64,000 nt of DNA from a virus. Its lineage: Duplodnaviria > Caudoviricetes. Below the pieces are notes generated by a model. The model was not told where the DNA came from. It made no database searches and saw nothing but the letters and a program-made list of their open reading frames with translations. Positions 1 through 64,000 of the stretch are shown here, piece after piece (positions within the stretch are counted from its first letter, which is position 1; every line of letters begins with the position of its first letter). A program made the translations under genes and the position numbers. The stretch covers positions 96,001 to 160,000 of the IMG/VR virus record IMGVR_UViG_3300036762_000065, one strand, 5' to 3'.

Positions 1-1
1 A

Positions 2-340
2 TCTGAAGGTTTAAAAGTAGGTGGTACCTTAGATTTAATAGGTACAAAAATTACATCCTTGCCTGAAGACTTAAATGTAGGAGGTAGTTTAGTCTTAAGC
101 GATACAAAAATTACAGTCTTACCTAAAGGTTTAAATGTAGGTGGTAATTTATGGCTAAGAAATACACAAATTACATCCTTACCTGAAGACTTAAAAGTAG
201 GTAGTAGCTTATCCTTAGAGGATACAGATATTACAGTCTTACCTAAAGGTTTAAAAGTAGGTGGTAATTTAGTCTTAAGAAATACACAAATTACATCCTT
301 GCCTGAAGACTTAAAAGTAGATGGTAGAATAATTTCCTAA
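2..340 (+). CDS. Leucine-rich-repeat protein, C-terminal part (truncated by window edge)
   Basis: Frame is open from position 2. It has about 5.5 21-aa (63-nt) repeats LP(E/K)(D/G)L(K/N)VG(G/S)xLxLxxTxIT. Confidence 0.85.
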   Translation, partial: SEGLKVGGTLDLIGTKITSLPEDLNVGGSLVLSDTKITVLPKGLNVGGNLWLRNTQITSLPEDLKVGSSLSLEDTDITVLPKGLKVGGNLVLRNTQITSLPEDLKVDGRIIS

Positions 341-464
341 AGAATCTTAGCGTGTAGTCTAATATCTCATATAGATTCTAATTTACATAAAGAATGTACT
401 GTTGCGTATCTCACCTTCGCAGTAGTCTACCGTATTTAAGGTGAGTTAATTTGGAGGTTGAAAT

Positions 465-2057
465 ATGCCGTTAAATAACGGAAATTCCAGCTCTGCTGGT
501 GTGTACACAGGAGAACGTGACAACTCAGCCCGCGCTTCCGCGATTGCAACCTCTATAGGTGGTATCGTCGGTCCAAGCAATCGCGGACCTGTGGGTGTCC
601 CTACACTAACAGTAGACAACGAAGACTTTAGAAACAAGTTCGGAGCACCTGATCCTACACTAACTTTCATGCACTTATGTGCAGAGGCCTTCTTACTAGA
701 GAGTAGTAGACTAATGGTAACAAGAGTTGCAGTTAATGCAAAGCTTGGAGGCATCAAGGTAACTACTGTAAACAATTTCTCACAAACCAGTGCTGTGCAA
801 GAAGGACTTGACAGTCCGGAAGATATTTTGTTCGATACTATGGATATTATGTATTTTTATGCAGAGAATCCGGGTAATTGGAACAATAATCTTCGCGTAG
901 TTCTTTATCCGGATACGAACGATTTAACCGGTGATCAGTTTATTCTGAATATCTATGAAGGCACTAGCCAAGTTCCTGTCGAAACATATAAAGGCACAGT
1001 GTTCGATAAGCTTGACGGATACGGCAACCAATTGAGTATTGAAAATCAGTTGGCTGAAAACTCAGGTCGAGTTCGTGTTCTTATTAATGAAGGACACCCT
1101 TCTCTTGTAGCTAACCCTAAAGTAAATTTGATCAACGCGGTTACAAGCGGGAGCTTTACACTAGGCTCTAACGGAGATACTGTTACCAACAGTGATATCA
1201 TAGAAGCTTGGGATCTTTACGAAGACCCTGAAGAAGTTACTGTGAACATTCTAATTAATGCCGGATACACTGACCCTAGTGTACAGTTGAAGATGGCAGA
1301 AATCTGCGAACAACGAGATGATTGTTTTGCTGTGTTGGATATGCCTAGTGACCAACAGGAATCACAAGCTGCTATCAATTACAGACGCAACACCCTTAAC
1401 TTAAACAGTAGTTATGCCGCAATCTATTCGCCTGATCTTAAGGTTAGAGACACTGCAAATTCTAGGGATATATACATTCCTCCTTCAGGGCACGTTGCTG
1501 CTGCTTATGCTCGTACAGATAATGTTGCCGCATCTTGGTTTGCACCTGCAGGTCTTAACAGAGGCCAACTTGACGTACTTGGCGTTAAGCATATTTATAA
1601 ACAAGGACATAGAGATGCGTTTGATGATAATCAAATAAATCCTGTTCGATTTATGAGTGGCCACGGCATAGTTATTTGGGGACAAGAGACATTACAAGCA
1701 CACAAAAGTGCCATGTCGAATATCAACGTGCGCCGACTTCTTATGTTGTTGAAGAATAGTATACGAAACGGAGTTGAGATTGGTGTTTACGAACCTCATG
1801 ATGAATTCTTAAGAGTCCAATTGCGTACAATAGCAGAGAACTTTTTGAATCCTATTAAACGTGGTCGAGGGTTATATTGGTTTGAAGTTATCTGTAGCGA
1901 TAAGAATAACACTCCGGAAACAATTGCAGCAGGCGATGTTATGCTCGATGTGTATCTGGACCCTGTACTTCCAGCTAAACGAATTCACTTGAATGCTATT
2001 GTACCTAAAACTGGCCAAATCAAATTCGCCCAAGAATTAATTAACTCAGAAGGTTAA
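465..2057 (+). CDS. Contractile tail sheath protein (T4 gp18-like)
   Basis: N-terminal SAGVYTGERD motif; C-terminal PPSGHVAAAYARTD...WFAPAGLNRG, INP, WGQETL and NVRRLL sheath motifs; SD GGAGGT. Confidence 0.97.
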   Translation: MPLNNGNSSSAGVYTGERDNSARASAIATSIGGIVGPSNRGPVGVPTLTVDNEDFRNKFGAPDPTLTFMHLCAEAFLLESSRLMVTRVAVNAKLGGIKVTTVNNFSQTSAVQEGLDSPEDILFDTMDIMYFYAENPGNWNNNLRVVLYPDTNDLTGDQFILNIYEGTSQVPVETYKGTVFDKLDGYGNQLSIENQLAENSGRVRVLINEGHPSLVANPKVNLINAVTSGSFTLGSNGDTVTNSDIIEAWDLYEDPEEVTVNILINAGYTDPSVQLKMAEICEQRDDCFAVLDMPSDQQESQAAINYRRNTLNLNSSYAAIYSPDLKVRDTANSRDIYIPPSGHVAAAYARTDNVAASWFAPAGLNRGQLDVLGVKHIYKQGHRDAFDDNQINPVRFMSGHGIVIWGQETLQAHKSAMSNINVRRLLMLLKNSIRNGVEIGVYEPHDEFLRVQLRTIAENFLNPIKRGRGLYWFEVICSDKNNTPETIAAGDVMLDVYLDPVLPAKRIHLNAIVPKTGQIKFAQELINSEG

Positions 2058-2069
2058 TCGGAGACTACT

Positions 2070-2606
2070 ATGCCAAAACCAACGTTAGATAATGTCCTTG
2101 ATGTAAAGGACCCAATGCTTAATGATAACTATGAGATTATTTTTCCTAAGATTCCGGGCGGAAGTAATCAACGAGCGTTGCATATTCAATGCAAAACTGC
2201 TATCAAGCCTGGTACTACACTAGCTGAAATCGAAATTGAATTGTTCGGTCATAAGGTAATGCATGCCGCACGAAGAACTTGGAGCAACGAAATGTCGCTT
2301 GAGTTCATCGAAGACAGAGACGGTACTATTACACACGAGTTGGAATTGTGGGCAGAGGAAATCCGTGCGCGTACTTCCCAACACGGTCAGTTCAAAGCAG
2401 ATTATGCTGTTGATGCTCAATTCAACATCTACGATCAGAACGGTAAGAAAGCTATGGAGTATAAGATTACAGGTTGCTGGCCTTCCCAGGTTCCTGACTT
2501 GTCTTTCGACGGCTCTGGAGGTTCTGCACAGACTCTCGGTGCATCGTTTAAGTTTGACCACGTAGAACGTATTGATAAGAAGCAAAGCGGCACGTTTGCA
2601 TCTTAA
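2070..2606 (+). CDS. Tail tube protein (gp19-like)
   Basis: Directly follows the sheath; 178 aa; YKITGCWPSQV...L...F tube-family C-terminal motif. Confidence 0.9.
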   Translation: MPKPTLDNVLDVKDPMLNDNYEIIFPKIPGGSNQRALHIQCKTAIKPGTTLAEIEIELFGHKVMHAARRTWSNEMSLEFIEDRDGTITHELELWAEEIRARTSQHGQFKADYAVDAQFNIYDQNGKKAMEYKITGCWPSQVPDLSFDGSGGSAQTLGASFKFDHVERIDKKQSGTFAS

Positions 2607-2629
2607 TATGTTGTTTAGTATATAAAGGG

Positions 2630-2664
2630 AGCCTGCCTTGGTCGACTAGGGCGGGCTTTTTTTT
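2630..2664 (+). terminator. Rho-independent terminator after sheath-tube
   Basis: Stem AGCCTGCCTTGGT/ACTAGGGCGGGCT followed by a run of T. Confidence 0.85.
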
Positions 2665-2675
2665 GGGAGAATTGC

Positions 2676-3185
2676 GTGACTACAGTTTCATTAGATGACT
2701 TTATAACAATGACAACAGGGCCTGAGAATGAGCCTATGTTAGATTTCTATTGGATTTGTACTAAACTTCCAGGACACGATCCTAGATACGTAGAGAGTAT
2801 AAGTATGCCTTTTCCAAGCTTTTCTAAAAAAGAAGGTTTATTTGGAGCAGGTGCTTTTTCTTACTATCCCGGGTTCTCTGACATAAGTGCTTTTGACATA
2901 GTGCTATATGAAGATCAGCAATTGAGTACAGTAAAGTGGCTTAAACAGTGGTCCGAACGTATCCGGAACCCTAACACAGGTGCTTTCTATTTGCCAAGCT
3001 TCTACAAAGAAGATATAGAAGTAGAATTACAAAACACACAAGGTAAAGTAATTGCCCAAGCCATATTGAAGAATGTGTGGCCTACAGAAAAAGGCAATTG
3101 GGATTTAAAATATACAGGCACAGGCGAACGACTAAATGTGCATCAAAATTTCAGTATAGATAGTTTAGTGCTAAAGTTTTTATAA
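2676..3185 (+). CDS. Second tail-tube-like protein (gp54/tube initiator-like)
   Basis: Tube-like fold motifs (FDIVLYED, LKNVWP, L..NFSID) and its position. Confidence 0.7.
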   Translation: MTTVSLDDFITMTTGPENEPMLDFYWICTKLPGHDPRYVESISMPFPSFSKKEGLFGAGAFSYYPGFSDISAFDIVLYEDQQLSTVKWLKQWSERIRNPNTGAFYLPSFYKEDIEVELQNTQGKVIAQAILKNVWPTEKGNWDLKYTGTGERLNVHQNFSIDSLVLKFL

Positions 3186-3201
3186 CACAAGAGGAATAAT
3201 A

Positions 3202-3987
3202 ATGTACACATTCGATGATAAGCAACTGCCTAGCAGATTAAGCAAGTACAATATAAAAGAATTAAATATGGATATGTTTAAGTTTAAACAGCTTTCTAAA
3301 CTATCCAGTGCAATGACAAATAAACACTTGGGCCAAATGGTAAGTGCGTTAGGTGACGTTGTTAAAAATATAGACGTTAATGAATTAACACAAGGAGACT
3401 TCTATTATTTATTGGCATACCAGCGTATATGTGCTTACAGTAAGCCTATCTACTGCCATTGGAAGTGTCGCGGTGATATGTACAAAGACATTGATACGAA
3501 TGCAATGTACACACCACACCAGATTGAATCTCTTGTTAAAGAATATGAAAGCGCGGATGCAGATGTAAAAGCAACGCTGCCGAATCCGGATGCGATTAAA
3601 ATTGAAACTCTTGTATGCGACCACAGTAATTCGTTGCCTATAGTTCTTGACGACCTTCAAATTGTTTTTCTCGAGGATATTGTTCTTGATGAACGTCTTG
3701 ACGTACCGCGTGCGAATACATTAGCCGATGCCAATGTGTTGAAGAACGATCCTGAATTAGGCCAGATAGTACCTGCTGCTATGTGGATAAAAGAAGGCAA
3801 TACACTTGCCGATAAGATAGAAGTACTTAAATCACAAAACGACTTGAAATTGTTTGAACTGGCGCTACTCGCATCTACTACTATACACCACGGTGTTAGA
3901 AATAGAGTAGATAAGAAATGTACGGTTTGCAATACGTTATCTACTCACATATTTGAGATTACTCCTTCAATATTTTTCTTGGTATAG
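3202..3987 (+). CDS. Baseplate hub/tail assembly chaperone, gp26-like (paralog A)
   Basis: LPS N-terminal motif, ELTQGDFYYLL..QR...Y, C-terminal CxxC; lies between tube and tape measure. Confidence 0.65.
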   Translation: MYTFDDKQLPSRLSKYNIKELNMDMFKFKQLSKLSSAMTNKHLGQMVSALGDVVKNIDVNELTQGDFYYLLAYQRICAYSKPIYCHWKCRGDMYKDIDTNAMYTPHQIESLVKEYESADADVKATLPNPDAIKIETLVCDHSNSLPIVLDDLQIVFLEDIVLDERLDVPRANTLADANVLKNDPELGQIVPAAMWIKEGNTLADKIEVLKSQNDLKLFELALLASTTIHHGVRNRVDKKCTVCNTLSTHIFEITPSIFFLV

Positions 3988-3991
3988 TGTC

Positions 3992-4990
3992 ATGGAAATA
4001 CCTAAAGAGATAATCAACGATGCTAGGTATCTCGACATAGGTGATTTACCTACAGGTTACGCACCTTACAAAGAACTTGGATTGAAGCAGATATATTTAA
4101 GACCGTTCGTTGTAAAAGAGTTACCTCTGATACACTTAGGTTCTAAAGCTAAAGTGGGAGGTCTTTCAAGCATACTACGTGCTGTTAATATGGTAGCCTC
4201 TTGTGACATATACTGTTTAACTGACGGGGATTTTGAATTCCTACTCGCTTGGCTTAGACGTAACTCATACCCTACAAGTCCTATGTTAGTATCGTGGATA
4301 TGCAAAAAGACAAACGTTGTCGAAAAGGAAACAAGGAAGTTTATTCTTGAGCAAGAAGCTAAGTATTTAACTGAAACGGATATGCGTATACATAACTACG
4401 AGTATGAACTTTGTGATGCTGAAAACAGTACCATTGTTCATAATGCCAAAGTTCTTGTAGATACGTTAGACGATGATTGCCTTTATATTAAGTACGATGA
4501 TATAGATTTTGCTAGGGTAAATACTTTAGTTGAGTATGATACCCTAATAGAATCCGATCCTAGTATATCAAAAGTTGCGGACCTAGCGCGTTGGGTAAAG
4601 GCAGGCAATACACTAGCAGAAAAAATAGAAATACTTGAAAGTTCTGATATTGATTTGTATGAACGGATTGTAGAAACACAAAACATGTTTAAACACGGTA
4701 TTCGTGAATCAATGTCTATGCAATGCAGGGTGTGCCGCAACAAGGTAGAGCATACATCTAAGCCTAATTTAAGATCGTTCTTTTCTGACAACACAGAAAC
4801 AGACATATACAACATACAGTATGGACTTATGTCTGAATTTGGAGTTGCTCCTGATGATGATATGCCTATAAAGAAACTATTGTATCACCACAGTTGTTTG
4901 GCCAAAGATAAACAAGATGAGAAAGAACGCAATGCTCAACAAGCGGCTGCAAATAAAGTACGTAGACCTACCTATAACCATAATAGGTGA
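3992..4990 (+). CDS. Baseplate hub/tail assembly chaperone, gp26-like (paralog B) with gp51-like C-terminal extension
   Basis: LTDGDFEFLLAWLRRNSY, WVKAGNTLAEKIEIL and CRVC match paralog A; about 65 extra C-terminal aa. The ATG at 3992 is preferred over 3953. Confidence 0.65.
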   Translation: MEIPKEIINDARYLDIGDLPTGYAPYKELGLKQIYLRPFVVKELPLIHLGSKAKVGGLSSILRAVNMVASCDIYCLTDGDFEFLLAWLRRNSYPTSPMLVSWICKKTNVVEKETRKFILEQEAKYLTETDMRIHNYEYELCDAENSTIVHNAKVLVDTLDDDCLYIKYDDIDFARVNTLVEYDTLIESDPSISKVADLARWVKAGNTLAEKIEILESSDIDLYERIVETQNMFKHGIRESMSMQCRVCRNKVEHTSKPNLRSFFSDNTETDIYNIQYGLMSEFGVAPDDDMPIKKLLYHHSCLAKDKQDEKERNAQQAAANKVRRPTYNHNR

Positions 4991-4995
4991 TTACA

Positions 4996-7900
4996 ATGGC
5001 AAGTAACGATCACATTTTAGATGATATGAGGGAAATGGCTCAACGTTCGTATGCGGAACGTCAAGAAGCTCCTTCTATGATGCAGGATTCTGTACTAGGT
5101 TCCGAGCAATCAGGTCTACCTTTCGAGAAAAATAAGCTTGCGAAGTCCGTCCAAGAGGCTAATGCAGATAAACCTGACGTTGAGCAACAAACGGCCGGTG
5201 ATAAGCAAATTGTCAATTCCCAATACATGTCGGCTCAAGAGATTGTTAGTAATAACGACAATAACACCGACAATATCGTTAAAAATGCAGATCAAAATAA
5301 TGACCAGTTAGAATCTAAGTTTGATGATTTGAATAAATCGTTAGTCAGTGGATTTGATGCTGCTAAACAACGAGATGGAATGCAGCTAAAGGTTGCTGAA
5401 AAGCAACTTACTACCATGAAGTCCTTATATGATGAGATATATAGGGAAAACCATAAGATTGAGCCTACTATTCTCAAGTCAGAAGATAATTCATTGTCTT
5501 TGACTGAGATGCAAGCCAAGTTAGAGCAACAACGTAACGAAGAAAAACCTAGCATAGCAGGCATTATTGCAGACGTTGCAGGAGTTCTAGGAGGTGTAGG
5601 AGCAGGTGTGCTAGGAAGTCGTCTTGGAAGATCCCGACCTCCAGTTCCTCCCGGGCCGGGTCCGAGACCTCCAGTTCCTCCAGGCCCTGGTCCGAGACCT
5701 CCAGTTCCTCCAGGGCCCGGACCAAGACCTGTAGGAGGTGGTAAGTGGGGTAAAGCACTTACTGTTGTAAGTGGTGTACTCGGTAGTATGTACGTAATGG
5801 GTGCTCTTGACAATGACGACACGGTTGATGGTTACTTAAAAGGACAAGAAGATGATGTAGATGCCGATCTTACAAAGGCGTCTATGCTACAATCTGCTTA
5901 TAGCGGAAAAACTTCTTCTGAAGAATACACTGCTTACATACAATCGGCGGGACGTAACGAGGACCCATCAGGTATTAGTGCGATAGATGGACTTGCTATT
6001 GCTGGTACAGGATATATTGCGAAAAAAGCCCTTGATAAATTCGCACCTAATTCTACAGCAGGATTGAATGCTAGGCTTGATGCTGTATCAGAAAAAGCAA
6101 ATGCAATTAAAGCTAAGGCAGCGGAGAAAGCTGCTGCTGCAAGAGCCGCTGTTAATAATTCTGCTCCTGTACGTACAGCCACAAACGCTGCAAACTCTGT
6201 TAGAAATGCAGGTACTAGCGCACTAAACTATGCTAAAGGTTTGGGTTGGAAGGGAAAATTAGCTGCCGGTGTGTTAGGCGGTATCGGACTTTATAAAGGA
6301 ACTGAATATTTAAAAGAGTCTGCTATAGAACATAGAAAAAATTACGACTTAAACGATAGAGTAATTGATAAAGGTCGTGATAGCAGTATAGAGTATGGTG
6401 AAGAAACACGTGAGAATATACGTAGGCGAAAAGAAGGACTTCCTGAACTAATAGGACAAGAAGCTATTTCTTTTCGCAGCGGTATTACACTGCAAAATGG
6501 ATTTATGCCAGATCCTAGAACTGGGTATCCTTTAAAAGGTTTTTCAAGAGACTATCAAATAGCTAGGCTAATGACAGACCCTAGTGCGTTTGCTGCTATC
6601 CAAGGAGGGGCTACTGTAGATGAAGTGTTAGGAGGCAACGCACAGTTATATTTAGCTAAACAAGGGTTAGCCCCGACACCTACAAATACAAACAGTGCTT
6701 CTAATGTAGCGCGTAGTTTACTGTCTACTAATGTACCTAAGACAGAAGCTCAGATGTACAACGCACCTGAATCTGTAATTCATTCAAGTGCGGACTTTGA
6801 AGAGTATGATCCTAACTTACAAGTTGATGTTAGTCCTGTTGCACAACCTATACAAGCAGGTTTTGGTAATGTCGAAACTGTTGCACAGCCTGTACAAGCA
6901 GGTTTTGGTAATGTCGAAACTGCGGCAGCTTCTGTAGCTACGGCTGCTATCGTTGGCAAGTATATAAAAAGTAAGACTGCGCCTAGTGACGGAGGCACCG
7001 CTAGACCTAGAGTAGATACAGTTCGTCCAGACACTCGTTCAATAACTGATGTTGTTAAAAACAGTGTAACCAAATTAGCCGATGCCTCTGCTAATGTTGT
7101 AGAGTCTGTAAAGACAAGTCAACGGCTCGGCCCTATTGTACAGAATACCATTGCTCAAACTACTGCAATGGTACAGTCTATTAAGCCTATGTTGGCAACG
7201 GCTTCCGAAGTAAGTAAGTCTGTAGTAGATAACACAAAGAACGTAGTACAAAAAACAGGAGAAGTATTAAAGCCTGTTTCAAGCAAGATAGGATCAGCTA
7301 CAGATGTAGTTAAATCTAAGATGCCTAAAAATATGGGGCTAAAGGCCAACGCTGCACTTACTGTCGGGTTTGCCGGAGTCGAAGCATACGATATTATCAA
7401 CGATGAGACTTTAGACACTGCAACTAAAGCCAAAGAACTTGCTAAAGTAGGAGGAGGTACAGCAGGTAGTGTTGCAGGTGCTGCTGCCGGTGCTGCTGCC
7501 GGTGCGGCTGTTGTAGGCGAGATAGGTGCTGTTTTAGGATCGTTCTTCGGACCTGCCGGAACTGCTGTAGGAGGAGGAGTTGGTGCCACTCTCGGAGGTA
7601 TAGGCGGAGGTATATTTGGAGGCATGTACGGTTATGAAGCCGGTCAAGACATAACAGAAGTTATATCTACAGGGATATCTGATATGTTGGACAGCATGGG
7701 CATAGCTGATATGGTAGGACGCGCTGTTGCGATTCCGATGGCTATATTTTCAGAAGACGCAAGAGACGCATTAACCTCAGACTTCAATAATAACATACTT
7801 CCAAGTATTTCTGATTTAGGTAATTCTGTTGCTGATTTCTTCGGATGGACAGATGAGGCACAAAAAGAACTTCCAGATACAGATAAGTTGTCTACGCAGG

Positions 7901-8784
7901 CAGCTGAAGTTGCATCCGTTCCTGTGATAACAACTTCAGGTAATGTGCAAAAGACTACGTACCCTGACGGTAGTGTTTCTTATGAAGTTGATCAAAATTC
8001 ATCCGATATACTGGATGACGTTTCTACAGGATCGCCTTTACCGACAGAAGTCTCTGTAAAAACTAAGCAGACGGCTATGCATAACATACAGAAAGGTATG
8101 GATGTAGATAGGGATGTTCAAAACACAAGTAAGTTGAACCTTGCGCTGTTGGCATCAAACAATGCAATCACAGATAAAGATAAACAAGAAGCTAATGCTG
8201 AGGTCCGATCTATTGCACAAGATAAGGTAGTACAGAAGGCAGTACAATCAGGCACTGTTGCTAACATGATATTACCTACTGCATTTAAAAACAACATGAT
8301 AGACAAAAACTCTCCTGTGTCTAAAGTAGGTGAGCCTGTAAACGTAATGCACGAAAGTGTGGATATTGGAACTCCTGAGACTGGTCTGATATCAGAACCG
8401 TTTATTGAGAATAGCCCTGTTTCTAATTACATACAACAGGCAGGAAACATAGGTACTGATTTTAGTACAAAATACAGTGAGCCAGAGAATCAGATTAGTG
8501 CGGTACCTAGTAGTGCAACAAGTACCTTAGAAAAATCCGGTTCTACAGAAGCACGTCCTGTACTTGAGACTCCTGCATCTAGGCAAAAATACGAATCTGT
8601 CTCAAAAGTTATGATGATAGAGCCTAAAGTACAGAAGAGTAAGAGCACCAATACAGACATAACACGTAATGGACAGACTAAAGGAGGTGTTACACATTCG
8701 GTTAGTCAAAAACCTACGTTAAGTAATTTATCTTCTACTCCGCTTGACTTCGGACTTCCGTTATTGAACACAGGATATATCTAG
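4996..8784 (+). CDS. Tape measure protein (gp29-like)
   Basis: About 1260 aa, Ala/Gly/Thr-rich, long glycine-zipper hydrophobic segment (AGAAAGAAAGA...GGIFGGMYG), position in tail operon; SD AGGTG before ATG 4996. Confidence 0.75.
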   Translation: MASNDHILDDMREMAQRSYAERQEAPSMMQDSVLGSEQSGLPFEKNKLAKSVQEANADKPDVEQQTAGDKQIVNSQYMSAQEIVSNNDNNTDNIVKNADQNNDQLESKFDDLNKSLVSGFDAAKQRDGMQLKVAEKQLTTMKSLYDEIYRENHKIEPTILKSEDNSLSLTEMQAKLEQQRNEEKPSIAGIIADVAGVLGGVGAGVLGSRLGRSRPPVPPGPGPRPPVPPGPGPRPPVPPGPGPRPVGGGKWGKALTVVSGVLGSMYVMGALDNDDTVDGYLKGQEDDVDADLTKASMLQSAYSGKTSSEEYTAYIQSAGRNEDPSGISAIDGLAIAGTGYIAKKALDKFAPNSTAGLNARLDAVSEKANAIKAKAAEKAAAARAAVNNSAPVRTATNAANSVRNAGTSALNYAKGLGWKGKLAAGVLGGIGLYKGTEYLKESAIEHRKNYDLNDRVIDKGRDSSIEYGEETRENIRRRKEGLPELIGQEAISFRSGITLQNGFMPDPRTGYPLKGFSRDYQIARLMTDPSAFAAIQGGATVDEVLGGNAQLYLAKQGLAPTPTNTNSASNVARSLLSTNVPKTEAQMYNAPESVIHSSADFEEYDPNLQVDVSPVAQPIQAGFGNVETVAQPVQAGFGNVETAAASVATAAIVGKYIKSKTAPSDGGTARPRVDTVRPDTRSITDVVKNSVTKLADASANVVESVKTSQRLGPIVQNTIAQTTAMVQSIKPMLATASEVSKSVVDNTKNVVQKTGEVLKPVSSKIGSATDVVKSKMPKNMGLKANAALTVGFAGVEAYDIINDETLDTATKAKELAKVGGGTAGSVAGAAAGAAAGAAVVGEIGAVLGSFFGPAGTAVGGGVGATLGGIGGGIFGGMYGYEAGQDITEVISTGISDMLDSMGIADMVGRAVAIPMAIFSEDARDALTSDFNNNILPSISDLGNSVADFFGWTDEAQKELPDTDKLSTQAAEVASVPVITTSGNVQKTTYPDGSVSYEVDQNSSDILDDVSTGSPLPTEVSVKTKQTAMHNIQKGMDVDRDVQNTSKLNLALLASNNAITDKDKQEANAEVRSIAQDKVVQKAVQSGTVANMILPTAFKNNMIDKNSPVSKVGEPVNVMHESVDIGTPETGLISEPFIENSPVSNYIQQAGNIGTDFSTKYSEPENQISAVPSSATSTLEKSGSTEARPVLETPASRQKYESVSKVMMIEPKVQKSKSTNTDITRNGQTKGGVTHSVSQKPTLSNLSSTPLDFGLPLLNTGYI
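5635..5730 (+). repeat. Three 30-nt tandem units encoding RPPVPPGPGP
   Basis: Directly visible; the units differ at synonymous positions. Confidence 0.95.
6838..6921 (+). repeat. 42-nt tandem duplication (VAQP[I/V]QAGFGNVET x2)
   Basis: Directly visible near-identical duplication. Confidence 0.95.
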
Positions 8785-8793
8785 GAGAATGTT

Positions 8794-9489
8794 ATGCCAA
8801 AAGTATTACAAGGTTTTTCTGCACAGACTACAGGTATAGAGCGTCCTGTGCGTCCTGAAGTCGGTAGGATTTATGAAGCTGTAATGTCTGTAGAAGGAGA
8901 TACGGATGCCGAGTCTTGGACACTAAGAACTCCTTTGCCTCAAAACTACTCGTTTAGTTTAAGCTCAGAATATAACAATCCTTATAATCAGCCTATTTCA
9001 GAAATTGCTGGTGGAGGTAATGCACGTTTGGCAGAAAGTGCTCTTACACTAGCTTCAGGACACACTTCTCAAAATAAATGGCTAAGTGCCGCTACTTGGA
9101 GTGGTGGTTCAGAGTTCGCCATTGAAATCCCGTTTGTGCTTCAAGCTTACACAGACCCCGTTAAAGAAGTACTGATACCTATGAAAAGACTGTTAAAGTT
9201 GGCTGCGGCCGGCGAGTCTATATTAGGATCTTTAACTTCACCAGGTCCTCTGCCTAATGTTGTAGGAGAGCGTGATTTTAGAGGTACTGTTATTACTATA
9301 GAAATAGGTAAATTCTTTAAGATGACCCCGTGTATAGTTACGAGCGTTACTGAAGATTTCGATACTCAAATGGATGAGTTTGGTAGTCCTATAGGCGCTG
9401 TTGTACGAGTGCAGTTTAAATCTTTCTGGACATGTACTAAAAATGATTTGGATGATTATTTCCTTCCTTCTATAGGTAATAATAAATGA
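8794..9489 (+). CDS. Baseplate/tail-tube junction protein (gp48-like)
   Basis: Position after the tape measure; tube-like C-terminus (IEIGKFF...CIVTSV.EDFD...GSP..A.V.VQF). Confidence 0.5.
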   Translation: MPKVLQGFSAQTTGIERPVRPEVGRIYEAVMSVEGDTDAESWTLRTPLPQNYSFSLSSEYNNPYNQPISEIAGGGNARLAESALTLASGHTSQNKWLSAATWSGGSEFAIEIPFVLQAYTDPVKEVLIPMKRLLKLAAAGESILGSLTSPGPLPNVVGERDFRGTVITIEIGKFFKMTPCIVTSVTEDFDTQMDEFGSPIGAVVRVQFKSFWTCTKNDLDDYFLPSIGNNK

Positions 9490-9821
9490 CTTACGGATAT
9501 ATGGAACGTGCGGCACACATAGTTGTTGATGAACTTGGCATTGACCCTCTTAGAGACAAGTCGTGGGAGGCTATACAAAAGATAACTTCTTATAGTGAAC
9601 ATATTGTAGATCAGTCTGAAGAAAATAACCTACCGCTTATTGCTAACAAAGAATACAGAGACTACCGATTATGGTGGATAATATTAGCGTACAACGGCAT
9701 AGCAGATTCATTTAGTGTAAAGTCAGGACAAGTACTGAAAATCCCCAATCAAAATTCTGTTACTTCTGTCCTTGTAAATACACAAACAGAACTTACGGAA
9801 ATAAAAACAGTTTCAATATAA
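9486..9821 (+). CDS. Baseplate wedge protein, LysM-like (gp53/gpX-like)
   Basis: LPLIANKEYRDYRLWWIILAYNGI...GQVLKIP signature. Confidence 0.85.
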   Translation: MTYGYMERAAHIVVDELGIDPLRDKSWEAIQKITSYSEHIVDQSEENNLPLIANKEYRDYRLWWIILAYNGIADSFSVKSGQVLKIPNQNSVTSVLVNTQTELTEIKTVSI

Positions 9822-9832
9822 GTGAGTAGTGT

Positions 9833-11428
9833 ATGTCATCGGCAATTTTACACGTTGAAGGTTTAGCTTATTGCGAACTTGCTATAGAGAATAGCATACC
9901 TCCGCCTTCTATAAATCTAATTGATGAGATATCAATTTACGACGGTTTCGGTATCGCTTGTCCTGTGCTTGAACTGTCTTTGTACGACCCTAGTGGTTCT
10001 CTTGTAAGTGACTTCGGATTTACTGATGCCACATTAATTTCAATTACTATGTCTAAAAACAATAGTAATCCGAAGAAGAGGACATTTAGATGTTGGGGTT
10101 GGCGCAGAGAGATGGTAGGCTCTGGCCCTGTAGTTAAAGTTGTTGCAATACTCGATGTTCCTAAATATAGTGCAGGTAGTTACTGTGAAAGTTTTAGCAA
10201 GCAAACTAGCAGTGCTGCATTGGCATCCGTTGCAGATAAGTCAGGTTTAAAGTCAGACGTTGATCAAACAGTAGATGCAATGACCTGGTTGAATATAAAC
10301 CAGACCCGCAGTTCTTTTTCTGAAGATGTGGCTATGCGAGGACGCATTAGTGCCGGTAGCTGCATGGCTCGTGTTCTTACAATGGATAAGAAACTTCGAT
10401 ATAAAGACATTATAAAAGTAATAACCGGAAGCCCTAAAGTAAGTTTCTTACTTAACGTAGATAAATCTGAGGCAAGTGCTTCCCCTGTACATGTGAGAGA
10501 AGTAGAACACTTATCAGGCAGTGGTCTAGTAACACACTGGATGAACTACGGATGGAAACAATACGAACACGATCTTAGCGGCGTCCAAAAATCCGATCTT
10601 AGTGCTAACGCTCCTGTTCTAGGCTCAAGGTTACCTATAAATTCAGAAGTAGGTTCAATGTTTGATAACGCTAGGGTTACGTACACAGGGTTTGATCCGG
10701 GAACTGCGCCTAAGCCTGAATCTAATCTACACAAAGATTACGAAAAGGCACTGTATCAAAATTTAAGATTTCTAGCTTTGTTTAGCGAGCGTATGCGTAT
10801 ACTGGTAGACGGTAATGTAGAAGTAGAAACCTTTGATTGTTGCGAGTTCAAACAGAATGATTATGATGGACAAAATTTCAACCAAAATAAAACATTCAGC
10901 GGCAAGTACATAGTAGGCGGACGTAGCGTAAAGATAAAGAGCGGACATAAGTATCACGAGGTGTATGATCTTTATCGACCTTACATAAATGAGAGTGGTA
11001 AGACTAAAACAAAAGCACCTGCACAAAAGAGTCCTAGCGCAAACGACGGATCGGTTACTGTTCCGGAGTCTTATAAACCCCAGCAAGGAACTGTCGCTGC
11101 TGCTACAGAAGTTGAGGCTCATAAAACACCCGCAGTAAGGCCGAACGCTCCTGCTATAGAGACAGCCGCAACTATGTTGAGTGCATTGGCCGAGTTTGAT
11201 AGCCAAACACCTAAGATACCTACTGTACCTGCAGCAAAACAGAGTCAACCTGTAGCTACTGAAAAGCTACAGACTCAAACTAAAATACGAGAGTCTGTAG
11301 CTGCATTAAACACCGGGCCTCTTGCGGTACCTGCATCAAACACTACGCAACGAGAACTTAATCAAATGTCTTCTACGGTTAAGCTTAGTTCTAGTTCCGC
11401 ACAAGAGATATTCAACGAAGGAGAATAA
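9833..11428 (+). CDS. Baseplate hub protein (gp27/gpD-like) with low-complexity C-terminal tail
   Basis: IDEISIYD...PVLELSLYD N-terminus and SGKYIV...H C-terminal hub motif; position. Confidence 0.6.
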   Translation: MSSAILHVEGLAYCELAIENSIPPPSINLIDEISIYDGFGIACPVLELSLYDPSGSLVSDFGFTDATLISITMSKNNSNPKKRTFRCWGWRREMVGSGPVVKVVAILDVPKYSAGSYCESFSKQTSSAALASVADKSGLKSDVDQTVDAMTWLNINQTRSSFSEDVAMRGRISAGSCMARVLTMDKKLRYKDIIKVITGSPKVSFLLNVDKSEASASPVHVREVEHLSGSGLVTHWMNYGWKQYEHDLSGVQKSDLSANAPVLGSRLPINSEVGSMFDNARVTYTGFDPGTAPKPESNLHKDYEKALYQNLRFLALFSERMRILVDGNVEVETFDCCEFKQNDYDGQNFNQNKTFSGKYIVGGRSVKIKSGHKYHEVYDLYRPYINESGKTKTKAPAQKSPSANDGSVTVPESYKPQQGTVAAATEVEAHKTPAVRPNAPAIETAATMLSALAEFDSQTPKIPTVPAAKQSQPVATEKLQTQTKIRESVAALNTGPLAVPASNTTQRELNQMSSTVKLSSSSAQEIFNEGE

Positions 11429-11429
11429 C

Positions 11430-12332
11430 GTGGCTAAAGTAAAAGTATTGTCTATGGAACGTTATTCTAAAAACATGGCCGATCCGTTAGAGCAGACTAT
11501 TGAAAGTGTTATTTCAAATACAACGGCAAGCACATTGAAGAAGGGCGATTTACTTGGTGATGTACAAACAGGAGGCTTCTTTAAAAAGGATTTAGATACA
11601 AACAATGTAATGCTAGATCAAAGTGTTGATACAGATACGATCATCACGGAAAGCAAACAACAAGAAAATGCTGGAATGTTATTCTTGAAGCAAGCATCTT
11701 CCAACACTATATCACCGTCTAATGTTATGTTCCATCCGCGAAAAGTTGCTGAGTTCTTTGAGGAATTTGCTGATATTGATCCTAGTGATTTTCTTATGAG
11801 CAAAGGAGCAGAGGCATACATTAAAGTGTTCGGCACTATGACTCCATCAGAAGCCTCTTCTAGCCTAAAGCAATTAGCTATACTGGCAGCTAGTGTCAAA
11901 GATAAGTTTGATGAGGATGAGGTTATAACAGACGCATTCCTTACCGATTCTACAAATGAAAATACTTATGTTCTCGATATAAAGTACGGCGACCCCCAGT
12001 ACACTCCTATAGTAGAGACATTAGTTTCCGTAGACACATACGCTCCTAATACAGGATTTAAAGACAGTGTTAAGACAGTTGTTTCTAAAAGAAAAATAAT
12101 GGAATGGTCTGATCTGTATAGAATAGGTAATTCACTACACAACAAAGAACTTCCTGTTGCAGAACTTGGATGGGACTGGCCGTTTGATTTTCCACAACAC
12201 AAGCCTGAGATAAGTAAGCATTCAAAAGCATTAACTAAAGTACCTGTCAGCAACGCCGCTTTGGAATCTGTTAAACACGCATCGTCAGAACCTATTAAGT
12301 TTGCTAATTTATTTAGCAGTACTGATATGTGA
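11430..12332 (+). CDS. Hypothetical protein (probably structural, end of tail operon)
   Basis: GTG at 11430 with SD GGAGA; long ORF. Confidence 0.6.
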   Translation: MAKVKVLSMERYSKNMADPLEQTIESVISNTTASTLKKGDLLGDVQTGGFFKKDLDTNNVMLDQSVDTDTIITESKQQENAGMLFLKQASSNTISPSNVMFHPRKVAEFFEEFADIDPSDFLMSKGAEAYIKVFGTMTPSEASSSLKQLAILAASVKDKFDEDEVITDAFLTDSTNENTYVLDIKYGDPQYTPIVETLVSVDTYAPNTGFKDSVKTVVSKRKIMEWSDLYRIGNSLHNKELPVAELGWDWPFDFPQHKPEISKHSKALTKVPVSNAALESVKHASSEPIKFANLFSSTDM

Positions 12333-12342
12333 TTTCCAGGCA

Positions 12343-12388
12343 GGTAACAAGGAAGTCACCGATTAAAACTTGAGGGCATGGAAGCTCT
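12343..12388 (+). promoter_or_regulatory. Tandem CsrA/RsmA-type ANGGA hairpins
   Basis: GGTAAC-AAGGAA-GTCACC and AGGGC-ATGGAA-GCTCT; both fit CANGGANG with GGA in a hexaloop. Confidence 0.5.
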
Positions 12389-12434
12389 ACTTTTATAGTG
12401 TAAATAATATTCTCAAACACACAGGAGAAATATC

Positions 12435-12791
12435 ATGATTGCAAAAGTCGTTAAAAATGTCAAAAAAGATGTAGCAGATAGTGTAGATGCTAACGTTACT
12501 GCTCACACCGAAGCCAAAGCCTATGTCGAGTGTTTTGCATTCAACATTCAGGTTAAAAAAATCTCGTATAGAGAAGTACATGAAGGTGATGCGCCTATAC
12601 ATAGAGAATTTATGTCTGAGGATTATATGGATATTCAGGTTTCACTACCTTCTGACAAAAAAATACCTAGTATAGAAGATGCATTAGTTATTGCTAACAA
12701 TTGGATTAATGTACACACAACGCAATTGGTATCGTTTACTATAGTAGGTGTGGAGTTAATCACATCAAATACAATAATCACAATCGCTTAA
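12435..12791 (+). CDS. Hypothetical protein
   Basis: ORF with SD AGGAG; TGTAAATA motif upstream at 12399. Confidence 0.75.
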   Translation: MIAKVVKNVKKDVADSVDANVTAHTEAKAYVECFAFNIQVKKISYREVHEGDAPIHREFMSEDYMDIQVSLPSDKKIPSIEDALVIANNWINVHTTQLVSFTIVGVELITSNTIITIA

Positions 12792-12805
12792 TTATATACT
12801 TGTGA

Positions 12806-12842
12806 TTACACACATGTGGGAGGCACTCCCACATGTGTGTAA
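12806..12842. repeat. Perfect 17-bp inverted repeat with GCA loop
   Basis: TTACACACATGTGGGAG-GCA-CTCCCACATGTGTGTAA. Confidence 0.95.
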
Positions 12843-12851
12843 GGGAACAGA

Positions 12852-13082
12852 ATGCAGAATCTTACTACGCAAATTCAAATCTTGTTGGCAGATGCGAACA
12901 AAAGAGCTTACTTAGCTGAACAGAAAGCGGCGTCTTTGTTAGATGCATTTATATGCCTACGTGAGGCTATTGAAGAAGAAGGTTACGATGTTTATGTAGG
13001 CAATGAACATAAGCCGTTATACACACAAGAAGAAATATATGACGAACTTATAAAACACTTTAACAGGCTTAGCGGACCCTAA
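12852..13082 (+). CDS. Hypothetical protein
   Basis: ORF in co-directional gene run. Confidence 0.65.
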   Translation: MQNLTTQIQILLADANKRAYLAEQKAASLLDAFICLREAIEEEGYDVYVGNEHKPLYTQEEIYDELIKHFNRLSGP

Positions 13083-13098
13083 CTGTGAAGAGTATTCT

Positions 13099-13410
13099 AT
13101 GAATACCTATTATCGTGCCCGAAACGGCACTCTATTTGTTATTGGTCGTTCTTTGTATGACGGACTTCTTATATTTAGACCTATTAATTGCAGTACGAAT
13201 GATACCATTTACGTTAGAGATATTGTAGAGTTTGTTCGCTGGTATGATTCATTAATTAGAGCAGAGGTTCCGAAGTTTTTTGAGAAACGCGCTAAGGTTG
13301 CTGTGGTAGAATCGACCGCATCTCATATATCTGAATTGATTTCCGAATTTGAGTGTACAACTATAAATTTAAATAGCTTGATAGGTAGATACGGAGTTGA
13401 CTGGCAATGA
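13099..13410 (+). CDS. Hypothetical protein
   Basis: ORF; overlaps next gene by 4 nt (ATGA). Confidence 0.65.
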   Translation: MNTYYRARNGTLFVIGRSLYDGLLIFRPINCSTNDTIYVRDIVEFVRWYDSLIRAEVPKFFEKRAKVAVVESTASHISELISEFECTTINLNSLIGRYGVDWQ

Positions 13411-13706
13411 AGAGTTTTTTAGAGCAAACAGGACTGTTTGAGCAAGTTATATCTATATCGCATTTTGCACCACATCCTGTTTTTGTCAAGCAAGATAATA
13501 ACACAGTATGCCCTGTTGAGATTATTCTAACTGCACCTACAGAAATAAAGCTGAGAAAAAAAATCATAGAAGCGCGAAATAGACTTACTGCATCTAAGGT
13601 TTATTTAGTTGTTAGGCCAATCACACGCAGAAAAGAGTCCTGTAGCATACGTGCTACTTTTTTAGGTTCGGATTGTTTTTTAACATTAAAAGAAGAGGGT
13701 AACTAA
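13407..13706 (+). CDS. Hypothetical protein
   Basis: Translationally coupled ORF. Confidence 0.6.
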   Translation: MKSFLEQTGLFEQVISISHFAPHPVFVKQDNNTVCPVEIILTAPTEIKLRKKIIEARNRLTASKVYLVVRPITRRKESCSIRATFLGSDCFLTLKEEGN

Positions 13707-13961
13707 ATGAATGTTGTTTCGCACACCGGTATTTTAGGCCAAATAAACAATGCTATAAATAACGCCACTTCCTATATTAAACATATTGAAATAACAGGCG
13801 CAGAGATGGCAGAATTGCTTGCTGACCCTATGGTAAAAACATATCAAGGTAAGTATTACGGATCAGAAGAAATTCCTGTGATTACACAGATGGATAAGGT
13901 TAAAGAAGGAGAACTTCCTAGGTGGTTGTTTTATAGAGGTGTACGTATTATAAAAGTGTAA
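13707..13961 (+). CDS. Hypothetical protein
   Basis: ORF with SD GAGG. Confidence 0.7.
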   Translation: MNVVSHTGILGQINNAINNATSYIKHIEITGAEMAELLADPMVKTYQGKYYGSEEIPVITQMDKVKEGELPRWLFYRGVRIIKV

Positions 13962-14041
13962 ATTTTTTATAATACACACTTGACATCAAGAAGGTTGGAA
14001 GAATTCTTCGCGAACCTATATAATAATATAAGGGTAACCAT

Positions 14042-14368
14042 ATGCATAATTCGCCAGATTTCGCACCTACAAGTGCGAAATTTAAACAAATATATGTAGA
14101 CGATAGAGATAAACAGACTTACATGTATTTGCCGAACGCAAACAACGTATTAGGTTGGCAAATGTTGCCGAAGAAGGGAAGCGTTTGGAAACACAACGTT
14201 AACGACACTCTGTATGTGGTGCGTACTGTAGGCAAGTCTAATTTAGAAGTAGATATAGAACGATATAATGAATTTCCTATTTACATAACGTACAGAGATA
14301 CCGTAACTTGGCATGTCTGGACAAGACCTTTGCACTTATTTTTAGACAGATGTTCCCCACACTCATAA
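14042..14368 (+). CDS. DUF1653-like domain protein
   Basis: G.VWKH...LYVV...ITYRD...WTRP...F pattern. Confidence 0.5.
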   Translation: MHNSPDFAPTSAKFKQIYVDDRDKQTYMYLPNANNVLGWQMLPKKGSVWKHNVNDTLYVVRTVGKSNLEVDIERYNEFPIYITYRDTVTWHVWTRPLHLFLDRCSPHS

Positions 14369-14378
14369 GAGGCATTAA

Positions 14379-15104
14379 ATGAAATCGTTGAATTTTAAAT
14401 TTTCAGAAGCACAAGCTAAACAACTTATAGAGCACCAAACACAAGCTAATGATGTTATGGCAGGTGATTGGGTACACACGGACAGTAAACAGCTTGCTTA
14501 CTATAGAGCAGCTTATATTGAACTTAGTGAAGCTCTTATGGAAATAGGTTACAAATGGTGGAAAAAGGAAGAACCTGACACTAAGAAAGTATTGTTTGAA
14601 CTTGTTGACGCTCTTCACTTTGTTATATCTGACCACATTAGATATTTTACAAAGAAACACAGAGACAGTGATCGCGCGGCTTCCTTTCTAATGAATTCTT
14701 TTATCAACATATATGAACCTGCTGTAGAACACATAGGAGTCTACGCAAACAAGGTTAGTTCTATACAGACTTCCGAGCTTACCTTACAAGATTTGTGTGA
14801 TCAGGCAATTTATAGCACTATCAAAGAAGGTCGTGCTTCTATAAATTGGCTTGCCGTGTTGTTTGAACGACTTGGCATTTCAAACAGTCAAGTTGTTTAC
14901 TACTATCTAGCCAAGAACACACTAAATAAATTTCGTGATGCTAACGGTCAGAAAGAAGGTACATATATTCGTAAGTGGAACGACAAAGATGATAATACTT
15001 ATTTGTATTCTTTTGTTGATTCTGCTATAGAAAACCAAACCGACATAAACGTAGATGATATATGGAATTATCTGGAAACTTCATACGAAACTGTTAAAAA
15101 TTAA
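14379..15104 (+). CDS. dut: Dimeric (all-alpha) dUTPase
   Basis: Q...N, ELSEA...YKWWKK, ELVDALHF, YLAKNTLNKFR..NG.K.G.Y...W...DDN motifs of the dUTPase_2 family. Confidence 0.9.
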   Translation: MKSLNFKFSEAQAKQLIEHQTQANDVMAGDWVHTDSKQLAYYRAAYIELSEALMEIGYKWWKKEEPDTKKVLFELVDALHFVISDHIRYFTKKHRDSDRAASFLMNSFINIYEPAVEHIGVYANKVSSIQTSELTLQDLCDQAIYSTIKEGRASINWLAVLFERLGISNSQVVYYYLAKNTLNKFRDANGQKEGTYIRKWNDKDDNTYLYSFVDSAIENQTDINVDDIWNYLETSYETVKN

Positions 15105-15116
15105 ACACAGGTAAAC

Positions 15117-15133
15117 GCGGGGTACTGCCCCGC
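15117..15133 (+). terminator. GC-rich hairpin after dUTPase (weak terminator or processing site)
   Basis: GCGGGGT-ACT-GCCCCGC; no U-tract. Confidence 0.35.
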
Positions 15134-15145
15134 TAGGCTATTGTT

Positions 15146-15673
15146 ATGGATGTTGTAGAGTTCCATAAAAAACACACCTCATTAAAGTTGATAGTAGGAA
15201 TGCTTATCGGTTATATGGTATTTCCTATTCTTTTGTTGCCTATGATAACGCAACACAGTCCTTTTGATCTTATGTTTTACTATAGTCCGAGTACCATGTT
15301 AGAGCATATGTCTAAAATGTCAGAACATGACAGAATACAATACGTTATAGGATTATGTACAATTGATGTTCTATATCCTATATACTACTGTACACTTGCT
15401 GCAATGACTCTAGCATTTCTACTACAAAACACAAACCTACCTAGTGACATTATACTAATCGTGTATTTCATAGGTATTGTGGATTTACTGGAAAATATAG
15501 CTATAGTAACAAGCTTACTCACATATCCTCATTCTCCTATGTTTTCTATGTATGCAGCAGGTTTATTCACAGCATCAAAGTGGATTTTGTTTTCTATTAT
15601 AGGCGCATTTATTTTATACTTAATTTTTTTACGCAAGGAAAAAGCACATGTCCAAGAAGAAAGTGAAAAGTAG
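15146..15673 (+). CDS. Integral membrane protein (about 4 TM)
   Basis: Four hydrophobic segments; DVLYP and DLLEN motifs. Confidence 0.75.
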   Translation: MDVVEFHKKHTSLKLIVGMLIGYMVFPILLLPMITQHSPFDLMFYYSPSTMLEHMSKMSEHDRIQYVIGLCTIDVLYPIYYCTLAAMTLAFLLQNTNLPSDIILIVYFIGIVDLLENIAIVTSLLTYPHSPMFSMYAAGLFTASKWILFSIIGAFILYLIFLRKEKAHVQEESEK

Positions 15674-15962
15674 TGCGTTGCAAGAGGCTATTCGTATTGC
15701 TAAGGCAGGGAAAACCGTATGTATAATGAGTACAGAACTTCCGAAGTCTAATACTTATATAACGAAGTTTAAGCAGGATAACGTATCTGAGGAAGTAGTA
15801 AACAGAATACGGTTAAACACTGTAAACGTGTTGCAGGATAACATGACTATTAGTGGTATTGTAGGTGCTGATTGTTGTATACTAACTAGAGGATTGCAAC
15901 AGTACGAATCCTTGTTTAAGAAACTGTTTTCTGATAAGTTCGATGAGATAATTTCAATGTGA
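15648..15962 (+). CDS. Hypothetical protein
   Basis: ORF with SD AAGGA; overlaps its neighbours. Confidence 0.65.
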   Translation: MSKKKVKSSALQEAIRIAKAGKTVCIMSTELPKSNTYITKFKQDNVSEEVVNRIRLNTVNVLQDNMTISGIVGADCCILTRGLQQYESLFKKLFSDKFDEIISM

Positions 15963-16360
15963 AGTGCATTATACCGGTAAATAACATGCTACACCTTAAT
16001 GAAGAAGAACGGTTGATATTACGCACGTTATGGCATAAGTTAGATGACCAGTTTTTCAAGTTTATGTACAATGATTTATTTAGATTAGACCCTAATACTA
16101 AGAACTTCTTTACCTGCGTTGACCTAGGAAACATGTTGAGAAGCGGTTTAAAGCGTATATTGGAAGGTGTTGCTGAACAAGAGCAGTTTACAGAGCTGGG
16201 AAAAATGCATAAATCTCTAGGCATAGATATTATAGCGTTTAAGTTTATGCGTGTCTCGCTCCTCAATGCTTTTATCTATACCAAAGAGTTTGAGTTGAAG
16301 GAAATAGATGTGTGGTTAAAGGTTTTCGATTATGCAATTGAATCTATGTGTATGGAGTAG
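15959..16360 (+). CDS. Single-domain globin (3/3 fold)
   Basis: A-helix L..EE..IL..LW, B10 Tyr (FMYNDLF), C2 Pro, CD1 Phe, proximal F8 His (LGKMH), LGI G-helix, H-helix W...F. Alternative start ATG 15986. Confidence 0.8.
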   Translation: MKCIIPVNNMLHLNEEERLILRTLWHKLDDQFFKFMYNDLFRLDPNTKNFFTCVDLGNMLRSGLKRILEGVAEQEQFTELGKMHKSLGIDIIAFKFMRVSLLNAFIYTKEFELKEIDVWLKVFDYAIESMCME

Positions 16361-16363
16361 TAA

Positions 16364-16765
16364 ATGGATCCTTCTATCATAACAGGTCATAAACATATTG
16401 ATGATCAACATAGACACCTATTAAACACTATCGAATACTATAACGTATCTTGCGATTTTAATGATGTTGTTGGTATAGATCGTGTATTTAACCAGTTATT
16501 GCAATATATTGAGTACCACTTCAAGTATGAAGAAATACTTTACTCTGATATTCCTGAAAACGAAAACCATATGCTAATGCATAGATTGTTTGAACACCGC
16601 GTAAATGTATATAAAGAAAAATTTGAAGAATCAGATAGCAAGGAACTGCGCAAGGAATTTTCTTTATTTTTACATAAGTGGCTAATAAACCATATATGTA
16701 AAGAAGACATAGCTTCTGTTGCGTGGGTAAGAGAGAATCAACCGGATAAGTTTAACGAGGTGTAG
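16364..16765 (+). CDS. Bacteriohemerythrin
   Basis: All di-iron ligands present: G...IDDQH, HFKYEE, HMLMH, WLINHICKED. Confidence 0.92.
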   Translation: MDPSIITGHKHIDDQHRHLLNTIEYYNVSCDFNDVVGIDRVFNQLLQYIEYHFKYEEILYSDIPENENHMLMHRLFEHRVNVYKEKFEESDSKELRKEFSLFLHKWLINHICKEDIASVAWVRENQPDKFNEV

Positions 16766-16767
16766 TA

Positions 16768-17112
16768 ATGGACAGTAAGCAAGAAGTTGATGTGTCTTAT
16801 TTAGTAGAACGAGTTGATTTTCCTGTATTAATTGTTCGCGGTGAAAATCAATTCGCAGAAGTTTTTAAGACTACTCAGAATTTCGTCAACTGGGCGCGAA
16901 AGCACAAAACATTTGTCCTTTATTTTGCTTTTGATAGCAATGTCACGGATGAATTATTTAAAACCATTAGATCCCCTTATATTGTTAGGCCGATCTACAT
17001 AGGTTATATTACACAAGACAAGAGAGAGCATGTTATATTGCGGTATGTAGATGCTATGCGCAAACAGTATGGTCCTATTAATATTCTCGATATAAAAGAT
17101 GTAGTTTTATAG
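16768..17112 (+). CDS. Hypothetical protein
   Basis: ORF with SD GAGG. Confidence 0.7.
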   Translation: MDSKQEVDVSYLVERVDFPVLIVRGENQFAEVFKTTQNFVNWARKHKTFVLYFAFDSNVTDELFKTIRSPYIVRPIYIGYITQDKREHVILRYVDAMRKQYGPINILDIKDVVL

Positions 17113-17120
17113 GAACACAC

Positions 17121-17612
17121 ATGAAATTAAACAACCTACTCAAGTCAAAAATAACTAAGAAAACTATTGTCGCGTATACTGACGGTAGTTGTATAGGTAA
17201 TCCTGGGTATGCCGGTTGGGGTGTTTATTTACACAGAACAAAGAACGGAAAGGGCCAGTCTCGTAGGCTTAGCGGTTCCCATCCTTGCGCAACAAACAAC
17301 ATGATGGAAATGCAAGGTGCTATCGAAGCATTGAAAGCGACTAAAAAGAACAATCACTTGGTTGTGTACACCGATAGTAAGTACGTGCAAAAAGGTATTA
17401 CTGAGTGGGTGTTCGGATGGGAAGCAAAGAACTATCGCAATGTAAAAAATGCCGACATGTGGAGAGAACTTAAAGCACTTACGGCAGGCAGACATATAAC
17501 TTGGCGTTGGGTAAAGGGGCATAGCGGCGTTGAAGGCAACGAGATAGCAGACAAACTTGCACGAACTGCCGCAGAAGATATACGAGATGCCGATATATGC
17601 AACGAACACTAA
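17121..17612 (+). CDS. rnhA: Ribonuclease HI
   Basis: YTDGSC.GNPG..GWG, TNN.ME, TDSKYV, WVKGHSG..GNE.AD. Confidence 0.97.
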   Translation: MKLNNLLKSKITKKTIVAYTDGSCIGNPGYAGWGVYLHRTKNGKGQSRRLSGSHPCATNNMMEMQGAIEALKATKKNNHLVVYTDSKYVQKGITEWVFGWEAKNYRNVKNADMWRELKALTAGRHITWRWVKGHSGVEGNEIADKLARTAAEDIRDADICNEH

Positions 17613-17648
17613 CATTCATTTTATTAAATAACCTTATAAGGATACTAT

Positions 17649-17774
17649 ATGTCTAGTGCAGTTGATCAATTCGGTAAAGCACTTGCCTGTACACCCAACT
17701 ATTTAATCGTAGGTACACCTGCCTAGGATGAAGGCGGTACTCAGAGTGGTGTTGCACATAAATTCTCATTATAA
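17649..17774 (+). pseudogene. Single FG-GAP repeat fragment interrupted by in-frame TAG
   Basis: MSSAVDQFGKALACTPNYLIVGTPA*DEGGTQSGVAHKFSL; SD AAGGA; not in the ORF track. Confidence 0.6.
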
Positions 17775-17863
17775 GGAATAACTATGTTTATCAATCTAAT
17801 TATAGGAGTAAAGCTTTATATAAATAACTTTGAATCAATGTTAAACTCATAAGGCGGTGACTG

Positions 17864-18178
17864 ATGCAAGCGAATAACGTGGTTTCTATAAATTCTTTTT
17901 CTATAAACAGAACATTCAAGACAAGCAACTTTCAAGTTTGTATATCCAAAGAACGTCGGCGATTCAAAGGGGAATTTCGAACGGTATTTGAAGCAAGAAT
18001 ACACTTGAGAGCAGGTCGTTCTACAGAAAGAAAAACGTTTTTTAATATGAAGCCATTATGTAGCGGCATTAGTTTGTTAAGTCCTAAACTTGCTGTCAGA
18101 GAAGCATCAAAAACTTACAGAAAACTACACTCAATTATCAAAAAAGTAAACATAAGAGAAAGTAGACAAGAGGATTAA
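17864..18178 (+). CDS. Hypothetical basic protein
   Basis: ORF abutting the next gene. Confidence 0.6.
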   Translation: MQANNVVSINSFSINRTFKTSNFQVCISKERRRFKGEFRTVFEARIHLRAGRSTERKTFFNMKPLCSGISLLSPKLAVREASKTYRKLHSIIKKVNIRESRQED

Positions 18179-19039
18179 ATGAAAAAGATTTGCATATATC
18201 ACGGCAATTGCGCAGACGGTTTTGCCGGTGCGTGGGTAGTAAAACAAAAGTTCGGGGAAGATGTTTTGTTTTATCCAGGGTTTTATTACGAACAGATACC
18301 TGATGTTAAAAACAAGGACGTTATAATTGTAGACTTTAGTTATAAGCTAGATGTGATGTTAGGTATTTGTAGAGATGCAAATAGTGTTGTTATTATTGAC
18401 CACCATAAGAGTGCTATAGAGGAACTCGAAGGTATCAATAACGTCATGGACAATATCGAGCTTGTGTTTAATACACAATACTCAGGTAGTATGTTAACCT
18501 GGGATTATTTCTTTCCTAATGAAAAATGTCCTATTTTGTTGGAGCACATACAAGATAGAGATTTGTGGCAATTCAAATTGAAAGGAACAAAAGAAATTCA
18601 AGCCTGTGTATTTTCTTATCCTTATGAGTTTTCTGTATGGACAAAACTCATGAATAGTAATATAGAAGATTTGTTTGAAGAAGGTGTTGCGATAAGTAGA
18701 AAACAATCAAAAGACATAAAGGAATTTTTAGAGCACACTAAGCACGAGTTGTACATAGACAAGCAAGTTGTACCTGCTGTGAATGTTCCTTATACTATGG
18801 GATCGGATGCTGCAAGTATACTTGCGTTAGATGCACCGTTTGCCGCTTACTACTTCGATACAGGAGAACATAGAGTATTTGGATTACGCTCTATTGTTGA
18901 TACAGGAACTGATGTACAAGCAATAGCAGTTAAGTACGGAGGCGGAGGGCACGAAAATGCAGCAGGGTTTAAAGTACCGTTATCAGAATTAGATCAGTTT
19001 AAGTTACCTGTATTGATACCGGAGCCGGAAACAGTTTAA
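18179..19039 (+). CDS. DHH/DHHA1-family phosphoesterase
   Basis: YHGNCADG, IVDFS, IDHH, DRD and GGGHENAAG motifs. Confidence 0.92.
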   Translation: MKKICIYHGNCADGFAGAWVVKQKFGEDVLFYPGFYYEQIPDVKNKDVIIVDFSYKLDVMLGICRDANSVVIIDHHKSAIEELEGINNVMDNIELVFNTQYSGSMLTWDYFFPNEKCPILLEHIQDRDLWQFKLKGTKEIQACVFSYPYEFSVWTKLMNSNIEDLFEEGVAISRKQSKDIKEFLEHTKHELYIDKQVVPAVNVPYTMGSDAASILALDAPFAAYYFDTGEHRVFGLRSIVDTGTDVQAIAVKYGGGGHENAAGFKVPLSELDQFKLPVLIPEPETV

Positions 19040-19055
19040 ACACACTTACTTAACT

Positions 19056-19079
19056 GGGTAGCTTTTGCTGCCCTTTTTT
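19056..19079 (+). terminator. Rho-independent terminator
   Basis: GGGTAGC-TTTT-GCTGCCC followed by TTTTTT. Confidence 0.85.
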
Positions 19080-19125
19080 ACGGCTCCTAAACGCTCCCGG
19101 CGCTCAAAACAAGCACCTGTGAGCG

Positions 19126-19154
19126 TTGTAAAACGGTATCGTATGTGTTATACT
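19126..19154 (+). promoter_or_regulatory. Sigma70-type promoter
   Basis: TTGTAA-N17-TATACT upstream of the histone-like gene. Confidence 0.65.
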
Positions 19155-19266
19155 AAAAGCGTAGAAACGTCAAAACCATGAATTCAATATATCGGTACCG
19201 ACAGTAAGAAACGTTCGGTTGGTACCGATTTTAAGTAACATTCAATTAAATATTCGGAGATTTACT

Positions 19267-19875
19267 ATGACTACTTCAACTGTTAAAGCTACTAACGCAA
19301 TCGACACTATCAAACTTGTTAACAGAAAAATTCGATTGAACTCAGGCGCGTTGGAAAAAATCACTTTCGCTAGTAGTCGTTCCGTGCGTACCGAAAGCGG
19401 TACGAGAATACTTGTTAAGAATGTTAAAGCGGTCGGCAGAAGCTTACGTGAATTACCAAGTGCGCCAGTTGTTGCTAAGAAATCAACTACAGGAAAAACT
19501 GCAATGACTGCAAAAACAACTGCGAAGGAAGTTGTAACTGCTCCTGTTGCGAAGAAAGCTCCTGTTGCGAAGAAAGCTCCTGTTGCTCCAAAAACACCAG
19601 TTATCACTAAAGCGCAAAAAGCAGAACAGGTTACAATCGCATTTAAAGAAGCGGCTGTTGCAATGCGTACCCAGCAACGTCAAGCAACATCATTGTTAAA
19701 CAAACAAGCTCGTTTAACTAAGCAGCAAATGGAATTGAGTGTTGCTGCTAAACAACTGGTTGCTAAAGAAACCGCTTTGTTTGAGGCTATGGAAGCAATT
19801 ACAGAAGCACATAAGGCAAACAAAACCATTACTGTTGCAATGTTCCGCAAGCTGAAAAAAGCAACACTAGCATAA
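19267..19875 (+). CDS. Lys/Ala-rich histone-H1-like basic protein
   Basis: SD GGAG before ATG 19267; APVAKK repeats (18-nt tandem, 19540-19586); C-terminal coiled coil. Confidence 0.7.
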   Translation: MTTSTVKATNAIDTIKLVNRKIRLNSGALEKITFASSRSVRTESGTRILVKNVKAVGRSLRELPSAPVVAKKSTTGKTAMTAKTTAKEVVTAPVAKKAPVAKKAPVAPKTPVITKAQKAEQVTIAFKEAAVAMRTQQRQATSLLNKQARLTKQQMELSVAAKQLVAKETALFEAMEAITEAHKANKTITVAMFRKLKKATLA

Positions 19876-19890
19876 ACTTTTTGAAATAAT

Positions 19891-19915
19891 ACGGCGCTTT
19901 CGGGCGCTGTTTCTT
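19891..19915 (+). terminator. Rho-independent terminator (UUCG loop)
   Basis: ACGGCGCT-TTCG-GGCGCTGT followed by TTCTT. Confidence 0.75.
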
Positions 19916-19928
19916 ATTGGAGATCATC

Positions 19929-20219
19929 ATGGCCCGTTCAACTAAAATCAACGTAGTTTTGTCAAACATTTTCAAATATGAATTCACACTATCTAACGGC
20001 ATTTTGCAGGAAGCGTTTGGTCTTGACGCAAATAAAAAACACCTATTTACAGGCAACACTGTTTATACGATGTTGAGAACAAACATGGTTGATTTTGTTC
20101 GTGCTATGGGGATACGCCAAACGTATTTTTTAATTGAAGAAGTTAAACAGTGTATTGATATATCAGGCGATGAATTAAACTCGTTTGATATCCTTATGCA
20201 TATAACGTTTTTTGAGTAG
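19929..20219 (+). CDS. Hypothetical protein
   Basis: SD GGAG before ATG 19929. Confidence 0.7.
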   Translation: MARSTKINVVLSNIFKYEFTLSNGILQEAFGLDANKKHLFTGNTVYTMLRTNMVDFVRAMGIRQTYFLIEEVKQCIDISGDELNSFDILMHITFFE

Positions 20220-20250
20220 AACTCACTGACAACAAATAAGGTAGGGTAAT

Positions 20251-20385
20251 ATGAAACTTTGTTCTATAGAAGGTTGTACAGGTAAAGGTCATGCTAAAGG
20301 TTTATGTCGTGAACATTATAAGGACTATAAGAGTAAGCGTTCGGATAATGTTGTAAAATTTTCCAGTGTTAAACGTAAAACCTGA
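20251..20385 (+). CDS. Small C3H zinc-finger protein (44 aa)
   Basis: MKLCSIEGCTGKGHAKGLCREHY: the C-x4-C-x9-C-x2-H finger often found N-terminal to phage HNH nucleases; below the ORF-track cutoff. Confidence 0.65.
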   Translation: MKLCSIEGCTGKGHAKGLCREHYKDYKSKRSDNVVKFSSVKRKT

Positions 20386-20412
20386 AACTAATATCAATAG
20401 AAGGAAATAGAA

Positions 20413-20793
20413 ATGCTAGTTAAACAACACATGTATAAAGTTATTGAGTCCCTGCGTAACGACAAGGACTATCAATATTTCTCTTTAGAGGATGTTGATG
20501 AAGAAGGTCAGGAAACTCACATTTTTATAAACAAGGAAGTCGCAGTCTGTATAGACCTATGTTTAGATACAGGCAGTGTTTCTATGGAGACAATAGAACC
20601 TGTTAAAAGGAAACGTGAACTAGATGCGGACACTAGACTGTTGGAAGAAGAATTAAAACATCTAGGTATGATTAAAGAAACACGACCTAAATCTAGGTGG
20701 TATCATCTTGTTAAGAAATATGACCTATTGTTCGATACTTATACAGATTATCCCAATATCAATGCCTTGGTAGAGTACCTTATTAATCCCTGA
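20413..20793 (+). CDS. Hypothetical protein
   Basis: ORF with SD AAGGA. Confidence 0.7.
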   Translation: MLVKQHMYKVIESLRNDKDYQYFSLEDVDEEGQETHIFINKEVAVCIDLCLDTGSVSMETIEPVKRKRELDADTRLLEEELKHLGMIKETRPKSRWYHLVKKYDLLFDTYTDYPNINALVEYLINP

Positions 20794-20806
20794 ATAGGAA
20801 ATTATT

Positions 20807-21226
20807 ATGAGCATATCAAATGGCCCTGTAAAAACTTTACCCGGCACAGTACATAAGTCTACTTCTGCAACTTGCGATTTTTGTGATGAGCCTTCTGTAT
20901 GTAGCATTCAAGGAGAAACAGATTCGTTTGGGGCAGAGTACAATGATGTTTGTGCCACACACAAGGCAGAGTTTGCCGAATCTAAAATTGAAGGTATGTG
21001 TGACTTCTGCAAAAAAGAGGATGATGACTTGTGTGTTACCCGCGATCCCGATGAAGGTCAAGCAGGTCCTGTATATTATGTTTGCGGCCCTTGCATAACA
21101 AAACAACGTGAGGCTATTGCTAAAGAACTGGCACAAGAAGACTACGGCGAGTATGAGGAAGAATATTATGAAGATGGTGGTTATGAAGAATGGTTAGACG
21201 AATGCAATGAAGAGGAATTAAAGTGA
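20807..21226 (+). CDS. Cys-rich (zinc-binding) phage protein with acidic C-terminal tail
   Basis: CxxC pairs, GETDSFG motif, and an E/D/Y-rich tail. Confidence 0.7.
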   Translation: MSISNGPVKTLPGTVHKSTSATCDFCDEPSVCSIQGETDSFGAEYNDVCATHKAEFAESKIEGMCDFCKKEDDDLCVTRDPDEGQAGPVYYVCGPCITKQREAIAKELAQEDYGEYEEEYYEDGGYEEWLDECNEEELK

Positions 21227-21296
21227 AATTTATTGCATCGGCACGTACAAGTAACTGCGTGCCGGTTAAATATTGTAAATAATAGATAATGAGGAA

Positions 21297-21782
21297 ATGA
21301 CTATGAACTATATTGTAACTTTAAAGTATTTACCAACCGCAGACGAATTGGATGCAGAACTATTAACCGCAGAATTATTAGTTGAATTATTTGGGGGTAA
21401 TAAGAACGTAGTGGGTTCTATGGAAGAAAGTAAGGATGCAGTTTATGTTGACGGTTGGTACTTACCTACTGACGCTCCGTGGTTGAGCATGAGTCAAAAG
21501 GATAGCGATGCAACGTTAATAGCAAAAGCAGTAACACGGATAATGGAACGCTATGAAAATGGCTTTGATAAGCAAAAATATGACCAAGCAGTCGAGAATA
21601 ATCCTAACTCCCTTATTTCACGTACTCCCTTTTATACAGTACCTAAAATTGATATACTAGGCGAGGTCTGCAAGGAACTTAGCCTTGATAACCAATTACA
21701 AACGTTGATCGGTATGTTGATAACAGAAATACCCCGTGAAGCTACCCACTGGGCTAGTGACTGGAACGATGAGAGTTTCTAA
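21297..21782 (+). CDS. Hypothetical protein
   Basis: ORF with SD GAGG. Confidence 0.7.
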   Translation: MTMNYIVTLKYLPTADELDAELLTAELLVELFGGNKNVVGSMEESKDAVYVDGWYLPTDAPWLSMSQKDSDATLIAKAVTRIMERYENGFDKQKYDQAVENNPNSLISRTPFYTVPKIDILGEVCKELSLDNQLQTLIGMLITEIPREATHWASDWNDESF

Positions 21783-21819
21783 CACACCACTATAATTGTA
21801 AACGAATGAGGTAATAGAA

Positions 21820-22140
21820 ATGAATAATGTACCGCAGTTAGACTTATCAAAAACATTCACTGAAGACGATGTGGCTAATTTTATATCCCAACTCGATGAT
21901 AGCGATTACAGGCAGGTTCGAGTAACAAAAGAAGGAATGGCTTATCTGAGTTCGGAATCAACTATGGGTATAGGTACACAAGTATCGGACAAGAGTATGT
22001 TATTTACTTTAGAAATCTGGTGCCGAGGAACCAAACATGTAGGTACTGAGGCAGCACAAGATCAAGATTGGGTAAAGTTTCTAACCAAGTCCTTACGTAA
22101 TTATATGAAACACCCAGAACAGTGTGAACAGGATAAATAA
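21820..22140 (+). CDS. Hypothetical protein
   Basis: SD GAGGT; VG.EAA.D.DWV motif. Confidence 0.7.
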   Translation: MNNVPQLDLSKTFTEDDVANFISQLDDSDYRQVRVTKEGMAYLSSESTMGIGTQVSDKSMLFTLEIWCRGTKHVGTEAAQDQDWVKFLTKSLRNYMKHPEQCEQDK

Positions 22141-22240
22141 CATGAAGACCTTGAGTGTCATTGATACAGCAAAACATTCTAAAGCAGTACTAACTATGTC
22201 TATACTATCACACTTAAGGACCTAACACGCAGGTGGTACT

Positions 22241-22504
22241 ATGAACAATGAAAACAAACTAGATCAGGCTATTATGGCAGCCTATCACCTAAGTGATAAG
22301 ATAGTGTCATATGATACACAGGTCATGAATGAGATAGCAGAAGGTGCCTATGAATATGAACTACGTGTTTTAATGTTTGTAAACGCCAACAATAAAATAC
22401 CTTATAAACTAAAGCAACTAGAGGATGCTCACATAATAGGTGTAACTAAAGAATTTAGGTCTGTTATCTTTAGAGCCTATGCAAAGAAACTTATTAATAC
22501 TTAA
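22241..22504 (+). CDS. Hypothetical protein
   Basis: SD AGGTGG. Confidence 0.65.
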   Translation: MNNENKLDQAIMAAYHLSDKIVSYDTQVMNEIAEGAYEYELRVLMFVNANNKIPYKLKQLEDAHIIGVTKEFRSVIFRAYAKKLINT

Positions 22505-22567
22505 GGTGACTACAGTTATCAGACAAGAAAGTTGCAATTGTATGTATAATAGTATAAGGGGTAAATA

Positions 22568-22945
22568 ATGAAAAGACAACCAGATTTTTGTAACCCGCAA
22601 CAACTTCATCAGCGTATACCAGAACTTAGATATGATAGAGGCGCTCATAAAGAACCAGGGCCTGAACAAGAGCACGGTACAGTTAAGGTGTGGACAAAGG
22701 AAGAGATAGCAGGTGTTAGTGCAGTCTCTAATAAGATAGCCACCCCTGTCTTTGTACGTAAAGCTATAACAGACCTGGGTCGTAATGTAGAGCTTAACTA
22801 TAAATACAGCAAGCATTTTATAAAGGGGATTATATTTATAGAACTTAACGGTATGGTTGTATTTAGAGGTGATATTGAACGTACTGAGTCCGAAATACAA
22901 GAACTCATAGCAGAAGCACTAAGTCCGAACAAAATATTATTGTAA
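22568..22945 (+). CDS. Hypothetical protein
   Basis: SD AAGGGG. Confidence 0.65.
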   Translation: MKRQPDFCNPQQLHQRIPELRYDRGAHKEPGPEQEHGTVKVWTKEEIAGVSAVSNKIATPVFVRKAITDLGRNVELNYKYSKHFIKGIIFIELNGMVVFRGDIERTESEIQELIAEALSPNKILL

Positions 22946-23093
22946 ATTATATGCGGCTGTAAATGAAATACAAATCAAATATAGTGCTAAACACCATAGT
23001 TACTGAATATTTGTGTGATGTTATTGATTGCAGTGGTGAGCAAGCTAGGTTATAGTAAGTAACAGAAAGAATCTTAAATAAAAAAGGTATATA

Positions 23094-23345
23094 ATGTTTG
23101 CAAGAAAAATAAGCATGACCCCAACAAAGTTGGAAGTAGGTATAAAGATAACTACCTATATTGATGACGATGAGCGCCAAGTAATAGTAGATATGTTAGG
23201 TACAAAGGTAGCTTATGGTTTTGATGAACTCATCAAAGAAGCACCAGATGCTTTCGAGACCTGCGCTTCTTTGAGGGCTTACGCGCACAGTAAGTTTTTA
23301 CTGGCAATTGCAGAGAAGGTAGGTGAACTTACGTCCTGTCTGTAA
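23094..23345 (+). CDS. Hypothetical protein
   Basis: SD AAGG. Confidence 0.6.
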   Translation: MFARKISMTPTKLEVGIKITTYIDDDERQVIVDMLGTKVAYGFDELIKEAPDAFETCASLRAYAHSKFLLAIAEKVGELTSCL

Positions 23346-23389
23346 ATAATACAGTAGGTGTATTAAAACGGTCTGTACATGATAAATAA

Positions 23390-23587
23390 ATGGGAACTAA
23401 AATGGAAATAAATACTATAGGTAAAGCATTCAATACAGCTATTGATTTTTCAATAACCATAGACAAAGAATACCCAGGCTCTGGTATAGAGTTCTTGAGG
23501 TTGTGGCGCGAAGGGAGCTGGTCTGAAATTAAAAAGGAGTTTCCTGAATTCGACTTGGATTCAGTACAGGCTTTCTTAGTAAGGTAG
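23390..23587 (+). CDS. Hypothetical phage protein
   Basis: FLRLWREGSW..I..EFPEF motif. Confidence 0.6.
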   Translation: MGTKMEINTIGKAFNTAIDFSITIDKEYPGSGIEFLRLWREGSWSEIKKEFPEFDLDSVQAFLVR

Positions 23588-23622
23588 TTATGGCCTTATA
23601 TAAACACTAAAGGTTAATAAAT

Positions 23623-24159
23623 ATGAACAAACGTCTAGTGGAACATGTGTACGACTATGTAACCTTAAATAGACCTACATTAGAGAATGTAGCAGGCAAT
23701 CTACTAACAAGCACCCTTATGCTCTATATAGAGGAAGGTGTTGGTATATTAATACTAGATACACCTTCCTCTATATTGGAATATGTTAAGTACTGCGTTA
23801 GTAAGGCTGACGGTAGGGATGAAGGGCCTAGATCAGTAGCTAGGACTAAGGTATACAAACAAAGTGCTAGTGTGACAATACAAAAAGGTATGAATTTATT
23901 AGAGTTTAACGTCAAGGTCTCTACACAAAAGAAACGTGCAGCCTACAGATTTAAAAAGTACCTAGAGTCATTCAACCTAGAGACTAAGAAAGTAGAAGAT
24001 TTTGTTTATAAGGCGAAGCAAATGAACTTTTCGAGGTTAGTCAAGGAAACGGCGGTTCAAATACAACAAGGTACTGATACTGAAAAAGTATTGGCCGACT
24101 TTGCCAATATACTAATGTCTAATCCTAAGAAGTATTGGACAGAGAACATACCTACGTAA
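23623..24159 (+). CDS. Hypothetical protein
   Basis: ORF in co-directional run. Confidence 0.7.
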   Translation: MNKRLVEHVYDYVTLNRPTLENVAGNLLTSTLMLYIEEGVGILILDTPSSILEYVKYCVSKADGRDEGPRSVARTKVYKQSASVTIQKGMNLLEFNVKVSTQKKRAAYRFKKYLESFNLETKKVEDFVYKAKQMNFSRLVKETAVQIQQGTDTEKVLADFANILMSNPKKYWTENIPT

Positions 24160-24172
24160 ACTAAGGATTCGT

Positions 24173-24475
24173 ATGCGTGTAAGATACAGGTATTTAAAAA
24201 GTAGTAAAGCCGCGGCAATAGATTATATAAATGAGCACAAACAATCAGGAACAGATACAGACTTAACTATTTGGCTAATACGTAAATTGAAGTTGAGCCA
24301 TATATCTATAAACAATGAAGGTAACTTTGAAATTGCTAAAGCCGATTATGCAGTGTCTAGGCTATGGCTGAAGATTCCAATACCTATAGACAAGTACCCT
24401 TGTATGTATATGCCTAAGGGGTTTATGTTTACTAACAGATTTACTTTCCGTAAGCATAATAAATCGGAGAATTAA
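24173..24475 (+). CDS. Hypothetical protein
   Basis: SD AAGGA. Confidence 0.65.
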   Translation: MRVRYRYLKSSKAAAIDYINEHKQSGTDTDLTIWLIRKLKLSHISINNEGNFEIAKADYAVSRLWLKIPIPIDKYPCMYMPKGFMFTNRFTFRKHNKSEN

Positions 24476-24476
24476 C

Positions 24477-24923
24477 ATGACCCGAGTTAACACACTAGAT
24501 CCTAAGTATCTTCTTGACCAACACTTATTAGCTGAGTATAAGGAGATAACAAGAATCTTTGGTTATTCCAGAGATTATGGGCATAGGCTTAGTACTAATG
24601 ATATTCCAAATGAGTATGTTTTAGGAACAGGTCATGTTAAGTTCTTTTCCAATAAACTTAAGTATTGTCTATATAGGTATAAAAAACTCCAGTTAGAATT
24701 AACTATACGGGGGTTCCAAATAAACCCAGTTTCCTTAAAGGACTTATGTGAGGGTATAGACAAAAGACTATTCGAGTACTGGACACCAGGCGCTAAAGCT
24801 CGCATAACCTGTGCCGATAGAATAATAGATAGGCTTACAAACACTAAAGCACCTTTAAAGTATAAGTCAGAACTGATTAATTTAGATGAGGCTATTGATA
24901 TTACTTATAAAGGTTTATTGTAA
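24477..24923 (+). CDS. denV: Pyrimidine-dimer DNA glycosylase/endonuclease V
   Basis: MTRVN...L.DQHLLAEY.E..RIF and YVLGTGHVKFF match the T4 DenV pattern. Confidence 0.92.
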   Translation: MTRVNTLDPKYLLDQHLLAEYKEITRIFGYSRDYGHRLSTNDIPNEYVLGTGHVKFFSNKLKYCLYRYKKLQLELTIRGFQINPVSLKDLCEGIDKRLFEYWTPGAKARITCADRIIDRLTNTKAPLKYKSELINLDEAIDITYKGLL

Positions 24924-24924
24924 A

Positions 24925-24942
24925 TAGTAGTAGTAGTAGTAG
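24925..24942 (+). repeat. (TAG)6 microsatellite between two TGTAAA motifs
   Basis: TGTAAA-(TAG)6-TGTAAA at 24919-24948. Confidence 0.9.
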
Positions 24943-24989
24943 TGTAAAATGAGTAAATTCCCACTACACAATAACTATTGGGGTTCAAT

Positions 24990-25235
24990 ATGTACTTGCA
25001 AAAACTTAAGCTATTATTCAAATACGGGCCTGAACTGGAAACCTTGCTAGAAGACTTGAAAAGGAAAAAGGAGCAGGAAGAATTTAAATCAAAGGCCGGA
25101 GTCTTAAACCTTTGCTATGCACACAGGCAGGAGGAGTACCGTAGTCATTATTCGACTCACAATTGCGACTACTGTAAACTAGAGGCTAGGATTATAGAGT
25201 TAGAACAGGCCCTAACGAATTCTGTAAACAAATAA
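24990..25235 (+). CDS. Hypothetical protein (C/H zinc-binding motif)
   Basis: LC..H...CDYC; ATG at 24990. Confidence 0.6.
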   Translation: MYLQKLKLLFKYGPELETLLEDLKRKKEQEEFKSKAGVLNLCYAHRQEEYRSHYSTHNCDYCKLEARIIELEQALTNSVNK

Positions 25236-25255
25236 TAATGTAAATAGGTGTTGTT

Positions 25256-25642
25256 ATGGAAACAACTAAAAAAATTGTTTGTATGTGCTGCAATGCGCTT
25301 TTTGTAAACACTGTAGATAATTTTATACCTATATGTACTTTTTGTAAGGTACAGATAAAAGAATACCGTGTGGTGTTTAGTACTGTCTGTAAAGGTTCAA
25401 TACCGACACTGTGCTCAAAGACAGAATCGTTTGTTGAAAATCCTGATGCGCCTATAAGAGTAGCTTTGCCTGTAAGTACGCCTAAGAAACGTATAAGGGC
25501 GGAAGTACCGGTAAAATCGCCTACGCATACGTACGGAAAAAAGAAAAGTAAGATTGTCTATAAAAAAGCATGTGATTTATCTATAGACAAGTCTGATATA
25601 GATAAATCGAATTGTAATAAATTTTTATTAGGTAAACGTTAA
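25256..25642 (+). CDS. Zinc-ribbon basic protein
   Basis: CMCC...CTFC, Lys-rich C-terminus. Confidence 0.6.
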   Translation: METTKKIVCMCCNALFVNTVDNFIPICTFCKVQIKEYRVVFSTVCKGSIPTLCSKTESFVENPDAPIRVALPVSTPKKRIRAEVPVKSPTHTYGKKKSKIVYKKACDLSIDKSDIDKSNCNKFLLGKR

Positions 25643-25658
25643 TATACGGGGATAAAAA

Positions 25659-26075
25659 ATGATTGATGCATTGTTATTATTGAACTTAGCAAAACTCGTT
25701 GAAAAGACAATAGAGCAAGAGGAGCCTGATTTAGAACGTTTGAAAGAAGGCCTTAAAGTTATAAGGTCTGCTTGTGCTGTGGATAAGTTTAGCGATCAGC
25801 ATGTCCAACACATAGGTCTAAGTGTAGGTAAGTTGTTAGTAGATAGCAATACAAGTAGTGGGGTGTTTATAACAGACACAGAAACAAATGCAACATTTCG
25901 ATTTGAGCCGAGCGCAGGTTCCGTTACCTTGATATTCAGTAACGATATTTTTGCTAGGCCTTTGACTGTAAACGGGTTAAGTGCATTTAAACTGTCCAAA
26001 CTGTCGAGTAGTGAAGAACTTAAAGATAGACTTAGATTTTTAGAACGTAAAGTAAGACTATGCTCCCAAAACTAA
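25659..26075 (+). CDS. Hypothetical protein
   Basis: SD GGGGA. Confidence 0.7.
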   Translation: MIDALLLLNLAKLVEKTIEQEEPDLERLKEGLKVIRSACAVDKFSDQHVQHIGLSVGKLLVDSNTSSGVFITDTETNATFRFEPSAGSVTLIFSNDIFARPLTVNGLSAFKLSKLSSSEELKDRLRFLERKVRLCSQN

Positions 26076-26082
26076 ACAACGT

Positions 26083-26400
26083 ATGACTGTAAATAAAATA
26101 ATAAAGGGCTTAACTATGTGTTTGACTGATATGCGAGAAATTGACCTTAAAGATATCATATTTCTAACAGAGCATGAACTTAAAAGGTTTGAAGGAAGCG
26201 TTTCTAAAGAAATTCTTATTATGCGCATAAAGAAAAAAGAGATCCTGACTAAAACGTCAAATGTAGAATTGTTGAAGTTGAAAGAAGTAGGTAACACTGT
26301 AACAAATTTGAACAGGTACATGGCTGCTACGTCTAAGCGCAAATTAGTACAAGCAGTTAAAGACCATTACTTAAATATAGGCCTTGAGGGCGTATCGTGA
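26083..26400 (+). CDS. Hypothetical protein
   Basis: ORF coupled to the next gene (GTGA). Confidence 0.6.
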   Translation: MTVNKIIKGLTMCLTDMREIDLKDIIFLTEHELKRFEGSVSKEILIMRIKKKEILTKTSNVELLKLKEVGNTVTNLNRYMAATSKRKLVQAVKDHYLNIGLEGVS

Positions 26401-26636
26401 AAATTAGTAGTGGAGTAACTACGGACAATAGCTCTAAACGTGAACTTAAAAAACGTAAGGTCAAGGAACACAACGAAGCGTATGCTGAAAGTAAGAAACC
26501 TAAACCTATTAAGGCAATAAGTAAAAAAGCAAAAGACAGAGCCATTACATTAATGTTATTGTCAAGTGCTCTTTCTGTAGACAATAGGTTTTTAGACATA
26601 TACAAACATAAATACACTAAGGAAAATAAGTTATGA
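26397..26636 (+). CDS. Hypothetical basic protein
   Basis: Coupled ORF. Confidence 0.55.
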   Translation: MKISSGVTTDNSSKRELKKRKVKEHNEAYAESKKPKPIKAISKKAKDRAITLMLLSSALSVDNRFLDIYKHKYTKENKL

Positions 26637-27163
26637 AAACTCCGGAGATTAACCAAGACTACACACAAAAGATTAAAGAACGTTTTAAATATATTATGAT
26701 TGATCTTTTACCAGCAGATCAACTAGACGCATACATACAGAATGAGGTAAACGCCTTCTTCACAGACACAGATGCCAAGTTTACCATAACAGAAAAGACA
26801 GAACGTGTCTATAGCAGCAACAAAATAGTTAGAGAGTTTGGTGTTTCTTGTTCACCGTTCAGATTACTTATTTGGCAAGAACTTAATACTCTTGTCATGG
26901 CCAAGATAAGAGAATTAACGGAGTCTAATGAACTAAAGGCAAGCATCTACAGCAGTATAGATGATACCGGGTATGTTGAATACGAGGAAGCGTTAGGTGA
27001 CCGTTGGGAGAAAAAGTTGGAAGCCCATATACAAACATTAGCCAAAGACATGTTTAGATCAATGTTTACACAGGCTGTAATGACAGCAAAGGAAGAAACT
27101 GTCAAAGAAATACAGAATCATGCTAATCAAGAACACGGCGGCTCTTGGCATCAACGTACATAA
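26633..27163 (+). CDS. Hypothetical protein
   Basis: SD AAGGA; coupled ORF. Confidence 0.75.
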   Translation: MKTPEINQDYTQKIKERFKYIMIDLLPADQLDAYIQNEVNAFFTDTDAKFTITEKTERVYSSNKIVREFGVSCSPFRLLIWQELNTLVMAKIRELTESNELKASIYSSIDDTGYVEYEEALGDRWEKKLEAHIQTLAKDMFRSMFTQAVMTAKEETVKEIQNHANQEHGGSWHQRT

Positions 27164-27178
27164 AACTTGGAGACAATA

Positions 27179-27763
27179 ATGAGTATTAAACCTGATAAAT
27201 GGATAATTGATCAGTGTGTTAAAAACAACATGATTGAACCTTTTGTTAAGAACCAGGTTCGTTACAAAAATGATTCTGACATTGACCTAAGTGAGAAAAT
27301 CATAAGCTACGGTGTATCCAGTTACGGTTATGACGTAAGGTGTGACCGACATTTTAAAATATTCACTAACATCAATAGCGCAATCATTGATCCTAAGAAC
27401 TTCGATGAACGTAGTTTTGTCGATCACGAAGGTGACTATTGCATCATACCGCCAAATAGTTTTGTTTTGGCCTCTACAGTAGAACGATTTAAAATACCGA
27501 GTAACGTGCTAGTCGTGTGTTTGGGTAAAAGCACCTATGCACGTTGCGGTATTATAGTAAATGTAACCCCTTTAGAACCGGAGTGGGAAGGTCATGTAAC
27601 TCTGGAGTTCTCTAATACAACAACATTACCGGCTAAGATATATGCTAACGAAGGCATTGCTCAAATGCTTTTCTTCGAGTCGGATGAGCAGTGTGATGTT
27701 ACTTATAAAAGTAGAGCGGGTAAGTATCAAGGCCAGTCTGGTGTAACTTTACCTAGGACCTAG
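27179..27763 (+). CDS. dcd: dCTP deaminase
   Basis: [48 protein letters not shown]; SD GGAG. Confidence 0.97.
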
Positions 27764-27812
27764 ACTGTCTTATACTAAAGATAATAAACATATTGTAAAC
27801 AAGGTGGTTATT

Positions 27813-28205
27813 ATGGGCGAAGTATTATCTAAATTCAAAGCTGCTAAGTTAAGTCCGTTTAAACGGTCTATTGATTTATGTGTGTCAACATTAAGTACTG
27901 ATGAAACTACTGTTTATGCTATTGGCGATAATACCATACCTAAATATAAAAGCGTTTGTGGTCTAACTATATCACCAACCGAATTTATACTAAGTAGTCC
28001 GCGAGGACCGCTAGCCGCTAAACTGATTGCGCAAAAACTATCACATAGACTAGGTAGGCTAAGGAAGGGTTTGAGTTCGGATTACAAATATGCCGGTATA
28101 ACTTACAAACAAGTCCGATTAACTGCAAATAGAGAGCTTATTCAAGTTGTATTCTCCATAATACTTAGTAGGTCGCCTTGCGTGTTAGCCGATTACTATA
28201 AGTAA
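27813..28205 (+). CDS. Hypothetical protein
   Basis: SD AAGGTGG; TGTAAAC upstream. Confidence 0.65.
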   Translation: MGEVLSKFKAAKLSPFKRSIDLCVSTLSTDETTVYAIGDNTIPKYKSVCGLTISPTEFILSSPRGPLAAKLIAQKLSHRLGRLRKGLSSDYKYAGITYKQVRLTANRELIQVVFSIILSRSPCVLADYYK

Positions 28206-28226
28206 TAATACACATTGAGGTTATGT

Positions 28227-28472
28227 ATGAAACGTATTATTCGAGGTATTATTTTATTCTTTCTGCCTGGATTAATTTTGATTAGATTAGTAAAGCAAGA
28301 GTCGCAGAGTATTCAACATAGTTTCTACATATTGTTATTGGTTCTTCTTGTGTACGCAGGTAGCACCGTAACATCTAGGATGTCAGATGTTATTTTAGTG
28401 TTGTTAGTAGACTATGTACTTTTAGCACTTGCTATATATAACCATGTTCAACATAATGGTTATATGGAGTGA
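28227..28472 (+). CDS. Small membrane protein (3 TM)
   Basis: Three hydrophobic segments; SD GAGG. Confidence 0.6.
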   Translation: MKRIIRGIILFFLPGLILIRLVKQESQSIQHSFYILLLVLLVYAGSTVTSRMSDVILVLLVDYVLLALAIYNHVQHNGYME

Positions 28473-28530
28473 AGTAAATAAAAACTGTAAATTAAACATG
28501 TTGTATAACAAACCACAAAAGGAAAATAAA

Positions 28531-28953
28531 ATGAAAGTAACAATTAATGCAGAAATGAAAAAGCACGTTGTCTCAACAATTAATGCTTTGTCTAAAGACA
28601 TACAAACTTTAGGTACTATTGCTAAAGCCACTGCACAGGACATTGCTATTGTTCAACAACAGACTGCGGAAAAAGTAGCAACAGTAAAACTAGCTGCACG
28701 TTTGGTTGATGATCTTCTGAAGTTGGCAGCAGGCGGGCGTCCGTCCACTGCCTTGCTTTCTTCCGGACTGATAACACTTGCAAATACCGAAGAACCTGCA
28801 AAGACTAAAAAAGCCAAGCCAAGTGCAGAGGTGAAAAAGTCAAGCGGTCGAAAAAGTGCAAAGAAGTCTGAAGGTTCTACTGCAAAGCGAGCGAAAACTA
28901 CAGGCACTAAAAAATCTCCTAAAGTAGACAGTACTAAGGCAGCTTCTGTGTAA
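28531..28953 (+). CDS. Histone-like protein with Lys-rich C-terminal tail
   Basis: Helical N-terminus plus KTKKAKP...KKSPK tail; ATG 28531 with SD AAGGA. Confidence 0.65.
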   Translation: MKVTINAEMKKHVVSTINALSKDIQTLGTIAKATAQDIAIVQQQTAEKVATVKLAARLVDDLLKLAAGGRPSTALLSSGLITLANTEEPAKTKKAKPSAEVKKSSGRKSAKKSEGSTAKRAKTTGTKKSPKVDSTKAASV

Positions 28954-28957
28954 TAGT

Positions 28958-28985
28958 AAAAAGGGCAGTACAATACTGCCCTTTT
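28958..28985 (+). terminator. Rho-independent terminator (possibly bidirectional)
   Basis: AAAAGGGCAGTA-CAA-TACTGCCCTTTT. Confidence 0.85.
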
Positions 28986-29002
28986 CTCTAAGGATAAACT
29001 AT

Positions 29003-29329
29003 ATGCTTAGATACATAGTTATTGAACTGAAAACAAAGGAATGGCAAAGAGAGGTACCTATAATTTTTCCTTGTGTTTTGAACGATAGGGAAATGTTTAG
29101 TATTATTCGTGAATTTTATGGACACCACAGTAGTGATGTTAAATGTGATATAGCGCGATCTTCCAGAACGTGTAAATGTGTTTCTGCAGGTTCTGTATAC
29201 ATACAAGACAGTACGTTTCATTGTAGCGGAGAAAGTGAAATATTAGGCTTAAGGTCTAGAGGAGATGTAGACGGTAGCTTACTTACCGACTACTGTAGAA
29301 GAAATGATATCGGATTTATAGGTAAATAA
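29003..29329 (+). CDS. Hypothetical phage protein
   Basis: PIIFP...VSAG....C.G.SE.LGL.SR pattern. Confidence 0.7.
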   Translation: MLRYIVIELKTKEWQREVPIIFPCVLNDREMFSIIREFYGHHSSDVKCDIARSSRTCKCVSAGSVYIQDSTFHCSGESEILGLRSRGDVDGSLLTDYCRRNDIGFIGK

Positions 29330-29330
29330 C

Positions 29331-29561
29331 ATGAATGTAACAAATTGGGACGGTGTTGAATATAGTTTAGATGATATTGAGAGCATGGTAAAGGATGCAC
29401 ACGATAACTGTGTGTGCATAAAAGACTATATTGACGGAGATAATGGTACCACTAATGCAATTATAATGTCCTTAATATCAATAATAAGGGAGTTAGAAAA
29501 ACAGAATGAAATTGATATCGAAGACCGAGTTCGACAATCTGAGAAACAACAGCAAGCATGA
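29331..29561 (+). CDS. Hypothetical protein
   Basis: Last ORF of the + strand block. Confidence 0.6.
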   Translation: MNVTNWDGVEYSLDDIESMVKDAHDNCVCIKDYIDGDNGTTNAIIMSLISIIRELEKQNEIDIEDRVRQSEKQQQA

Positions 29562-29635
29562 GTACGACACAAACGTTAGCGGCAATAAACACGTTGTAAA
29601 AATATTCAGCTATTGCTGTATTGACATCCTTAACG

Positions 29636-30151
29636 TCATAAGAAAGTAACGTTACCGAACAATCCTCCTATTGTAGGGAGTTCGGTAACGTTAACATGCT
29701 GCAAACACTCTGCTTTTTTCATGTATGCCCAATTCTTTGGCAACATTACCCTTTCTCCTCTTGAGTTCAGAAGTAACAGCATGAAGCGGTAGCCTTTCTT
29801 ATGGCAAGCTATTGCTTTTGCGCAAGTCATCGACCATCCTCGTTTCTTATTGTGAACGAGTCCTAGAGTATGTACTGATTTTACTTCAACAATCAATCTG
29901 GCCTTTGGAACATACATATCAGGGAAATAGTCCCTAAACTTTCCGCTATACTTATAACGTATCTTAAACACACCGTTTAGTTCACACTCACACTTTATAT
30001 CCTGAGGCATGAACTTCAATACTTCTGTAAGGTAAGTTAATGCCTGTCTTTCATACCCTTGAACAACTAGCTCTCGGCCATGGAAGTTGAAGGTGTGCTG
30101 TTTGAATTTCTTAAACTGCTTTTTCTTTCTATATGTACGCACACCTAACAT
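29636..30151 (-). CDS. PD-(D/E)XK endonuclease
   Basis: QGYE..AL, YFPDMY, IVEVKS catalytic motif. Confidence 0.75.
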   Translation of the reverse strand: MLGVRTYRKKKQFKKFKQHTFNFHGRELVVQGYERQALTYLTEVLKFMPQDIKCECELNGVFKIRYKYSGKFRDYFPDMYVPKARLIVEVKSVHTLGLVHNKKRGWSMTCAKAIACHKKGYRFMLLLLNSRGERVMLPKNWAYMKKAECLQHVNVTELPTIGGLFGNVTFL

Positions 30152-30154
30152 AAA

Positions 30155-30676
30155 TCACCCTATACTAAATGCTTGCTGTCTGTTGTTTGTATTGCTCCAG
30201 CTTATATGTACCCAACCACTAACAGGGTCATTTGCCTTAGCGAACTCCCTTATTAGCTGATCATACTTTAAGTTTTCTTTACACCAGTCAAATAGTCTAT
30301 CGTTATATACGCCAGATATTTCTATATCAGCAGCTTGGCCTAGAGGGTGGCTCTTGCGTTTAAAATAAATTGCCCAACTTACTTCATTTATCGGCATGTT
30401 TTGTTTTACGCACCAACGAGCGAAGCTGCTTCTAACGTTATCTTTATTCCAACAAATAACTTTTTCCAGTTCTTCTCCTCTGTACCAACTTTGAGGTCCG
30501 AAAGAGCCAAACTCTTTTCTTATAGGTTCTAGGCAATTGTTTGCAAGAGCACTTGCATTTTGGATAACAATATCATTCTTGACATCATTATCAATGTCCA
30601 TTCTGTCGGCAGTACTGCTACGTACAAGCTCATAGTAATAAAAGTTGTCTGATAGTTTTAATTTACGGTCGTACAT
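30155..30676 (-). CDS. Endolysin, peptidase M15 (Zn D-Ala-D-Ala/L-Ala-D-Glu peptidase fold)
   Basis: LSDNF...E..RS.TA, SWYR, SH..GQAAD, DQLI.E, WVHIS; adjacent to spanin and holin genes. Alternative start 30688. Confidence 0.88.
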   Translation of the reverse strand: MYDRKLKLSDNFYYYELVRSSTADRMDIDNDVKNDIVIQNASALANNCLEPIRKEFGSFGPQSWYRGEELEKVICWNKDNVRSSFARWCVKQNMPINEVSWAIYFKRKSHPLGQAADIEISGVYNDRLFDWCKENLKYDQLIREFAKANDPVSGWVHISWSNTNNRQQAFSIG

Positions 30677-30684
30677 AGTATGCC

Positions 30685-31155
30685 TCACAGTGTTACTATA
30701 CCTATAGTAAGTAGCAGAATAATGAATTCATAAAACATTGATCTATTATTGTGTGCCCACTCTTCATACCTACGTTGATTCTCTGCCTGTGCAAACTGCT
30801 GGGCAAGTATGTTAGCCTTTTGTTGTTCTAGTGTCACCATTTCTGCAATACTATTACGTTCTCGTATGAGTGCATTGTGTGCATCTACACCTTCCGCAAG
30901 TGCCTTAGTATTGGCATTTGCTGCTATAAAAACTTTCTTTAAATCATCAAGTCCGTCAGATGTATAAGCGGCGTAGGTAGTTCCATCTTTTTGAATTGCT
31001 ATAGCGTGAGGTTTGCTAGGAACTACAACAGCGTTTAATTCTACAAGTTCTAACTTAGGTATTTGTGTTATATCACTTACGGGAGGTTTTATAGGTGTTG
31101 GAGAACAACCTACAGTAAGAAAAATAAACAACAATAGAATGATTTTAGTTGACAT
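30685..31155 (-). CDS. Spanin lipoprotein (lipobox plus C-terminal TM)
   Basis: Signal peptide with LTVG-C lipobox, Pro-rich linker, coiled coil, C-terminal FIILLLTIGIVTL. Confidence 0.65.
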   Translation of the reverse strand: MSTKIILLLFIFLTVGCSPTPIKPPVSDITQIPKLELVELNAVVVPSKPHAIAIQKDGTTYAAYTSDGLDDLKKVFIAANANTKALAEGVDAHNALIRERNSIAEMVTLEQQKANILAQQFAQAENQRRYEEWAHNNRSMFYEFIILLLTIGIVTL

Positions 31156-31164
31156 GATGTATAC

Positions 31165-31527
31165 TCACTTAAGTGGGTTAGCATCCCGACGCGCTTCTCT
31201 TAAGGCTTGTTCCCGCAGTTCAAGTAGGCTAACTTCATCTTGGTCTGATCTAGGTGCTTTGTTGAATACGCTATCAATTATATAGCCTATAGCTGCGAAC
31301 TCTTGCGGGCTTGCGTTCGGGTTAAATAATATAAGGCTAAGATAACTAAACGCTCCTACACCAAGTGCTAGTTTAGTTCGCGCTTTATTTTCAAACAAGT
31401 AGCGTTTCCAGTGTATACCATCCGATATGCTTTTCTTAACTACGTGTATTCCGAATCCCATTGCTATATAAGCAAGAGACAGTATAAAAGTTTTAAACAT
31501 TGTTTGGTATTCAACTAAAAATTCCAT
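31165..31527 (-). CDS. Putative holin
   Basis: Two to three TM segments and a charged C-terminal tail, inside the lysis cassette. Confidence 0.55.
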   Translation of the reverse strand: MEFLVEYQTMFKTFILSLAYIAMGFGIHVVKKSISDGIHWKRYLFENKARTKLALGVGAFSYLSLILFNPNASPQEFAAIGYIIDSVFNKAPRSDQDEVSLLELREQALREARRDANPLK

Positions 31528-31540
31528 AATGTTCTCCGCA

Positions 31541-31906
31541 TCAACTTACATCATTATTCCAATCATTTATCTTTTTGGCAATATCATCGTCTTTGTTGTT
31601 ATCAACATTTTTTAGGCTTTGATTGCCGGACTCTAAGGCTTTTTCTGCTTTTTCTGCTTTTTCTGTATACTCAACACGATCTGCCTTAGCACTATCATCC
31701 AGGCGATCTACGGACCTGTCCAGGCGTTCTACGGCCGGGTCTGCGGTGTTAGTTTCGCTAGGTTTTGTACGTGTTATGAATACGTAGGCGACTATAAACA
31801 ACACTCCTATTGCACCGAACATCAGATACGCCTTCAACTTATTTGTTAGTGTGGTAGCGTCTTTAACATCTGCTTTGGCACTGTCTAAAGCATCATGTAA
31901 ATTCAT
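31541..31906 (-). CDS. Putative inner-membrane spanin (Rz-like)
   Basis: Single TM near the N-terminus followed by a periplasmic coiled coil. Confidence 0.55.
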   Translation of the reverse strand: MNLHDALDSAKADVKDATTLTNKLKAYLMFGAIGVLFIVAYVFITRTKPSETNTADPAVERLDRSVDRLDDSAKADRVEYTEKAEKAEKALESGNQSLKNVDNNKDDDIAKKINDWNNDVS

Positions 31907-32136
31907 AGGATATCCTTATGCTTAAGGTTTCTTTGTTTCATCTCTAAATCAGTAAGGTCACGCAATCGCAACAAGTCCTTACCGGATAGATCATGTAAAC
32001 ATATCGGGCCGAATACTCGTTTTTGCTTGCTGTCTATTTCAGCACAAGTAGAATGAGCTATGCCGATACCATTCAACGTTATAGGATTACCTATATCGGA
32101 ATTCAGAACAGGCTTGTTGCAGAATATACAACGCAT
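31903..32136 (-). CDS. DUF2175-like zinc-binding protein
   Basis: CIFC.KPV...G.GIAH..C...RVF...L.DL....L..L.DL...E...R. Confidence 0.55.
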   Translation of the reverse strand: MRCIFCNKPVLNSDIGNPITLNGIGIAHSTCAEIDSKQKRVFGPICLHDLSGKDLLRLRDLTDLEMKQRNLKHKDIL

Positions 32137-32138
32137 GT

Positions 32139-32354
32139 TTACATACCGTCTGTGTCTAAGTAGTCGTCTTGGATACCTATATTCTGCTTTCTCGCACTCA
32201 TCTTACGCACTCGCATAAGCTCCAGTCTAGCCTTGTCTTCTTTTTCCAATATCTTCGGCAAAAACAGATTCGCATCTGAGTTATTACTAAACTTATTAGA
32301 CTTCTTTTTGTTTTTACGTTTCTTCGCACATAGAGCTATTTCTATTTCTATCAT
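32139..32354 (-). CDS. Small basic protein with I-x-I-[SA]-[LI] leader (MIEIEIALC)
   Basis: Start at 32354 (SD AGGTG) is preferred over 32447, which overlaps the upstream gene. Confidence 0.6.
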   Translation of the reverse strand: MIEIEIALCAKKRKNKKKSNKFSNNSDANLFLPKILEKEDKARLELMRVRKMSARKQNIGIQDDYLDTDGM

Positions 32355-32361
32355 GATGCAC

Positions 32362-32706
32362 CTATTTAGAGAAGAAAGAAAATCGTTTCTTTTTGTCGGA
32401 TAAATTATTCCCGCAGTGTTTGCAAAATTTGGCATTAAACACAACACTGTTACACTTTGAGCATTTCTGTTTAAGATCCGGGTCTAGTCCGCTATATACA
32501 GCAAGAACATTCAATACCCTCAAACGTTGGCCGTCTGTGATGCGTTTTATATTATTTCCGAGCAAAAAACTGAGTTCATTTGAGTTGGTAAATTCTTGAT
32601 CTTTTACCAGTCTCTTACACTTATTTATAGCTTCCCTGTTTTTCTGTGTACGTGGTGTTTGTGTCAGTGTGTTTAAAAACTCAATTAAATGTTCGCATGT
32701 GGCCAT
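32362..32706 (-). CDS. Protein with C-terminal zinc ribbon
   Basis: CSKC...FCKHCG. Confidence 0.7.
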   Translation of the reverse strand: MATCEHLIEFLNTLTQTPRTQKNREAINKCKRLVKDQEFTNSNELSFLLGNNIKRITDGQRLRVLNVLAVYSGLDPDLKQKCSKCNSVVFNAKFCKHCGNNLSDKKKRFSFFSK

Positions 32707-32716
32707 TTCTTTTTAC

Positions 32717-33439
32717 CTATTTTTTATTTGCTAAGGCAGCTTCTGCCCACACTCTGTCAGGCATTTTAGCAGAGACCATAGCATCTCCCGTCTGCTTAAC
32801 AAATATGTCTAATGCGTCTTCTTCAGACATATCTGAAGTTATTTCGTTTTCTACAGGAGCAGCAGAGGCGAATGCTGCAATTTTAGCTCCGTGTATTAAT
32901 GCAGTATGTTCCGCAAGCCCTAGTCCTATACCCTTTGCTGCACTAGCAAGACCTGCACTTAACCCACCACTAATTGCCATTGGTCCTATCACCATAGCTT
33001 CGTGTATAGCCGCAGTTTTTAGTGCATGTTTTTCGTGACTTGTCATTTTCTTGCCGGTAGCTAGTTTCTTAATTCCTCTACCTGCATCTTGCCATTCTTT
33101 TACTTCATGCTTAATAGCTTTAACGATACCTTTAGAATTATCTTTAATCATTGAGCCAAATGTACGTCGTTCTTTGGACTCCGGTTTATGGCCACCTCTA
33201 CCGAAGAATTCTTTTTGGTCTTCGCTAAACTTATTCCAGTGTTTCTTAATGTGGTGACTCACTTGCACTTTAGCAACCGTGTCTTTGCCTTTTTCGGACT
33301 TTTTAGCTTTGTATGCCACTGCATATTTAGAGGTAGGGTACTTCTTAACATAAGCTTCTTGCCCTGCTTGATCCATTTCGTAGAACCAAGCACCTTCTTT
33401 AGTAACGGTCTTTGATAAGGAAATCTGTATAGGTATCAT
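32717..33439 (-). CDS. Basic protein with MIPIQISLS leader and Gly/Ala hydrophobic segment (candidate internal virion protein)
   Basis: Leader motif; W....Q..Y.KKYP.SKY motif; GGLSAGLASAAKGIGLG segment. Confidence 0.7.
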   Translation of the reverse strand: MIPIQISLSKTVTKEGAWFYEMDQAGQEAYVKKYPTSKYAVAYKAKKSEKGKDTVAKVQVSHHIKKHWNKFSEDQKEFFGRGGHKPESKERRTFGSMIKDNSKGIVKAIKHEVKEWQDAGRGIKKLATGKKMTSHEKHALKTAAIHEAMVIGPMAISGGLSAGLASAAKGIGLGLAEHTALIHGAKIAAFASAAPVENEITSDMSEEDALDIFVKQTGDAMVSAKMPDRVWAEAALANKK

Positions 33440-33448
33440 TTGTAGTTC

Positions 33449-34990
33449 CTATTTATTTCCTGTGAATTGCACATAAGTAAAGCAGCTATATTTTCCATGC
33501 TTTTCTTCTGGACATTCGCCTTTAAAACTTATAGTCAGTGAGTTTTCAAAGAATAGGCCGGGAGCACCTGCTTCTATATCTATTATCGGACTGACAATAT
33601 TTAAAATCTTCTTCTCGCCAAGTGTCATCTTAACATAATTGTCTTCTGTATTAGACTTGTGTTCGTGTGGGAAGTATCCTCCTATAACAGCACGCCATTG
33701 TTCTGTAGCTAATGCTGGTATGGTTATTTCAGTAACGTTACCGTCTATGACTATTTTAGCACTACCTTCTGCCCCTGCTACCAGAGCAGGAAACATAATA
33801 AGAGGTATAAACCCACCGTGCTCATTACACACTCTAAACAGATCAGTGTATGTATCTGCGTTGATACCAACACCTCCGTGTACGCCTCCGTATCTACGTA
33901 GTACTGTCATAAATCCATATTCTTTTAGAGGGTCGTCTGCACTGTAGATAGGAAATTCTAGGCCGTCTGACTTGACTACAACTACGTCATCTATACTCAC
34001 TCTGCTCATTGGCATTTTTGTAGGAAAACGTTTGTAGTTGTTAGGGATTACATACGCAGATTCTTTGTCTAGTCCTACGTCCAGTCCTTTCCCTGTTTTC
34101 CCTGTTATGAAGTTTAAAAATTTCAATTTAGCCCTCAATATAGTATCGTGCCTAGGACTCAAAGGTAGTACATGAGTACCATCCAACACCTCTAAATATG
34201 TAGAATTCTCTATAGTACAAGAGGCGTACTCGGCATGTTCTAAATTAACATCTGTGTCCCTAGTACCGTGTATTATTAAAGCAGGTGAGGTTATGTTTAT
34301 TAAAGGATATCCGTTAGCTTTTAATTCACGTAAATCATTCTCTACGCCTTTTTTGCGTAACTTAGGGTCCATGAGACTATTTGTAATACGTTTAAACAGA
34401 CTTAAACGTACAGGGTCTCGACACACGTTATAACTTAAATCCCGTATTTCCCTACTACTCAAACTACTTGTGCATTTCAGCATCATATAGATTCCGAACC
34501 TAGGAAACAGGCGCACAGACAACTTACTCATTAAAAAGTATATGTCGGATAAGGCAGGCTTGTACGTAAGCTTTCTACTTATGAAGTCATAGGGAACTTC
34601 ATACCGTTTACTAACACCGCTTTCTATTATAAGTCCTATACACCGCTCTGGATAAAGGGCTGCAAAGTGATATGCTATACCTGAGCCTGAACTTATAGCG
34701 TATATGATTGCCTTAGGAATGTCTAATTCGTCCATTAAACATTTCATCATAATAGCTTGCTTTCTAAAAGAGGAATTTTCGTCTGACAAAGGGGTTTGTC
34801 CATAACCAGGTCGCGACCAAGCTACCACACTACAAGCACACTTGTGCATTATATCGTTTAAGTAGGGTTCAATTTGATCATAACCGCCAGGAGTTCCGTG
34901 AATAGCAACTATACGAGGGCCGGAAGCTCCGTATGTTTTGTACTCAACTTCACCCAAGGCTGTATTAATAACACTACTTTTAATGTTCAT
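33449..34990 (-). CDS. Alpha/beta hydrolase fused to an unknown C-terminal domain of about 200 aa
   Basis: HGTPGG oxyanion motif, SRPGYG.T, nucleophile AISSG, HGTRD acid, GTH His. Confidence 0.85.
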   Translation of the reverse strand: MNIKSSVINTALGEVEYKTYGASGPRIVAIHGTPGGYDQIEPYLNDIMHKCACSVVAWSRPGYGQTPLSDENSSFRKQAIMMKCLMDELDIPKAIIYAISSGSGIAYHFAALYPERCIGLIIESGVSKRYEVPYDFISRKLTYKPALSDIYFLMSKLSVRLFPRFGIYMMLKCTSSLSSREIRDLSYNVCRDPVRLSLFKRITNSLMDPKLRKKGVENDLRELKANGYPLINITSPALIIHGTRDTDVNLEHAEYASCTIENSTYLEVLDGTHVLPLSPRHDTILRAKLKFLNFITGKTGKGLDVGLDKESAYVIPNNYKRFPTKMPMSRVSIDDVVVVKSDGLEFPIYSADDPLKEYGFMTVLRRYGGVHGGVGINADTYTDLFRVCNEHGGFIPLIMFPALVAGAEGSAKIVIDGNVTEITIPALATEQWRAVIGGYFPHEHKSNTEDNYVKMTLGEKKILNIVSPIIDIEAGAPGLFFENSLTISFKGECPEEKHGKYSCFTYVQFTGNK

Positions 34991-35042
34991 AAGACTCTAC
35001 CAGTACATGTTCAATGAGGCACTTAATACGTTCCATACGCGC

Positions 35043-35483
35043 CTATCGTGTAACTTTAAGTTTAATTACAGAATCTTCTTTAAAGACAAGAACATCCCCG
35101 TCTAAGTATCCTATAGCTCCTTCTATCTTTCCAACACGTTCTATCATTTCGGCATTAGTGTTTACTACAATAGGTACTTCTATACGTCCTGAGTTTATCG
35201 CGTTGTCAAGTCTACGTTGGTAACTTGCTTTACCTATACCTAGATAGTTCTCAACAAACCAGATGTGAGGGAAGCTGTCTCGAGGCATCAAAACAATAAC
35301 TACAGGAAGCCCGTTATCCCATCGTTGTGTTGATGTGAATACAGTAAATAACTCTTCGGACGAGAGCGTTTTGTTCTTATTAATGCTATTTACAATAGGC
35401 GGAGTGTCGTAAGGATCGGCATAACATATAGCACTTGCAGCAAGTGTAGTTACAAGCATTAACCCAACTATTGTTTTCATCAT
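35043..35483 (-). CDS. Small periplasmic-binding-protein-like protein (phosphate ABC SBP-like family)
   Basis: Signal peptide; LS..EL..VF....RWDNG, H..FV...LG, EMI..V....GAIGY. Confidence 0.7.
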   Translation of the reverse strand: MMKTIVGLMLVTTLAASAICYADPYDTPPIVNSINKNKTLSSEELFTVFTSTQRWDNGLPVVIVLMPRDSFPHIWFVENYLGIGKASYQRRLDNAINSGRIEVPIVVNTNAEMIERVGKIEGAIGYLDGDVLVFKEDSVIKLKVTR

Positions 35484-35492
35484 ACTCCCATG

Positions 35493-36272
35493 CTATCCGT
35501 CTGTTTGTTTCTTAGTATTAAGTAGGAGAGTTCTCAATTTATTTTCAATAAACTGCAATCTCTCATTCATCTCTGCCTTTTCTTGTATTTTTATTTTATC
35601 CAGTTCATTAAACTGTTCTCTTGACTTCTGTTCAAGTTCTTTCAACAGACCGCTTAATTCCCGTACCTTCAACTCTATCTCTTTGTACTTTAAAGCGTCC
35701 GTAGTTTTTAGCTCGCTTATGAGTTCTTCTATAGTTTCAATATTTTCCTTTGCCCTAGCCTCATCTTTAGTTACAACTTCCTTGACGAGGACTTCCATGC
35801 TTTTCACTATGTTTTTAGCTTCCTCTGCTTGAGCAGCATCAGTAGAACGTAAGTCTTCCACTTTAGCCTTAAGATTTTCAAAGCCGTTTTCTAGTGTATT
35901 AAGCTTAACGTACTCTGTCGCTACCACTCCACTAAAAGCTACTGCAAAAGCTACTGCTTTTCCTGTAGTAACTTTAGTGCCTTCTAACAAATCAGGCTGT
36001 TCAGATTCGGCCTTAGGTGCTTCTTGTCTTTGTACAGGAGACGGGTACGGAATACCTTGACTACTGTTATTATACTGCGGAGGTATATTATTAGGATTTT
36101 GACCTCGGCGCTGATCGTAATAAAAGTTTTGCTCGTAATATTCTGAATTGTACTCTCGCGGAGTATGTTCATTTCTTCTTTGTCTGGAAATATCGCGATT
36201 TTCATGAGGACTATCCATAGAATCATACGGATTTCCTATATCAAAAGGATCTCGAGGATTATTATCGGACAT
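35493..36272 (-). CDS. Membrane-anchored coiled-coil protein
   Basis: Disordered N-terminus, one TM (AVAFAVAFSGVVA), long coiled coil; TGTAAAC motif upstream. Confidence 0.7.
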   Translation of the reverse strand: MSDNNPRDPFDIGNPYDSMDSPHENRDISRQRRNEHTPREYNSEYYEQNFYYDQRRGQNPNNIPPQYNNSSQGIPYPSPVQRQEAPKAESEQPDLLEGTKVTTGKAVAFAVAFSGVVATEYVKLNTLENGFENLKAKVEDLRSTDAAQAEEAKNIVKSMEVLVKEVVTKDEARAKENIETIEELISELKTTDALKYKEIELKVRELSGLLKELEQKSREQFNELDKIKIQEKAEMNERLQFIENKLRTLLLNTKKQTDG

Positions 36273-36299
36273 TTTACTTCCTCAATATAGTTTACAATA

Positions 36300-39200
36300 T
36301 TATACTACCTGTATGTTTGATACAGTGCCGCTACTAGGCCAAATATCATATAGTTCAGAACTAATACGCCAGAAAAAGCGAGTAACGTTTTGCGAACTGT
36401 AATAATTTAATACAGCATCCTCTGCATAATATCTGCCTATATTGGAGATTTCCATATAATTAAAACTTTGCAATGGTACGTTACCGCTTAAAATGATTTC
36501 AATGTTTGTGTCTAAAGTATTTCTGTCTCTTTTTACCAGTATGGCCTTTATCAATCTGCCATTAACGGATGCTCCGTTCAACATAGCGCCCATTGCAGGG
36601 TGAATGCCAGAAATTAACGCTGAATACCCTTTTCTATCTACAGTAGCCCCTGATGTATTTAATGCTGTTGTTATGCTAGTGTTTGCACTAAATATTTCTG
36701 TGCTAATACTAGCTTGTACTGTGTTTGTAGGGAAAGCTAATCCTGTTATGTTGTTACCTGCAGCATGTTTAGATGTAGAGTCTCCACCGTTTTTGTATTT
36801 TGATACGTCCCAAGTAAAGTCTGTATGTTGTCCGCTTCCGGCGTTACCTATTGATGCAGTCTGTGAGGAGTATGTACCCCAACCAGGTATACGTATAGCT
36901 CCTATGTCGGAGTTAGTCAGCCCCTGCTGGTGCAATTGTAGCCAAAATTTATCTCCTGTTGCACCGAGCGTCGGACTACCTGATGAGTAGCAACCTATAG
37001 CAGTTATCTCAGGTACGCCTTGCGTACCGGTGTTTATAGCTGCGCCTATTCTTCTGATTGTCGGATAATTAACAAACCCGTTAGCTTCTGAAGTCCCTAA
37101 GTTCACAGGAGCTGAGGCAGGTAAGATAACAAGATCCGTATCTGAATACCATGCCTGGTTATTCATTTCCACACTGATGAAACCGTCGTTGCTGATTAAA
37201 TCATACTGATCAGCAGTTATAGTCCAGCTATATATAGTTTCTCCTTGGACGCTGTACTCCTTGGCACTAGACGAGTACAGTAGAGTTCCTATACGGTGTA
37301 CGTATATAGAATCAAAAAGATCAAAAGACAGTCTCTCGCCTTCGAAAACTATTCTAATAGTATACGTATTAGAATAGTTCCTGTAAATAATAACCTCTAT
37401 GGTGTCTAACCCTATATGTATAGGACTGTCTATAGTGCCTCCTTGATCAGGTGCAGGAATAGTAAAATTCTGCGAATTAAATGTTTCATACCAGTTTCTC
37501 CAGAAACCGTATACATCATGACGAGAAACCCCGTTAGTGTCGTAGTTTGCACTGTCTCCTGTTACAACACTTCTATTAGTAAGAGTCTGTGCTGGTATAG
37601 TGCCGCCAATCCACTTCATTTGAAAAACAACGCTCTGTGTGTAAAGAGCATTAGCAGAATTGAACAACTCCTGGCCTATAGGCCACACCCACGCAGAATC
37701 AGTGCCTAAGAAAGTAGGTTGAAAGTTACCTCCCTGTAGATTATCTGTATAGAATCGACCTACGCCTTTTATTTCTATGTAATCAAAGTGATTTTGAGGC
37801 AACCCAGTCTGCCGCAAAGATAAGTATAACAATCTTGTATTGGAGCCAGTGTCTTGATAAAAGATGATAGTACCTAACTGCACACCGTTTACCAGATCGT
37901 TAGCTTGTATGCTATCTCCAGTAAGCTGGGAATGTCCGACGCTAGGATGAACGTAGCCTGCCCACGTCTGTGTAGCATTAGATGTACGTCCTACTGTAAG
38001 ACGTTTGTTGAATACTGCCGACCTTAAGTCTAAATTAATTACAGTAGGAATAACAGGGAAGTTTAAACCTGATTTGTTGTTTGCAAATTTACTGATATCC
38101 CACTCCCACTGACAATGTGAGTTAGAAGCATTATTAGTGAGAGTCGCGGAATCCGAAGCTAAATCCGCAAAGTTTGGAATACGCACACACCCGAATATAT
38201 TTTTAGGTATATCAACAGCATTCAATTGAATACGAAATTTATCATCTCCTCCTAACGTACTGTTTACAGGACTGTAACAGTCTATTGCCGTTATTTCGTA
38301 TGAAGGTATTTGTGTGTCTGTATTTAAGCAGGCACCTACATGAAAATTGTTGAAGTACCTGGAGAATCCTTTATAGTCTCTGCCTGAAACAGCATAATCT
38401 CTACCGGCTTGTGTTGGCAATAAAACCAAGTCTACGTTGCTTGTCCAGTTTTGATTGTTTATCTCTACACTGATACCACCGTCTGCAATTATCTGGTTAT
38501 ACTGAAATGCTGATATATTCCAGCGCCAGTATGTACGTAAGTTGTCTGTAGTGACAAACGAACTTGTTTCGCCAGAAAGAAGCACACCCAGACGAAATAC
38601 AGTTAACGAATCGAATAAATCTTGGGCTAATCCTGCTCCTTCTACGGCAAAGCTAAAATAATACTCGTCCGCATTTCCTACATTGCCGTGATCTCTAAAA
38701 ACAACAGCTTGTTGTACTATCAAACCGTTTTGTATTGTATCAGTGCTGATACTGCCTCCGTCTGCGGATGCTGGCTCCGTCTGTGTAGGCAGATCGTTGA
38801 ATCCTGACCAATAGCCTGTAATATCATACGTGTTGTTCGAAGTATAGCTTTCGCTGGCAGAAGTTATTAAAATACGCTCGTCCAAGGACTGTATTGGAGG
38901 ATATTCTAGTATAGGACCTGCTTCTTTACCTTCAAACACAAGCTGTACTTTTAAATTATTGCCTGTCTTAATACTACCTACTTGTGTTATATCTAAACTA
39001 AAAACATCATTGACTTCTCCTGTAACATACAGAGGATCAGTAGTGCCAGTATTATAGACGGTTCCTATGTTAGCGCCCGGTGCTATATAAATGTCGGCTA
39101 CATTAACGCCATTTTTCTTCAACAGAGCTAACACAGGACTGCCTGTAGGAGAATCCCCTATTGTTGCATTTGCACCAGTTATTGTGATTGGAGAAGCGGC

Positions 39201-39329
39201 TTTATATCTACATGCGTTATTTCTTACAGCAAAGCCTGTTGACATATCTACCAACACACTATCCTGTACGACACTAAGAAATGATATATCAGCACCTAGG
39301 CCGACTTTAATTACGTTATCGAATTTCAT
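36300..39329 (-). CDS. Large tail-appendage/receptor-binding protein with internal duplication
   Basis: N-terminal LKKNG...QVGS adaptor domain plus two related modules of about 430 aa (DLFDS...RLG/RIG...W.I...ISVE.NNQ.W). Confidence 0.65.
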   Translation of the reverse strand: MKFDNVIKVGLGADISFLSVVQDSVLVDMSTGFAVRNNACRYKAASPITITGANATIGDSPTGSPVLALLKKNGVNVADIYIAPGANIGTVYNTGTTDPLYVTGEVNDVFSLDITQVGSIKTGNNLKVQLVFEGKEAGPILEYPPIQSLDERILITSASESYTSNNTYDITGYWSGFNDLPTQTEPASADGGSISTDTIQNGLIVQQAVVFRDHGNVGNADEYYFSFAVEGAGLAQDLFDSLTVFRLGVLLSGETSSFVTTDNLRTYWRWNISAFQYNQIIADGGISVEINNQNWTSNVDLVLLPTQAGRDYAVSGRDYKGFSRYFNNFHVGACLNTDTQIPSYEITAIDCYSPVNSTLGGDDKFRIQLNAVDIPKNIFGCVRIPNFADLASDSATLTNNASNSHCQWEWDISKFANNKSGLNFPVIPTVINLDLRSAVFNKRLTVGRTSNATQTWAGYVHPSVGHSQLTGDSIQANDLVNGVQLGTIIFYQDTGSNTRLLYLSLRQTGLPQNHFDYIEIKGVGRFYTDNLQGGNFQPTFLGTDSAWVWPIGQELFNSANALYTQSVVFQMKWIGGTIPAQTLTNRSVVTGDSANYDTNGVSRHDVYGFWRNWYETFNSQNFTIPAPDQGGTIDSPIHIGLDTIEVIIYRNYSNTYTIRIVFEGERLSFDLFDSIYVHRIGTLLYSSSAKEYSVQGETIYSWTITADQYDLISNDGFISVEMNNQAWYSDTDLVILPASAPVNLGTSEANGFVNYPTIRRIGAAINTGTQGVPEITAIGCYSSGSPTLGATGDKFWLQLHQQGLTNSDIGAIRIPGWGTYSSQTASIGNAGSGQHTDFTWDVSKYKNGGDSTSKHAAGNNITGLAFPTNTVQASISTEIFSANTSITTALNTSGATVDRKGYSALISGIHPAMGAMLNGASVNGRLIKAILVKRDRNTLDTNIEIILSGNVPLQSFNYMEISNIGRYYAEDAVLNYYSSQNVTRFFWRISSELYDIWPSSGTVSNIQVV

Positions 39330-39337
39330 GATATTAC

Positions 39338-39733
39338 CTACACTACGGAATAATTTATCTGCACAACAAGATCGCGACCTTGGAACGTAGTACCTACTTG
39401 CAACACATCTACAGAAATATTATCTGTATTAGTCAGAGAGGAGCTTGTTAGGCTACCTACAGGTACCGTAATTTCAACATCTCCTGCAGGTAATACAATA
39501 GGACTGTCTATCAAAGCAATGCCGTTCTTTTTAATACTGATCTGTATGTCATTACCTATTGCCGCAGCACCTACAGACACAACTATATCTGTAATAGCAA
39601 TATGAGCGTTCGGATACCAACGACTGAAATTATTAGACACACTCAGGTTGCCTGAAAACACAATAGACTTGGAGCCTATCAAGCCTGTTGTTATGTTGGT
39701 ATTCGGTAAAGCGTTAAGTCCATCCACTAGCAT
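39338..39733 (-). CDS. Stand-alone adaptor-domain virion protein
   Basis: IKKNG...VLQVGT...G.DL.VQINY. Confidence 0.65.
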   Translation of the reverse strand: MLVDGLNALPNTNITTGLIGSKSIVFSGNLSVSNNFSRWYPNAHIAITDIVVSVGAAAIGNDIQISIKKNGIALIDSPIVLPAGDVEITVPVGSLTSSSLTNTDNISVDVLQVGTTFQGRDLVVQINYSVV

Positions 39734-39742
39734 AATATACTC

Positions 39743-41461
39743 CTACGGATTGATGTAAAACATAATAGCTGGCGAAGTACTTGGCCATTCTGTGAACTTC
39801 TGAAGGCTGATATGCCAAATGAAACGAGTGTTGTTATTAGCTACAAAATTTGTTATTTCTGCATCCTGTACATAGAATCTTCCAAATCCGTCTATATCAA
39901 TCCAACTGAAAAGCGTGTTATTGTGTTGTCCGTCGAAGGCTATTTGGAACAAGATGCCCGCATCATTAGCTCGTGCGTCTACAACACCAAGTCTATTTAT
40001 TATTTCAGATCCTTGCCAGTTCCTGGAACTAATAGATCCTACACCTGTTTGATATCCTGTTGCCGCCTGATAAAACTTGTAATTATTGGAGTTGGACGTA
40101 AGAGTACCCATAGTTACACTTCTGTTGTAAGTGTAGAATTCCGTATCTATAGTAACAACAGCTTTAGTCAAATCTACAGCAGTTTTAGGCATAACATAAG
40201 GTTGTTCTCTACTCAATGTCCAATACCATGCAGTAGACGCAAAGTCGCTCAAATATTGAAAATCCCCGGGAATAGAAGCAGACCCTGCAAATACACCAAA
40301 CCCTTCTATTCTAACAGCCCCTAAAAATGTCTTGGCTCTATTTCCAGACAAGAAAACAGACAACACTTCACCAGTACCGTTAAATGCTCCGTTGGTTGGC
40401 ACACTTGTTTTATATATAGCTAAATAACGACATACACTTCCATTAAAATCATTATTCAGTAGCATACCTATTTGACCGCGTGCGGACAGGTAGTTAATGT
40501 TAGATGTACCAACTAGACCCTTAAACCCTGTCAACCTATATGCACCGTCTAAAATAGGAGTGCATGGAATCAACATTGATTCCGTTGTTTCTAAATCTGG
40601 ATTTTTCTTAATTCGTATATTATCTGTAGGACTCGCTTTAAATGATTTAAACTGGTCGTCTGTTAAATTCCAACACCAGGTTGTCATGTTTGTATTCTGC
40701 GTCTGTCCGTAGAATGCCATGTCAGGAGATGATAATCTTCCTAGACTCTCTATGTAGATATCGTCAAAATACTGCTCCGGTATATAAGCACCTTGTATAC
40801 ATATATTCAAATGGTAGGTATTGGCTGTTTTGTTATGATATGCTAGTATCTCTTTAATACGCAATCCACTGACAAAATCACCACTTATCGTTCCAAAAGA
40901 TGCCGCAGCAGGAACTTGCATTAGCGTATATGACAACCTGTCTTCAGCATACCCGTTGAATTCGTAGGTATTAACCGCATCAGCAGCATTTATATTTAAT
41001 GCTTTGGTGAAGGCTATACTGTCGAAGAAAGTGTTGTTTAGAATCTGGGTTAATGTTGTGCTAGGGTCATGTATCGTCTGATAGTTTATCTGTACATTTA
41101 TGTTGCTACCAGGCACTGTCGAACCAACTTGCTTCACTTCAACTTGGAGTTTATCTCCAGCAATTACGTCTTTTGTGAGTAATTGTGAGGTGTTTACAAA
41201 AACATAACTGCTTCCTTGTGGAATTACAATGGTGTTTTGTAGTATAGACACACCATTTTTCTTTAAGACAAGTATTATGTCACTTCCAGAAGGAGGTACG
41301 CTTAGGGATATATGAATACCTGCTATAATACAATCTTCAAAAGATATCCATAGCAAACTATCTTCATTGGCGTTTAGCGTACCTTGAATACCTAGATCAA
41401 CGCTGCCTGATACGCCTACTATCTGAGCGTATTCTGATAAAGTCAAACTATCTACGTACAT
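39743..41461 (-). CDS. Tail-appendage/receptor-binding protein (adaptor plus one module)
   Basis: LKKNG...VKQVGS adaptor; homologous to one half of 36300-39329. Confidence 0.65.
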   Translation of the reverse strand: MYVDSLTLSEYAQIVGVSGSVDLGIQGTLNANEDSLLWISFEDCIIAGIHISLSVPPSGSDIILVLKKNGVSILQNTIVIPQGSSYVFVNTSQLLTKDVIAGDKLQVEVKQVGSTVPGSNINVQINYQTIHDPSTTLTQILNNTFFDSIAFTKALNINAADAVNTYEFNGYAEDRLSYTLMQVPAAASFGTISGDFVSGLRIKEILAYHNKTANTYHLNICIQGAYIPEQYFDDIYIESLGRLSSPDMAFYGQTQNTNMTTWCWNLTDDQFKSFKASPTDNIRIKKNPDLETTESMLIPCTPILDGAYRLTGFKGLVGTSNINYLSARGQIGMLLNNDFNGSVCRYLAIYKTSVPTNGAFNGTGEVLSVFLSGNRAKTFLGAVRIEGFGVFAGSASIPGDFQYLSDFASTAWYWTLSREQPYVMPKTAVDLTKAVVTIDTEFYTYNRSVTMGTLTSNSNNYKFYQAATGYQTGVGSISSRNWQGSEIINRLGVVDARANDAGILFQIAFDGQHNNTLFSWIDIDGFGRFYVQDAEITNFVANNNTRFIWHISLQKFTEWPSTSPAIMFYINP

Positions 41462-41488
41462 ATTGTTTTACCGAGTTTGTAGGGAAAC

Positions 41489-41524
41489 AAAAAACGGGTA
41501 TGGAGTCGAAACTCACATACCCGT
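41489..41524 (-). terminator. Rho-independent terminator (UUCG loop)
   Basis: Minus strand ACGGGTATGTGAGT-TTCG-ACTCCATACCCGT followed by TTTTT. Confidence 0.85.
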
Positions 41525-41527
41525 ATT

Positions 41528-42097
41528 CTAGGCTAATGAGCCTGCAAATGTATACGAAACATCAGCTAATGTAGAGTCTGCCGGAGTAGGTGCTACTACA
41601 ATAAGAGATTCTCCGGTAGTAACATACATAGGATTAGACCCTACTTGAGAGAATGTTCCTACAGTATTACCTGCTTCAAATATTATACTTCCTATAGTAG
41701 CTTCAGTACCTTGGCGTGATATTTTCTTTATACTTAAAGTGGTTTGTGCTGTTGCTCCTACTACAGAACGGGCTAAACACCCTTCAAACCCTATCTTTAT
41801 AACAAAGCTTCTAACTGCCAGTGCTCTTGATAGTACAGTACCTGATGACATTGTACCGACAACCTGGCCACCTACATCATAAGGCACTGCACTGTTATCA
41901 GGACTGTTTGATATCCAGTCAACATCGGTAGCGTTGTATGTATATATACCAGGATTCTTTCCGTTATATAGTTCAGTTAGTTCAAAAACATCACCTTGAG
42001 AAGGGCTGCCTGGAAAAGCAACTCCTCGTTTTGTAGCATCCAGCACCGTTTTACTTATGTTACTACCGTCAGCAAGTAAAATACCATCTATCAACAT
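41528..42097 (-). CDS. Virion fibre-associated protein
   Basis: FPGSPSQGD...YTY....W motif plus a divergent adaptor domain. Confidence 0.6.
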   Translation of the reverse strand: MLIDGILLADGSNISKTVLDATKRGVAFPGSPSQGDVFELTELYNGKNPGIYTYNATDVDWISNSPDNSAVPYDVGGQVVGTMSSGTVLSRALAVRSFVIKIGFEGCLARSVVGATAQTTLSIKKISRQGTEATIGSIIFEAGNTVGTFSQVGSNPMYVTTGESLIVVAPTPADSTLADVSYTFAGSLA

Positions 42098-42108
42098 AAC
42101 ATTTCCCC

Positions 42109-42327
42109 CTAGTGAATAGAACAGGTACCTGTTCTAGCGACGGACCATGTTATTTTAACGTTCATTGAGTCTATTGCTTCGACAGATACAGGTAAAACCT
42201 TTTGGACCTTTAAATCAATCGTTACATGACAATCACAAACCGGAGAGAGTGTATTCAAATTATGAGTTATGATCCACTCGGTCGCTGCTTCGGTTTGCTC
42301 ATGGTAGTGCTTATAAGAAGCATTCAT
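42109..42327 (-). CDS. Small fibre protein (W.I.HNL repeat)
   Basis: HEQ..A..EWIITHNL. Confidence 0.65.
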   Translation of the reverse strand: MNASYKHYHEQTEAATEWIITHNLNTLSPVCDCHVTIDLKVQKVLPVSVEAIDSMNVKITWSVARTGTCSIH

Positions 42328-42339
42328 GATATCTCTCCG

Positions 42340-42939
42340 TTAGATACAGCGAACCGTTCCGGTTTGCGGGTTAGTAAATGTAACTGTGGTTTGGTTAACA
42401 GTATCGTGAGCAACAGACAAAGGCTGAACTTCAGAATTACCTATGAATACTCGCGTAATAGGATTATATCCAAGCCCGTGCGTAACAACCCAAGTAGTAG
42501 AAGGGGTGTTAAACACTTGCTCATGGGCAATGTTAGCTCTTGGATGTCCTTCTGTATTACCTAACTGTAGAATAGCTTTACCTGCTTGCGCGTTGGTAAA
42601 AGTAATAACAGTTTGATTATACGTCTGTACAATATTATCTGCAATGATGTGATTATTCGAAGTGTCTAGCACTTGAACCATAGCGCTCGCAGTTTCCAAA
42701 GCGTGGTTGATTGTCCATGTAGTGGAAGCTAAACTTTGGCTATGTACATGTGTATTAAGCTCGTTAGTTAGAGGAGCCCATAGTGGAATACCTCCATCTA
42801 TTTCTACACACATCATAACGCGCTTATCTTTAAAGATAACTTGCCCGGCTTTTGAAACTGTCGGGAAGTTTACAACAGACTCCAGAACAATGTTTTTCAA
42901 CAAGTTCTGAGACATATCAATGTTACCTAATGCTTTCAT
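42340..42939 (-). CDS. Fibre protein with two W.(I/V).H.L repeats
   Basis: TTWTINHAL and TTWVVTHGLG repeats. Confidence 0.65.
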   Translation of the reverse strand: MKALGNIDMSQNLLKNIVLESVVNFPTVSKAGQVIFKDKRVMMCVEIDGGIPLWAPLTNELNTHVHSQSLASTTWTINHALETASAMVQVLDTSNNHIIADNIVQTYNQTVITFTNAQAGKAILQLGNTEGHPRANIAHEQVFNTPSTTWVVTHGLGYNPITRVFIGNSEVQPLSVAHDTVNQTTVTFTNPQTGTVRCI

Positions 42940-42960
42940 AACAAATCCTCAACGTAGTAG

Positions 42961-42986
42961 AAAAGGGTGGAGCTATAGCTCCACCC
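42961..42986 (-). terminator. Rho-independent terminator
   Basis: GGGTGGAGCT-AT-AGCTCCACCC followed by TTTT on the minus strand. Confidence 0.8.
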
Positions 42987-43001
42987 GATCATGTTAACTG
43001 T

Positions 43002-44702
43002 TTATACTTTTAAACCGTTAACAACTACTCGACAAGTTTCAGCGTTTGAAAATGTAACAACAAGGCTGTTAGCATCTGTAAAACTTACTGACTCAGGAAT
43101 AACAACTTCACCTGTGGAGTCGATTACAGTTACGCCAACATATTGAGTTCCCATGTTGTGTGTAACTGTATGGGTTGTTGAAGGAGTTACGGTCTCCGCA
43201 TACAAGAAGTAACCGGCACCTAGCTTACTGTCAAGATCGGTGATAGCTTGGTTGATAACAACAACGCCTGCGTCGTAGTGACCTTTAGAGATTGCAGTAG
43301 TAGCTGATGAACCGCTTTGATCATTAGAAGACAAGATCAAGTCACCAGTCATTGCTTGAGCACCGTCACGATACATAACGCGATTACGCATTTCAGCATC
43401 ATCAACAAATACACCAGTACCGTCTACAGTCAGGCCGCTTGATGCAGGAGTCAATACAGACAACGCACTACCGCCAGCGCCTTGTAAACCATTGCCGACG
43501 ATAGAAGTATTCAACATACCTTCTACAATACCAGCAGTGTTTACTTTCAGACCGCTTGCAGTTGTTGCCATACCGCCGGCAGCATCAATCTTAATAGAAA
43601 GCTGTGCAGCAGTATTGGTAGATACAGTAGAGCCGTCTTCAGTATTGAACAAACCGCCTGTAGCAGAACAATCAACACCGACTTCATCTGTAGGTAACTG
43701 ACCGATACCAGCACCGAGATTTACGTTGATAGTGTTACCGCTCTTAACAAGGCCTACACCTGCATTCAACGCATCCAAGCCGCCGAACTGACCCCAAGCT
43801 GTTCCGTTAAAGTACTGCCAGCTTCCTGTATCACGATCCCATGCCAAAGTACCTTCACCTTGTACAGAAACATCATACACAACTTGGAAGTCCGTGCCGT
43901 CAAACTCAACGATATCGCCATCTGCAACACCTGCAATAGTACCGAAGTTAGTGTGCAGTGCTCCTACGTCCGTAAGAATATAACGGTCACCGGTGGTTGG
44001 TGTGGCTGTAGGATCAAGAAGTGCATCAACTTGAACAGCAAGCACATCACCTTGGAAATCCAGACCTGCAAGTGCAGATTGCATTTGAGCCAAGTTGACT
44101 GCATCGGTAGGGTTTACAGCAGCAGCAATATTTGTAATTGAGTTGCCACCCATAACCAAGTTGCCGCTCATAGAGTCGCCGACTTTGTTTACAGGTACAT
44201 AACCCAATGCAGCTTCTTTACCGTCGATTTGACCTTGGATTGCAGAAGTAACACCTGCAAGGAACTCAATCTCAGCTGCCGTAGTAGAAGTAGCAGAAAT
44301 CAACTTACCACTAGCACTTGAAACAGTAGCCATACTGTTAGTCAAGTTTGTAGCTACCAAGTCAGATGTAGCACCTGTCAGATTGTCTTGCTTTAGTGCA
44401 AGTGCAGTATCCAAGTGGCCTTTAGAAACAGCACCGGTTGCAGCAGCTCCGCTTTGGTCATTGCTGTCCAAAGTAAGTTCGCCTGTCATAGATACGGTAC
44501 CATCATGCTTGATATAAGCACTTAGGTCACCGCCACCAGTAGCAATAATATGAGTAGTAGTACCATCATAATACTTCAAAGCTTTAGATGTAGTATTATA
44601 CCACATTTGCGACTCTGCAGGGCTACCTGGGTCAGCAACCAAATTGTCGATTTTTAAGTCTTTGACTTGACCATCAATAGATAGATTACCATTAACGCGC
44701 AT
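43002..44702 (-). CDS. Major fibre/whisker or head-decoration-type virion protein
   Basis: DG...MTG.L repeats, DAVNLAQ, GDRYI...W motif, C-terminal THNMG repeat; flanked by its own terminator. Confidence 0.65.
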   Translation of the reverse strand: MRVNGNLSIDGQVKDLKIDNLVADPGSPAESQMWYNTTSKALKYYDGTTTHIIATGGGDLSAYIKHDGTVSMTGELTLDSNDQSGAAATGAVSKGHLDTALALKQDNLTGATSDLVATNLTNSMATVSSASGKLISATSTTAAEIEFLAGVTSAIQGQIDGKEAALGYVPVNKVGDSMSGNLVMGGNSITNIAAAVNPTDAVNLAQMQSALAGLDFQGDVLAVQVDALLDPTATPTTGDRYILTDVGALHTNFGTIAGVADGDIVEFDGTDFQVVYDVSVQGEGTLAWDRDTGSWQYFNGTAWGQFGGLDALNAGVGLVKSGNTINVNLGAGIGQLPTDEVGVDCSATGGLFNTEDGSTVSTNTAAQLSIKIDAAGGMATTASGLKVNTAGIVEGMLNTSIVGNGLQGAGGSALSVLTPASSGLTVDGTGVFVDDAEMRNRVMYRDGAQAMTGDLILSSNDQSGSSATTAISKGHYDAGVVVINQAITDLDSKLGAGYFLYAETVTPSTTHTVTHNMGTQYVGVTVIDSTGEVVIPESVSFTDANSLVVTFSNAETCRVVVNGLKV

Positions 44703-44812
44703 TAGTTAATACTCCTGATTTACATGTAATTAAGTGTACTTTTGCACACAGTATTAAATTAGTAACTGTAAAAAAAATATATACAACAACTAATGTTAAA
44801 TAAGGTAAAGAT

Positions 44813-45679
44813 TTAAGTGCCTGATACAGGCTGCACCTTTACGATTCCTATTATAGGAATAGCGAAAACAACACTAACATTATTACTGTCAAGTACTTCT
44901 ATTTCGGCAGGTATAACCATTTTGTTGTTGTTGTCAAACACTTGAACAAGTACATTACTACTATCCAAGTTGTGGGCAACTTCCCATGTCACTTCTGCAA
45001 CAGATTGAGCATGTACATAGCCGTTTGTGTCTGTAAAACCTTCAAGTGCAAGAATTCTATTTTCATGGTTAACGTTTACTTTAGTCTTTAGTATGTTTAA
45101 CTGGTTTATAACATACGAAAGTCCTTGCGAAAATCCGCCGAACCGTGTCTCTAGCGCACCTACTAAGCTTTGTATCCAACTCTTAGCAACAACCTCGTTC
45201 GCTCCGAAGTCATTTCCTGGAACATCTGTTCTTACTGTTAGAGGTCCTGTTAAGTCTCCTCCTTCAGAAGACAGCGCCCCTATTTGTTGTGCTGTAGTTC
45301 TATGAGGGTTGTCTATGTTGTTACTGTGGTCTATGTGGTCTTGATCGCCAGGTTCCGGTATGTCCCAAACCTGAGGAGGCACAAAGAAAGATGCGTATGT
45401 TGTTAATTGATTCCAAGTGTGTGAATAAGAAGCTGAAGCAATACGAGACTGCCTCTTTAATATCTTGCCGTAGTCGACATTCTGGCTATCCGCTACTAGC
45501 CAAACAATATTAAGAGGTGCTGTTACGTTGTAGGGTTCTGTAAAAGAAACAACAACTTGTGTATTTTCATACGAAGTAGGTGCCTCTAAAACTAAGGATA
45601 TTGCTTTTGTACTAGATAACCCCTTGCTGCCAGCAACATCAAACAACCTAGCTATAAGTTGTTCTAGTTCTGGGTCCAT
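44813..45679 (-). CDS. Fibre protein
   Basis: H..N.DNPH.TTAQQIGA fibre motif, GG.LTGPL, W.VAHNL repeat. Confidence 0.65.
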   Translation of the reverse strand: MDPELEQLIARLFDVAGSKGLSSTKAISLVLEAPTSYENTQVVVSFTEPYNVTAPLNIVWLVADSQNVDYGKILKRQSRIASASYSHTWNQLTTYASFFVPPQVWDIPEPGDQDHIDHSNNIDNPHRTTAQQIGALSSEGGDLTGPLTVRTDVPGNDFGANEVVAKSWIQSLVGALETRFGGFSQGLSYVINQLNILKTKVNVNHENRILALEGFTDTNGYVHAQSVAEVTWEVAHNLDSSNVLVQVFDNNNKMVIPAEIEVLDSNNVSVVFAIPIIGIVKVQPVSGT

Positions 45680-45738
45680 GGAGATATTCCTCTATGTGTG
45701 GTTTGACGTTACTCAAATAAATTATATTTATTTTCATG

Positions 45739-46251
45739 TTAAATAGCAGTTGTTTGAATATTTTTCAATTCATTCATTCGGGTTAGGTAAATATCGTCTG
45801 CGCACATACGAACACTATAAATCTGTTTAGCTATATCTTGCAATGTAGCTATATCAACCTCTTTTAATGTCCTTGTCCCGTTAATCATACAGTGTATTTT
45901 AGGCACGAAGTTTTTGTCTAAGCTACATATGTTTAATGCTAGATTGAGTTCCATAAGAGCCGAGTCGTCTGACATCCAGCAGATACCGCTTTCATCAACA
46001 TAGCCTCGTATTTTACTGTCAACACAACATCGTTTATGTTCGTCTTCTGTTTCTTGGATACTACTATCTACAGTAGGTTTACTGACATTCAACAGCATCC
46101 TATTTTTTATAATAAACTGTGAAGGGTTCTTTACAATCATATCGCGCTTTTGTGCAGAGACAGGTATATTAGGTGTTTTTAACGTGTGTTTGTCGGCATT
46201 TAGTATCGCCAATATATCTCCGCTTTCTTCATCGTAATGTAAAAAGTACAT
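45739..46251 (-). CDS. Tail fibre assembly chaperone (DUF4376-like)
   Basis: MYFLHYD..SG.I; lies immediately downstream of a fibre gene. Confidence 0.5.
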   Translation of the reverse strand: MYFLHYDEESGDILAILNADKHTLKTPNIPVSAQKRDMIVKNPSQFIIKNRMLLNVSKPTVDSSIQETEDEHKRCCVDSKIRGYVDESGICWMSDDSALMELNLALNICSLDKNFVPKIHCMINGTRTLKEVDIATLQDIAKQIYSVRMCADDIYLTRMNELKNIQTTAI

Positions 46252-46253
46252 TC

Positions 46254-47063
46254 TTATCTCCCTAGTGCTATCCAATATAAATCCCAACCAGACATCGCTA
46301 CAGGTCTAGTACCTCCAAGTCCATCAGGCTCTGTAGCAAGTAAACTTGTTGAAACACCTAATTCACAATAGCCTGCATTAAAGCTATTGATATATACTTT
46401 GTTGGCTACGTTACTCGTAGGGTTTACCCACTGTAAAATTATAGCTCTTGGACTTGTGTCAGAGAATGCTTCTGGAAACAATATACGTTTAAAGTTTCCA
46501 GGTACTGCATCGGTGAATCTCCCCCAAGAAAGAATCCTACCTGTACTTAGTGTCTCGTATGAGCTTACTGTGCCTGTCACTAGAACAGGAGTAGCGCCGT
46601 TTGCACCAGCTGGACCTTGAGGACCTGTCGGACCTGCTGGACCTTGAGGTCCAGCTGAAGCTGCAGGACCTGTCGGTCCTGCTGGGCCAGTAATACCTTG
46701 AGGACCTCTGTCACCCTTAGGACCTTGACAACCCCTCTCTCCAGGTCTGCCATCAATACCGTTTCTGCCGTTCTGTCCACTAGGTCCTTTAGGTCCTGTA
46801 GAACCTCTTTGACCGACACCTATGTTAGCCGGTGTCATGAATCCTGATATATTTATGACGTTTACTACATTAAATCCATCAGACAAATACAAAGATAATA
46901 TGCCTGTAGTAGCATCATAGTTTCCATCATTTACAAACAGATCGTCACTGCTAGTACTTAGCGATTGAGCCTCTACTGAACTACCGTTAAAGATAAGTTT
47001 ATCGTTAGCTACAGCGTTACTGCCTGCGTCTAACATATCTAATGGTGTTTTTGTTAATGACAT
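46254..47063 (-). CDS. Collagen-like fibre protein with C-terminal gp53-like/H-lectin-like tip
   Basis: About 25 Gly-X-Y triplets; ILSWG...I.FP.AF...W.ALG tip motif. Confidence 0.8.
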
Positions 47064-47075
47064 TCTAATACTCCA

Positions 47076-47243
47076 CTATTTAACGTCTAACCATTGTGTA
47101 CCATCAGCACTACGTACTTTAGTATTGTGAGGACCCATCTGTATGCGTTGTCCGCTACTACTTATAACAGTCCAAGCACCTAAAGAAAAGTTTGTTTGCC
47201 ATGCACTACTTGGGTTTTTTCGTACTTTTAAAACTACAGCCAT
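47076..47243 (-). CDS. Small virion protein
   Basis: LKVR....W motif shared with the N-terminus of the upstream gene; SD AGGAG. Confidence 0.6.
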   Translation of the reverse strand: MAVVLKVRKNPSSAWQTNFSLGAWTVISSSGQRIQMGPHNTKVRSADGTQWLDVK

Positions 47244-47253
47244 TTTAATTCTC

Positions 47254-50200
47254 CTATGGACAAACAACAGAATAATTCCACGCAGTTCCGTTAGGACCTG
47301 TCACGATCATTGTGAATATAGATTGATTTGTTACAGCAAAATCATGGAAGAAAGTTAATGTACCTTTGCCTGACACAGGACCTCCTGTAGTAGCAACTGT
47401 ATTGCCGTCATACACAACATCAAATTGATCGGGTTGACCGAACGCATTATAGTTTATTGTTACTACACCGCTACCTGTACCTATGTAAATAGCGGTGTTA
47501 GTTACACCAGCACCTCCACTACCGCTAGTATTACCACACGGTGTAACAGCTTGATCGTCATTTGTTATTGTACCTGTACCTGTAAAGTCTGTTGCTAGAA
47601 CACAATTAACAGGCAGAGATAAAGTAAGCTGCAAAGTTTCATCTATTTCCGCATCGGTATCTCCGTACACTTCTATACCGACAACACCGGACACATATCC
47701 AGGATATATAATCAATGTACCTGACTCATTCCTATAATCCACACCGGCCGTAGCAGTTTCCGCAAAAGAAGAATAACGTACAGATATGTTCCTATCTCTA
47801 GGTAAGTTGTCAGCAAATGAAACAGTGAACTGTAATAACTTTGAACCGGAATCCCCTTCAGTAACCGAGCCGTCTGATATGTTCAATACAGGAGGATTAA
47901 AAAACTCATCGTTGATAATAGTACCTATAGCTTGAGAATCTGACACCACTGCATTTACAGGATTCGACAGGTTTATAAAGAACTGCTCATCCGGCTCTAT
48001 TGCAGTATCCCCTTTTATAGAGACTCCTATATTACCGCTAGTTTGCCCTGCAGGTATTGTAAGTGTACCTACTATTGATGTAAAATCTGTATTTATTGAA
48101 GCTGTATTTCCTGTCGTACTGTAGTTAACAGCAACATTCCTATCTCTTGGTAAATTGTCTACAAAGCGCACTACAAAGATAAGTAAAGAAGTTCCGCTGT
48201 TGCCTTCGTTTTTAGAAACATCGGCAATAGCTAGAACAGGAGGAACGTAATCAATATCATCATTTATTAATGTAACAATTCCTTCAGGGTCTGTTATTTT
48301 ACAGTTGATAGGATCGGATAGTAGTATACGTATAGTTTCATTGGCTTCTTCGGAAGTGTCGCCTAGTATATTTATGTATTCTGTCTTGCTAGTCTGCCCT
48401 GCTGGTATTGTAACTCTGCCAAAGTTTGTTTCATAATCAGAACCTGCCAATGCAGTACCGTTTGAAGTAGTTGCAAAGAAACTAACATCTCTGTCTACAG
48501 CAACAAGAGGTCTAAGTTCAAACGTGTAACTTATAGTATTATATACATCACCTTCAGTAACAGACTTATCTATAAGTTTTATTTCAGGCTTGTTGAAAGG
48601 ACACTCTACTAAGAAACTCCAACTTGTTTTACCGCTTCCTGTAACGCGAATCAATACGTCTTGACCTGCGGCAGGGTTAAATGGGAAAACAAGATAGTCT
48701 TCTCCTGCAACAGGGCCGCCTGTAGTAGCAATCAAAGAACCATTCTGGAATACTTCTAACGTATCCATTATGTTATACATTTGATAACGTATACTAACAT
48801 CACCTGCTTTATTACCTAATCTATAGTAAGTGTCTGTTACTCCAGCGCCTCCTGAGTGTACAACACTCTCTGCATCAAATCCACAAGGAACAGGGTCGAC
48901 AGAACTGCCGGTATCTCCTGGGCAGTTAACTAAGTACACCCAGCTAGTGTCACTATTTATAGACGTAACACGTACAGTAACAAGAGGGTCGTCTATTACA
49001 GGCACGTATTCAAAAGACAAAAGCCCTTCACCTACAACGTAACCTGCTGTCTGTGCTACTTTCTGTCCTTTGTAGAACACTTCCATTTTATCAGCTATGT
49101 TCCACATTTGAAATTCTATTACTACTGTTCCTGCTTCTGTACCCATATCGTGTATAAATTCGTGTACTCCTGCACCGCCTCCGTGACTAGGAACAAAAGT
49201 CCCGTGACAAGGAGCAGGGTCTGCCGGAGTTCCATACTCATCTTCAGGTTCTTCTACAGGGCACATCCAACTAAGCTGCCAATCACTATCCGGGTCCTGA
49301 CGCACACGAACAAATACGAGGTCCTCTCCTTGTGTAGTTCCTGTCTCAAAATAAAATGTAAGTCTATCAGAAGTATCTACTTTACCGTCTGTAGTAGCTT
49401 GTCGAATTCCGTAATGGTATATGTCTATAGAAATGCGTCCTGTGTTTATACCATAATCAAAATGCACGTAACCGCCTACGTCGGTATCCATCTTAATGTA
49501 GAATTCTATTATGTCACTGTCTGCAATACCAAATATTGTACAAGGACAACTTTTAGGGTCTTCAAACGTACCTTCTTCCGGACATGTACTTTCTCTAATA
49601 CCTGTCTGATTCTCTTCACACTCTCCGTCTAATCCTTCTCTGACAATACACGTTTCACCTGTTTCATCAGTCCTCTCGCCGCTAGTCTCACCACATGCAT
49701 CAGGAAGGTCATAGCCAGGAGGATAAGGTTCCCCGGGAGTAAAAGTACCACCAGCGCAGTTGGTATCTCCTGCACCCTCTTCTGAACTACCAGCATCAGC
49801 GTCATCCCACTTATTGTTGCTGTTATTATCCCTACTATTAGTATTGTTAGTACTAGGTTTAGAGTTATTTCCATTATTACCGCCGCCTGCAGGATTAGTA
49901 ACTGTACTAGGGTTAGTTGAAGTACCTAAATTACCAGTTCTATTAGAGCCTGTTCCGGAGCTTCCTGAGTTTGTATTTCCGTTTGAATCGTTAGGGTTGT
50001 CAGGGTTATCGGGATTGCTTGGATTGCTTGGATTGCTTGGATTGTTTGTTCCGCCGGGAGCGTAGTCCGAGTATGTTCCTCCGGACTCAGGATTGTCAGG
50101 CCCGTCAGGAAGTAACTCTTCAGGAGGGATGACTTCTCCTGTTTCAGGATCAACAGGAAGTCCTGGCCCTGAACCGTTGGCACCTTTACCGTCAGGAGTA

Positions 50201-50403
50201 CCTCCCATAGGGTCAACGTCACACTCGCTTTCTGAAATACAGTCTATATTTACCCAGTAGTTATTACTGCCGTGACGCGCTGCAAGCTTTCCTGGGATAA
50301 GTCGTATCCAGCGTGTATTACTAGGATCGCGAACATAGAATTCGGATTGACATATGTCAATCCATTTACTGTTGTCAACATCTCTTACTCTCAGGCGGCC
50401 CAT
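47254..50403 (-). CDS. Large adhesin-like virion protein with three Calx-beta domains
   Basis: Three (V/K)(T/N)EG(D/N)...TA....D[YF]....G.(L/V).I...GDT..E..E.....L..P.N...G.(G/V)T(I/L).NDD repeats; four Cys-bounded beta domains; NPS/NPD low-complexity linker. Confidence 0.8.
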   Translation of the reverse strand: MGRLRVRDVDNSKWIDICQSEFYVRDPSNTRWIRLIPGKLAARHGSNNYWVNIDCISESECDVDPMGGTPDGKGANGSGPGLPVDPETGEVIPPEELLPDGPDNPESGGTYSDYAPGGTNNPSNPSNPSNPDNPDNPNDSNGNTNSGSSGTGSNRTGNLGTSTNPSTVTNPAGGGNNGNNSKPSTNNTNSRDNNSNNKWDDADAGSSEEGAGDTNCAGGTFTPGEPYPPGYDLPDACGETSGERTDETGETCIVREGLDGECEENQTGIRESTCPEEGTFEDPKSCPCTIFGIADSDIIEFYIKMDTDVGGYVHFDYGINTGRISIDIYHYGIRQATTDGKVDTSDRLTFYFETGTTQGEDLVFVRVRQDPDSDWQLSWMCPVEEPEDEYGTPADPAPCHGTFVPSHGGGAGVHEFIHDMGTEAGTVVIEFQMWNIADKMEVFYKGQKVAQTAGYVVGEGLLSFEYVPVIDDPLVTVRVTSINSDTSWVYLVNCPGDTGSSVDPVPCGFDAESVVHSGGAGVTDTYYRLGNKAGDVSIRYQMYNIMDTLEVFQNGSLIATTGGPVAGEDYLVFPFNPAAGQDVLIRVTGSGKTSWSFLVECPFNKPEIKLIDKSVTEGDVYNTISYTFELRPLVAVDRDVSFFATTSNGTALAGSDYETNFGRVTIPAGQTSKTEYINILGDTSEEANETIRILLSDPINCKITDPEGIVTLINDDIDYVPPVLAIADVSKNEGNSGTSLLIFVVRFVDNLPRDRNVAVNYSTTGNTASINTDFTSIVGTLTIPAGQTSGNIGVSIKGDTAIEPDEQFFINLSNPVNAVVSDSQAIGTIINDEFFNPPVLNISDGSVTEGDSGSKLLQFTVSFADNLPRDRNISVRYSSFAETATAGVDYRNESGTLIIYPGYVSGVVGIEVYGDTDAEIDETLQLTLSLPVNCVLATDFTGTGTITNDDQAVTPCGNTSGSGGAGVTNTAIYIGTGSGVVTINYNAFGQPDQFDVVYDGNTVATTGGPVSGKGTLTFFHDFAVTNQSIFTMIVTGPNGTAWNYSVVCP

Positions 50404-50413
50404 CTAATTATCC

Positions 50414-50677
50414 TTATTTTGTACGTAACCCGTGTGCGGCTGGATTCTTTCTAACTACACTTCTACGTTTCGACACCTTTTCTTTTAGTGCATCACGTTT
50501 CTCTTCAATTTTAGTTTCAATGGCCTCAATACGAGCTTTAGCTTTATTTATTTTATCTTTATACCCGGTTCCTTTTTCTTTTTCCAAAGTTGCAATTAAA
50601 TCTTTTTGCTTTTTTATCTTTTGTTTGTCCGTAAGTTTTGCATTTTTTGTTGTGCTCAAGCTAATAAGAATTTTCAC
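50414..50677 (-). CDS. Small Lys-rich coiled-coil protein with MKILISLS leader
   Basis: GTG start with SD AGGAG; leader motif. Confidence 0.7.
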   Translation of the reverse strand: MKILISLSTTKNAKLTDKQKIKKQKDLIATLEKEKGTGYKDKINKAKARIEAIETKIEEKRDALKEKVSKRRSVVRKNPAAHGLRTK

Positions 50678-50919
50678 TATAAATCTCCTAGTATGTTTAG
50701 TATTTCCAATTCTTTTCTTTGTATTATTGCGTCAGGTGCTATTTCAGACAGTCCGCTCAACTCTATCACAAGCTTTGCTACCGTAGGGCCTATTTGTTCA
50801 GCATTGTGTTCAGCAAATACCGCAGCATCTTTATACGCTTTGTTGCCTATAAGATGCTTTAACTCTAACGAGAGAGAATGCTTTACGTCTGTGCTTAAAC
50901 TTATCTGTATAGGAATCAT
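50677..50919 (-). CDS. Small protein with MIPIQISLS leader
   Basis: SD AGGAG; leader identical to that of 32717-33439. Confidence 0.7.
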   Translation of the reverse strand: MIPIQISLSTDVKHSLSLELKHLIGNKAYKDAAVFAEHNAEQIGPTVAKLVIELSGLSEIAPDAIIQRKELEILNILGDL

Positions 50920-50928
50920 TAATGTCTC

Positions 50929-51432
50929 CTAAGGTTTTATCCAAAGTGCTCCAGGCATCGCTGATCCTGACGGGTCCTCTGTCTGTATAAATATCTGCAC
51001 TATACCATCTTGTCCTGCGTCTCCTTGAGGTCCTGTTGGACCTTTAGGTCCTGTAAACCCTCTAGGACCAGCAGGACCTTGAGGACCCTGAGCACCCTGA
51101 GCACCCGCAGGACCGGCACATCCTGTAAATCCGGTAAACCCGTCAGCCCCGAGTAGTCCGTCAGTGCCGTCAGCCCCGCTCAAACCTTGGGCTCCTGCAA
51201 CGCCGACGCCTATATTGCCTTGTGTCATAAAGCCAGACACTACAAGTTCAGTACCGTTGGCAAGTAAGAGAGTAAGCTTACCGTTAGCATCGTCAAAATT
51301 GCCTCCTACCACACCTAAGTTGTTAGGATTCTCTTCAGGATTTAAGACAACTTTCTCACCGTCAAAGCGCACATCAGACCCAGGAATGCCTTTTGCATCG
51401 AGCATAGTTAGTGGTGTTTTAGTTAAAGCCAT
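50929..51432 (-). CDS. Collagen-like protein
   Basis: About 21 Gly-X-Y triplets; MALTKTPL N-terminus shared with 46254-47063; C-terminal DP....G.LW motif. Confidence 0.85.
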   Translation of the reverse strand: MALTKTPLTMLDAKGIPGSDVRFDGEKVVLNPEENPNNLGVVGGNFDDANGKLTLLLANGTELVVSGFMTQGNIGVGVAGAQGLSGADGTDGLLGADGFTGFTGCAGPAGAQGAQGPQGPAGPRGFTGPKGPTGPQGDAGQDGIVQIFIQTEDPSGSAMPGALWIKP

Positions 51433-51435
51433 TTC

Positions 51436-51627
51436 TTAACTCCTGAAGTTCACTTTTTTAGGATGTATACGACAAGCTAGTTTTAACAGAATTAATGAGG
51501 TTGTTTGTTCTGTTAACTTATAGCCCAGGCATTTAAAACATTTACCTTCCTGTTCAATACAAAACGATTGTTCGGAAGGAGATGTATATTCATGTTTACA
51601 GTCTGGACATATCATTTTTAAAATCAT
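51436..51627 (-). CDS. Small zinc-finger protein
   Basis: CPDC...CFKC. Confidence 0.5.
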   Translation of the reverse strand: MILKMICPDCKHEYTSPSEQSFCIEQEGKCFKCLGYKLTEQTTSLILLKLACRIHPKKVNFRS

Positions 51628-51647
51628 GATTGCTGCCCTTGTAGAAC

Positions 51648-52352
51648 TTACTTAGCGTGTTTTAAATATGACTTTATTGCTTTAACGACAAAAACTCTAT
51701 CTTTGTCTTGTTCTGCACTAGATAGTTTGCTAAATGGTTTTTTCTGGTGCTCTTCTGCCCACGATCCGTTACGTTCGAGCCATTTTTTATGTACGTGATC
51801 GGCAGCTTTATCTAAAGCACCTGCATCGAGCTTACCTCCTTTAGCAGCTAATTGTATTCCTTCCACAACAGCTTCGGCATTCTTCTTGTTCTCTGCTTTC
51901 CAATCTTCAGGTAAGTCTTTATAATCTGTGTTCAGTATATCAACCTCGTCTTTACCGTTTTTCTTTATCCACGCTTCATCTTTAGTTTTCTTTATCCTGG
52001 TTTTCTCATTAGGCTTATCTCTTCTATATTCTTTTTGCCAATCTGAGTGTCCGTTAGATGCAACATCGTCAACCATTGCTTTACTGTGTTTTTTTATGTC
52101 TACCTTATCGCCCATTTTCTGAATCAACGCAGAACCTTGTTTTTGTACTAATGTACCTTTAACAGGAGCTTTCTTGGTAGCAGTTTTACTTTTAGTTACT
52201 GTAGTGCCTTTGACAGGCACGAGCTTGCCGCCTACCGATTTGTGGGTTATTATACCTTCTTTGTTTGCGTATCTGCCGAAAGAAGCATGGTGCAATCCCA
52301 TTTTCTTTGCTTCAGCACCAGCATCGCTAGATAGACTTATATGTATAAGCAT
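51648..52352 (-). CDS. RyR-repeat protein with MLIHISLS leader
   Basis: Two RyR-like units, H..W...Y.DLPE.WK.EN and H.VH..W...PF..LS..EQDKDR; N-terminal GL...FGRY...G..THKS..GKL domain. Confidence 0.65.
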   Translation of the reverse strand: MLIHISLSSDAGAEAKKMGLHHASFGRYANKEGIITHKSVGGKLVPVKGTTVTKSKTATKKAPVKGTLVQKQGSALIQKMGDKVDIKKHSKAMVDDVASNGHSDWQKEYRRDKPNEKTRIKKTKDEAWIKKNGKDEVDILNTDYKDLPEDWKAENKKNAEAVVEGIQLAAKGGKLDAGALDKAADHVHKKWLERNGSWAEEHQKKPFSKLSSAEQDKDRVFVVKAIKSYLKHAK

Positions 52353-52434
52353 AAAAAAGTTCCTTATTTAGTATTGTGTTTTTGATTACTATATTATGAT
52401 CATTACGGTACATACGTATGACTACTATGGTACA

Positions 52435-53151
52435 CTAAGGCCACGGGCTGCCGATCGGAGGATCGACTAGCCCTGTATCAGGATCGACTATTTCTCCGCC
52501 TCCACCGGGTGCAGGTTCAGGCTCCGGTGCAGCAGGAGGAGTTGCGTCAGGATTTACCCAAAGCGTTCCAGGCGCTACTGCACCCGGGTCTGTGGAACTC
52601 ACTATAATAGACACACTTCCTACAGGCCCTGGAGCACCAGGTTCTCCCGGAGGCCCTGCTTCGCCTCTAGGTCCTGTTGGACCCAATGCGCCTTGAGGTC
52701 CTGTAGGTCCTTTTATTCCCGGAGGACCTTTAGGCCCCGGACAACCCTTAGGTCCAATAGTACCCTGCTGACCTGCGCGCCCATCTCTGCCGTCTTCTCC
52801 TTTAGGGCCGGTAGGGCCAGGAGGTCCTTCGCAACCTGCATCCCCTTTCTCCCCGTCTTTACCGTCTTGCCCTATCTTACCATCTTTACCGCTAAGGCCT
52901 TGAGGCCCGGTCGGCCCTGTTGGTATATTAGACGCTGTAGGGAATCCTTTTATCGACACAGACTCTCCGTTCTGCATCGTTATTGTAAGTATACCTTGAA
53001 TGTCATCAAAGAAACCACTTACAACTTCTGATATCTCACTCTCAGTCGGAGCGACTAGCTTAAGGCGCTCGTTGTCTACAATTATTTCTGTAGCTCCGTC
53101 AGCACCACTAGCTTTTACTTGATCAATTAGAGGTCTAGTTAAACCAACCAT
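52435..53151 (-). CDS. Collagen-like protein
   Basis: About 33 Gly-X-Y triplets; DPG...PGTLWV C-terminal motif; start at 53151. Confidence 0.85.
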
Positions 53152-53152
53152 T

Positions 53153-53404
53153 TTATTTCTCCATACAATCTTCAACAACTGTACGTAATTTTTCTTTGTA
53201 GCTCTTACCGGAAGAGCCTACAACGCGAATGCTACCATTCTCACTGATAGTGGCTATTTTAGTATTACCGGAAAAAACGATTGTTTTATTTGAAAATCCG
53301 CTACTATTATCTACAACGCCTTTTAAACCTATTGATTTTAATTTACGTTGCAGTGAAGATAGATCAACTTTTTTACTTTTTGCTATAGATATTTGTATTT
53401 TCAT
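53153..53404 (-). CDS. Small basic protein with MKIQISIA leader
   Basis: SD AGGA; leader motif. Confidence 0.7.
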
Positions 53405-53413
53405 AAGTTATTC

Positions 53414-54166
53414 CTAGATAGGTATGCCCCAAACAACTGATAATAAATCCGGTTCGTTAGCTGATACAACAACATAAGTGTTCAACGCAACACCGTCAGT
53501 GCCTGCAGCCCCTGCTTCTGCACTGCTACACTTATCTCCTCTGAAGCCTCTAGAGCCTTCGAAGCCGTGTACTCCTGCAGGTCCTTGAGGTCCTTGAGCA
53601 CCTTGCGTTCCTTCACACCCTTCAGGTCCTTCATCTCCAGGGTCTCCGTCTGCACCATCGTTACCGGCAGCTCCGGGCGCGCCTTGAGGCCCGACAGGAC
53701 CGGGACAACCGGTAACACCTAGTTTACCGTTGCGTCCGTTATTACCGTCGTCTGCATCTTTGCCTCTATTGCCTTTAGGACCTGTAGGGCCGACCCCGAA
53801 GTCTTTTTGCGTATAAAACCCGGAAACAGTAACAAGTTTTTTATTGGCTTTCACTACGAATAAAGTACCGGTCTCTTTGTCGAAGTTTATTTCTTTGATG
53901 CGGCCTTCATTAGTAACAGTTCTGTTCCTATACGTTATTTCAGACGTACCATCTTTCCTACCGACTTGTAGAGTATCATACCCGAAGCTATCAAACATGG
54001 CATAATCAAGATTTTCTATTTCTTGACCTTCATTTTCAAGCCTAACGTTTGCAGAATTTTGCTCAGGCGTGTTTGTAAGTATGGTTTGACCTATAGGTAC
54101 TTTAGTCAAATCACCTTCCGAAGCACGTTTATACAACTCTGATTTAGAAACACCTTTAATCGTCAT
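53414..54166 (-). CDS. Collagen-like protein
   Basis: About 28 Gly-X-Y triplets preceded by the shared FD...G.L...SGF.T..FGVG domain. Confidence 0.85.
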   Translation of the reverse strand: MTIKGVSKSELYKRASEGDLTKVPIGQTILTNTPEQNSANVRLENEGQEIENLDYAMFDSFGYDTLQVGRKDGTSEITYRNRTVTNEGRIKEINFDKETGTLFVVKANKKLVTVSGFYTQKDFGVGPTGPKGNRGKDADDGNNGRNGKLGVTGCPGPVGPQGAPGAAGNDGADGDPGDEGPEGCEGTQGAQGPQGPAGVHGFEGSRGFRGDKCSSAEAGAAGTDGVALNTYVVVSANEPDLLSVVWGIPI

Positions 54167-54722
54167 TTAACGTCCTCACAGCCGTATAGAAATAACTGTA
54201 CACTTCTTCAATATCAAGTATAGAACTACAATCTTCCAACTTGTTCAACACATCCCGCTCAAGTCTAAGTAAAAAACTCGTTGCCTTTGCCATACGTAAT
54301 TTTAATTTCTGTATAGACAACTGATGCAAACAAACAGGGTCACCTTGAACATCGGGTATATAGTAAGAGCACTCATCGGCATTTGCATACAGGCACACCA
54401 AAGATATTGTGTCTGTATTGAGCTTAAAACTTCTGTTATTGAACAAAAGCCCAGTAGCCTTAACATAAGCTAGTTTTCGTAGTATAGAAAGCTTATAGGT
54501 TCTTCTTATAGTCTCTACATTGTCTATAGTTACTATATCACCATTAACGTATCTATACTTCTTACCATCCCCTAGATTAGCATTAAGTACATTGTAAGCA
54601 TCTTCAGTTAATACCTTGCAGCCTTCAGGTAACTGCATATGCTCTAAATTAGAAACCTCCTGCAGTTCAATAGTTTTTATAAAATCATTGTCGTCTATTG
54701 TTGCAAAATAAACTATGTACAT
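54156..54722 (-). CDS. Tail fibre assembly chaperone-like protein
   Basis: MYIVYF.TID...I; YRY.NG.IV motif; lies downstream of a fibre/baseplate gene. Confidence 0.5.
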   Translation of the reverse strand: MYIVYFATIDDNDFIKTIELQEVSNLEHMQLPEGCKVLTEDAYNVLNANLGDGKKYRYVNGDIVTIDNVETIRRTYKLSILRKLAYVKATGLLFNNRSFKLNTDTISLVCLYANADECSYYIPDVQGDPVCLHQLSIQKLKLRMAKATSFLLRLERDVLNKLEDCSSILDIEEVYSYFYTAVRTLNDD

Positions 54723-54729
54723 GACTCAC

Positions 54730-57700
54730 CTATGCAATGTTTATTTTAGGAGTGCCTATTACGTTAAAGTTTACCATAAGCAAACTTTCATACTTTGATG
54801 TTTCGGCTTCTTTAATACGCATCTTGGCAATTATGTCAATATACCCTGCAGGTATGTTATTCTTTATTACTTCAAACACTTGCGTAAGACTTGCATTAGC
54901 GTATGCTTTTTGATCATTACCGTTACTAGGTAACGCAGAGAATCCTGCTGTGCCTGTGCCTTTTATCTGACGGCCGTACTCAGGTTCTCGCATACTTGTT
55001 GTTCTAAAACCTATAACATATTCCATACGTTCGAGTCCTGCAGGACTGACAAACCCTGGGCCTAGTTCAGCACTGAAATCCGCTATAACAGTAAGCAATA
55101 CGTCATCTGTTAAATTAAGTCTCCAACTGTAGATTATTTCATTAGAGTTGGACTCTTTTTGCAGTGTACTCATTTTAAAGTTTGTACTTGACGTAAACGC
55201 CTCTGCAATAGTGCTTTCAAACGTATAAACGGGATGTATGCCTGTTATCTTAATCCCTCTTCCGCTCTTGAACTCTACAGCAGGTATAGGCAAAGAGATT
55301 TGCTTTGCGTCATGGCGTATGAGCTTGAGGCTCTTTGAAGTAAGTATAGCATCGACAACAACACCGGTAAGGTTTGTACGTGAACTTCCTTGTGCCTTGA
55401 CGTTGTTGAATATAAGTACTTCAACTTCTCTGCCTGCAGGTATTGGACTACTTAATACTAGATTGTTATCGACAACTGTATATAGATCACGATGTATATG
55501 GCTACCTGACACCGACAAGAAAGTCATATCTTTTGTTTGTGGGTGTATAGGCAGTTCTACAAACAACGTTTGCCCTACAGTAATAAGCTGTTGTGTAATC
55601 ATCTCTGTACTGTAGCCGTCTTCTTGCCTGCGGACCATTAACGTGATTTCAATACTATTTCCAGGAGAAGGCGGTTGAGTGAATACTATTTGTTGTGTAG
55701 CCGCATCGTAAGTATAACTCACAGTTCCTTGCAGTACGCTTTGTATGTGTACGAAACAATACTCAGCACCGTCTATAGGGAAGGTCAATGTAAATCTTGT
55801 TTCTTGTCCGTCACCTACAAATTTATTGGTAACAAAATCTATGTAAGTACCGTTACCTGGGTCCTTAGTATACATACGTAAATCAATGCTTACGTTGCTA
55901 GGTATTGGCTCAGCGAATTCTATTTCACTCCCTTCAATATCAAACGCTGTCTTATGTTGGAATATACCACCAAGAGCAGCAACCATATAGTTATTGTCTT
56001 TAAGTACAATGCCGCCTAAGTTATAACGCCGTGTGACTCCATCACCTACTAAAGATAAGTTTGTAACTCTCAATCTTCCGGGAGCTTGATACAATGTACT
56101 TACTATTTCACTGCCTCCCCTAGGAGGTGCCCATACAGGAAAATCTCCAGCACCTCGAATAAGTGTCCAGTCATCTGGAATATTAATTCTACTAGGTAGA
56201 GAATCGTCACAACAATTACCTCCGGCGCCTGAACCTGAGGTCCCAGGAATTACAGTTGTTTGAGGCATGTTTACTGTTATGCCAGGATTAGTGAAAGCAA
56301 CGTTGAATACTTTATTACCTATTCCGGCATTTGTAGTTCTGTATAGTAACCACGTACTAGGATTATCTCCTATGTTACGAGTTAACGTTATCGGACTAGA
56401 CGCTCCTGTCCAGTCATTTGTACTGTTATCAGAAGTGTCTGTAAATACAGCAGCACCTAATGCGCTAGGGTATACAAAATAACCATACAGAGTTCCACCT
56501 GTTCCAGAACCTCCTGTAGTTACGCTAGGGGTCGCACCTGCAAATTCAAACGTGTAGTCTATTATCTTTTGACCCACATCCGGGAAATCCATTCTATAGA
56601 CGCGCCAGTTTGTAACAACACCGCCTACAGTACGAGTGAACAGTACAGGACCTGTTTCAAACGAGAAGCTACCATCATCGGGCCATTTAGCTCCGTCCCA
56701 TCCTCCACTGAATGAAGTAGCTGTATCGGTAAATACAACATCTCCAAGCTCTTCTGGTGCTATGAAGTAACCATAGTTACCTCCAGAAGAACCTGTATCA
56801 ATAGTAAACTGACCGTTATTTGTGTTAGGTAGTTCTGTACCACCAACTGCTATTAAATTTCCTATCTCCGCTTCTGTGTCTGCGCCGATTTGACCAACTG
56901 CAAATATAGGACGTAATTGTATAGTAGTACCTCCACCACCCGTATCGTTATCTACTACGTTTATAGTAAAGTTCTGATTGCTTGTGTTAGACAGTTCGGT
57001 AGCAGAAGTTAAAAGGTTTTCCAACTCTTGCGTAGTGTCTATACCTGCAACACTTGTAGCGAACATAGGAAGTGCAGGTATCTGGTTTACTACAGTCTGA
57101 TCTTCTGTACTGCCCGAGCATCCGCATCCACAACAACCGCCCTCAATACGTTTCCATATAGATATAGTGCTCGAAGAATCTAGTATAGAAAAAGGATACG
57201 CATCGGCTTCCATGAAGTTATCGTTCAACTGACTGTAAGAGAATCGTCTTGTTTCTCCTGCACCAGGGCCTGACACAATGTTAACAATGACAATCTCACC
57301 GTTTGCAAACCTATTATCGGCACTTATAGTTGCTCGCTTGAAACTGTTTATAGAAGGTCCTGAATCAGGCACACCTATGTATGCACGTTCATGTGAACTA
57401 AATGCCCATTGGAAATTGCCTTGACCGAATCGAAGTGCAAACGCAGGAGAAGTCGTACCGTCTATGTTTGTTAGTGCGTCTAATACACTAATAACGTTGT
57501 GGGTACTAAGTACAGGTGATGGTAGTTGTCGTATAAATGGAGTTACTGGTATACTACTGTAGCTGCCGATAGTAACGTCTATTGTTGATAAATCACACTC
57601 ATTGGTAGTTATTATGGCTACAATTTCAGTACCGCTTTGGTAATGTAGAGTGTATGCTTCTGTGAAAACACACCGCGCAAACATGACATTGTTTTCAAAG

Positions 57701-57984
57701 AATATCGCGCCTTCCTTTATATCAATTCCGCCGGCAGGTGGAACATAATCAGGTATAAAGAAAGTAAAACGAGTGCTGAATTCATCCAACACTTCTACAA
57801 AATAAATATCACCTTCAAAAACAGTATTACCTTGAATATCGGTATGGTCATCGCTGTGAGGAAAATCACTGTCACCGACTTTAAACTTAACCGGGCGAAC
57901 AAGCAAGCCTCCGGCACTTGCATTGTTGACAGCTTGTCTGCCTAGTGTAGTTAGTTTTAATCTATTGTCCATTTTATTATCCAT
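54730..57984 (-). CDS. Baseplate-anchored proximal tail fibre/baseplate protein
   Basis: LTTLG..A fibre-attachment N-terminus; repeated GDG...F.L....V...G..Q...Y units; nested YGYF modules. Confidence 0.7.
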   Translation of the reverse strand: MDNKMDNRLKLTTLGRQAVNNASAGGLLVRPVKFKVGDSDFPHSDDHTDIQGNTVFEGDIYFVEVLDEFSTRFTFFIPDYVPPAGGIDIKEGAIFFENNVMFARCVFTEAYTLHYQSGTEIVAIITTNECDLSTIDVTIGSYSSIPVTPFIRQLPSPVLSTHNVISVLDALTNIDGTTSPAFALRFGQGNFQWAFSSHERAYIGVPDSGPSINSFKRATISADNRFANGEIVIVNIVSGPGAGETRRFSYSQLNDNFMEADAYPFSILDSSSTISIWKRIEGGCCGCGCSGSTEDQTVVNQIPALPMFATSVAGIDTTQELENLLTSATELSNTSNQNFTINVVDNDTGGGGTTIQLRPIFAVGQIGADTEAEIGNLIAVGGTELPNTNNGQFTIDTGSSGGNYGYFIAPEELGDVVFTDTATSFSGGWDGAKWPDDGSFSFETGPVLFTRTVGGVVTNWRVYRMDFPDVGQKIIDYTFEFAGATPSVTTGGSGTGGTLYGYFVYPSALGAAVFTDTSDNSTNDWTGASSPITLTRNIGDNPSTWLLYRTTNAGIGNKVFNVAFTNPGITVNMPQTTVIPGTSGSGAGGNCCDDSLPSRINIPDDWTLIRGAGDFPVWAPPRGGSEIVSTLYQAPGRLRVTNLSLVGDGVTRRYNLGGIVLKDNNYMVAALGGIFQHKTAFDIEGSEIEFAEPIPSNVSIDLRMYTKDPGNGTYIDFVTNKFVGDGQETRFTLTFPIDGAEYCFVHIQSVLQGTVSYTYDAATQQIVFTQPPSPGNSIEITLMVRRQEDGYSTEMITQQLITVGQTLFVELPIHPQTKDMTFLSVSGSHIHRDLYTVVDNNLVLSSPIPAGREVEVLIFNNVKAQGSSRTNLTGVVVDAILTSKSLKLIRHDAKQISLPIPAVEFKSGRGIKITGIHPVYTFESTIAEAFTSSTNFKMSTLQKESNSNEIIYSWRLNLTDDVLLTVIADFSAELGPGFVSPAGLERMEYVIGFRTTSMREPEYGRQIKGTGTAGFSALPSNGNDQKAYANASLTQVFEVIKNNIPAGYIDIIAKMRIKEAETSKYESLLMVNFNVIGTPKINIA

Positions 57985-58007
57985 TTATCGTGTGGGATAT
58001 TGTACTG

Positions 58008-58217
58008 TTAATTAGACATAGGGCTGGATACGCGACATTTAGTGCAGTACCACACTGTTTCTACATTTGCAGCAAGACCTGTCCCCATCTGCATACTACA
58101 TTTAGGGCAAGTCCCTTCTTTAGAGTTATCCATAGCTCCGCTTGTGGACTCTGTTCTGCCAGAAGCCTCAGCCAGAGGGTCAAATAACTCACGTCCGCTT
58201 TTTGTTAGTTTGCTCAT
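58008..58217 (-). CDS. Small zinc-ribbon protein
   Basis: CPKC...YCTKC; SD AGGAG. Confidence 0.7.
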   Translation of the reverse strand: MSKLTKSGRELFDPLAEASGRTESTSGAMDNSKEGTCPKCSMQMGTGLAANVETVWYCTKCRVSSPMSN

Positions 58218-58244
58218 AGTGTATCTCCTTTAAATTAAATTACT

Positions 58245-58778
58245 TTAATCTTTGATAATATTTGAAGGCAATTTGCAATACATCTTTATAGAAATAGGTT
58301 TTTTCGAAAGTTCTAAATTCACGCTTTCTATAAGGCGTTTTGTAGCAACACTTAAAGTTCCTTCTACCGTGTCTAGTGTTATGTGCGGTGTAAAAGAATC
58401 GTAGGAGTGCTTGGCTCCAGCATCTATAATACGCTTGTGCATATCTTGTATGTTACCGTTTTCAAGACCTGCAACCACATACGTTCGCTTATCGTGACCA
58501 ATCCAGTGTTTTATACTAACGATATCACAGACAACAACTTCCATTGTACGGTATAGTTCTTCGGCACGTACAACATCAACAACTTCTTTAGGGCTATATA
58601 TTAATGTGCAGTGTAGCTTTGATGTGTTGACCTTTATACCAAGACTGTCGCACAATTTCACTATGTTGTTAATACTCGCATCATCTGGTGCAGAATGCAT
58701 ATACAGCCCGCTTTCTGCATTATACTTTTCGTGATACAGCTCTGGACCTTTAGCAATAGCAATTTGTATAGGTATCAT
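58245..58778 (-). CDS. acb1: Acb1-like (T4 gp57B family) 2H phosphoesterase, anti-CBASS, with MIPIQIAIA leader
   Basis: GLY, LHCTLIYS and GAKHSYDSFTPHITL match the two HxT motifs and spacing of T4 57B (IHSTICYS; GATHDFDDYTPHITL). Confidence 0.8.
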   Translation of the reverse strand: MIPIQIAIAKGPELYHEKYNAESGLYMHSAPDDASINNIVKLCDSLGIKVNTSKLHCTLIYSPKEVVDVVRAEELYRTMEVVVCDIVSIKHWIGHDKRTYVVAGLENGNIQDMHKRIIDAGAKHSYDSFTPHITLDTVEGTLSVATKRLIESVNLELSKKPISIKMYCKLPSNIIKD

Positions 58779-58787
58779 TGTAGTTCC

Positions 58788-61700
58788 TTATATGAATGTT
58801 ATTAAATATGAAGACATGCCTAAAGCAGCGAAATCTGTACGATACAGATACCATACAGTCTCAAATCCGTTTATAGTTCTACTGATAGACAGAGGACCTA
58901 AATTCTGTCCTATTGTACCGTCGTTTGGCCATGTTGCTCCATCCCAACCTCCTATAAAGCCAGGGGCATTGTTATCTGAGAATACAGCAACGCCTAAATC
59001 TGCAGGATGTGCAAAGTATCCGTACTGACCGTTCACTATATTTAATGATATAGACTGTCCACTTGCATTTGTAGGTAACTGAGATGTTAAGAATGCACTT
59101 ACACTAGCACTGTCACTAACTCCTATAGGACCTGTTCCAAATACAGGAACCAGCTTAGTTACATTGATAGTGAGTTGTCCGCTTACTGTATCAAAGCCTT
59201 CTGAATACGTTGCTGTTATAGTAAACGTAGTGTTGTCTGGTACGTTATTATCAATATACAGACGACCGCCTGCATCTAAAGCAATGCCGCTAACTGGAGC
59301 TCCTCCTAGTATACTCCACTCAACAGAACTCGAAGGCAAAGTCTCTCCGCTTCCAGGAATCTGAGGAACGCCTTGTCTTATGAGTTCAGCAAAATAAGAA
59401 TGTTCTGTACTTGTCATAACACTGGCAGGGCCCGATATAAGTATATTGGACAACGGGCTTTGGGTTGCAATTAACGTAACAAGAAACGTATCTGTAACTT
59501 CAAAGTTACCGCATGAGTAAACGGCACTTATTGTAACAGGAACTCCTGCGCCATTAACTGAATGTAAATAGCCATCATCATCAATAAGTGCAACCTCAGG
59601 ACTTACGTCAAGTGACCATGAACTAGATACGAGTGTTTCACCGCACCCGTTTTCAAATTCTATTGCCTGTGCGTAGCTTCCAACGTCTGTTGTTTTTACT
59701 ACAGGAGGCCCTATTATCCTGCTCGTCAGTGGCGTATCTGTATTACTAAGTGCTCTGTTTTTAACAACAACAACATGCTCTGCTACTTCTTTAAAATAGT
59801 GGGCTAACACAACGACTTTAGTATCTTTGGCGACAACACGCCCTTGTACAACACCGGGAGATATAACGTCTGCCATAGTTTCTGTTTCGTTTATAGCATC
59901 AATAGGCTGTACTGTCCATTTTGGGTTAACTACTTCCAAACTACCATCCTCATAAACTGCGGTTGCGGTTAAGAATATTCTACCAAGCTCATCGACTTCA
60001 TTAGGCCCAGATATCAACAACGCTGTTATTATAGAAGTCTTTGGAACAAGAACAACAGGCTTAGTCTGTATATACCTCTCTATGCCTATAATGTATGTTG
60101 CTTTAACTTCGATCAAGGCAGGTACGCTAATACCTGTAAACACTAACTTACCATCAGTGTCTATGCTTATGTTATTTATATTACCTACAATGCTCCATAC
60201 AGGAGTTATTTCTATATCCGTGTTGTTACTGTAGTGGGCGTATGCTGTGTATTGTGCAACTATGTCTTCTGTTACGTTGTTCGGTCCTATTATATTTAAG
60301 TTCTGCAACAGTACAGGAGTGTCAACAACTACAACAATAAATGTAGCAACTTTACCGTCGGCCCTTGCGGTTATCGTAACATCGAGAGGACTATCTACTG
60401 AACCTGCATCAAATACACCACTACTACTTATGTTGAATTTATTTGTTGCCCATTCTGCCTCGACCGATGTTACAGTTCCGTCAGTCCATGTTGCGATTGC
60501 AGAGAATTGAGAGCGCGATAACTCAACTACGGTCGTTGCACCTAGAATACGTAAGGATTCAATATTTGTTTCTTCTTTTATCACTTTGATTACTTTACGT
60601 GCAACTGCCTTGATTCCTCTATACTGGAAAGTAGCATCGACAGACACATGCAACTCACCTTCTGTATATCCGGCAGTAGCTAGTCCGTTTGTAGCGACAT
60701 ACAGAGAAGGGCTGCTAGACTTCCAAATAGGCTGCACTACCTTAGTGCTGTTATCAGAAAACGTTGCTACTGCGGTTAGTGTTCTCTCATCCCCTTCATA
60801 CAATTCATCATCCGGCAAGAACGCTTCTAATACAGCCTGGGCTCCTGCAGAACTTGGAGCAACTTGACTAATAGTAGCTTCCAAAGAAACAAGGTATACG
60901 TTAGGGTCTATGTATTTTAAGCTCACTTTCTTACTACTTATAACACGGGCCCCTGATCGTGAAACGTATTCGGCAGATAAGAAAATATCAACACTCTCTG
61001 ATATATCGAATACCGACAATTGATTATTGGCGTCCATTACAGCATACGGAGAAACGAGTTTTACTAAACACTCTATTTCTCCTCGTTGTCCGTCTTTAAA
61101 TACTCCAACAGGAGTGTACTGAGCCACGTTGCCACGTAATACTGTATCAGGACCGACAATATCAATAGCAACAATATCGTCATTGTATGCCTCTATAATT
61201 ATTTCCTTACGTGCGACAAGTCCTTTATAATAGGCTGTAATGACAACGGTTGTATCTTTAGACACAAGACCAAACGATGTTTTACCGTTAGATGAAAAAC
61301 CTACTAATGATGTTTTATTAGCTCGCATATCAACAGAGTATATAGGTACGTAGTTATGCTGTGCGATAGTTCCGTTAGTTACCGCTCCCTCGTTTGGAAA
61401 TTCAACTTCAAATGTATTTTGCTGGGTGCTAGGGAAATCAGTTCTATGCAAATACCACTGACTTGTAACATTGTCAACAGTTCTTGTTATAAGAAGAGGG
61501 CCGGTATCTTGTCCTACTGTGCCGTCGTTAGGCCATGTAGCTCCATCCCAACCTCCTGTAATGTTTTCAAACCCACTAGAGATTCCTGTAAATACAGCAA
61601 CGCCTAACGCAGCAGGGTATACAAAATAACCATACTGACCTACGTCTATATCTATTGTGAATTGTTGAGGGCTGGAATCATCATTTAAATAAATTAAGTT

Positions 61701-62519
61701 GCTGGAAGATATTTCAATGTCTGTATCAATACCTATAGTGTTTGTAAAGAAAGCAGGGAGCCCTACAGCAGGTAATTCATAGTCACAGACAGAGTACCCT
61801 ACTCTAATCATATGATCTGTAGCTTCGCGCACTCTGCTTGGTGCTTCAATAACAAGATTTCTATTACAGACTCCGTTACCAAACGTGTAAAACCGGTCCG
61901 GACGTACAAACATAGTGCCTGTTATGTCAAGGCTGCCTTTCATCTGAATTAGGAAACGAAAATTATGTATAACTAAGTTTATCGGTGCAAATTCATAGAA
62001 AGCATCTATAAGTCTATCTTTAATTGTTTGGTTCTCTGCAACGATAAGATTCTTATCTGTGCTGATCATCTCCATTGCAAGACCGATATGTGTAGCCTTA
62101 TACCAATCTCCTCCGTCTATGTTTAGAGGGCCGTATGGTTGTCTATAGAAATCCACGTAATCCTTAGTGTATAGATCATGTACGATTGTTTCTCTACCTA
62201 GAACAAAACTTATTGCTTTTGTGAATTCTGTAGTTCCGCTAGTTTCGTGAAAAAGAGGAAGCATATAAATTGCTCGTGCCAATCTATCCACGTTGTGTTG
62301 TATTATATCAATAGGTATATCAAATCCCATCTGCCTAATAGAATTAGCTACTATTACAGGGTCCGAAGTCTCTATTATATCACGAATAGTCTCAAGTTCT
62401 TTTATAGGACTTCTTATCTGCTCCTCGACCGTTTCCGAAAGAGCCTCAAAAAACTCAAGCCATGTAAGTTCCTCTGAGAATATTTCAGGTTGAAGACCTT
62501 CATAAGTAATAGATGACAC
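58788..62519 (-). CDS. Baseplate wedge protein (gp7/gpI-like) extended with Ig-like repeats
   Basis: N-terminal wedge region (IRQMGF...SGT..F...LG...AP.NL); about 7 I.GP..V.E...Y.A.A.Y.DG...W Ig-like repeats; two YGYF modules. Confidence 0.75.
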   Translation of the reverse strand: MSSITYEGLQPEIFSEELTWLEFFEALSETVEEQIRSPIKELETIRDIIETSDPVIVANSIRQMGFDIPIDIIQHNVDRLARAIYMLPLFHETSGTTEFTKAISFVLGRETIVHDLYTKDYVDFYRQPYGPLNIDGGDWYKATHIGLAMEMISTDKNLIVAENQTIKDRLIDAFYEFAPINLVIHNFRFLIQMKGSLDITGTMFVRPDRFYTFGNGVCNRNLVIEAPSRVREATDHMIRVGYSVCDYELPAVGLPAFFTNTIGIDTDIEISSSNLIYLNDDSSPQQFTIDIDVGQYGYFVYPAALGVAVFTGISSGFENITGGWDGATWPNDGTVGQDTGPLLITRTVDNVTSQWYLHRTDFPSTQQNTFEVEFPNEGAVTNGTIAQHNYVPIYSVDMRANKTSLVGFSSNGKTSFGLVSKDTTVVITAYYKGLVARKEIIIEAYNDDIVAIDIVGPDTVLRGNVAQYTPVGVFKDGQRGEIECLVKLVSPYAVMDANNQLSVFDISESVDIFLSAEYVSRSGARVISSKKVSLKYIDPNVYLVSLEATISQVAPSSAGAQAVLEAFLPDDELYEGDERTLTAVATFSDNSTKVVQPIWKSSSPSLYVATNGLATAGYTEGELHVSVDATFQYRGIKAVARKVIKVIKEETNIESLRILGATTVVELSRSQFSAIATWTDGTVTSVEAEWATNKFNISSSGVFDAGSVDSPLDVTITARADGKVATFIVVVVDTPVLLQNLNIIGPNNVTEDIVAQYTAYAHYSNNTDIEITPVWSIVGNINNISIDTDGKLVFTGISVPALIEVKATYIIGIERYIQTKPVVLVPKTSIITALLISGPNEVDELGRIFLTATAVYEDGSLEVVNPKWTVQPIDAINETETMADVISPGVVQGRVVAKDTKVVVLAHYFKEVAEHVVVVKNRALSNTDTPLTSRIIGPPVVKTTDVGSYAQAIEFENGCGETLVSSSWSLDVSPEVALIDDDGYLHSVNGAGVPVTISAVYSCGNFEVTDTFLVTLIATQSPLSNILISGPASVMTSTEHSYFAELIRQGVPQIPGSGETLPSSSVEWSILGGAPVSGIALDAGGRLYIDNNVPDNTTFTITATYSEGFDTVSGQLTINVTKLVPVFGTGPIGVSDSASVSAFLTSQLPTNASGQSISLNIVNGQYGYFAHPADLGVAVFSDNNAPGFIGGWDGATWPNDGTIGQNLGPLSISRTINGFETVWYLYRTDFAALGMSSYLITFI

Positions 62520-63989
62520 TTAAAATGCTCCTTGATTGTCGAGTGTTCTTTCTGAATACACTACATCTATCGTAGGGGTACCGTCAAGCACTACATAACT
62601 AAGTTTATTCTCTGGCTTTATTTCTTCTATAGGACTAAGTAATTCTACGTAATCTACACCATTTACTTTCTTTGCAGCTTCCGATAAATCCGATAAACTC
62701 AAACGTCTGCCTAGAATACCTGGCTTTTTCTGGAACAATTTTAATACGTTTTCAATTATAAGTATACGAATTTCGCTAACGTCAAAGCTCGGACGTATTG
62801 CCACTTTTATTCTAACACGTACATAAATTTTAGTAGGATTCCATGTCTGTATAACAAGTGCTCGGTGCATACGAGGATATAACCAGTCAAGAACTGCCTG
62901 CCATTGTGCTGTACGTGGATTAGGATTAGCTCCTCCAAACGTATCTGTATTTTCTGGAAGTAAGCAGAGGCGTATTACATTCATCCAGCTATTATCGTTT
63001 GGTGCAATATCTTTTTGTCCTAGCACCACAACATCCGCAACACCGGGATAATCCATTAAACTAGCTCTATAGTCTTTTGGACTTATAACTTTTTTCTTTG
63101 TACGGAACATGTTCGGTGCAAACAACTTATAGTATAAACTACTCTTCTGATTAGAGCCACCTAGAATTGAACTCGTTGTTGTGCCTGCAATATCAGGATA
63201 CTGTTCGACAAATGCAGCTACGCCAGGAGCTCCTACATTTTCATCCGCACCTTTGGTGATAACATATCTTATTTTCAACACATTACCGAACTGCAAAGAA
63301 GCTCCGTAAGTCCCGTCACCGAAGAAGATACTAACGTCACCTGTAGAAGTTGTAGACTCGTAATAAACTCTATCTGAGGCAGTGTGTTCAAATATGGCGT
63401 TTTCTGTAGGACTCCACTCATCAACAACCAACGAGGTTTTGTTCTCTGTATAAACGAATATGTCTTCTGTGCTTACTGTAAAGCCGGGTTCTTCTAAGAA
63501 GAATTCCTTAAGTGCCAACGAAGCGTAGTTGTCTAAATCAAATTCCTTTACTGCCACAGTACCTTCATATACATTTACATTTTCTATAGTCTCGTCTGGA
63601 ACAATAACTAATTGATTTCTGTTGAAAAACTTACGAGAGCCTACTTGAAAAGCAGAGTAAGGAGGGATGAATTTAGTTTCTGTGTAGTTGTTTGTTATAC
63701 TGAGTGTCGCAGCAGCAGGTGTCTTCCTGCTTATTTTAATTCCTAGCCATCTAGTTCCACTAAATATACTACTGTCTCTAACGGCAGTAGGTAAAAAAGC
63801 TTCCCGTAAACTCATTTCTGTGTAAAATTGGTTTACTACGCTAGTACCAGCAAACATATCTAGTACAGTAGTGCCTACGGAGGTAGGAAGCAGATCAATC
63901 CATGTTCCTTTTTCCTGTAGCTTTATACGCAACGCATCGTATAGGTGTTGATAATCTGGTTTTACATGACTTATAGGTAGTGTGGCCAT
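62520..63989 (-). CDS. Baseplate wedge protein (gp6/J-like)
   Basis: D...L...L...W.D....G..., E.FL.TA...SS, FGDG..G, Y..T.GA..N, GG...S...K..AP...R....S..DY. Confidence 0.92.
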   Translation of the reverse strand: MATLPISHVKPDYQHLYDALRIKLQEKGTWIDLLPTSVGTTVLDMFAGTSVVNQFYTEMSLREAFLPTAVRDSSIFSGTRWLGIKISRKTPAAATLSITNNYTETKFIPPYSAFQVGSRKFFNRNQLVIVPDETIENVNVYEGTVAVKEFDLDNYASLALKEFFLEEPGFTVSTEDIFVYTENKTSLVVDEWSPTENAIFEHTASDRVYYESTTSTGDVSIFFGDGTYGASLQFGNVLKIRYVITKGADENVGAPGVAAFVEQYPDIAGTTTSSILGGSNQKSSLYYKLFAPNMFRTKKKVISPKDYRASLMDYPGVADVVVLGQKDIAPNDNSWMNVIRLCLLPENTDTFGGANPNPRTAQWQAVLDWLYPRMHRALVIQTWNPTKIYVRVRIKVAIRPSFDVSEIRILIIENVLKLFQKKPGILGRRLSLSDLSEAAKKVNGVDYVELLSPIEEIKPENKLSYVVLDGTPTIDVVYSERTLDNQGAF

Positions 63990-64000
63990 CGTTTATTCGC

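Follow-up and report, generated by a model that had tools for sequence, protein, structure and literature searches.

A short N-terminal leader shared by unrelated proteins of a PaBG/Lu11-clade jumbo phage as a candidate cleavable head-loading tag

Why should proteins that have nothing in common over most of their length begin with nearly the same eight or nine residues? The question is raised by seven genes in a window of 64,000 nucleotides (64 kb) taken from the 242-kb genome of an uncultured jumbo myovirus of the PaBG/Lu11 clade. A first-pass annotation had read the shared N-termini as a targeting code, different from that of phage T4, which loads cargo proteins into the head. As the concept is known from T4, what could be new is the code, together with a list of cargo proteins open to testing, and not the type of system. 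Our literature search found no paper on the leader in the PaBG/Lu11 clade; the primary papers on phages Y3 and RSL1 were outside its reach, and an earlier mention there is possible.

The leader peptide and its carriers

All seven leaders are present on the minus strand at the starts and with the N-termini originally listed (Table 1), each preceded by an SD-like AGG(A/T) 6–10 nt 5' of the start codon; the consensus had been given as M-x(1,2)-I-x-I-[SA]-[LI]-[SAC]. After removal of the first 10 residues, BLASTP among the seven proteins returned no pair with E < 0.1, in line with the claim that the bodies are unrelated past the leader. The leader is bipartite, with an I-x-I strand followed by a small-hydrophobic-small end. 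Upon inspection it does not resemble a Sec or lipoprotein signal, for which it had been considered too short: it comprises 8–9 residues, alternates between Ile and polar residues, is directly followed by charged residues and offers no hydrophobic core of at least 7–8 residues.

Table 1. Leader-bearing genes and associated features in the window (window coordinates unless marked as genome coordinates).
Feature	Position	Strand	N-terminus	Remarks
3' end of another leader-bearing gene	1..340	+		genome 94781-96340; PcfJ domain and leucine-rich repeats
71-aa basic protein	32139..32354	-	MIEIEIALC-A	leader 32328-32354
Candidate late-promoter motif TAATTTA	32401..32407	-		53 nt 5' of the 32354 start; putative role
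240-aa cargo: short W..Q..Y..P.SK module, long helices, Gly/Ala-rich hydrophobic hairpin	32717..33439	-		
Leader (9 codons) of the 240-aa ORF	33413..33439	-	MIPIQISLS-K	AlphaFold pLDDT <50 for residues 1-15
87-aa very basic, coiled-coil-like protein	50414..50677	-	MKILISLS-T	GTG start; leader 50654-50677; K+R 34%
80-aa protein, no known family	50677..50919	-	MIPIQISLS-T	leader 50893-50919
234-aa mosaic	51648..52352	-	MLIHISLS-S	leader 52329-52352; 37-residue module 52218-52328; Lys-rich linker; RyR-like body
83-aa basic protein	53153..53404	-	MKIQISIA-K	leader 53381-53404
177-aa probable Acb1-family 2H phosphoesterase	58245..58778	-	MIPIQIAIA-K	leader 58752-58778; domain about 58335-58709; both H-x-T motifs

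The Ser residues of the motif are encoded by TCC, TCT, AGT and AGC, and among the 16 leaders found genome-wide the codon identity at identical residues was 41% versus 37 ± 3% for random back-translation (P = 0.17). With codons agreeing no more often than at random and Ser codons drawn from both families, the constraint acts on the peptide, as had been proposed. Of 289 called genes, 11 matched the strict pattern, where shuffled N-termini gave 0.03 on average; 4 of these matches fell among the held-out genes outside the window (0.014 by shuffle). At internal protein positions, 2 matches faced 1.1 expected, which makes the motif a specifically N-terminal one. With a codon-model gene caller, the window-derived pattern retrieved 13 genes from the whole genome versus 0.05 by chance.

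Altogether, about sixteen genes of the genome have leader-like starts. Those at genome positions 86319, 91448, 93042 and 94781 belong to the plus-strand head operon, the last one, at the operon's end, beginning 1.2 kb upstream of the window, and carriers are found there between the protease, scaffold and capsid genes. Further carriers (genome 33306, 178335, 181317, 183925 and 189132) lie outside both the head operon and the fibre block. The seven first-noted genes are indeed placed in the late minus-strand fibre block, but with the full set being larger and extending into the head operon, the apparent link of the leader to fibre genes is a window-edge effect; none of the tail, baseplate or fibre proteins carries the tag. 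The reported absence of the leader from the plus-strand accessory genes stands, with zero matches even to a relaxed pattern at 12.4–29.7 kb, although these genes number 39 rather than roughly 45. That the carriers are late proteins agrees with their context: the motif TAATTTA is overrepresented ahead of the genes for sheath, scaffold and baseplate proteins, and 13 of the 16 carriers, located in head and tail operons, are nearest to this putative late motif (P = 0.001). The late-type context is observed, the promoter class presumptive.

The carrier bodies are rich in Lys and Arg (P = 2e-5), and an Atlas search with the 183925 family led to unnamed clusters only. The 71-aa protein (start 32354) is the weakest member of the set, and the orthologue of a close relative keeps the I-x-I strand without the small-x-small end. 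The family of the 240-aa protein (start 33439) has at least 475 representatives, and its body carries a PaBG/Lu11-clade leader, an RSL1-type leader or T4-type leaders depending on the lineage. Fold and Atlas searches with this protein (model pLDDT 61) gave nothing clear, and tblastn with its body matched no cultured phage; the membrane activity suggested earlier is a candidate property, with a best 19-residue hydropathy of 1.38 and no fold match. In the mosaic protein (start 52352), the module is 59% identical over 37 residues to one that, in cyanophage cytidyltransferases, follows a T4-type F-L-x-E leader; these enzymes are frequent in virion proteomes, with a contamination caveat (PMC10665884). 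Its body had been annotated as a RyR-repeat protein; it is RyR-like, and one homologue (E 8e-24) carries PF02026, but its own score against this Pfam family (14.7 bits, E = 0.037) stays below the cut-off of 27.4. Other homologues of this body are leaderless, one of them being named as from a Candidatus Yonathbacteria MAG. The gene starting at 53404 is replaced by 90 other bases in sister-strain contigs (joint 53153 to 53469; runs X4 and X5 of one study, depth 4–5) and is therefore accessory.

For the 58778 product, the assignment to an Acb1-like enzyme is supported by 64.9 bits (cut-off 27) against Acb1 PF23474 (Pfam), by matches to solved Acb1 structures (E 2e-7) and by conservation of both catalytic H-x-T motifs (H56-x-T58 and H132-x-T134). 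Judged from its sequence, the protein is probably an Acb1 with a predicted anti-defence role. It resembles the known anti-CBASS Acb1 (T4 gp57B family, PF23474) in its profile and structure matches and its motifs, and differs in carrying the leader. In PaBG, the orthologue is encoded two genes after the head protease and begins with a variant leader; a homologue in fHe-Yen9-02 has none. A literature search for a virion-packaged Acb1 found no report.

Scaffold, capsid protein and head protease

The first-pass annotation had suggested looking for an [SA]-x-[SA] site in the scaffold and the capsid propeptide, and at the sequence level it is present in both. The scaffold of the source phage contains 17 [SA][ILV][SA] sites versus 6.9, with shuffle P values from <0.001 to 0.04 across six clade genomes, figures to be read in light of the Ser/Ala richness of this protein and of the fact that part of the site pattern was picked after reading the scaffold. 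In site density the scaffold ranks first or second in the proteome in the six clade genomes, but not in RSL1. The capsid protein has sites in one and the same region, reading S-V-S|S in the source phage, A-V-A|A in PaBG and A-T-A|S in Lu11 and HRDY3; as the reading is S-E-S in JA11 and fHe-Yen9-02 and V-T-S in NCTB, the site is loose. Alignment with the solved phage G capsid protein starts just at this place, and a cut at A-V-A|A would make residue 79 the new N-terminus of the PaBG protein and remove 20.6% of it; a loss of about 20% has been published for this protein (PMC7412058). Cleavage at E-L-L-A|S, residue 81 of the capsid protein, was considered and is less likely, since this position is inside the region aligning with the solved phage G protein and since the site at 69–72 has counterparts in PaBG, Lu11 and HRDY3.

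Structure modelling indicates that the phage encodes a gp21-fold prohead protease. The gene (genome 85562-86311; PHROG 18299, E 1e-98) yielded a model (pLDDT 89.5) with T4 gp21 as the best fold match (Z 9.9, rmsd 2.7, 138 aligned), weaker similarity to the herpesvirus proteases of VZV (Z 6.0) and CMV (Z 5.1), and invariant His114, Ser171 and Glu225. The N-terminal S-I-S-F-S-L-G of the protease itself was rejected as a leader, being the family-conserved S-F-x-L/I-G element. A viral contig scan with the protease detected no relatives. A complex prediction for the protease and residues 1–48 of the 33439 protein scored 0.00, which we counted neither way.

Leader dialects in related phages

The leader is found in one dialect or another in each of the six cultured relatives examined; it has been retained in phages of Pseudomonas, Dickeya and Yersinia, and the peptide persists in genomes of 39–56% GC despite differing codons. 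The strict window-derived pattern, applied unchanged, gave 7 matches in Yersinia phage fHe-Yen9-02 versus 0.04 by chance. With the relaxed pattern, matches amounted to 18 in Lu11, 12 in HRDY3, 13 in fHe-Yen9-02, 9 in JA11, 8 in PaBG and 6 in NCTB versus about 1.3–1.9, and to 2 versus 1.4 in RSL1. In Lu11, at least 13 carriers are counted, the majority of which are clustered at 154–170 kb. The scan of N-termini against shuffled controls that had been put forward as a check thus reveals a strong excess in the source genome and beyond. Throughout the clade genomes the last leader residue is Ser, Ala, Cys or Gly, and some orthologues retain the strand part only. Gain or loss of the leader is seen on the bodies of Acb1, NUDIX and the 183925 family. 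The clade's carriers include a type IB topoisomerase, a SprT protease, NUDIX and ART proteins (in JA11 an ART-PolyVal, 97 bits) and many small K/R-rich proteins; in the annotated genomes, nearly all of them are called hypothetical.

A leader-bearing protein also appears among virion constituents: the 14 virion proteins of PaBG visible with Coomassie include gp83, which has a variant leader, and the large helicase (PMC7412058). The latter shows S-L-S|A at residue 11 in PaBG, but no N-terminal site in the source phage. The database records of Lu11 and JA11 contain no virion tags. It weighs against the tag that gp83 is the sole clear leader protein on a published virion list, that its dialect is divergent and that a gel cannot resolve a loss of 1 kDa. 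A covariation of Ser/Ala dialects between leaders and scaffold sites (rho 0.54, P = 0.21) was dropped, as proteome composition explains it equally well.

A removable head-loading tag and its alternatives

We consider it probable that the leader is a cleavable head-loading tag, akin to the T4 capsid-targeting sequence (CTS) in function, but of other sequence and with an Ala/Ser rather than a Glu cut site. Carrier genes would be expressed late, alongside head and tail genes, and the I-x-I(-x-L) strand would bind the assembling prohead core, probably via strand addition to the scaffold or the capsid propeptide. The gp21-fold protease may then cut past the second small residue of [SA]-[LIVT]-[SA], which would place Ala, Ser or Cys at P1 of the leader; the sharing of the site is seen in the sequences, and at the same site the enzyme would fragment the scaffold and remove the roughly 70-residue capsid propeptide. 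Freed cargo would remain inside the mature head, where the small K/R-rich proteins would probably be packed alongside the DNA. The enzymes at least (Acb1 in the source phage; topoisomerase IB, SprT, NUDIX and ART across the clade) would most likely be delivered to the cell together with the genome. New cargo would be recruited when an existing body gains the leader. The idea of a different targeting code has in this way gained a two-part anatomy, a scaffold/capsid site, a gp21-fold protease and gp83 in a virion, with the loading itself presumed. The expectation that the leader predicts anti-defence proteins gave way to the more general one that it predicts head cargo, the carriers including topoisomerase IB and many small K/R-rich proteins whose role may be limited to DNA condensation or core filling. 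Injection of cargo with the genome appears to us about evenly balanced. The furthest-reaching version, in which the two-part code and a non-Glu gp21-fold protease serve to inject a changing kit including a working Acb1, the tag suffices for foreign cargo and counter-defence candidates are revealed, is offered tentatively, with the balance tilted somewhat against it.

A good third of the probability given to the tag goes to a variant with the same late expression, core binding and cleavage, in which cargo acts only in assembly or stays in the head as core filler, for DNA condensation or for nucleotide clean-up as the cell dies, and does not reach the next host. [quoted passage not shown] More doubtful is an uncleaved docking strand attaching variable proteins to the virion exterior, be it the capsid surface, tail hairs or fibres. 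I-x-I-x-L lends itself to strand addition, the seven carriers lie among fibre genes and the strand alone can be kept; however, cytoplasmic enzymes are among the carriers, the leader end matches the scaffold and capsid propeptide sites, several carriers sit in the head operon, and no adhesin or fibre domain comes with the leader.

N-terminal motifs of the ClpX type read Met-basic-hydrophobic, and several leaders begin with Met-Lys followed by hydrophobic residues. The leader might accordingly be an intracellular degradation or sorting signal for a host or phage protease or chaperone, unrelated to the virion, and timed removal could suit toxic enzymes. We deem this quite improbable, as it leaves unexplained the late and head-operon placement, the scaffold and capsid sites, virion-borne PaBG gp83 and the lineage-wise exchange with T4-type and RSL1-type leaders, and as the leader is kept across three host genera. 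Least probable by far is that the shared N-termini are a by-product of a copied RBS-plus-start cassette or of A/T-rich start bias, without a peptide function. The 53404 and genome-183925 starts do share 21 identical bases (P = 0.015, uncorrected and for the best of 120 pairs), and the RBS spacers before 33439 and 58778 are similar. Yet random-level codon identity, use of both Ser codon families, persistence of the peptide over the GC range of the clade and an excess of more than 100-fold over N-terminal composition nulls have largely refuted this explanation.

If the leader is indeed a head-loading tag, a nine-residue pattern would list the hidden head cargo of a cultured clade (Lu11, PaBG, HRDY3, JA11 and fHe-Yen9-02), provide a second short packaging tag next to the T4 CTS, predict a cut site for a head protease family without measured specificity and suggest Acb1 delivery ahead of any phage gene expression.

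In phage T4, the internal proteins and Alt are injected. Their CTS, present on IPI, IPII, IPIII and Alt, is removed by gp21 (Mullaney and Black, as cited in PMC5694885). Common to both systems are a short N-terminal peptide, here a predicted propeptide, on unrelated and presumably late-expressed proteins, a cargo of enzymes alongside small basic proteins, and a gp21-fold protease for which the scaffold and the capsid propeptide would be further substrates; the 52352 module even recurs in T4-like cyanophages behind a T4-type leader. They differ in that the leader described here is an uncharged Ile-rich strand with a small-hydrophobic-small end, while that of T4 ends in Glu and bears no sequence likeness to it; T4-type F-L-x-E leaders were seen only on homologues from other lineages. 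Moreover, the capsid protein is not of the gp23 type, with phage G gp27 as the closest solved relative, and the predicted carriers number about 16. Head and ejection proteins of the jumbo phages SPN3US and phiKZ likewise have N-terminal propeptides, with A-x-E and S/A/G-x-E sites (PMC5694885). Shared features are a small P3 residue, N-termini that are identical although the proteins have diverged, and a proposed targeting role; their propeptides are mostly 20 to over 100 residues long and cut after Glu, whereas 8–9 residues and a presumed cut after Ala, Ser or Cys are found here, in an unrelated phage group. Herpesvirus assemblin maturation sites are cut at Ala|Ser. The protease clan (at the middling Z scores given above) and the small-small bond at the predicted cut are shared, but the herpesvirus sites release scaffold only, not a cargo tag, and P2 and P3 preferences differ. 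In Ralstonia phage RSL1, a simple R-L-x-A pattern does not exceed chance (6 versus 4.3), and we found no publication on a tag in this phage. By eye, about nine of its genes, mostly near head genes, have an N-terminal tag ending in R-L-x-A that is longer than the leader described here and probably helical, and its capsid protein displays L-K-A|E in the same region.

The leader in this genome

The window comprises bases 96001-160000 of one 241,706-base contig, and the public runs containing the phage are wastewater and activated-sludge metagenomes. Its baseplate wedge and its capsid protein, at 52% and 66-67% identity to their nearest counterparts, place it closest to the Pseudomonas jumbo phages PaBG, Lu11 and HRDY3; NCTB, Yersinia fHe-Yen9-02 and the JA11-Y3 group of Dickeya/Erwinia phages come next. 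The seven minus-strand ORFs to which the first-pass annotation had assigned a shared N-terminal leader were all present with the starts and N-termini it gave, and their bodies are indeed unrelated to one another beyond this peptide of 8-9 residues. The leader is a real feature: the strict pattern derived from the window occurs in 11 of 289 called genes versus 0.03 in shuffled N-termini (13 versus 0.05 with a better gene caller), with four genes outside the window versus 0.014 by chance and only two internal occurrences versus 1.1 expected. While the carriers seen in the late block of the window stand, the set is wider and extends beyond the window, in part near head genes. A short form is found on about 16 genes genome-wide, one of them situated between the genes for protease and scaffold, and three after the capsid gene; others stand ahead of a KMPT-N/SprT protease, a KMPT-N/SAP protein and a PcfJ-LRR protein, and further ones flank a type IB topoisomerase in which T-S-L-S|A occurs at residue 16 (the bar marks the inferred cut). 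The motif is missing from all 39 accessory plus-strand genes, in agreement with its reported absence from roughly 45 such genes.

The context of the carriers is of late type, with the TAATTTA motif, found before sheath, scaffold and baseplate genes, being the nearest upstream motif for 13 of 16 carriers (P=0.001); it is not annotated in the portion of Lu11 examined. The other motif, TGTAAATA, precedes replication and accessory genes and is annotated in Lu11 as a middle/late promoter. Lys and Arg are enriched in carrier bodies relative to the remaining proteins (P=2e-5). Since in longer forms the small-x-small site comes only some way after an I-x-I-x-L strand (carriers at genome 82687 and 85010, PaBG gp83, homologue P0003) and some orthologues keep the strand part alone, we read the leader as bipartite.

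Gain and loss in relatives

The unchanged strict pattern recurs in seven genes of fHe-Yen9-02 (0.04 by chance). Relaxed-pattern counts, which include some signal peptides, amount to 18 in Lu11, 13 in fHe-Yen9-02, 12 in HRDY3, 9 in JA11, 8 in PaBG and 6 in NCTB, all exceeding every shuffle; the count in RSL1 does not. In Lu11 about 13 genes starting with MKIQLAVA forms are clustered, JA11 and fHe-Yen9-02 have S-L-S forms, and the relatives' carriers include topoisomerase IB, ART-PolyVal and NUDIX proteins. The tag is gained and lost by bodies in a modular fashion: Acb1 is tagged in this phage and PaBG and untagged in fHe-Yen9-02, the family of the carrier at genome 183925 is tagged in this phage, Lu11 and HRDY3 and untagged in JA11, and the NUDIX proteins of PaBG are without it. 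A sister strain, known from low-depth contigs of one study, has no 53404 gene at all. In the 33439 body family, some members bear this leader and others T4-type leaders or an R-L-x-A leader like that of RSL1, and such switching of the N-terminal peptide with the phage's head system is as predicted for a head-addressing tag. In RSL1, by eye, about nine genes around the head genes have a common longer tag of the I-x-A-A-V-x-R-L-x-A type, and the capsid protein has L-K-A|E.

A site common to leader, scaffold and capsid protein

Scaffold and capsid protein, proposed earlier as places to look for the leader's site, both contain it. In the 797-aa acidic scaffold-like protein, [SA][ILV][SA] sites number 17 versus 6.9 in shuffles, and in six clade genomes the scaffold ranks first or second in its own proteome; the RSL1 scaffold has no such top rank. 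Q-L-A-V-A|A inside the Lu11 scaffold equals the end of the Lu11 leader. The capsid protein has S-V-S|S at residues 69-72 (A-V-A|A in PaBG, A-T-A|S in Lu11 and HRDY3), and its alignment with the capsid protein of phage G, for which a structure is solved, begins at residue 72. A cut there removes, by computation, 20.6% of PaBG gp80; a loss of about 20% has been reported for the PaBG capsid protein (PMC7412058). P2 is not strict, as the capsid site is looser in JA11, fHe-Yen9-02 and NCTB. A suitable head maturation protease is encoded by the gene preceding the scaffold; its model best matches T4 gp21, with herpesvirus proteases next, and His114, Ser171 and Glu225 are invariant among 101 homologues. 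From sequence, the enzyme would cut after Ala or Ser.

Cargo and proposed route

Gene 58778 has both catalytic motifs and, as surmised before, encodes an Acb1-family enzyme. Gene 52352, named earlier as an RyR-repeat protein, encodes a mosaic: the leader is followed by a module common to cyanophage cytidyltransferases, a linker rich in Lys and a body that is RyR-like and has otherwise leaderless homologues. The 37 residues after the leader are 59% identical to the module behind the T4-type F-L-x-E|A leader of these cytidyltransferases, which are often found in cyanophage virion proteomes, where contamination is possible (PMC10665884). The 33439 product is made up of helices and includes a hydrophobic hairpin, rich in Gly and Ala, that is conserved; hydropathy is modest, and a fold search gave no match. 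No family was found for any of the four small proteins listed as unknowns, three of which are strongly basic.

We consider it probable that the leader strand binds the prohead core, that the leader is cleaved and that the cargo is retained in the head; that at least the enzymes are then delivered to the next cell has, overall, about an even chance. Cargo staying in the head for good falls within the former probability. Indirect evidence from virions fits this reading: PaBG gp83, with a variant leader at its N-terminus, is among 14 proteins detected in purified PaBG virions, as is a 221-kDa helicase (PMC7412058). The PaBG helicase has S-L-S|A at residue 11, with similar N-termini in JA11, fHe-Yen9-02 and NCTB; that of this genome has no such N-terminus. 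The leader would act like the T4 CTS (PMC5694885), but is no member by sequence, with neither a Glu site nor any likeness. We found no description of the tag in the literature searched, which covered part of the clade's primary papers.

An outer docking strand is unlikely; the tag is on no tail, baseplate or fibre protein. That the leader marks proteins for degradation we regard as improbable; the virion-borne PaBG gp83 is among the findings left unexplained by it. A by-product at the DNA level is hardly credible, the Ser being encoded by both codon families, as first noticed, and codon identity between leaders being at random level. One carrier pair has 21 bases in common and the RBS spacers of 33439 and 58778 are similar, so that occasional DNA copying is possible, which leaves the whole set unexplained.

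Of four KMPT-N paralogues, one is located between the genes for portal and terminase; its orthologue at that place in PaBG and Lu11 has no leader. The domain may serve as a second module for addressing or ejection, in this case a folded one.

Positions of features and side observations (L-numbers, sequence pieces)
Feature	Position	Observation
Motifs TGTAAATA and TAATTTA	genome-wide, e.g. window 12390-12430 and 44755-44765	promoter-like
513-aa alpha/beta hydrolase	window 33449-34990 (-)	late block, directly upstream of 33439; order kept in close relative
53404 and upstream region	window 53153-53469	swapped for 90 other bases in activated-sludge sister strain (low-depth contigs, one study)
Sister strain	window 56620-56950	dense differences from window
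Probable short diverged repeat between two tail genes (1243 aa and 1084 aa)	window 58906-59030 and 56439-56488	suggested by double alignment of contigs
Conserved 69-aa zinc-ribbon protein, PHROG 13972 (labelled DNA ligase)	window 58008-58217 (-)	no leader; S-T-S|G ahead of zinc finger, A-T-A|S twice there in Lu11 orthologue; may be another protease-processed head protein
Conserved 293-aa protein	L008:6562-7443 (genome 36561-37442)	each clade member has 2-4 small-x-small sites; likely a further core or scaffold-like substrate
KMPT-N paralogues	L007:15496-17133, L008:3307-4662, L006:978-2393, genome 201245-201793	common domain right behind short leader or cut site
RSL1 tagged genes	58-78 kb (L083, L084)	
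Lu11 capsid-protein-like gene	77479-78340 (L021)	second, shortened
HRDY3 scaffold	226749-228724 (L037)	split over two genes

Follow-up and report, generated by a model that had tools for sequence, protein, structure and literature searches.

A window of 64,000 nucleotides, comprising bases 96001-160000 of a complete virus record of 241,706 bp, contains a gene whose product, P0001, carries a pair of ryanodine receptor (RyR) repeats, Repeat12 (R12), behind a short leader, a small domain and a basic linker (Table 1). From its sequence, P0001 probably works like two phage proteins, RyDEP and RyR Tad, but belongs to a separate, large clade that lies below the Pfam cut-off. What is new here is probably this distinct clade, in which the lid over the binding cleft has been swapped between the repeats, together with a candidate head-targeting tag; the general function class was already published in 2026.

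Table 1. Features of the P0001 gene and other leader-bearing genes, in window coordinates.
Feature	Position	Strand	Remarks
P0001 gene (leader, small domain, linker, RyR Repeat12)	51648..52352	-	234 aa; ATG start
Shine-Dalgarno AGGA (52364-52361), with TAAATA before it	52361..52370	-	8 nt upstream of P0001; from sequence
Leader, residues 1-8 (M-L-I-H-I-S-L-S)	52329..52352	-	short hydrophobic strand ending S-L-S; putative head-targeting tag and prohead-protease site
Small domain, residues 9-48	52209..52328	-	helix and four strands predicted
Basic linker, residues 49-83	52104..52208	-	length varies among relatives; low confidence at 53-60
RyR repeat 1, residues 84-170	51843..52103	-	H102-x-x-W105, long lid (R119, K121, D125, W128, D138, N141), then E154-N155
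RyR repeat 2, residues 177-233	51654..51824	-	H188, W191, K217, D218, R194, N195; short loop without His-Pro hairpin
Acb1-family 2H phosphodiesterase with leader	58245..58778	-	PF23474, E 9e-18, above Pfam cut-off
83-aa protein with leader	53153..53404	-	no family
80-aa protein with leader	50677..50919	-	no family
87-aa basic coiled-coil protein with leader	50414..50677	-	
240-aa protein with leader	32717..33439	-	no family

The source is a jumbo phage of the Lu11/PaBG kind, and its major capsid protein shares 66-67% identity with the counterparts in the Pseudomonas jumbo phages Lu11 and PaBG. The neighbors of the P0001 gene encode collagen-like (tail-)fiber proteins and belong to a long minus-strand structural operon. 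The TAAATA upstream of P0001 is possibly a T4-type late promoter box; this motif precedes 16 of 260 starts against 4.8 expected, a comparison in which AT-richness is uncontrolled. Neither a sigma-70 promoter nor a terminator was found on the coding strand. Within the 82-bp gap that precedes the gene are two perfect palindromes, of 10 bp (52411-52420) and 8 bp (52396-52403), which are possible operator sites. A small Cys-rich zinc-ribbon ORF lies directly downstream of P0001 (51436-51627) and another directly downstream of the Acb1 gene (58008-58217), the latter with PaBG gp242 as its orthologue. We regard P0001 as a real gene because the codons have changed at 72 of the 147 residues that are identical in P0003, a 62%-identical homologue at the equivalent position in another contig. 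A chance or artefactual ORF is ruled out by this divergence and by the existence of homologues. The gene is not in PaBG, and a tblastn search of 50,697 cultured phage records matched the small domain alone and gave no match to the R12 part, so that P0001 is an accessory gene. PHROGs held no family matching it.

The identification of residues 84-234 as a Repeat12 pair is shown in silico by confident models, by top structural matches that are exclusively RyR and by the mutual alignment of the two repeats (hhalign E 8.5e-5). AlphaFold returned a pLDDT of 90 for the full length and 95 for residues 84-234, and in a Foldseek-independent search of 48,161 chains the two best matches to the full-length model were RyR repeat pairs, with Z 6.9 and 6.4. 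When the core was submitted to the VIA structure search, the 21 best matches were all RyR repeat pairs (Z 9.5-6.3) and the first unrelated chain appeared at Z 6.0. The best of these were 6uhi (Z 9.5) and RyR3 R12 (Z 9.0, rmsd 3.2), with about 132 residues aligned at rmsd 3.2-3.5. The ESM Atlas gave a RyR cluster at TM 0.77 and nothing for the small domain. Foldseek by itself reached a best E of 0.08, which is non-significant, though RyR R12 held the first rank. In the model, tandem two-helix repeats form a pseudo-symmetric four-helix cleft. The repeat signature, HxxW in helix 1 and aromatic-x-x-L-x-x-x-E-x-x-K-D in helix 2, is complete in repeat 2, while repeat 1 has E-N in place of K-D. A complex prediction with two copies of residues 84-234 and ADP-ribose scored 0.01 and was counted neither way.

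An original prediction, made from the nucleotide sequence, had proposed this architecture, and most of it was borne out. The leader is present and is common to about 13 otherwise unrelated ORFs of the genome; the small domain, with its motif GL...FGRY...THKS..GKL, was recovered with its predicted helix and four strands. The two RyR-like units are upheld by the repeat-repeat alignment, the 132-residue structural match and the match of the family profile to RyR12 structures. The suggested comparison with the Pfam RyR profile (PF02026) gave a divided answer. The family profile matches RyR12 structures (6uhi, E 1e-7; 3nrt, E 4e-4), but P0001 alone, at E 0.037 and 14.7 bits, is a weak match below the gathering cut-off of 27.4 bits, and the Pfam profile matches 12 of 21 homologues weakly, with a best E of 8e-6. 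The linker was said to be Lys-rich and does contain 23% Lys, a modest enrichment because the whole protein already has 18% Lys and a pI of 9.7.

Reports connecting phage RyR proteins with ADPR-type signals, which the same prediction had mentioned, do exist. RyDEP, described in a 2026 preprint, is mycobacteriophage DyoEdafos gp78; it hydrolyzes 2'/3'cADPR by means of H75 and D117, while W78 stacks against the adenine and the phosphates are gripped by H100 (PMC13232231). Among its phage R12 homologues H1-H8, 6 of the 8 tested bind cADPR isomers without cleavage, and only one enzyme is known (PMC13232231); these sponge-type homologues retain the His/Asp dyad yet do not cleave. RyR Tad, also the subject of a 2026 preprint, is Pectobacterium phage vB_PatP_CB1 gp68, a 43 nM sponge with residues H129, W132, K147, H154, K170 and D171, in which the double mutation H154A/K147A weakens binding about 100-fold (bioRxiv 10.64898/2026.06.04.730250). 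Both proteins were defined from viral PF02026 members, both form homodimers via helices 1 and 4, and neither has been described as a virion protein.

When the repeat-2 family profile was compared with the ligand-binding repeats of these proteins, it matched RyR Tad with E 6e-6 and RyDEP with E 7e-5, and the H, W, K and D residues were in register: H188 corresponds to H75 of RyDEP and H129 of RyR Tad, W191 to W78 and W132, K217 to K116 and K170, and D218 to D117 and D171. In 164 sequences these residues are conserved at 100% (H188), 98% (W191), 96% (K217) and 98% (D218), as are H102 (99%), W105 (98%) and K121 (93%). The repeat-1 lid residues R119, K121, D125, W128, D138 and N141 are 88-99% conserved in the same set, and about 15 polar residues are at least 90% conserved over phage and cellular members. 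Through a deletion of 12 residues, repeat 2 has also lost the hairpin on which H100 of RyDEP, or K147 and H154 of RyR Tad, is located, leaving a Glu at the His position and a His-to-Asp spacing of 30 rather than 42.

The likeness to the published proteins is therefore partial, and P0001 is not filed with either because it lacks one defining feature, the repeat-2 phosphate hairpin; as RyDEP proper it was rejected since the His-Pro hairpin is missing. Like RyDEP, P0001 is a phage-encoded four-helix Repeat12 with the four repeat-2 pocket residues, but its long lid is on repeat 1 rather than repeat 2, it has a second HxxW in repeat 1, and it scores 14.7 bits against PF02026 where RyDEP scores 33.3. 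The contexts also differ. The RyDEP glycosidase is NARP1-linked and its gene lies within an Adps/Namat operon, whereas P0001, with its leader and small domain, has fiber genes for neighbors in what appears to be a late structural operon. The complete genome has no PF04095 match (NAPRTase/Namat-type), and a role in NAD recycling as in RyDEP/NARP1 is unlikely for this reason; it also has no cytidylyltransferase gene and no Acb2/Tad1 gene. With RyR Tad, P0001 shares the layout of an N-terminal accessory domain and a C-terminal R12, although the N-terminal domains are unrelated, there is no BLAST-level pairwise similarity, and the RyR Tad gene lies in an anti-defense hotspot of the replication region instead of among virion genes. 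The closest structures, animal RyR3 Repeat12 and the B. thetaiotaomicron RyR protein (3NRT), resemble P0001 (Z 9.0-9.5) in having a Trp in both repeats and a basic repeat-1-loop residue; they differ in sequence (16-20% identity), in the truncated repeat-2 loop of P0001 and in that P0001 stands alone, with no channel. Animal RyR12 has two HxxW motifs and binds adenine nucleotides weakly. In RyR3 (PDB 6UHE/9L90) the nucleotide is held by Trp880 and basic residues, including the phosphate-binding Arg895 of the repeat-1 loop, 15 residues past Trp880; R119 and K121 sit 14 and 16 residues past W105. Since the repeat-1 Arg895 helps to hold the nucleotide, it is reasonable that repeat 1 might supply the lid in P0001. 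A pocket rebuilt in this way may allow the clade to recognize a different signal or to use a different chemistry.

The clade is large, with 349 clusters (50% identity) in a profile search at E<=1e-30 and 1032 at E<=1e-10, the membership of the weaker ones being unchecked; yet it falls under the PF02026 cut-off from which RyDEP and RyR Tad were defined. Cellular members are mostly from Patescibacteria, with Bdellovibrionota, lipoproteins of Sericytochromatia and Bacteroidota, and actinomycete proteins in addition. The actinomycete members carry the RyR domain C-terminally, behind YbaB-like and WXG100-sized genes, in ESX-like cassettes. In Streptosporangiaceae (L040:3864-5414, L036, L042, L053, L055, L063) this arrangement resembles a type VII secretion cargo cassette. 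Lipoprotein-type signal peptides in Bacteroidota and Sericytochromatia members (L048, L051, L062, L079, L084) imply an extracytoplasmic ligand. Among 129 neighboring proteins, judged by their 25 commonest families, no TIR or Thoeris family occurs twice, and a host-side TIR partner was rejected for this reason. The breadth of the clade argues for a conserved small-molecule site and at the same time makes it less certain that the ligand is a Thoeris signal in particular; indeed, given the lipoproteins, the ESX-like cargo and the lack of a recurrent TIR neighbor, the ligand may be another molecule.

Phage members are found in cargo-like settings. Portal-fused and polyvalent cargo proteins of phages have reportedly been described by Iyer et al. 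The actinophage copies are part of polyproteins that are fused to the portal or adjacent to the protease and that also contain ART, Nudix or 2H domains; fusions of the clade include Fic domains as well. In the tree, which is based on 148 columns and has unsettled bootstrap, we confine conclusions to two supported clades. Actinophage copies form a clade of their own (100/97) among Saccharibacteria, and among the members of a jumbo-phage clade (99/99) is one, P0112, on a long branch, that starts with a leader of the T4 type and comes from a contig in which such leaders recur. We infer from this that the RyR clade was recruited to cargo independently at least twice, in the actinophage portal-fused polyproteins and behind a T4-type leader.

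In T4, internal proteins bear at the N terminus a capsid-targeting sequence that ends at Glu. The leader of P0001 is similar in that accessory proteins of unrelated kinds carry it as a short tag at the N terminus, with an end motif that also appears enriched in the presumed scaffold, but it ends in S/A-L/I/V-S/A, and its putative role in packaging is read from sequence. Across the whole 241.7-kb genome, 12 ORFs score at least 19 against a profile of the leader motif, one is borderline at 14.5 and the remainder score below 10. A strict pattern fits 9 of 1575 ATG starts, where internal positions would predict about 0.5, an excess that is overstated because the pattern was derived from its own matches. 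The bearers include, beyond those in Table 1, a PcfJ/LRR protein, and several are small and basic. The Acb1-like protein that had been predicted to share the leader is indeed an Acb1 with the same tag. In related contigs the leader stands on most small accessory genes, including Nudix and Acb1. Looser versions occur on two KMPT-N proteins (G000 33306-34664 and 187492-189132), one with SprT and one with SAP. As a Sec or lipoprotein signal the leader was rejected, since it has 8 residues and lacks a long hydrophobic core or lipobox. We found no paper on such a leader tag in Lu11/PaBG/RSL1-type phages.

The end of the leader fits a prohead-protease site. An acidic 797-aa protein encoded between the protease and capsid genes, presumably the scaffold of this phage, contains more S/A-L/I/V-S/A tetrapeptides than expected (17 versus 7.0, p 0.0005), as does its PaBG orthologue, gp82 (16 versus 6.3, p 0.0003), with no enrichment in tail sheaths. 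These two proteins (G000 87090-89483, L005:9091-11484, and L019:22918-24849) are called 'ATPase' in PHROGs/RefSeq, yet they are acidic, of low complexity and tetrapeptide-rich, and are probably prohead scaffolds. Maturation reportedly shortens the PaBG capsid protein by some 20%, in agreement with the 20.6% that cleavage behind E-A-V-A (residue 78) would take off; the PaBG virion protein gp83, one of 14 Coomassie bands, has a similar leader that ends in E-A-V-A. Further PaBG proteins with such a leader are gp219 and gp221. The PaBG Acb1 orthologue, gp228, has a leader-like start and is not among these 14 virion bands, which form a shallow list. The small domain occurs once in this genome. Of 44 viral proteins with this domain that were examined, 41 have a leader of the T4 type in front of it, and most are cytidylyltransferases of the cyanophage type. 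The cyanophage cytidylyltransferases have repeatedly been detected in virion proteomes, although the authors caution about carry-over.

We favor the following mechanism. P0001 would be a late protein, brought into the prohead by its leader and clipped there after S-L-S by the phage protease; cleavage at this point together with head loading is likely. P0001 would be ejected into the next host and, in late infection, would be plentiful in the cytoplasm too. Its Repeat12 cleft would clamp a signal of the ADP-ribose type made from NAD, the likeliest being the Thoeris messenger 2'/3' cyclic ADPR, with W191 and W105 stacking on the adenine and H188, K217 and D218 holding the ribose end, as in RyDEP and RyR Tad. 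By two-fold symmetry and by analogy with Arg895 of RyR3, the repeat-1 lid (R119, K121) might substitute in phosphate binding for the lost hairpin. Sequestration would be likelier than hydrolysis, and P0001 and the equally tagged Acb1 would together make a counter-signaling kit. That P0001 binds a ligand of the adenine or ADP-ribose type is very probable; whether this ligand is a Thoeris cADPR isomer we judge to be evenly balanced, and the packaged anti-Thoeris-type sponge, with all its parts taken jointly, is put forward tentatively. The packaged anti-Thoeris or anti-signaling role of the original prediction stands to the extent that the RyR fold, the four pocket residues and a leader behaving like a head-maturation tag all speak for it, and is weakened by the deleted hairpin and the lack of a recurrent TIR neighbor, with packaging itself reached by inference.

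Several observations tell against this mechanism, namely the absence of the hairpin, the lack of BLAST-level similarity to RyR Tad, a genome that offers no NARP1 context, and the many cellular members that, being lipoproteins or ESX-like cargo, would not encounter a Thoeris signal in the cytoplasm. If the sponge were packaged, moreover, the few injected copies would saturate fast. Catalysis suits low-copy virion cargo, and the clade may instead be a delivered enzyme that hydrolyzes NAD+, an ADP-ribosyl linkage or another adenine nucleotide via H188/D218, as a general effector of phages, Patescibacteria and ESX-secreting actinomycetes. The polar residues conserved across phage and cellular members, the retained RyDEP dyad, the C-terminal placement in YbaB/WXG100-like cassettes and the fusions to ART, Nudix, 2H and Fic domains are all in keeping with such an enzyme, but sponge-type homologues have the dyad too and do not cleave, the counterpart of RyDEP H100 is missing, and no clear immunity gene follows the actinomycete copy in L040. 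We consider an enzyme of this kind rather unlikely.

Packaging may also be dispensable. Evidence points to the capsid as what sets off type I Thoeris, so that late expression from a structural operon would by itself be well timed for a cADPR-type sponge that acts in the cytoplasm only, the leader having another role such as proteolytic activation or turnover and no meaningful injection taking place. That RyDEP and RyR Tad are undescribed as virion proteins, and that the PaBG Acb1 orthologue is missing from the virion bands, is compatible with this explanation, to which we give little weight in view of the independent recruitment to portal-fused proteins and to a leader of the T4 type, and of the tetrapeptide enrichment in the presumed scaffold. 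We are equally doubtful that P0001 is an internal head protein whose cleft holds ATP/ADP or a non-immune ligand, or whose basic surface neutralizes packaged DNA. Its pI and Lys content, the small, basic character of several leader proteins and the two HxxW motifs that it shares with the weakly nucleotide-binding animal RyR12 would agree with such a function; against this, the gene is accessory, absent from PaBG and from all cultured phages searched, it is accompanied by Acb1 and other nucleotide-acting cargo, and its invariant pocket residues are common to non-basic, non-viral members.

If the sponge that we favor is packaged, these phages would be able to counter signaling immunity from injection onward. 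The leader also offers an easy sequence criterion by which candidates for injection can be picked out among the proteins of Lu11/PaBG-type jumbo phages. A broader proposal, which we regard as unlikely, is that the lid-swapped Repeat12 clade is a general delivered anti-signaling effector, preloaded into heads by jumbo, T4-like and actinobacterial phages with lineage-matched tags, delivered to other cells by Patescibacteria and ESX-secreting actinomycetes, and binding or cleaving an NAD-derived, possibly undescribed, signal. If true, nucleotide immune signals would for the first time have an antagonist that is injected from the virion, and S-L-S would stand as a new head-targeting tag in phages of the Lu11/PaBG type.

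Some further loci deserve mention. An actinophage protein of 1183 aa (L016:5110-8661), whose gene lies immediately upstream of one for an HK97-type prohead protease, combines a domain of the RyR clade with a 2H phosphoesterase and so mirrors the pair of RyR and Acb1 here. The actinophage copies (L010-L017, L066) are nested among Saccharibacteria (L073-L099), whose hosts are often Actinobacteria, which might reflect gene sharing, in either direction, between parasites of the same host. In a wastewater phage contig (L188:2107-8577), a series of leaders of the T4 type precedes a C39 peptidase, a RimK-like ligase, P0112 (a RyR and metallopeptidase protein) and another small-domain protein. In related jumbo phage contigs, an Acb2/Tad1-hairpin gene (L190:490-849) and an Acb1 gene (L191:1389-1931) each lie within 5-7 kb of a RyR-clade gene.
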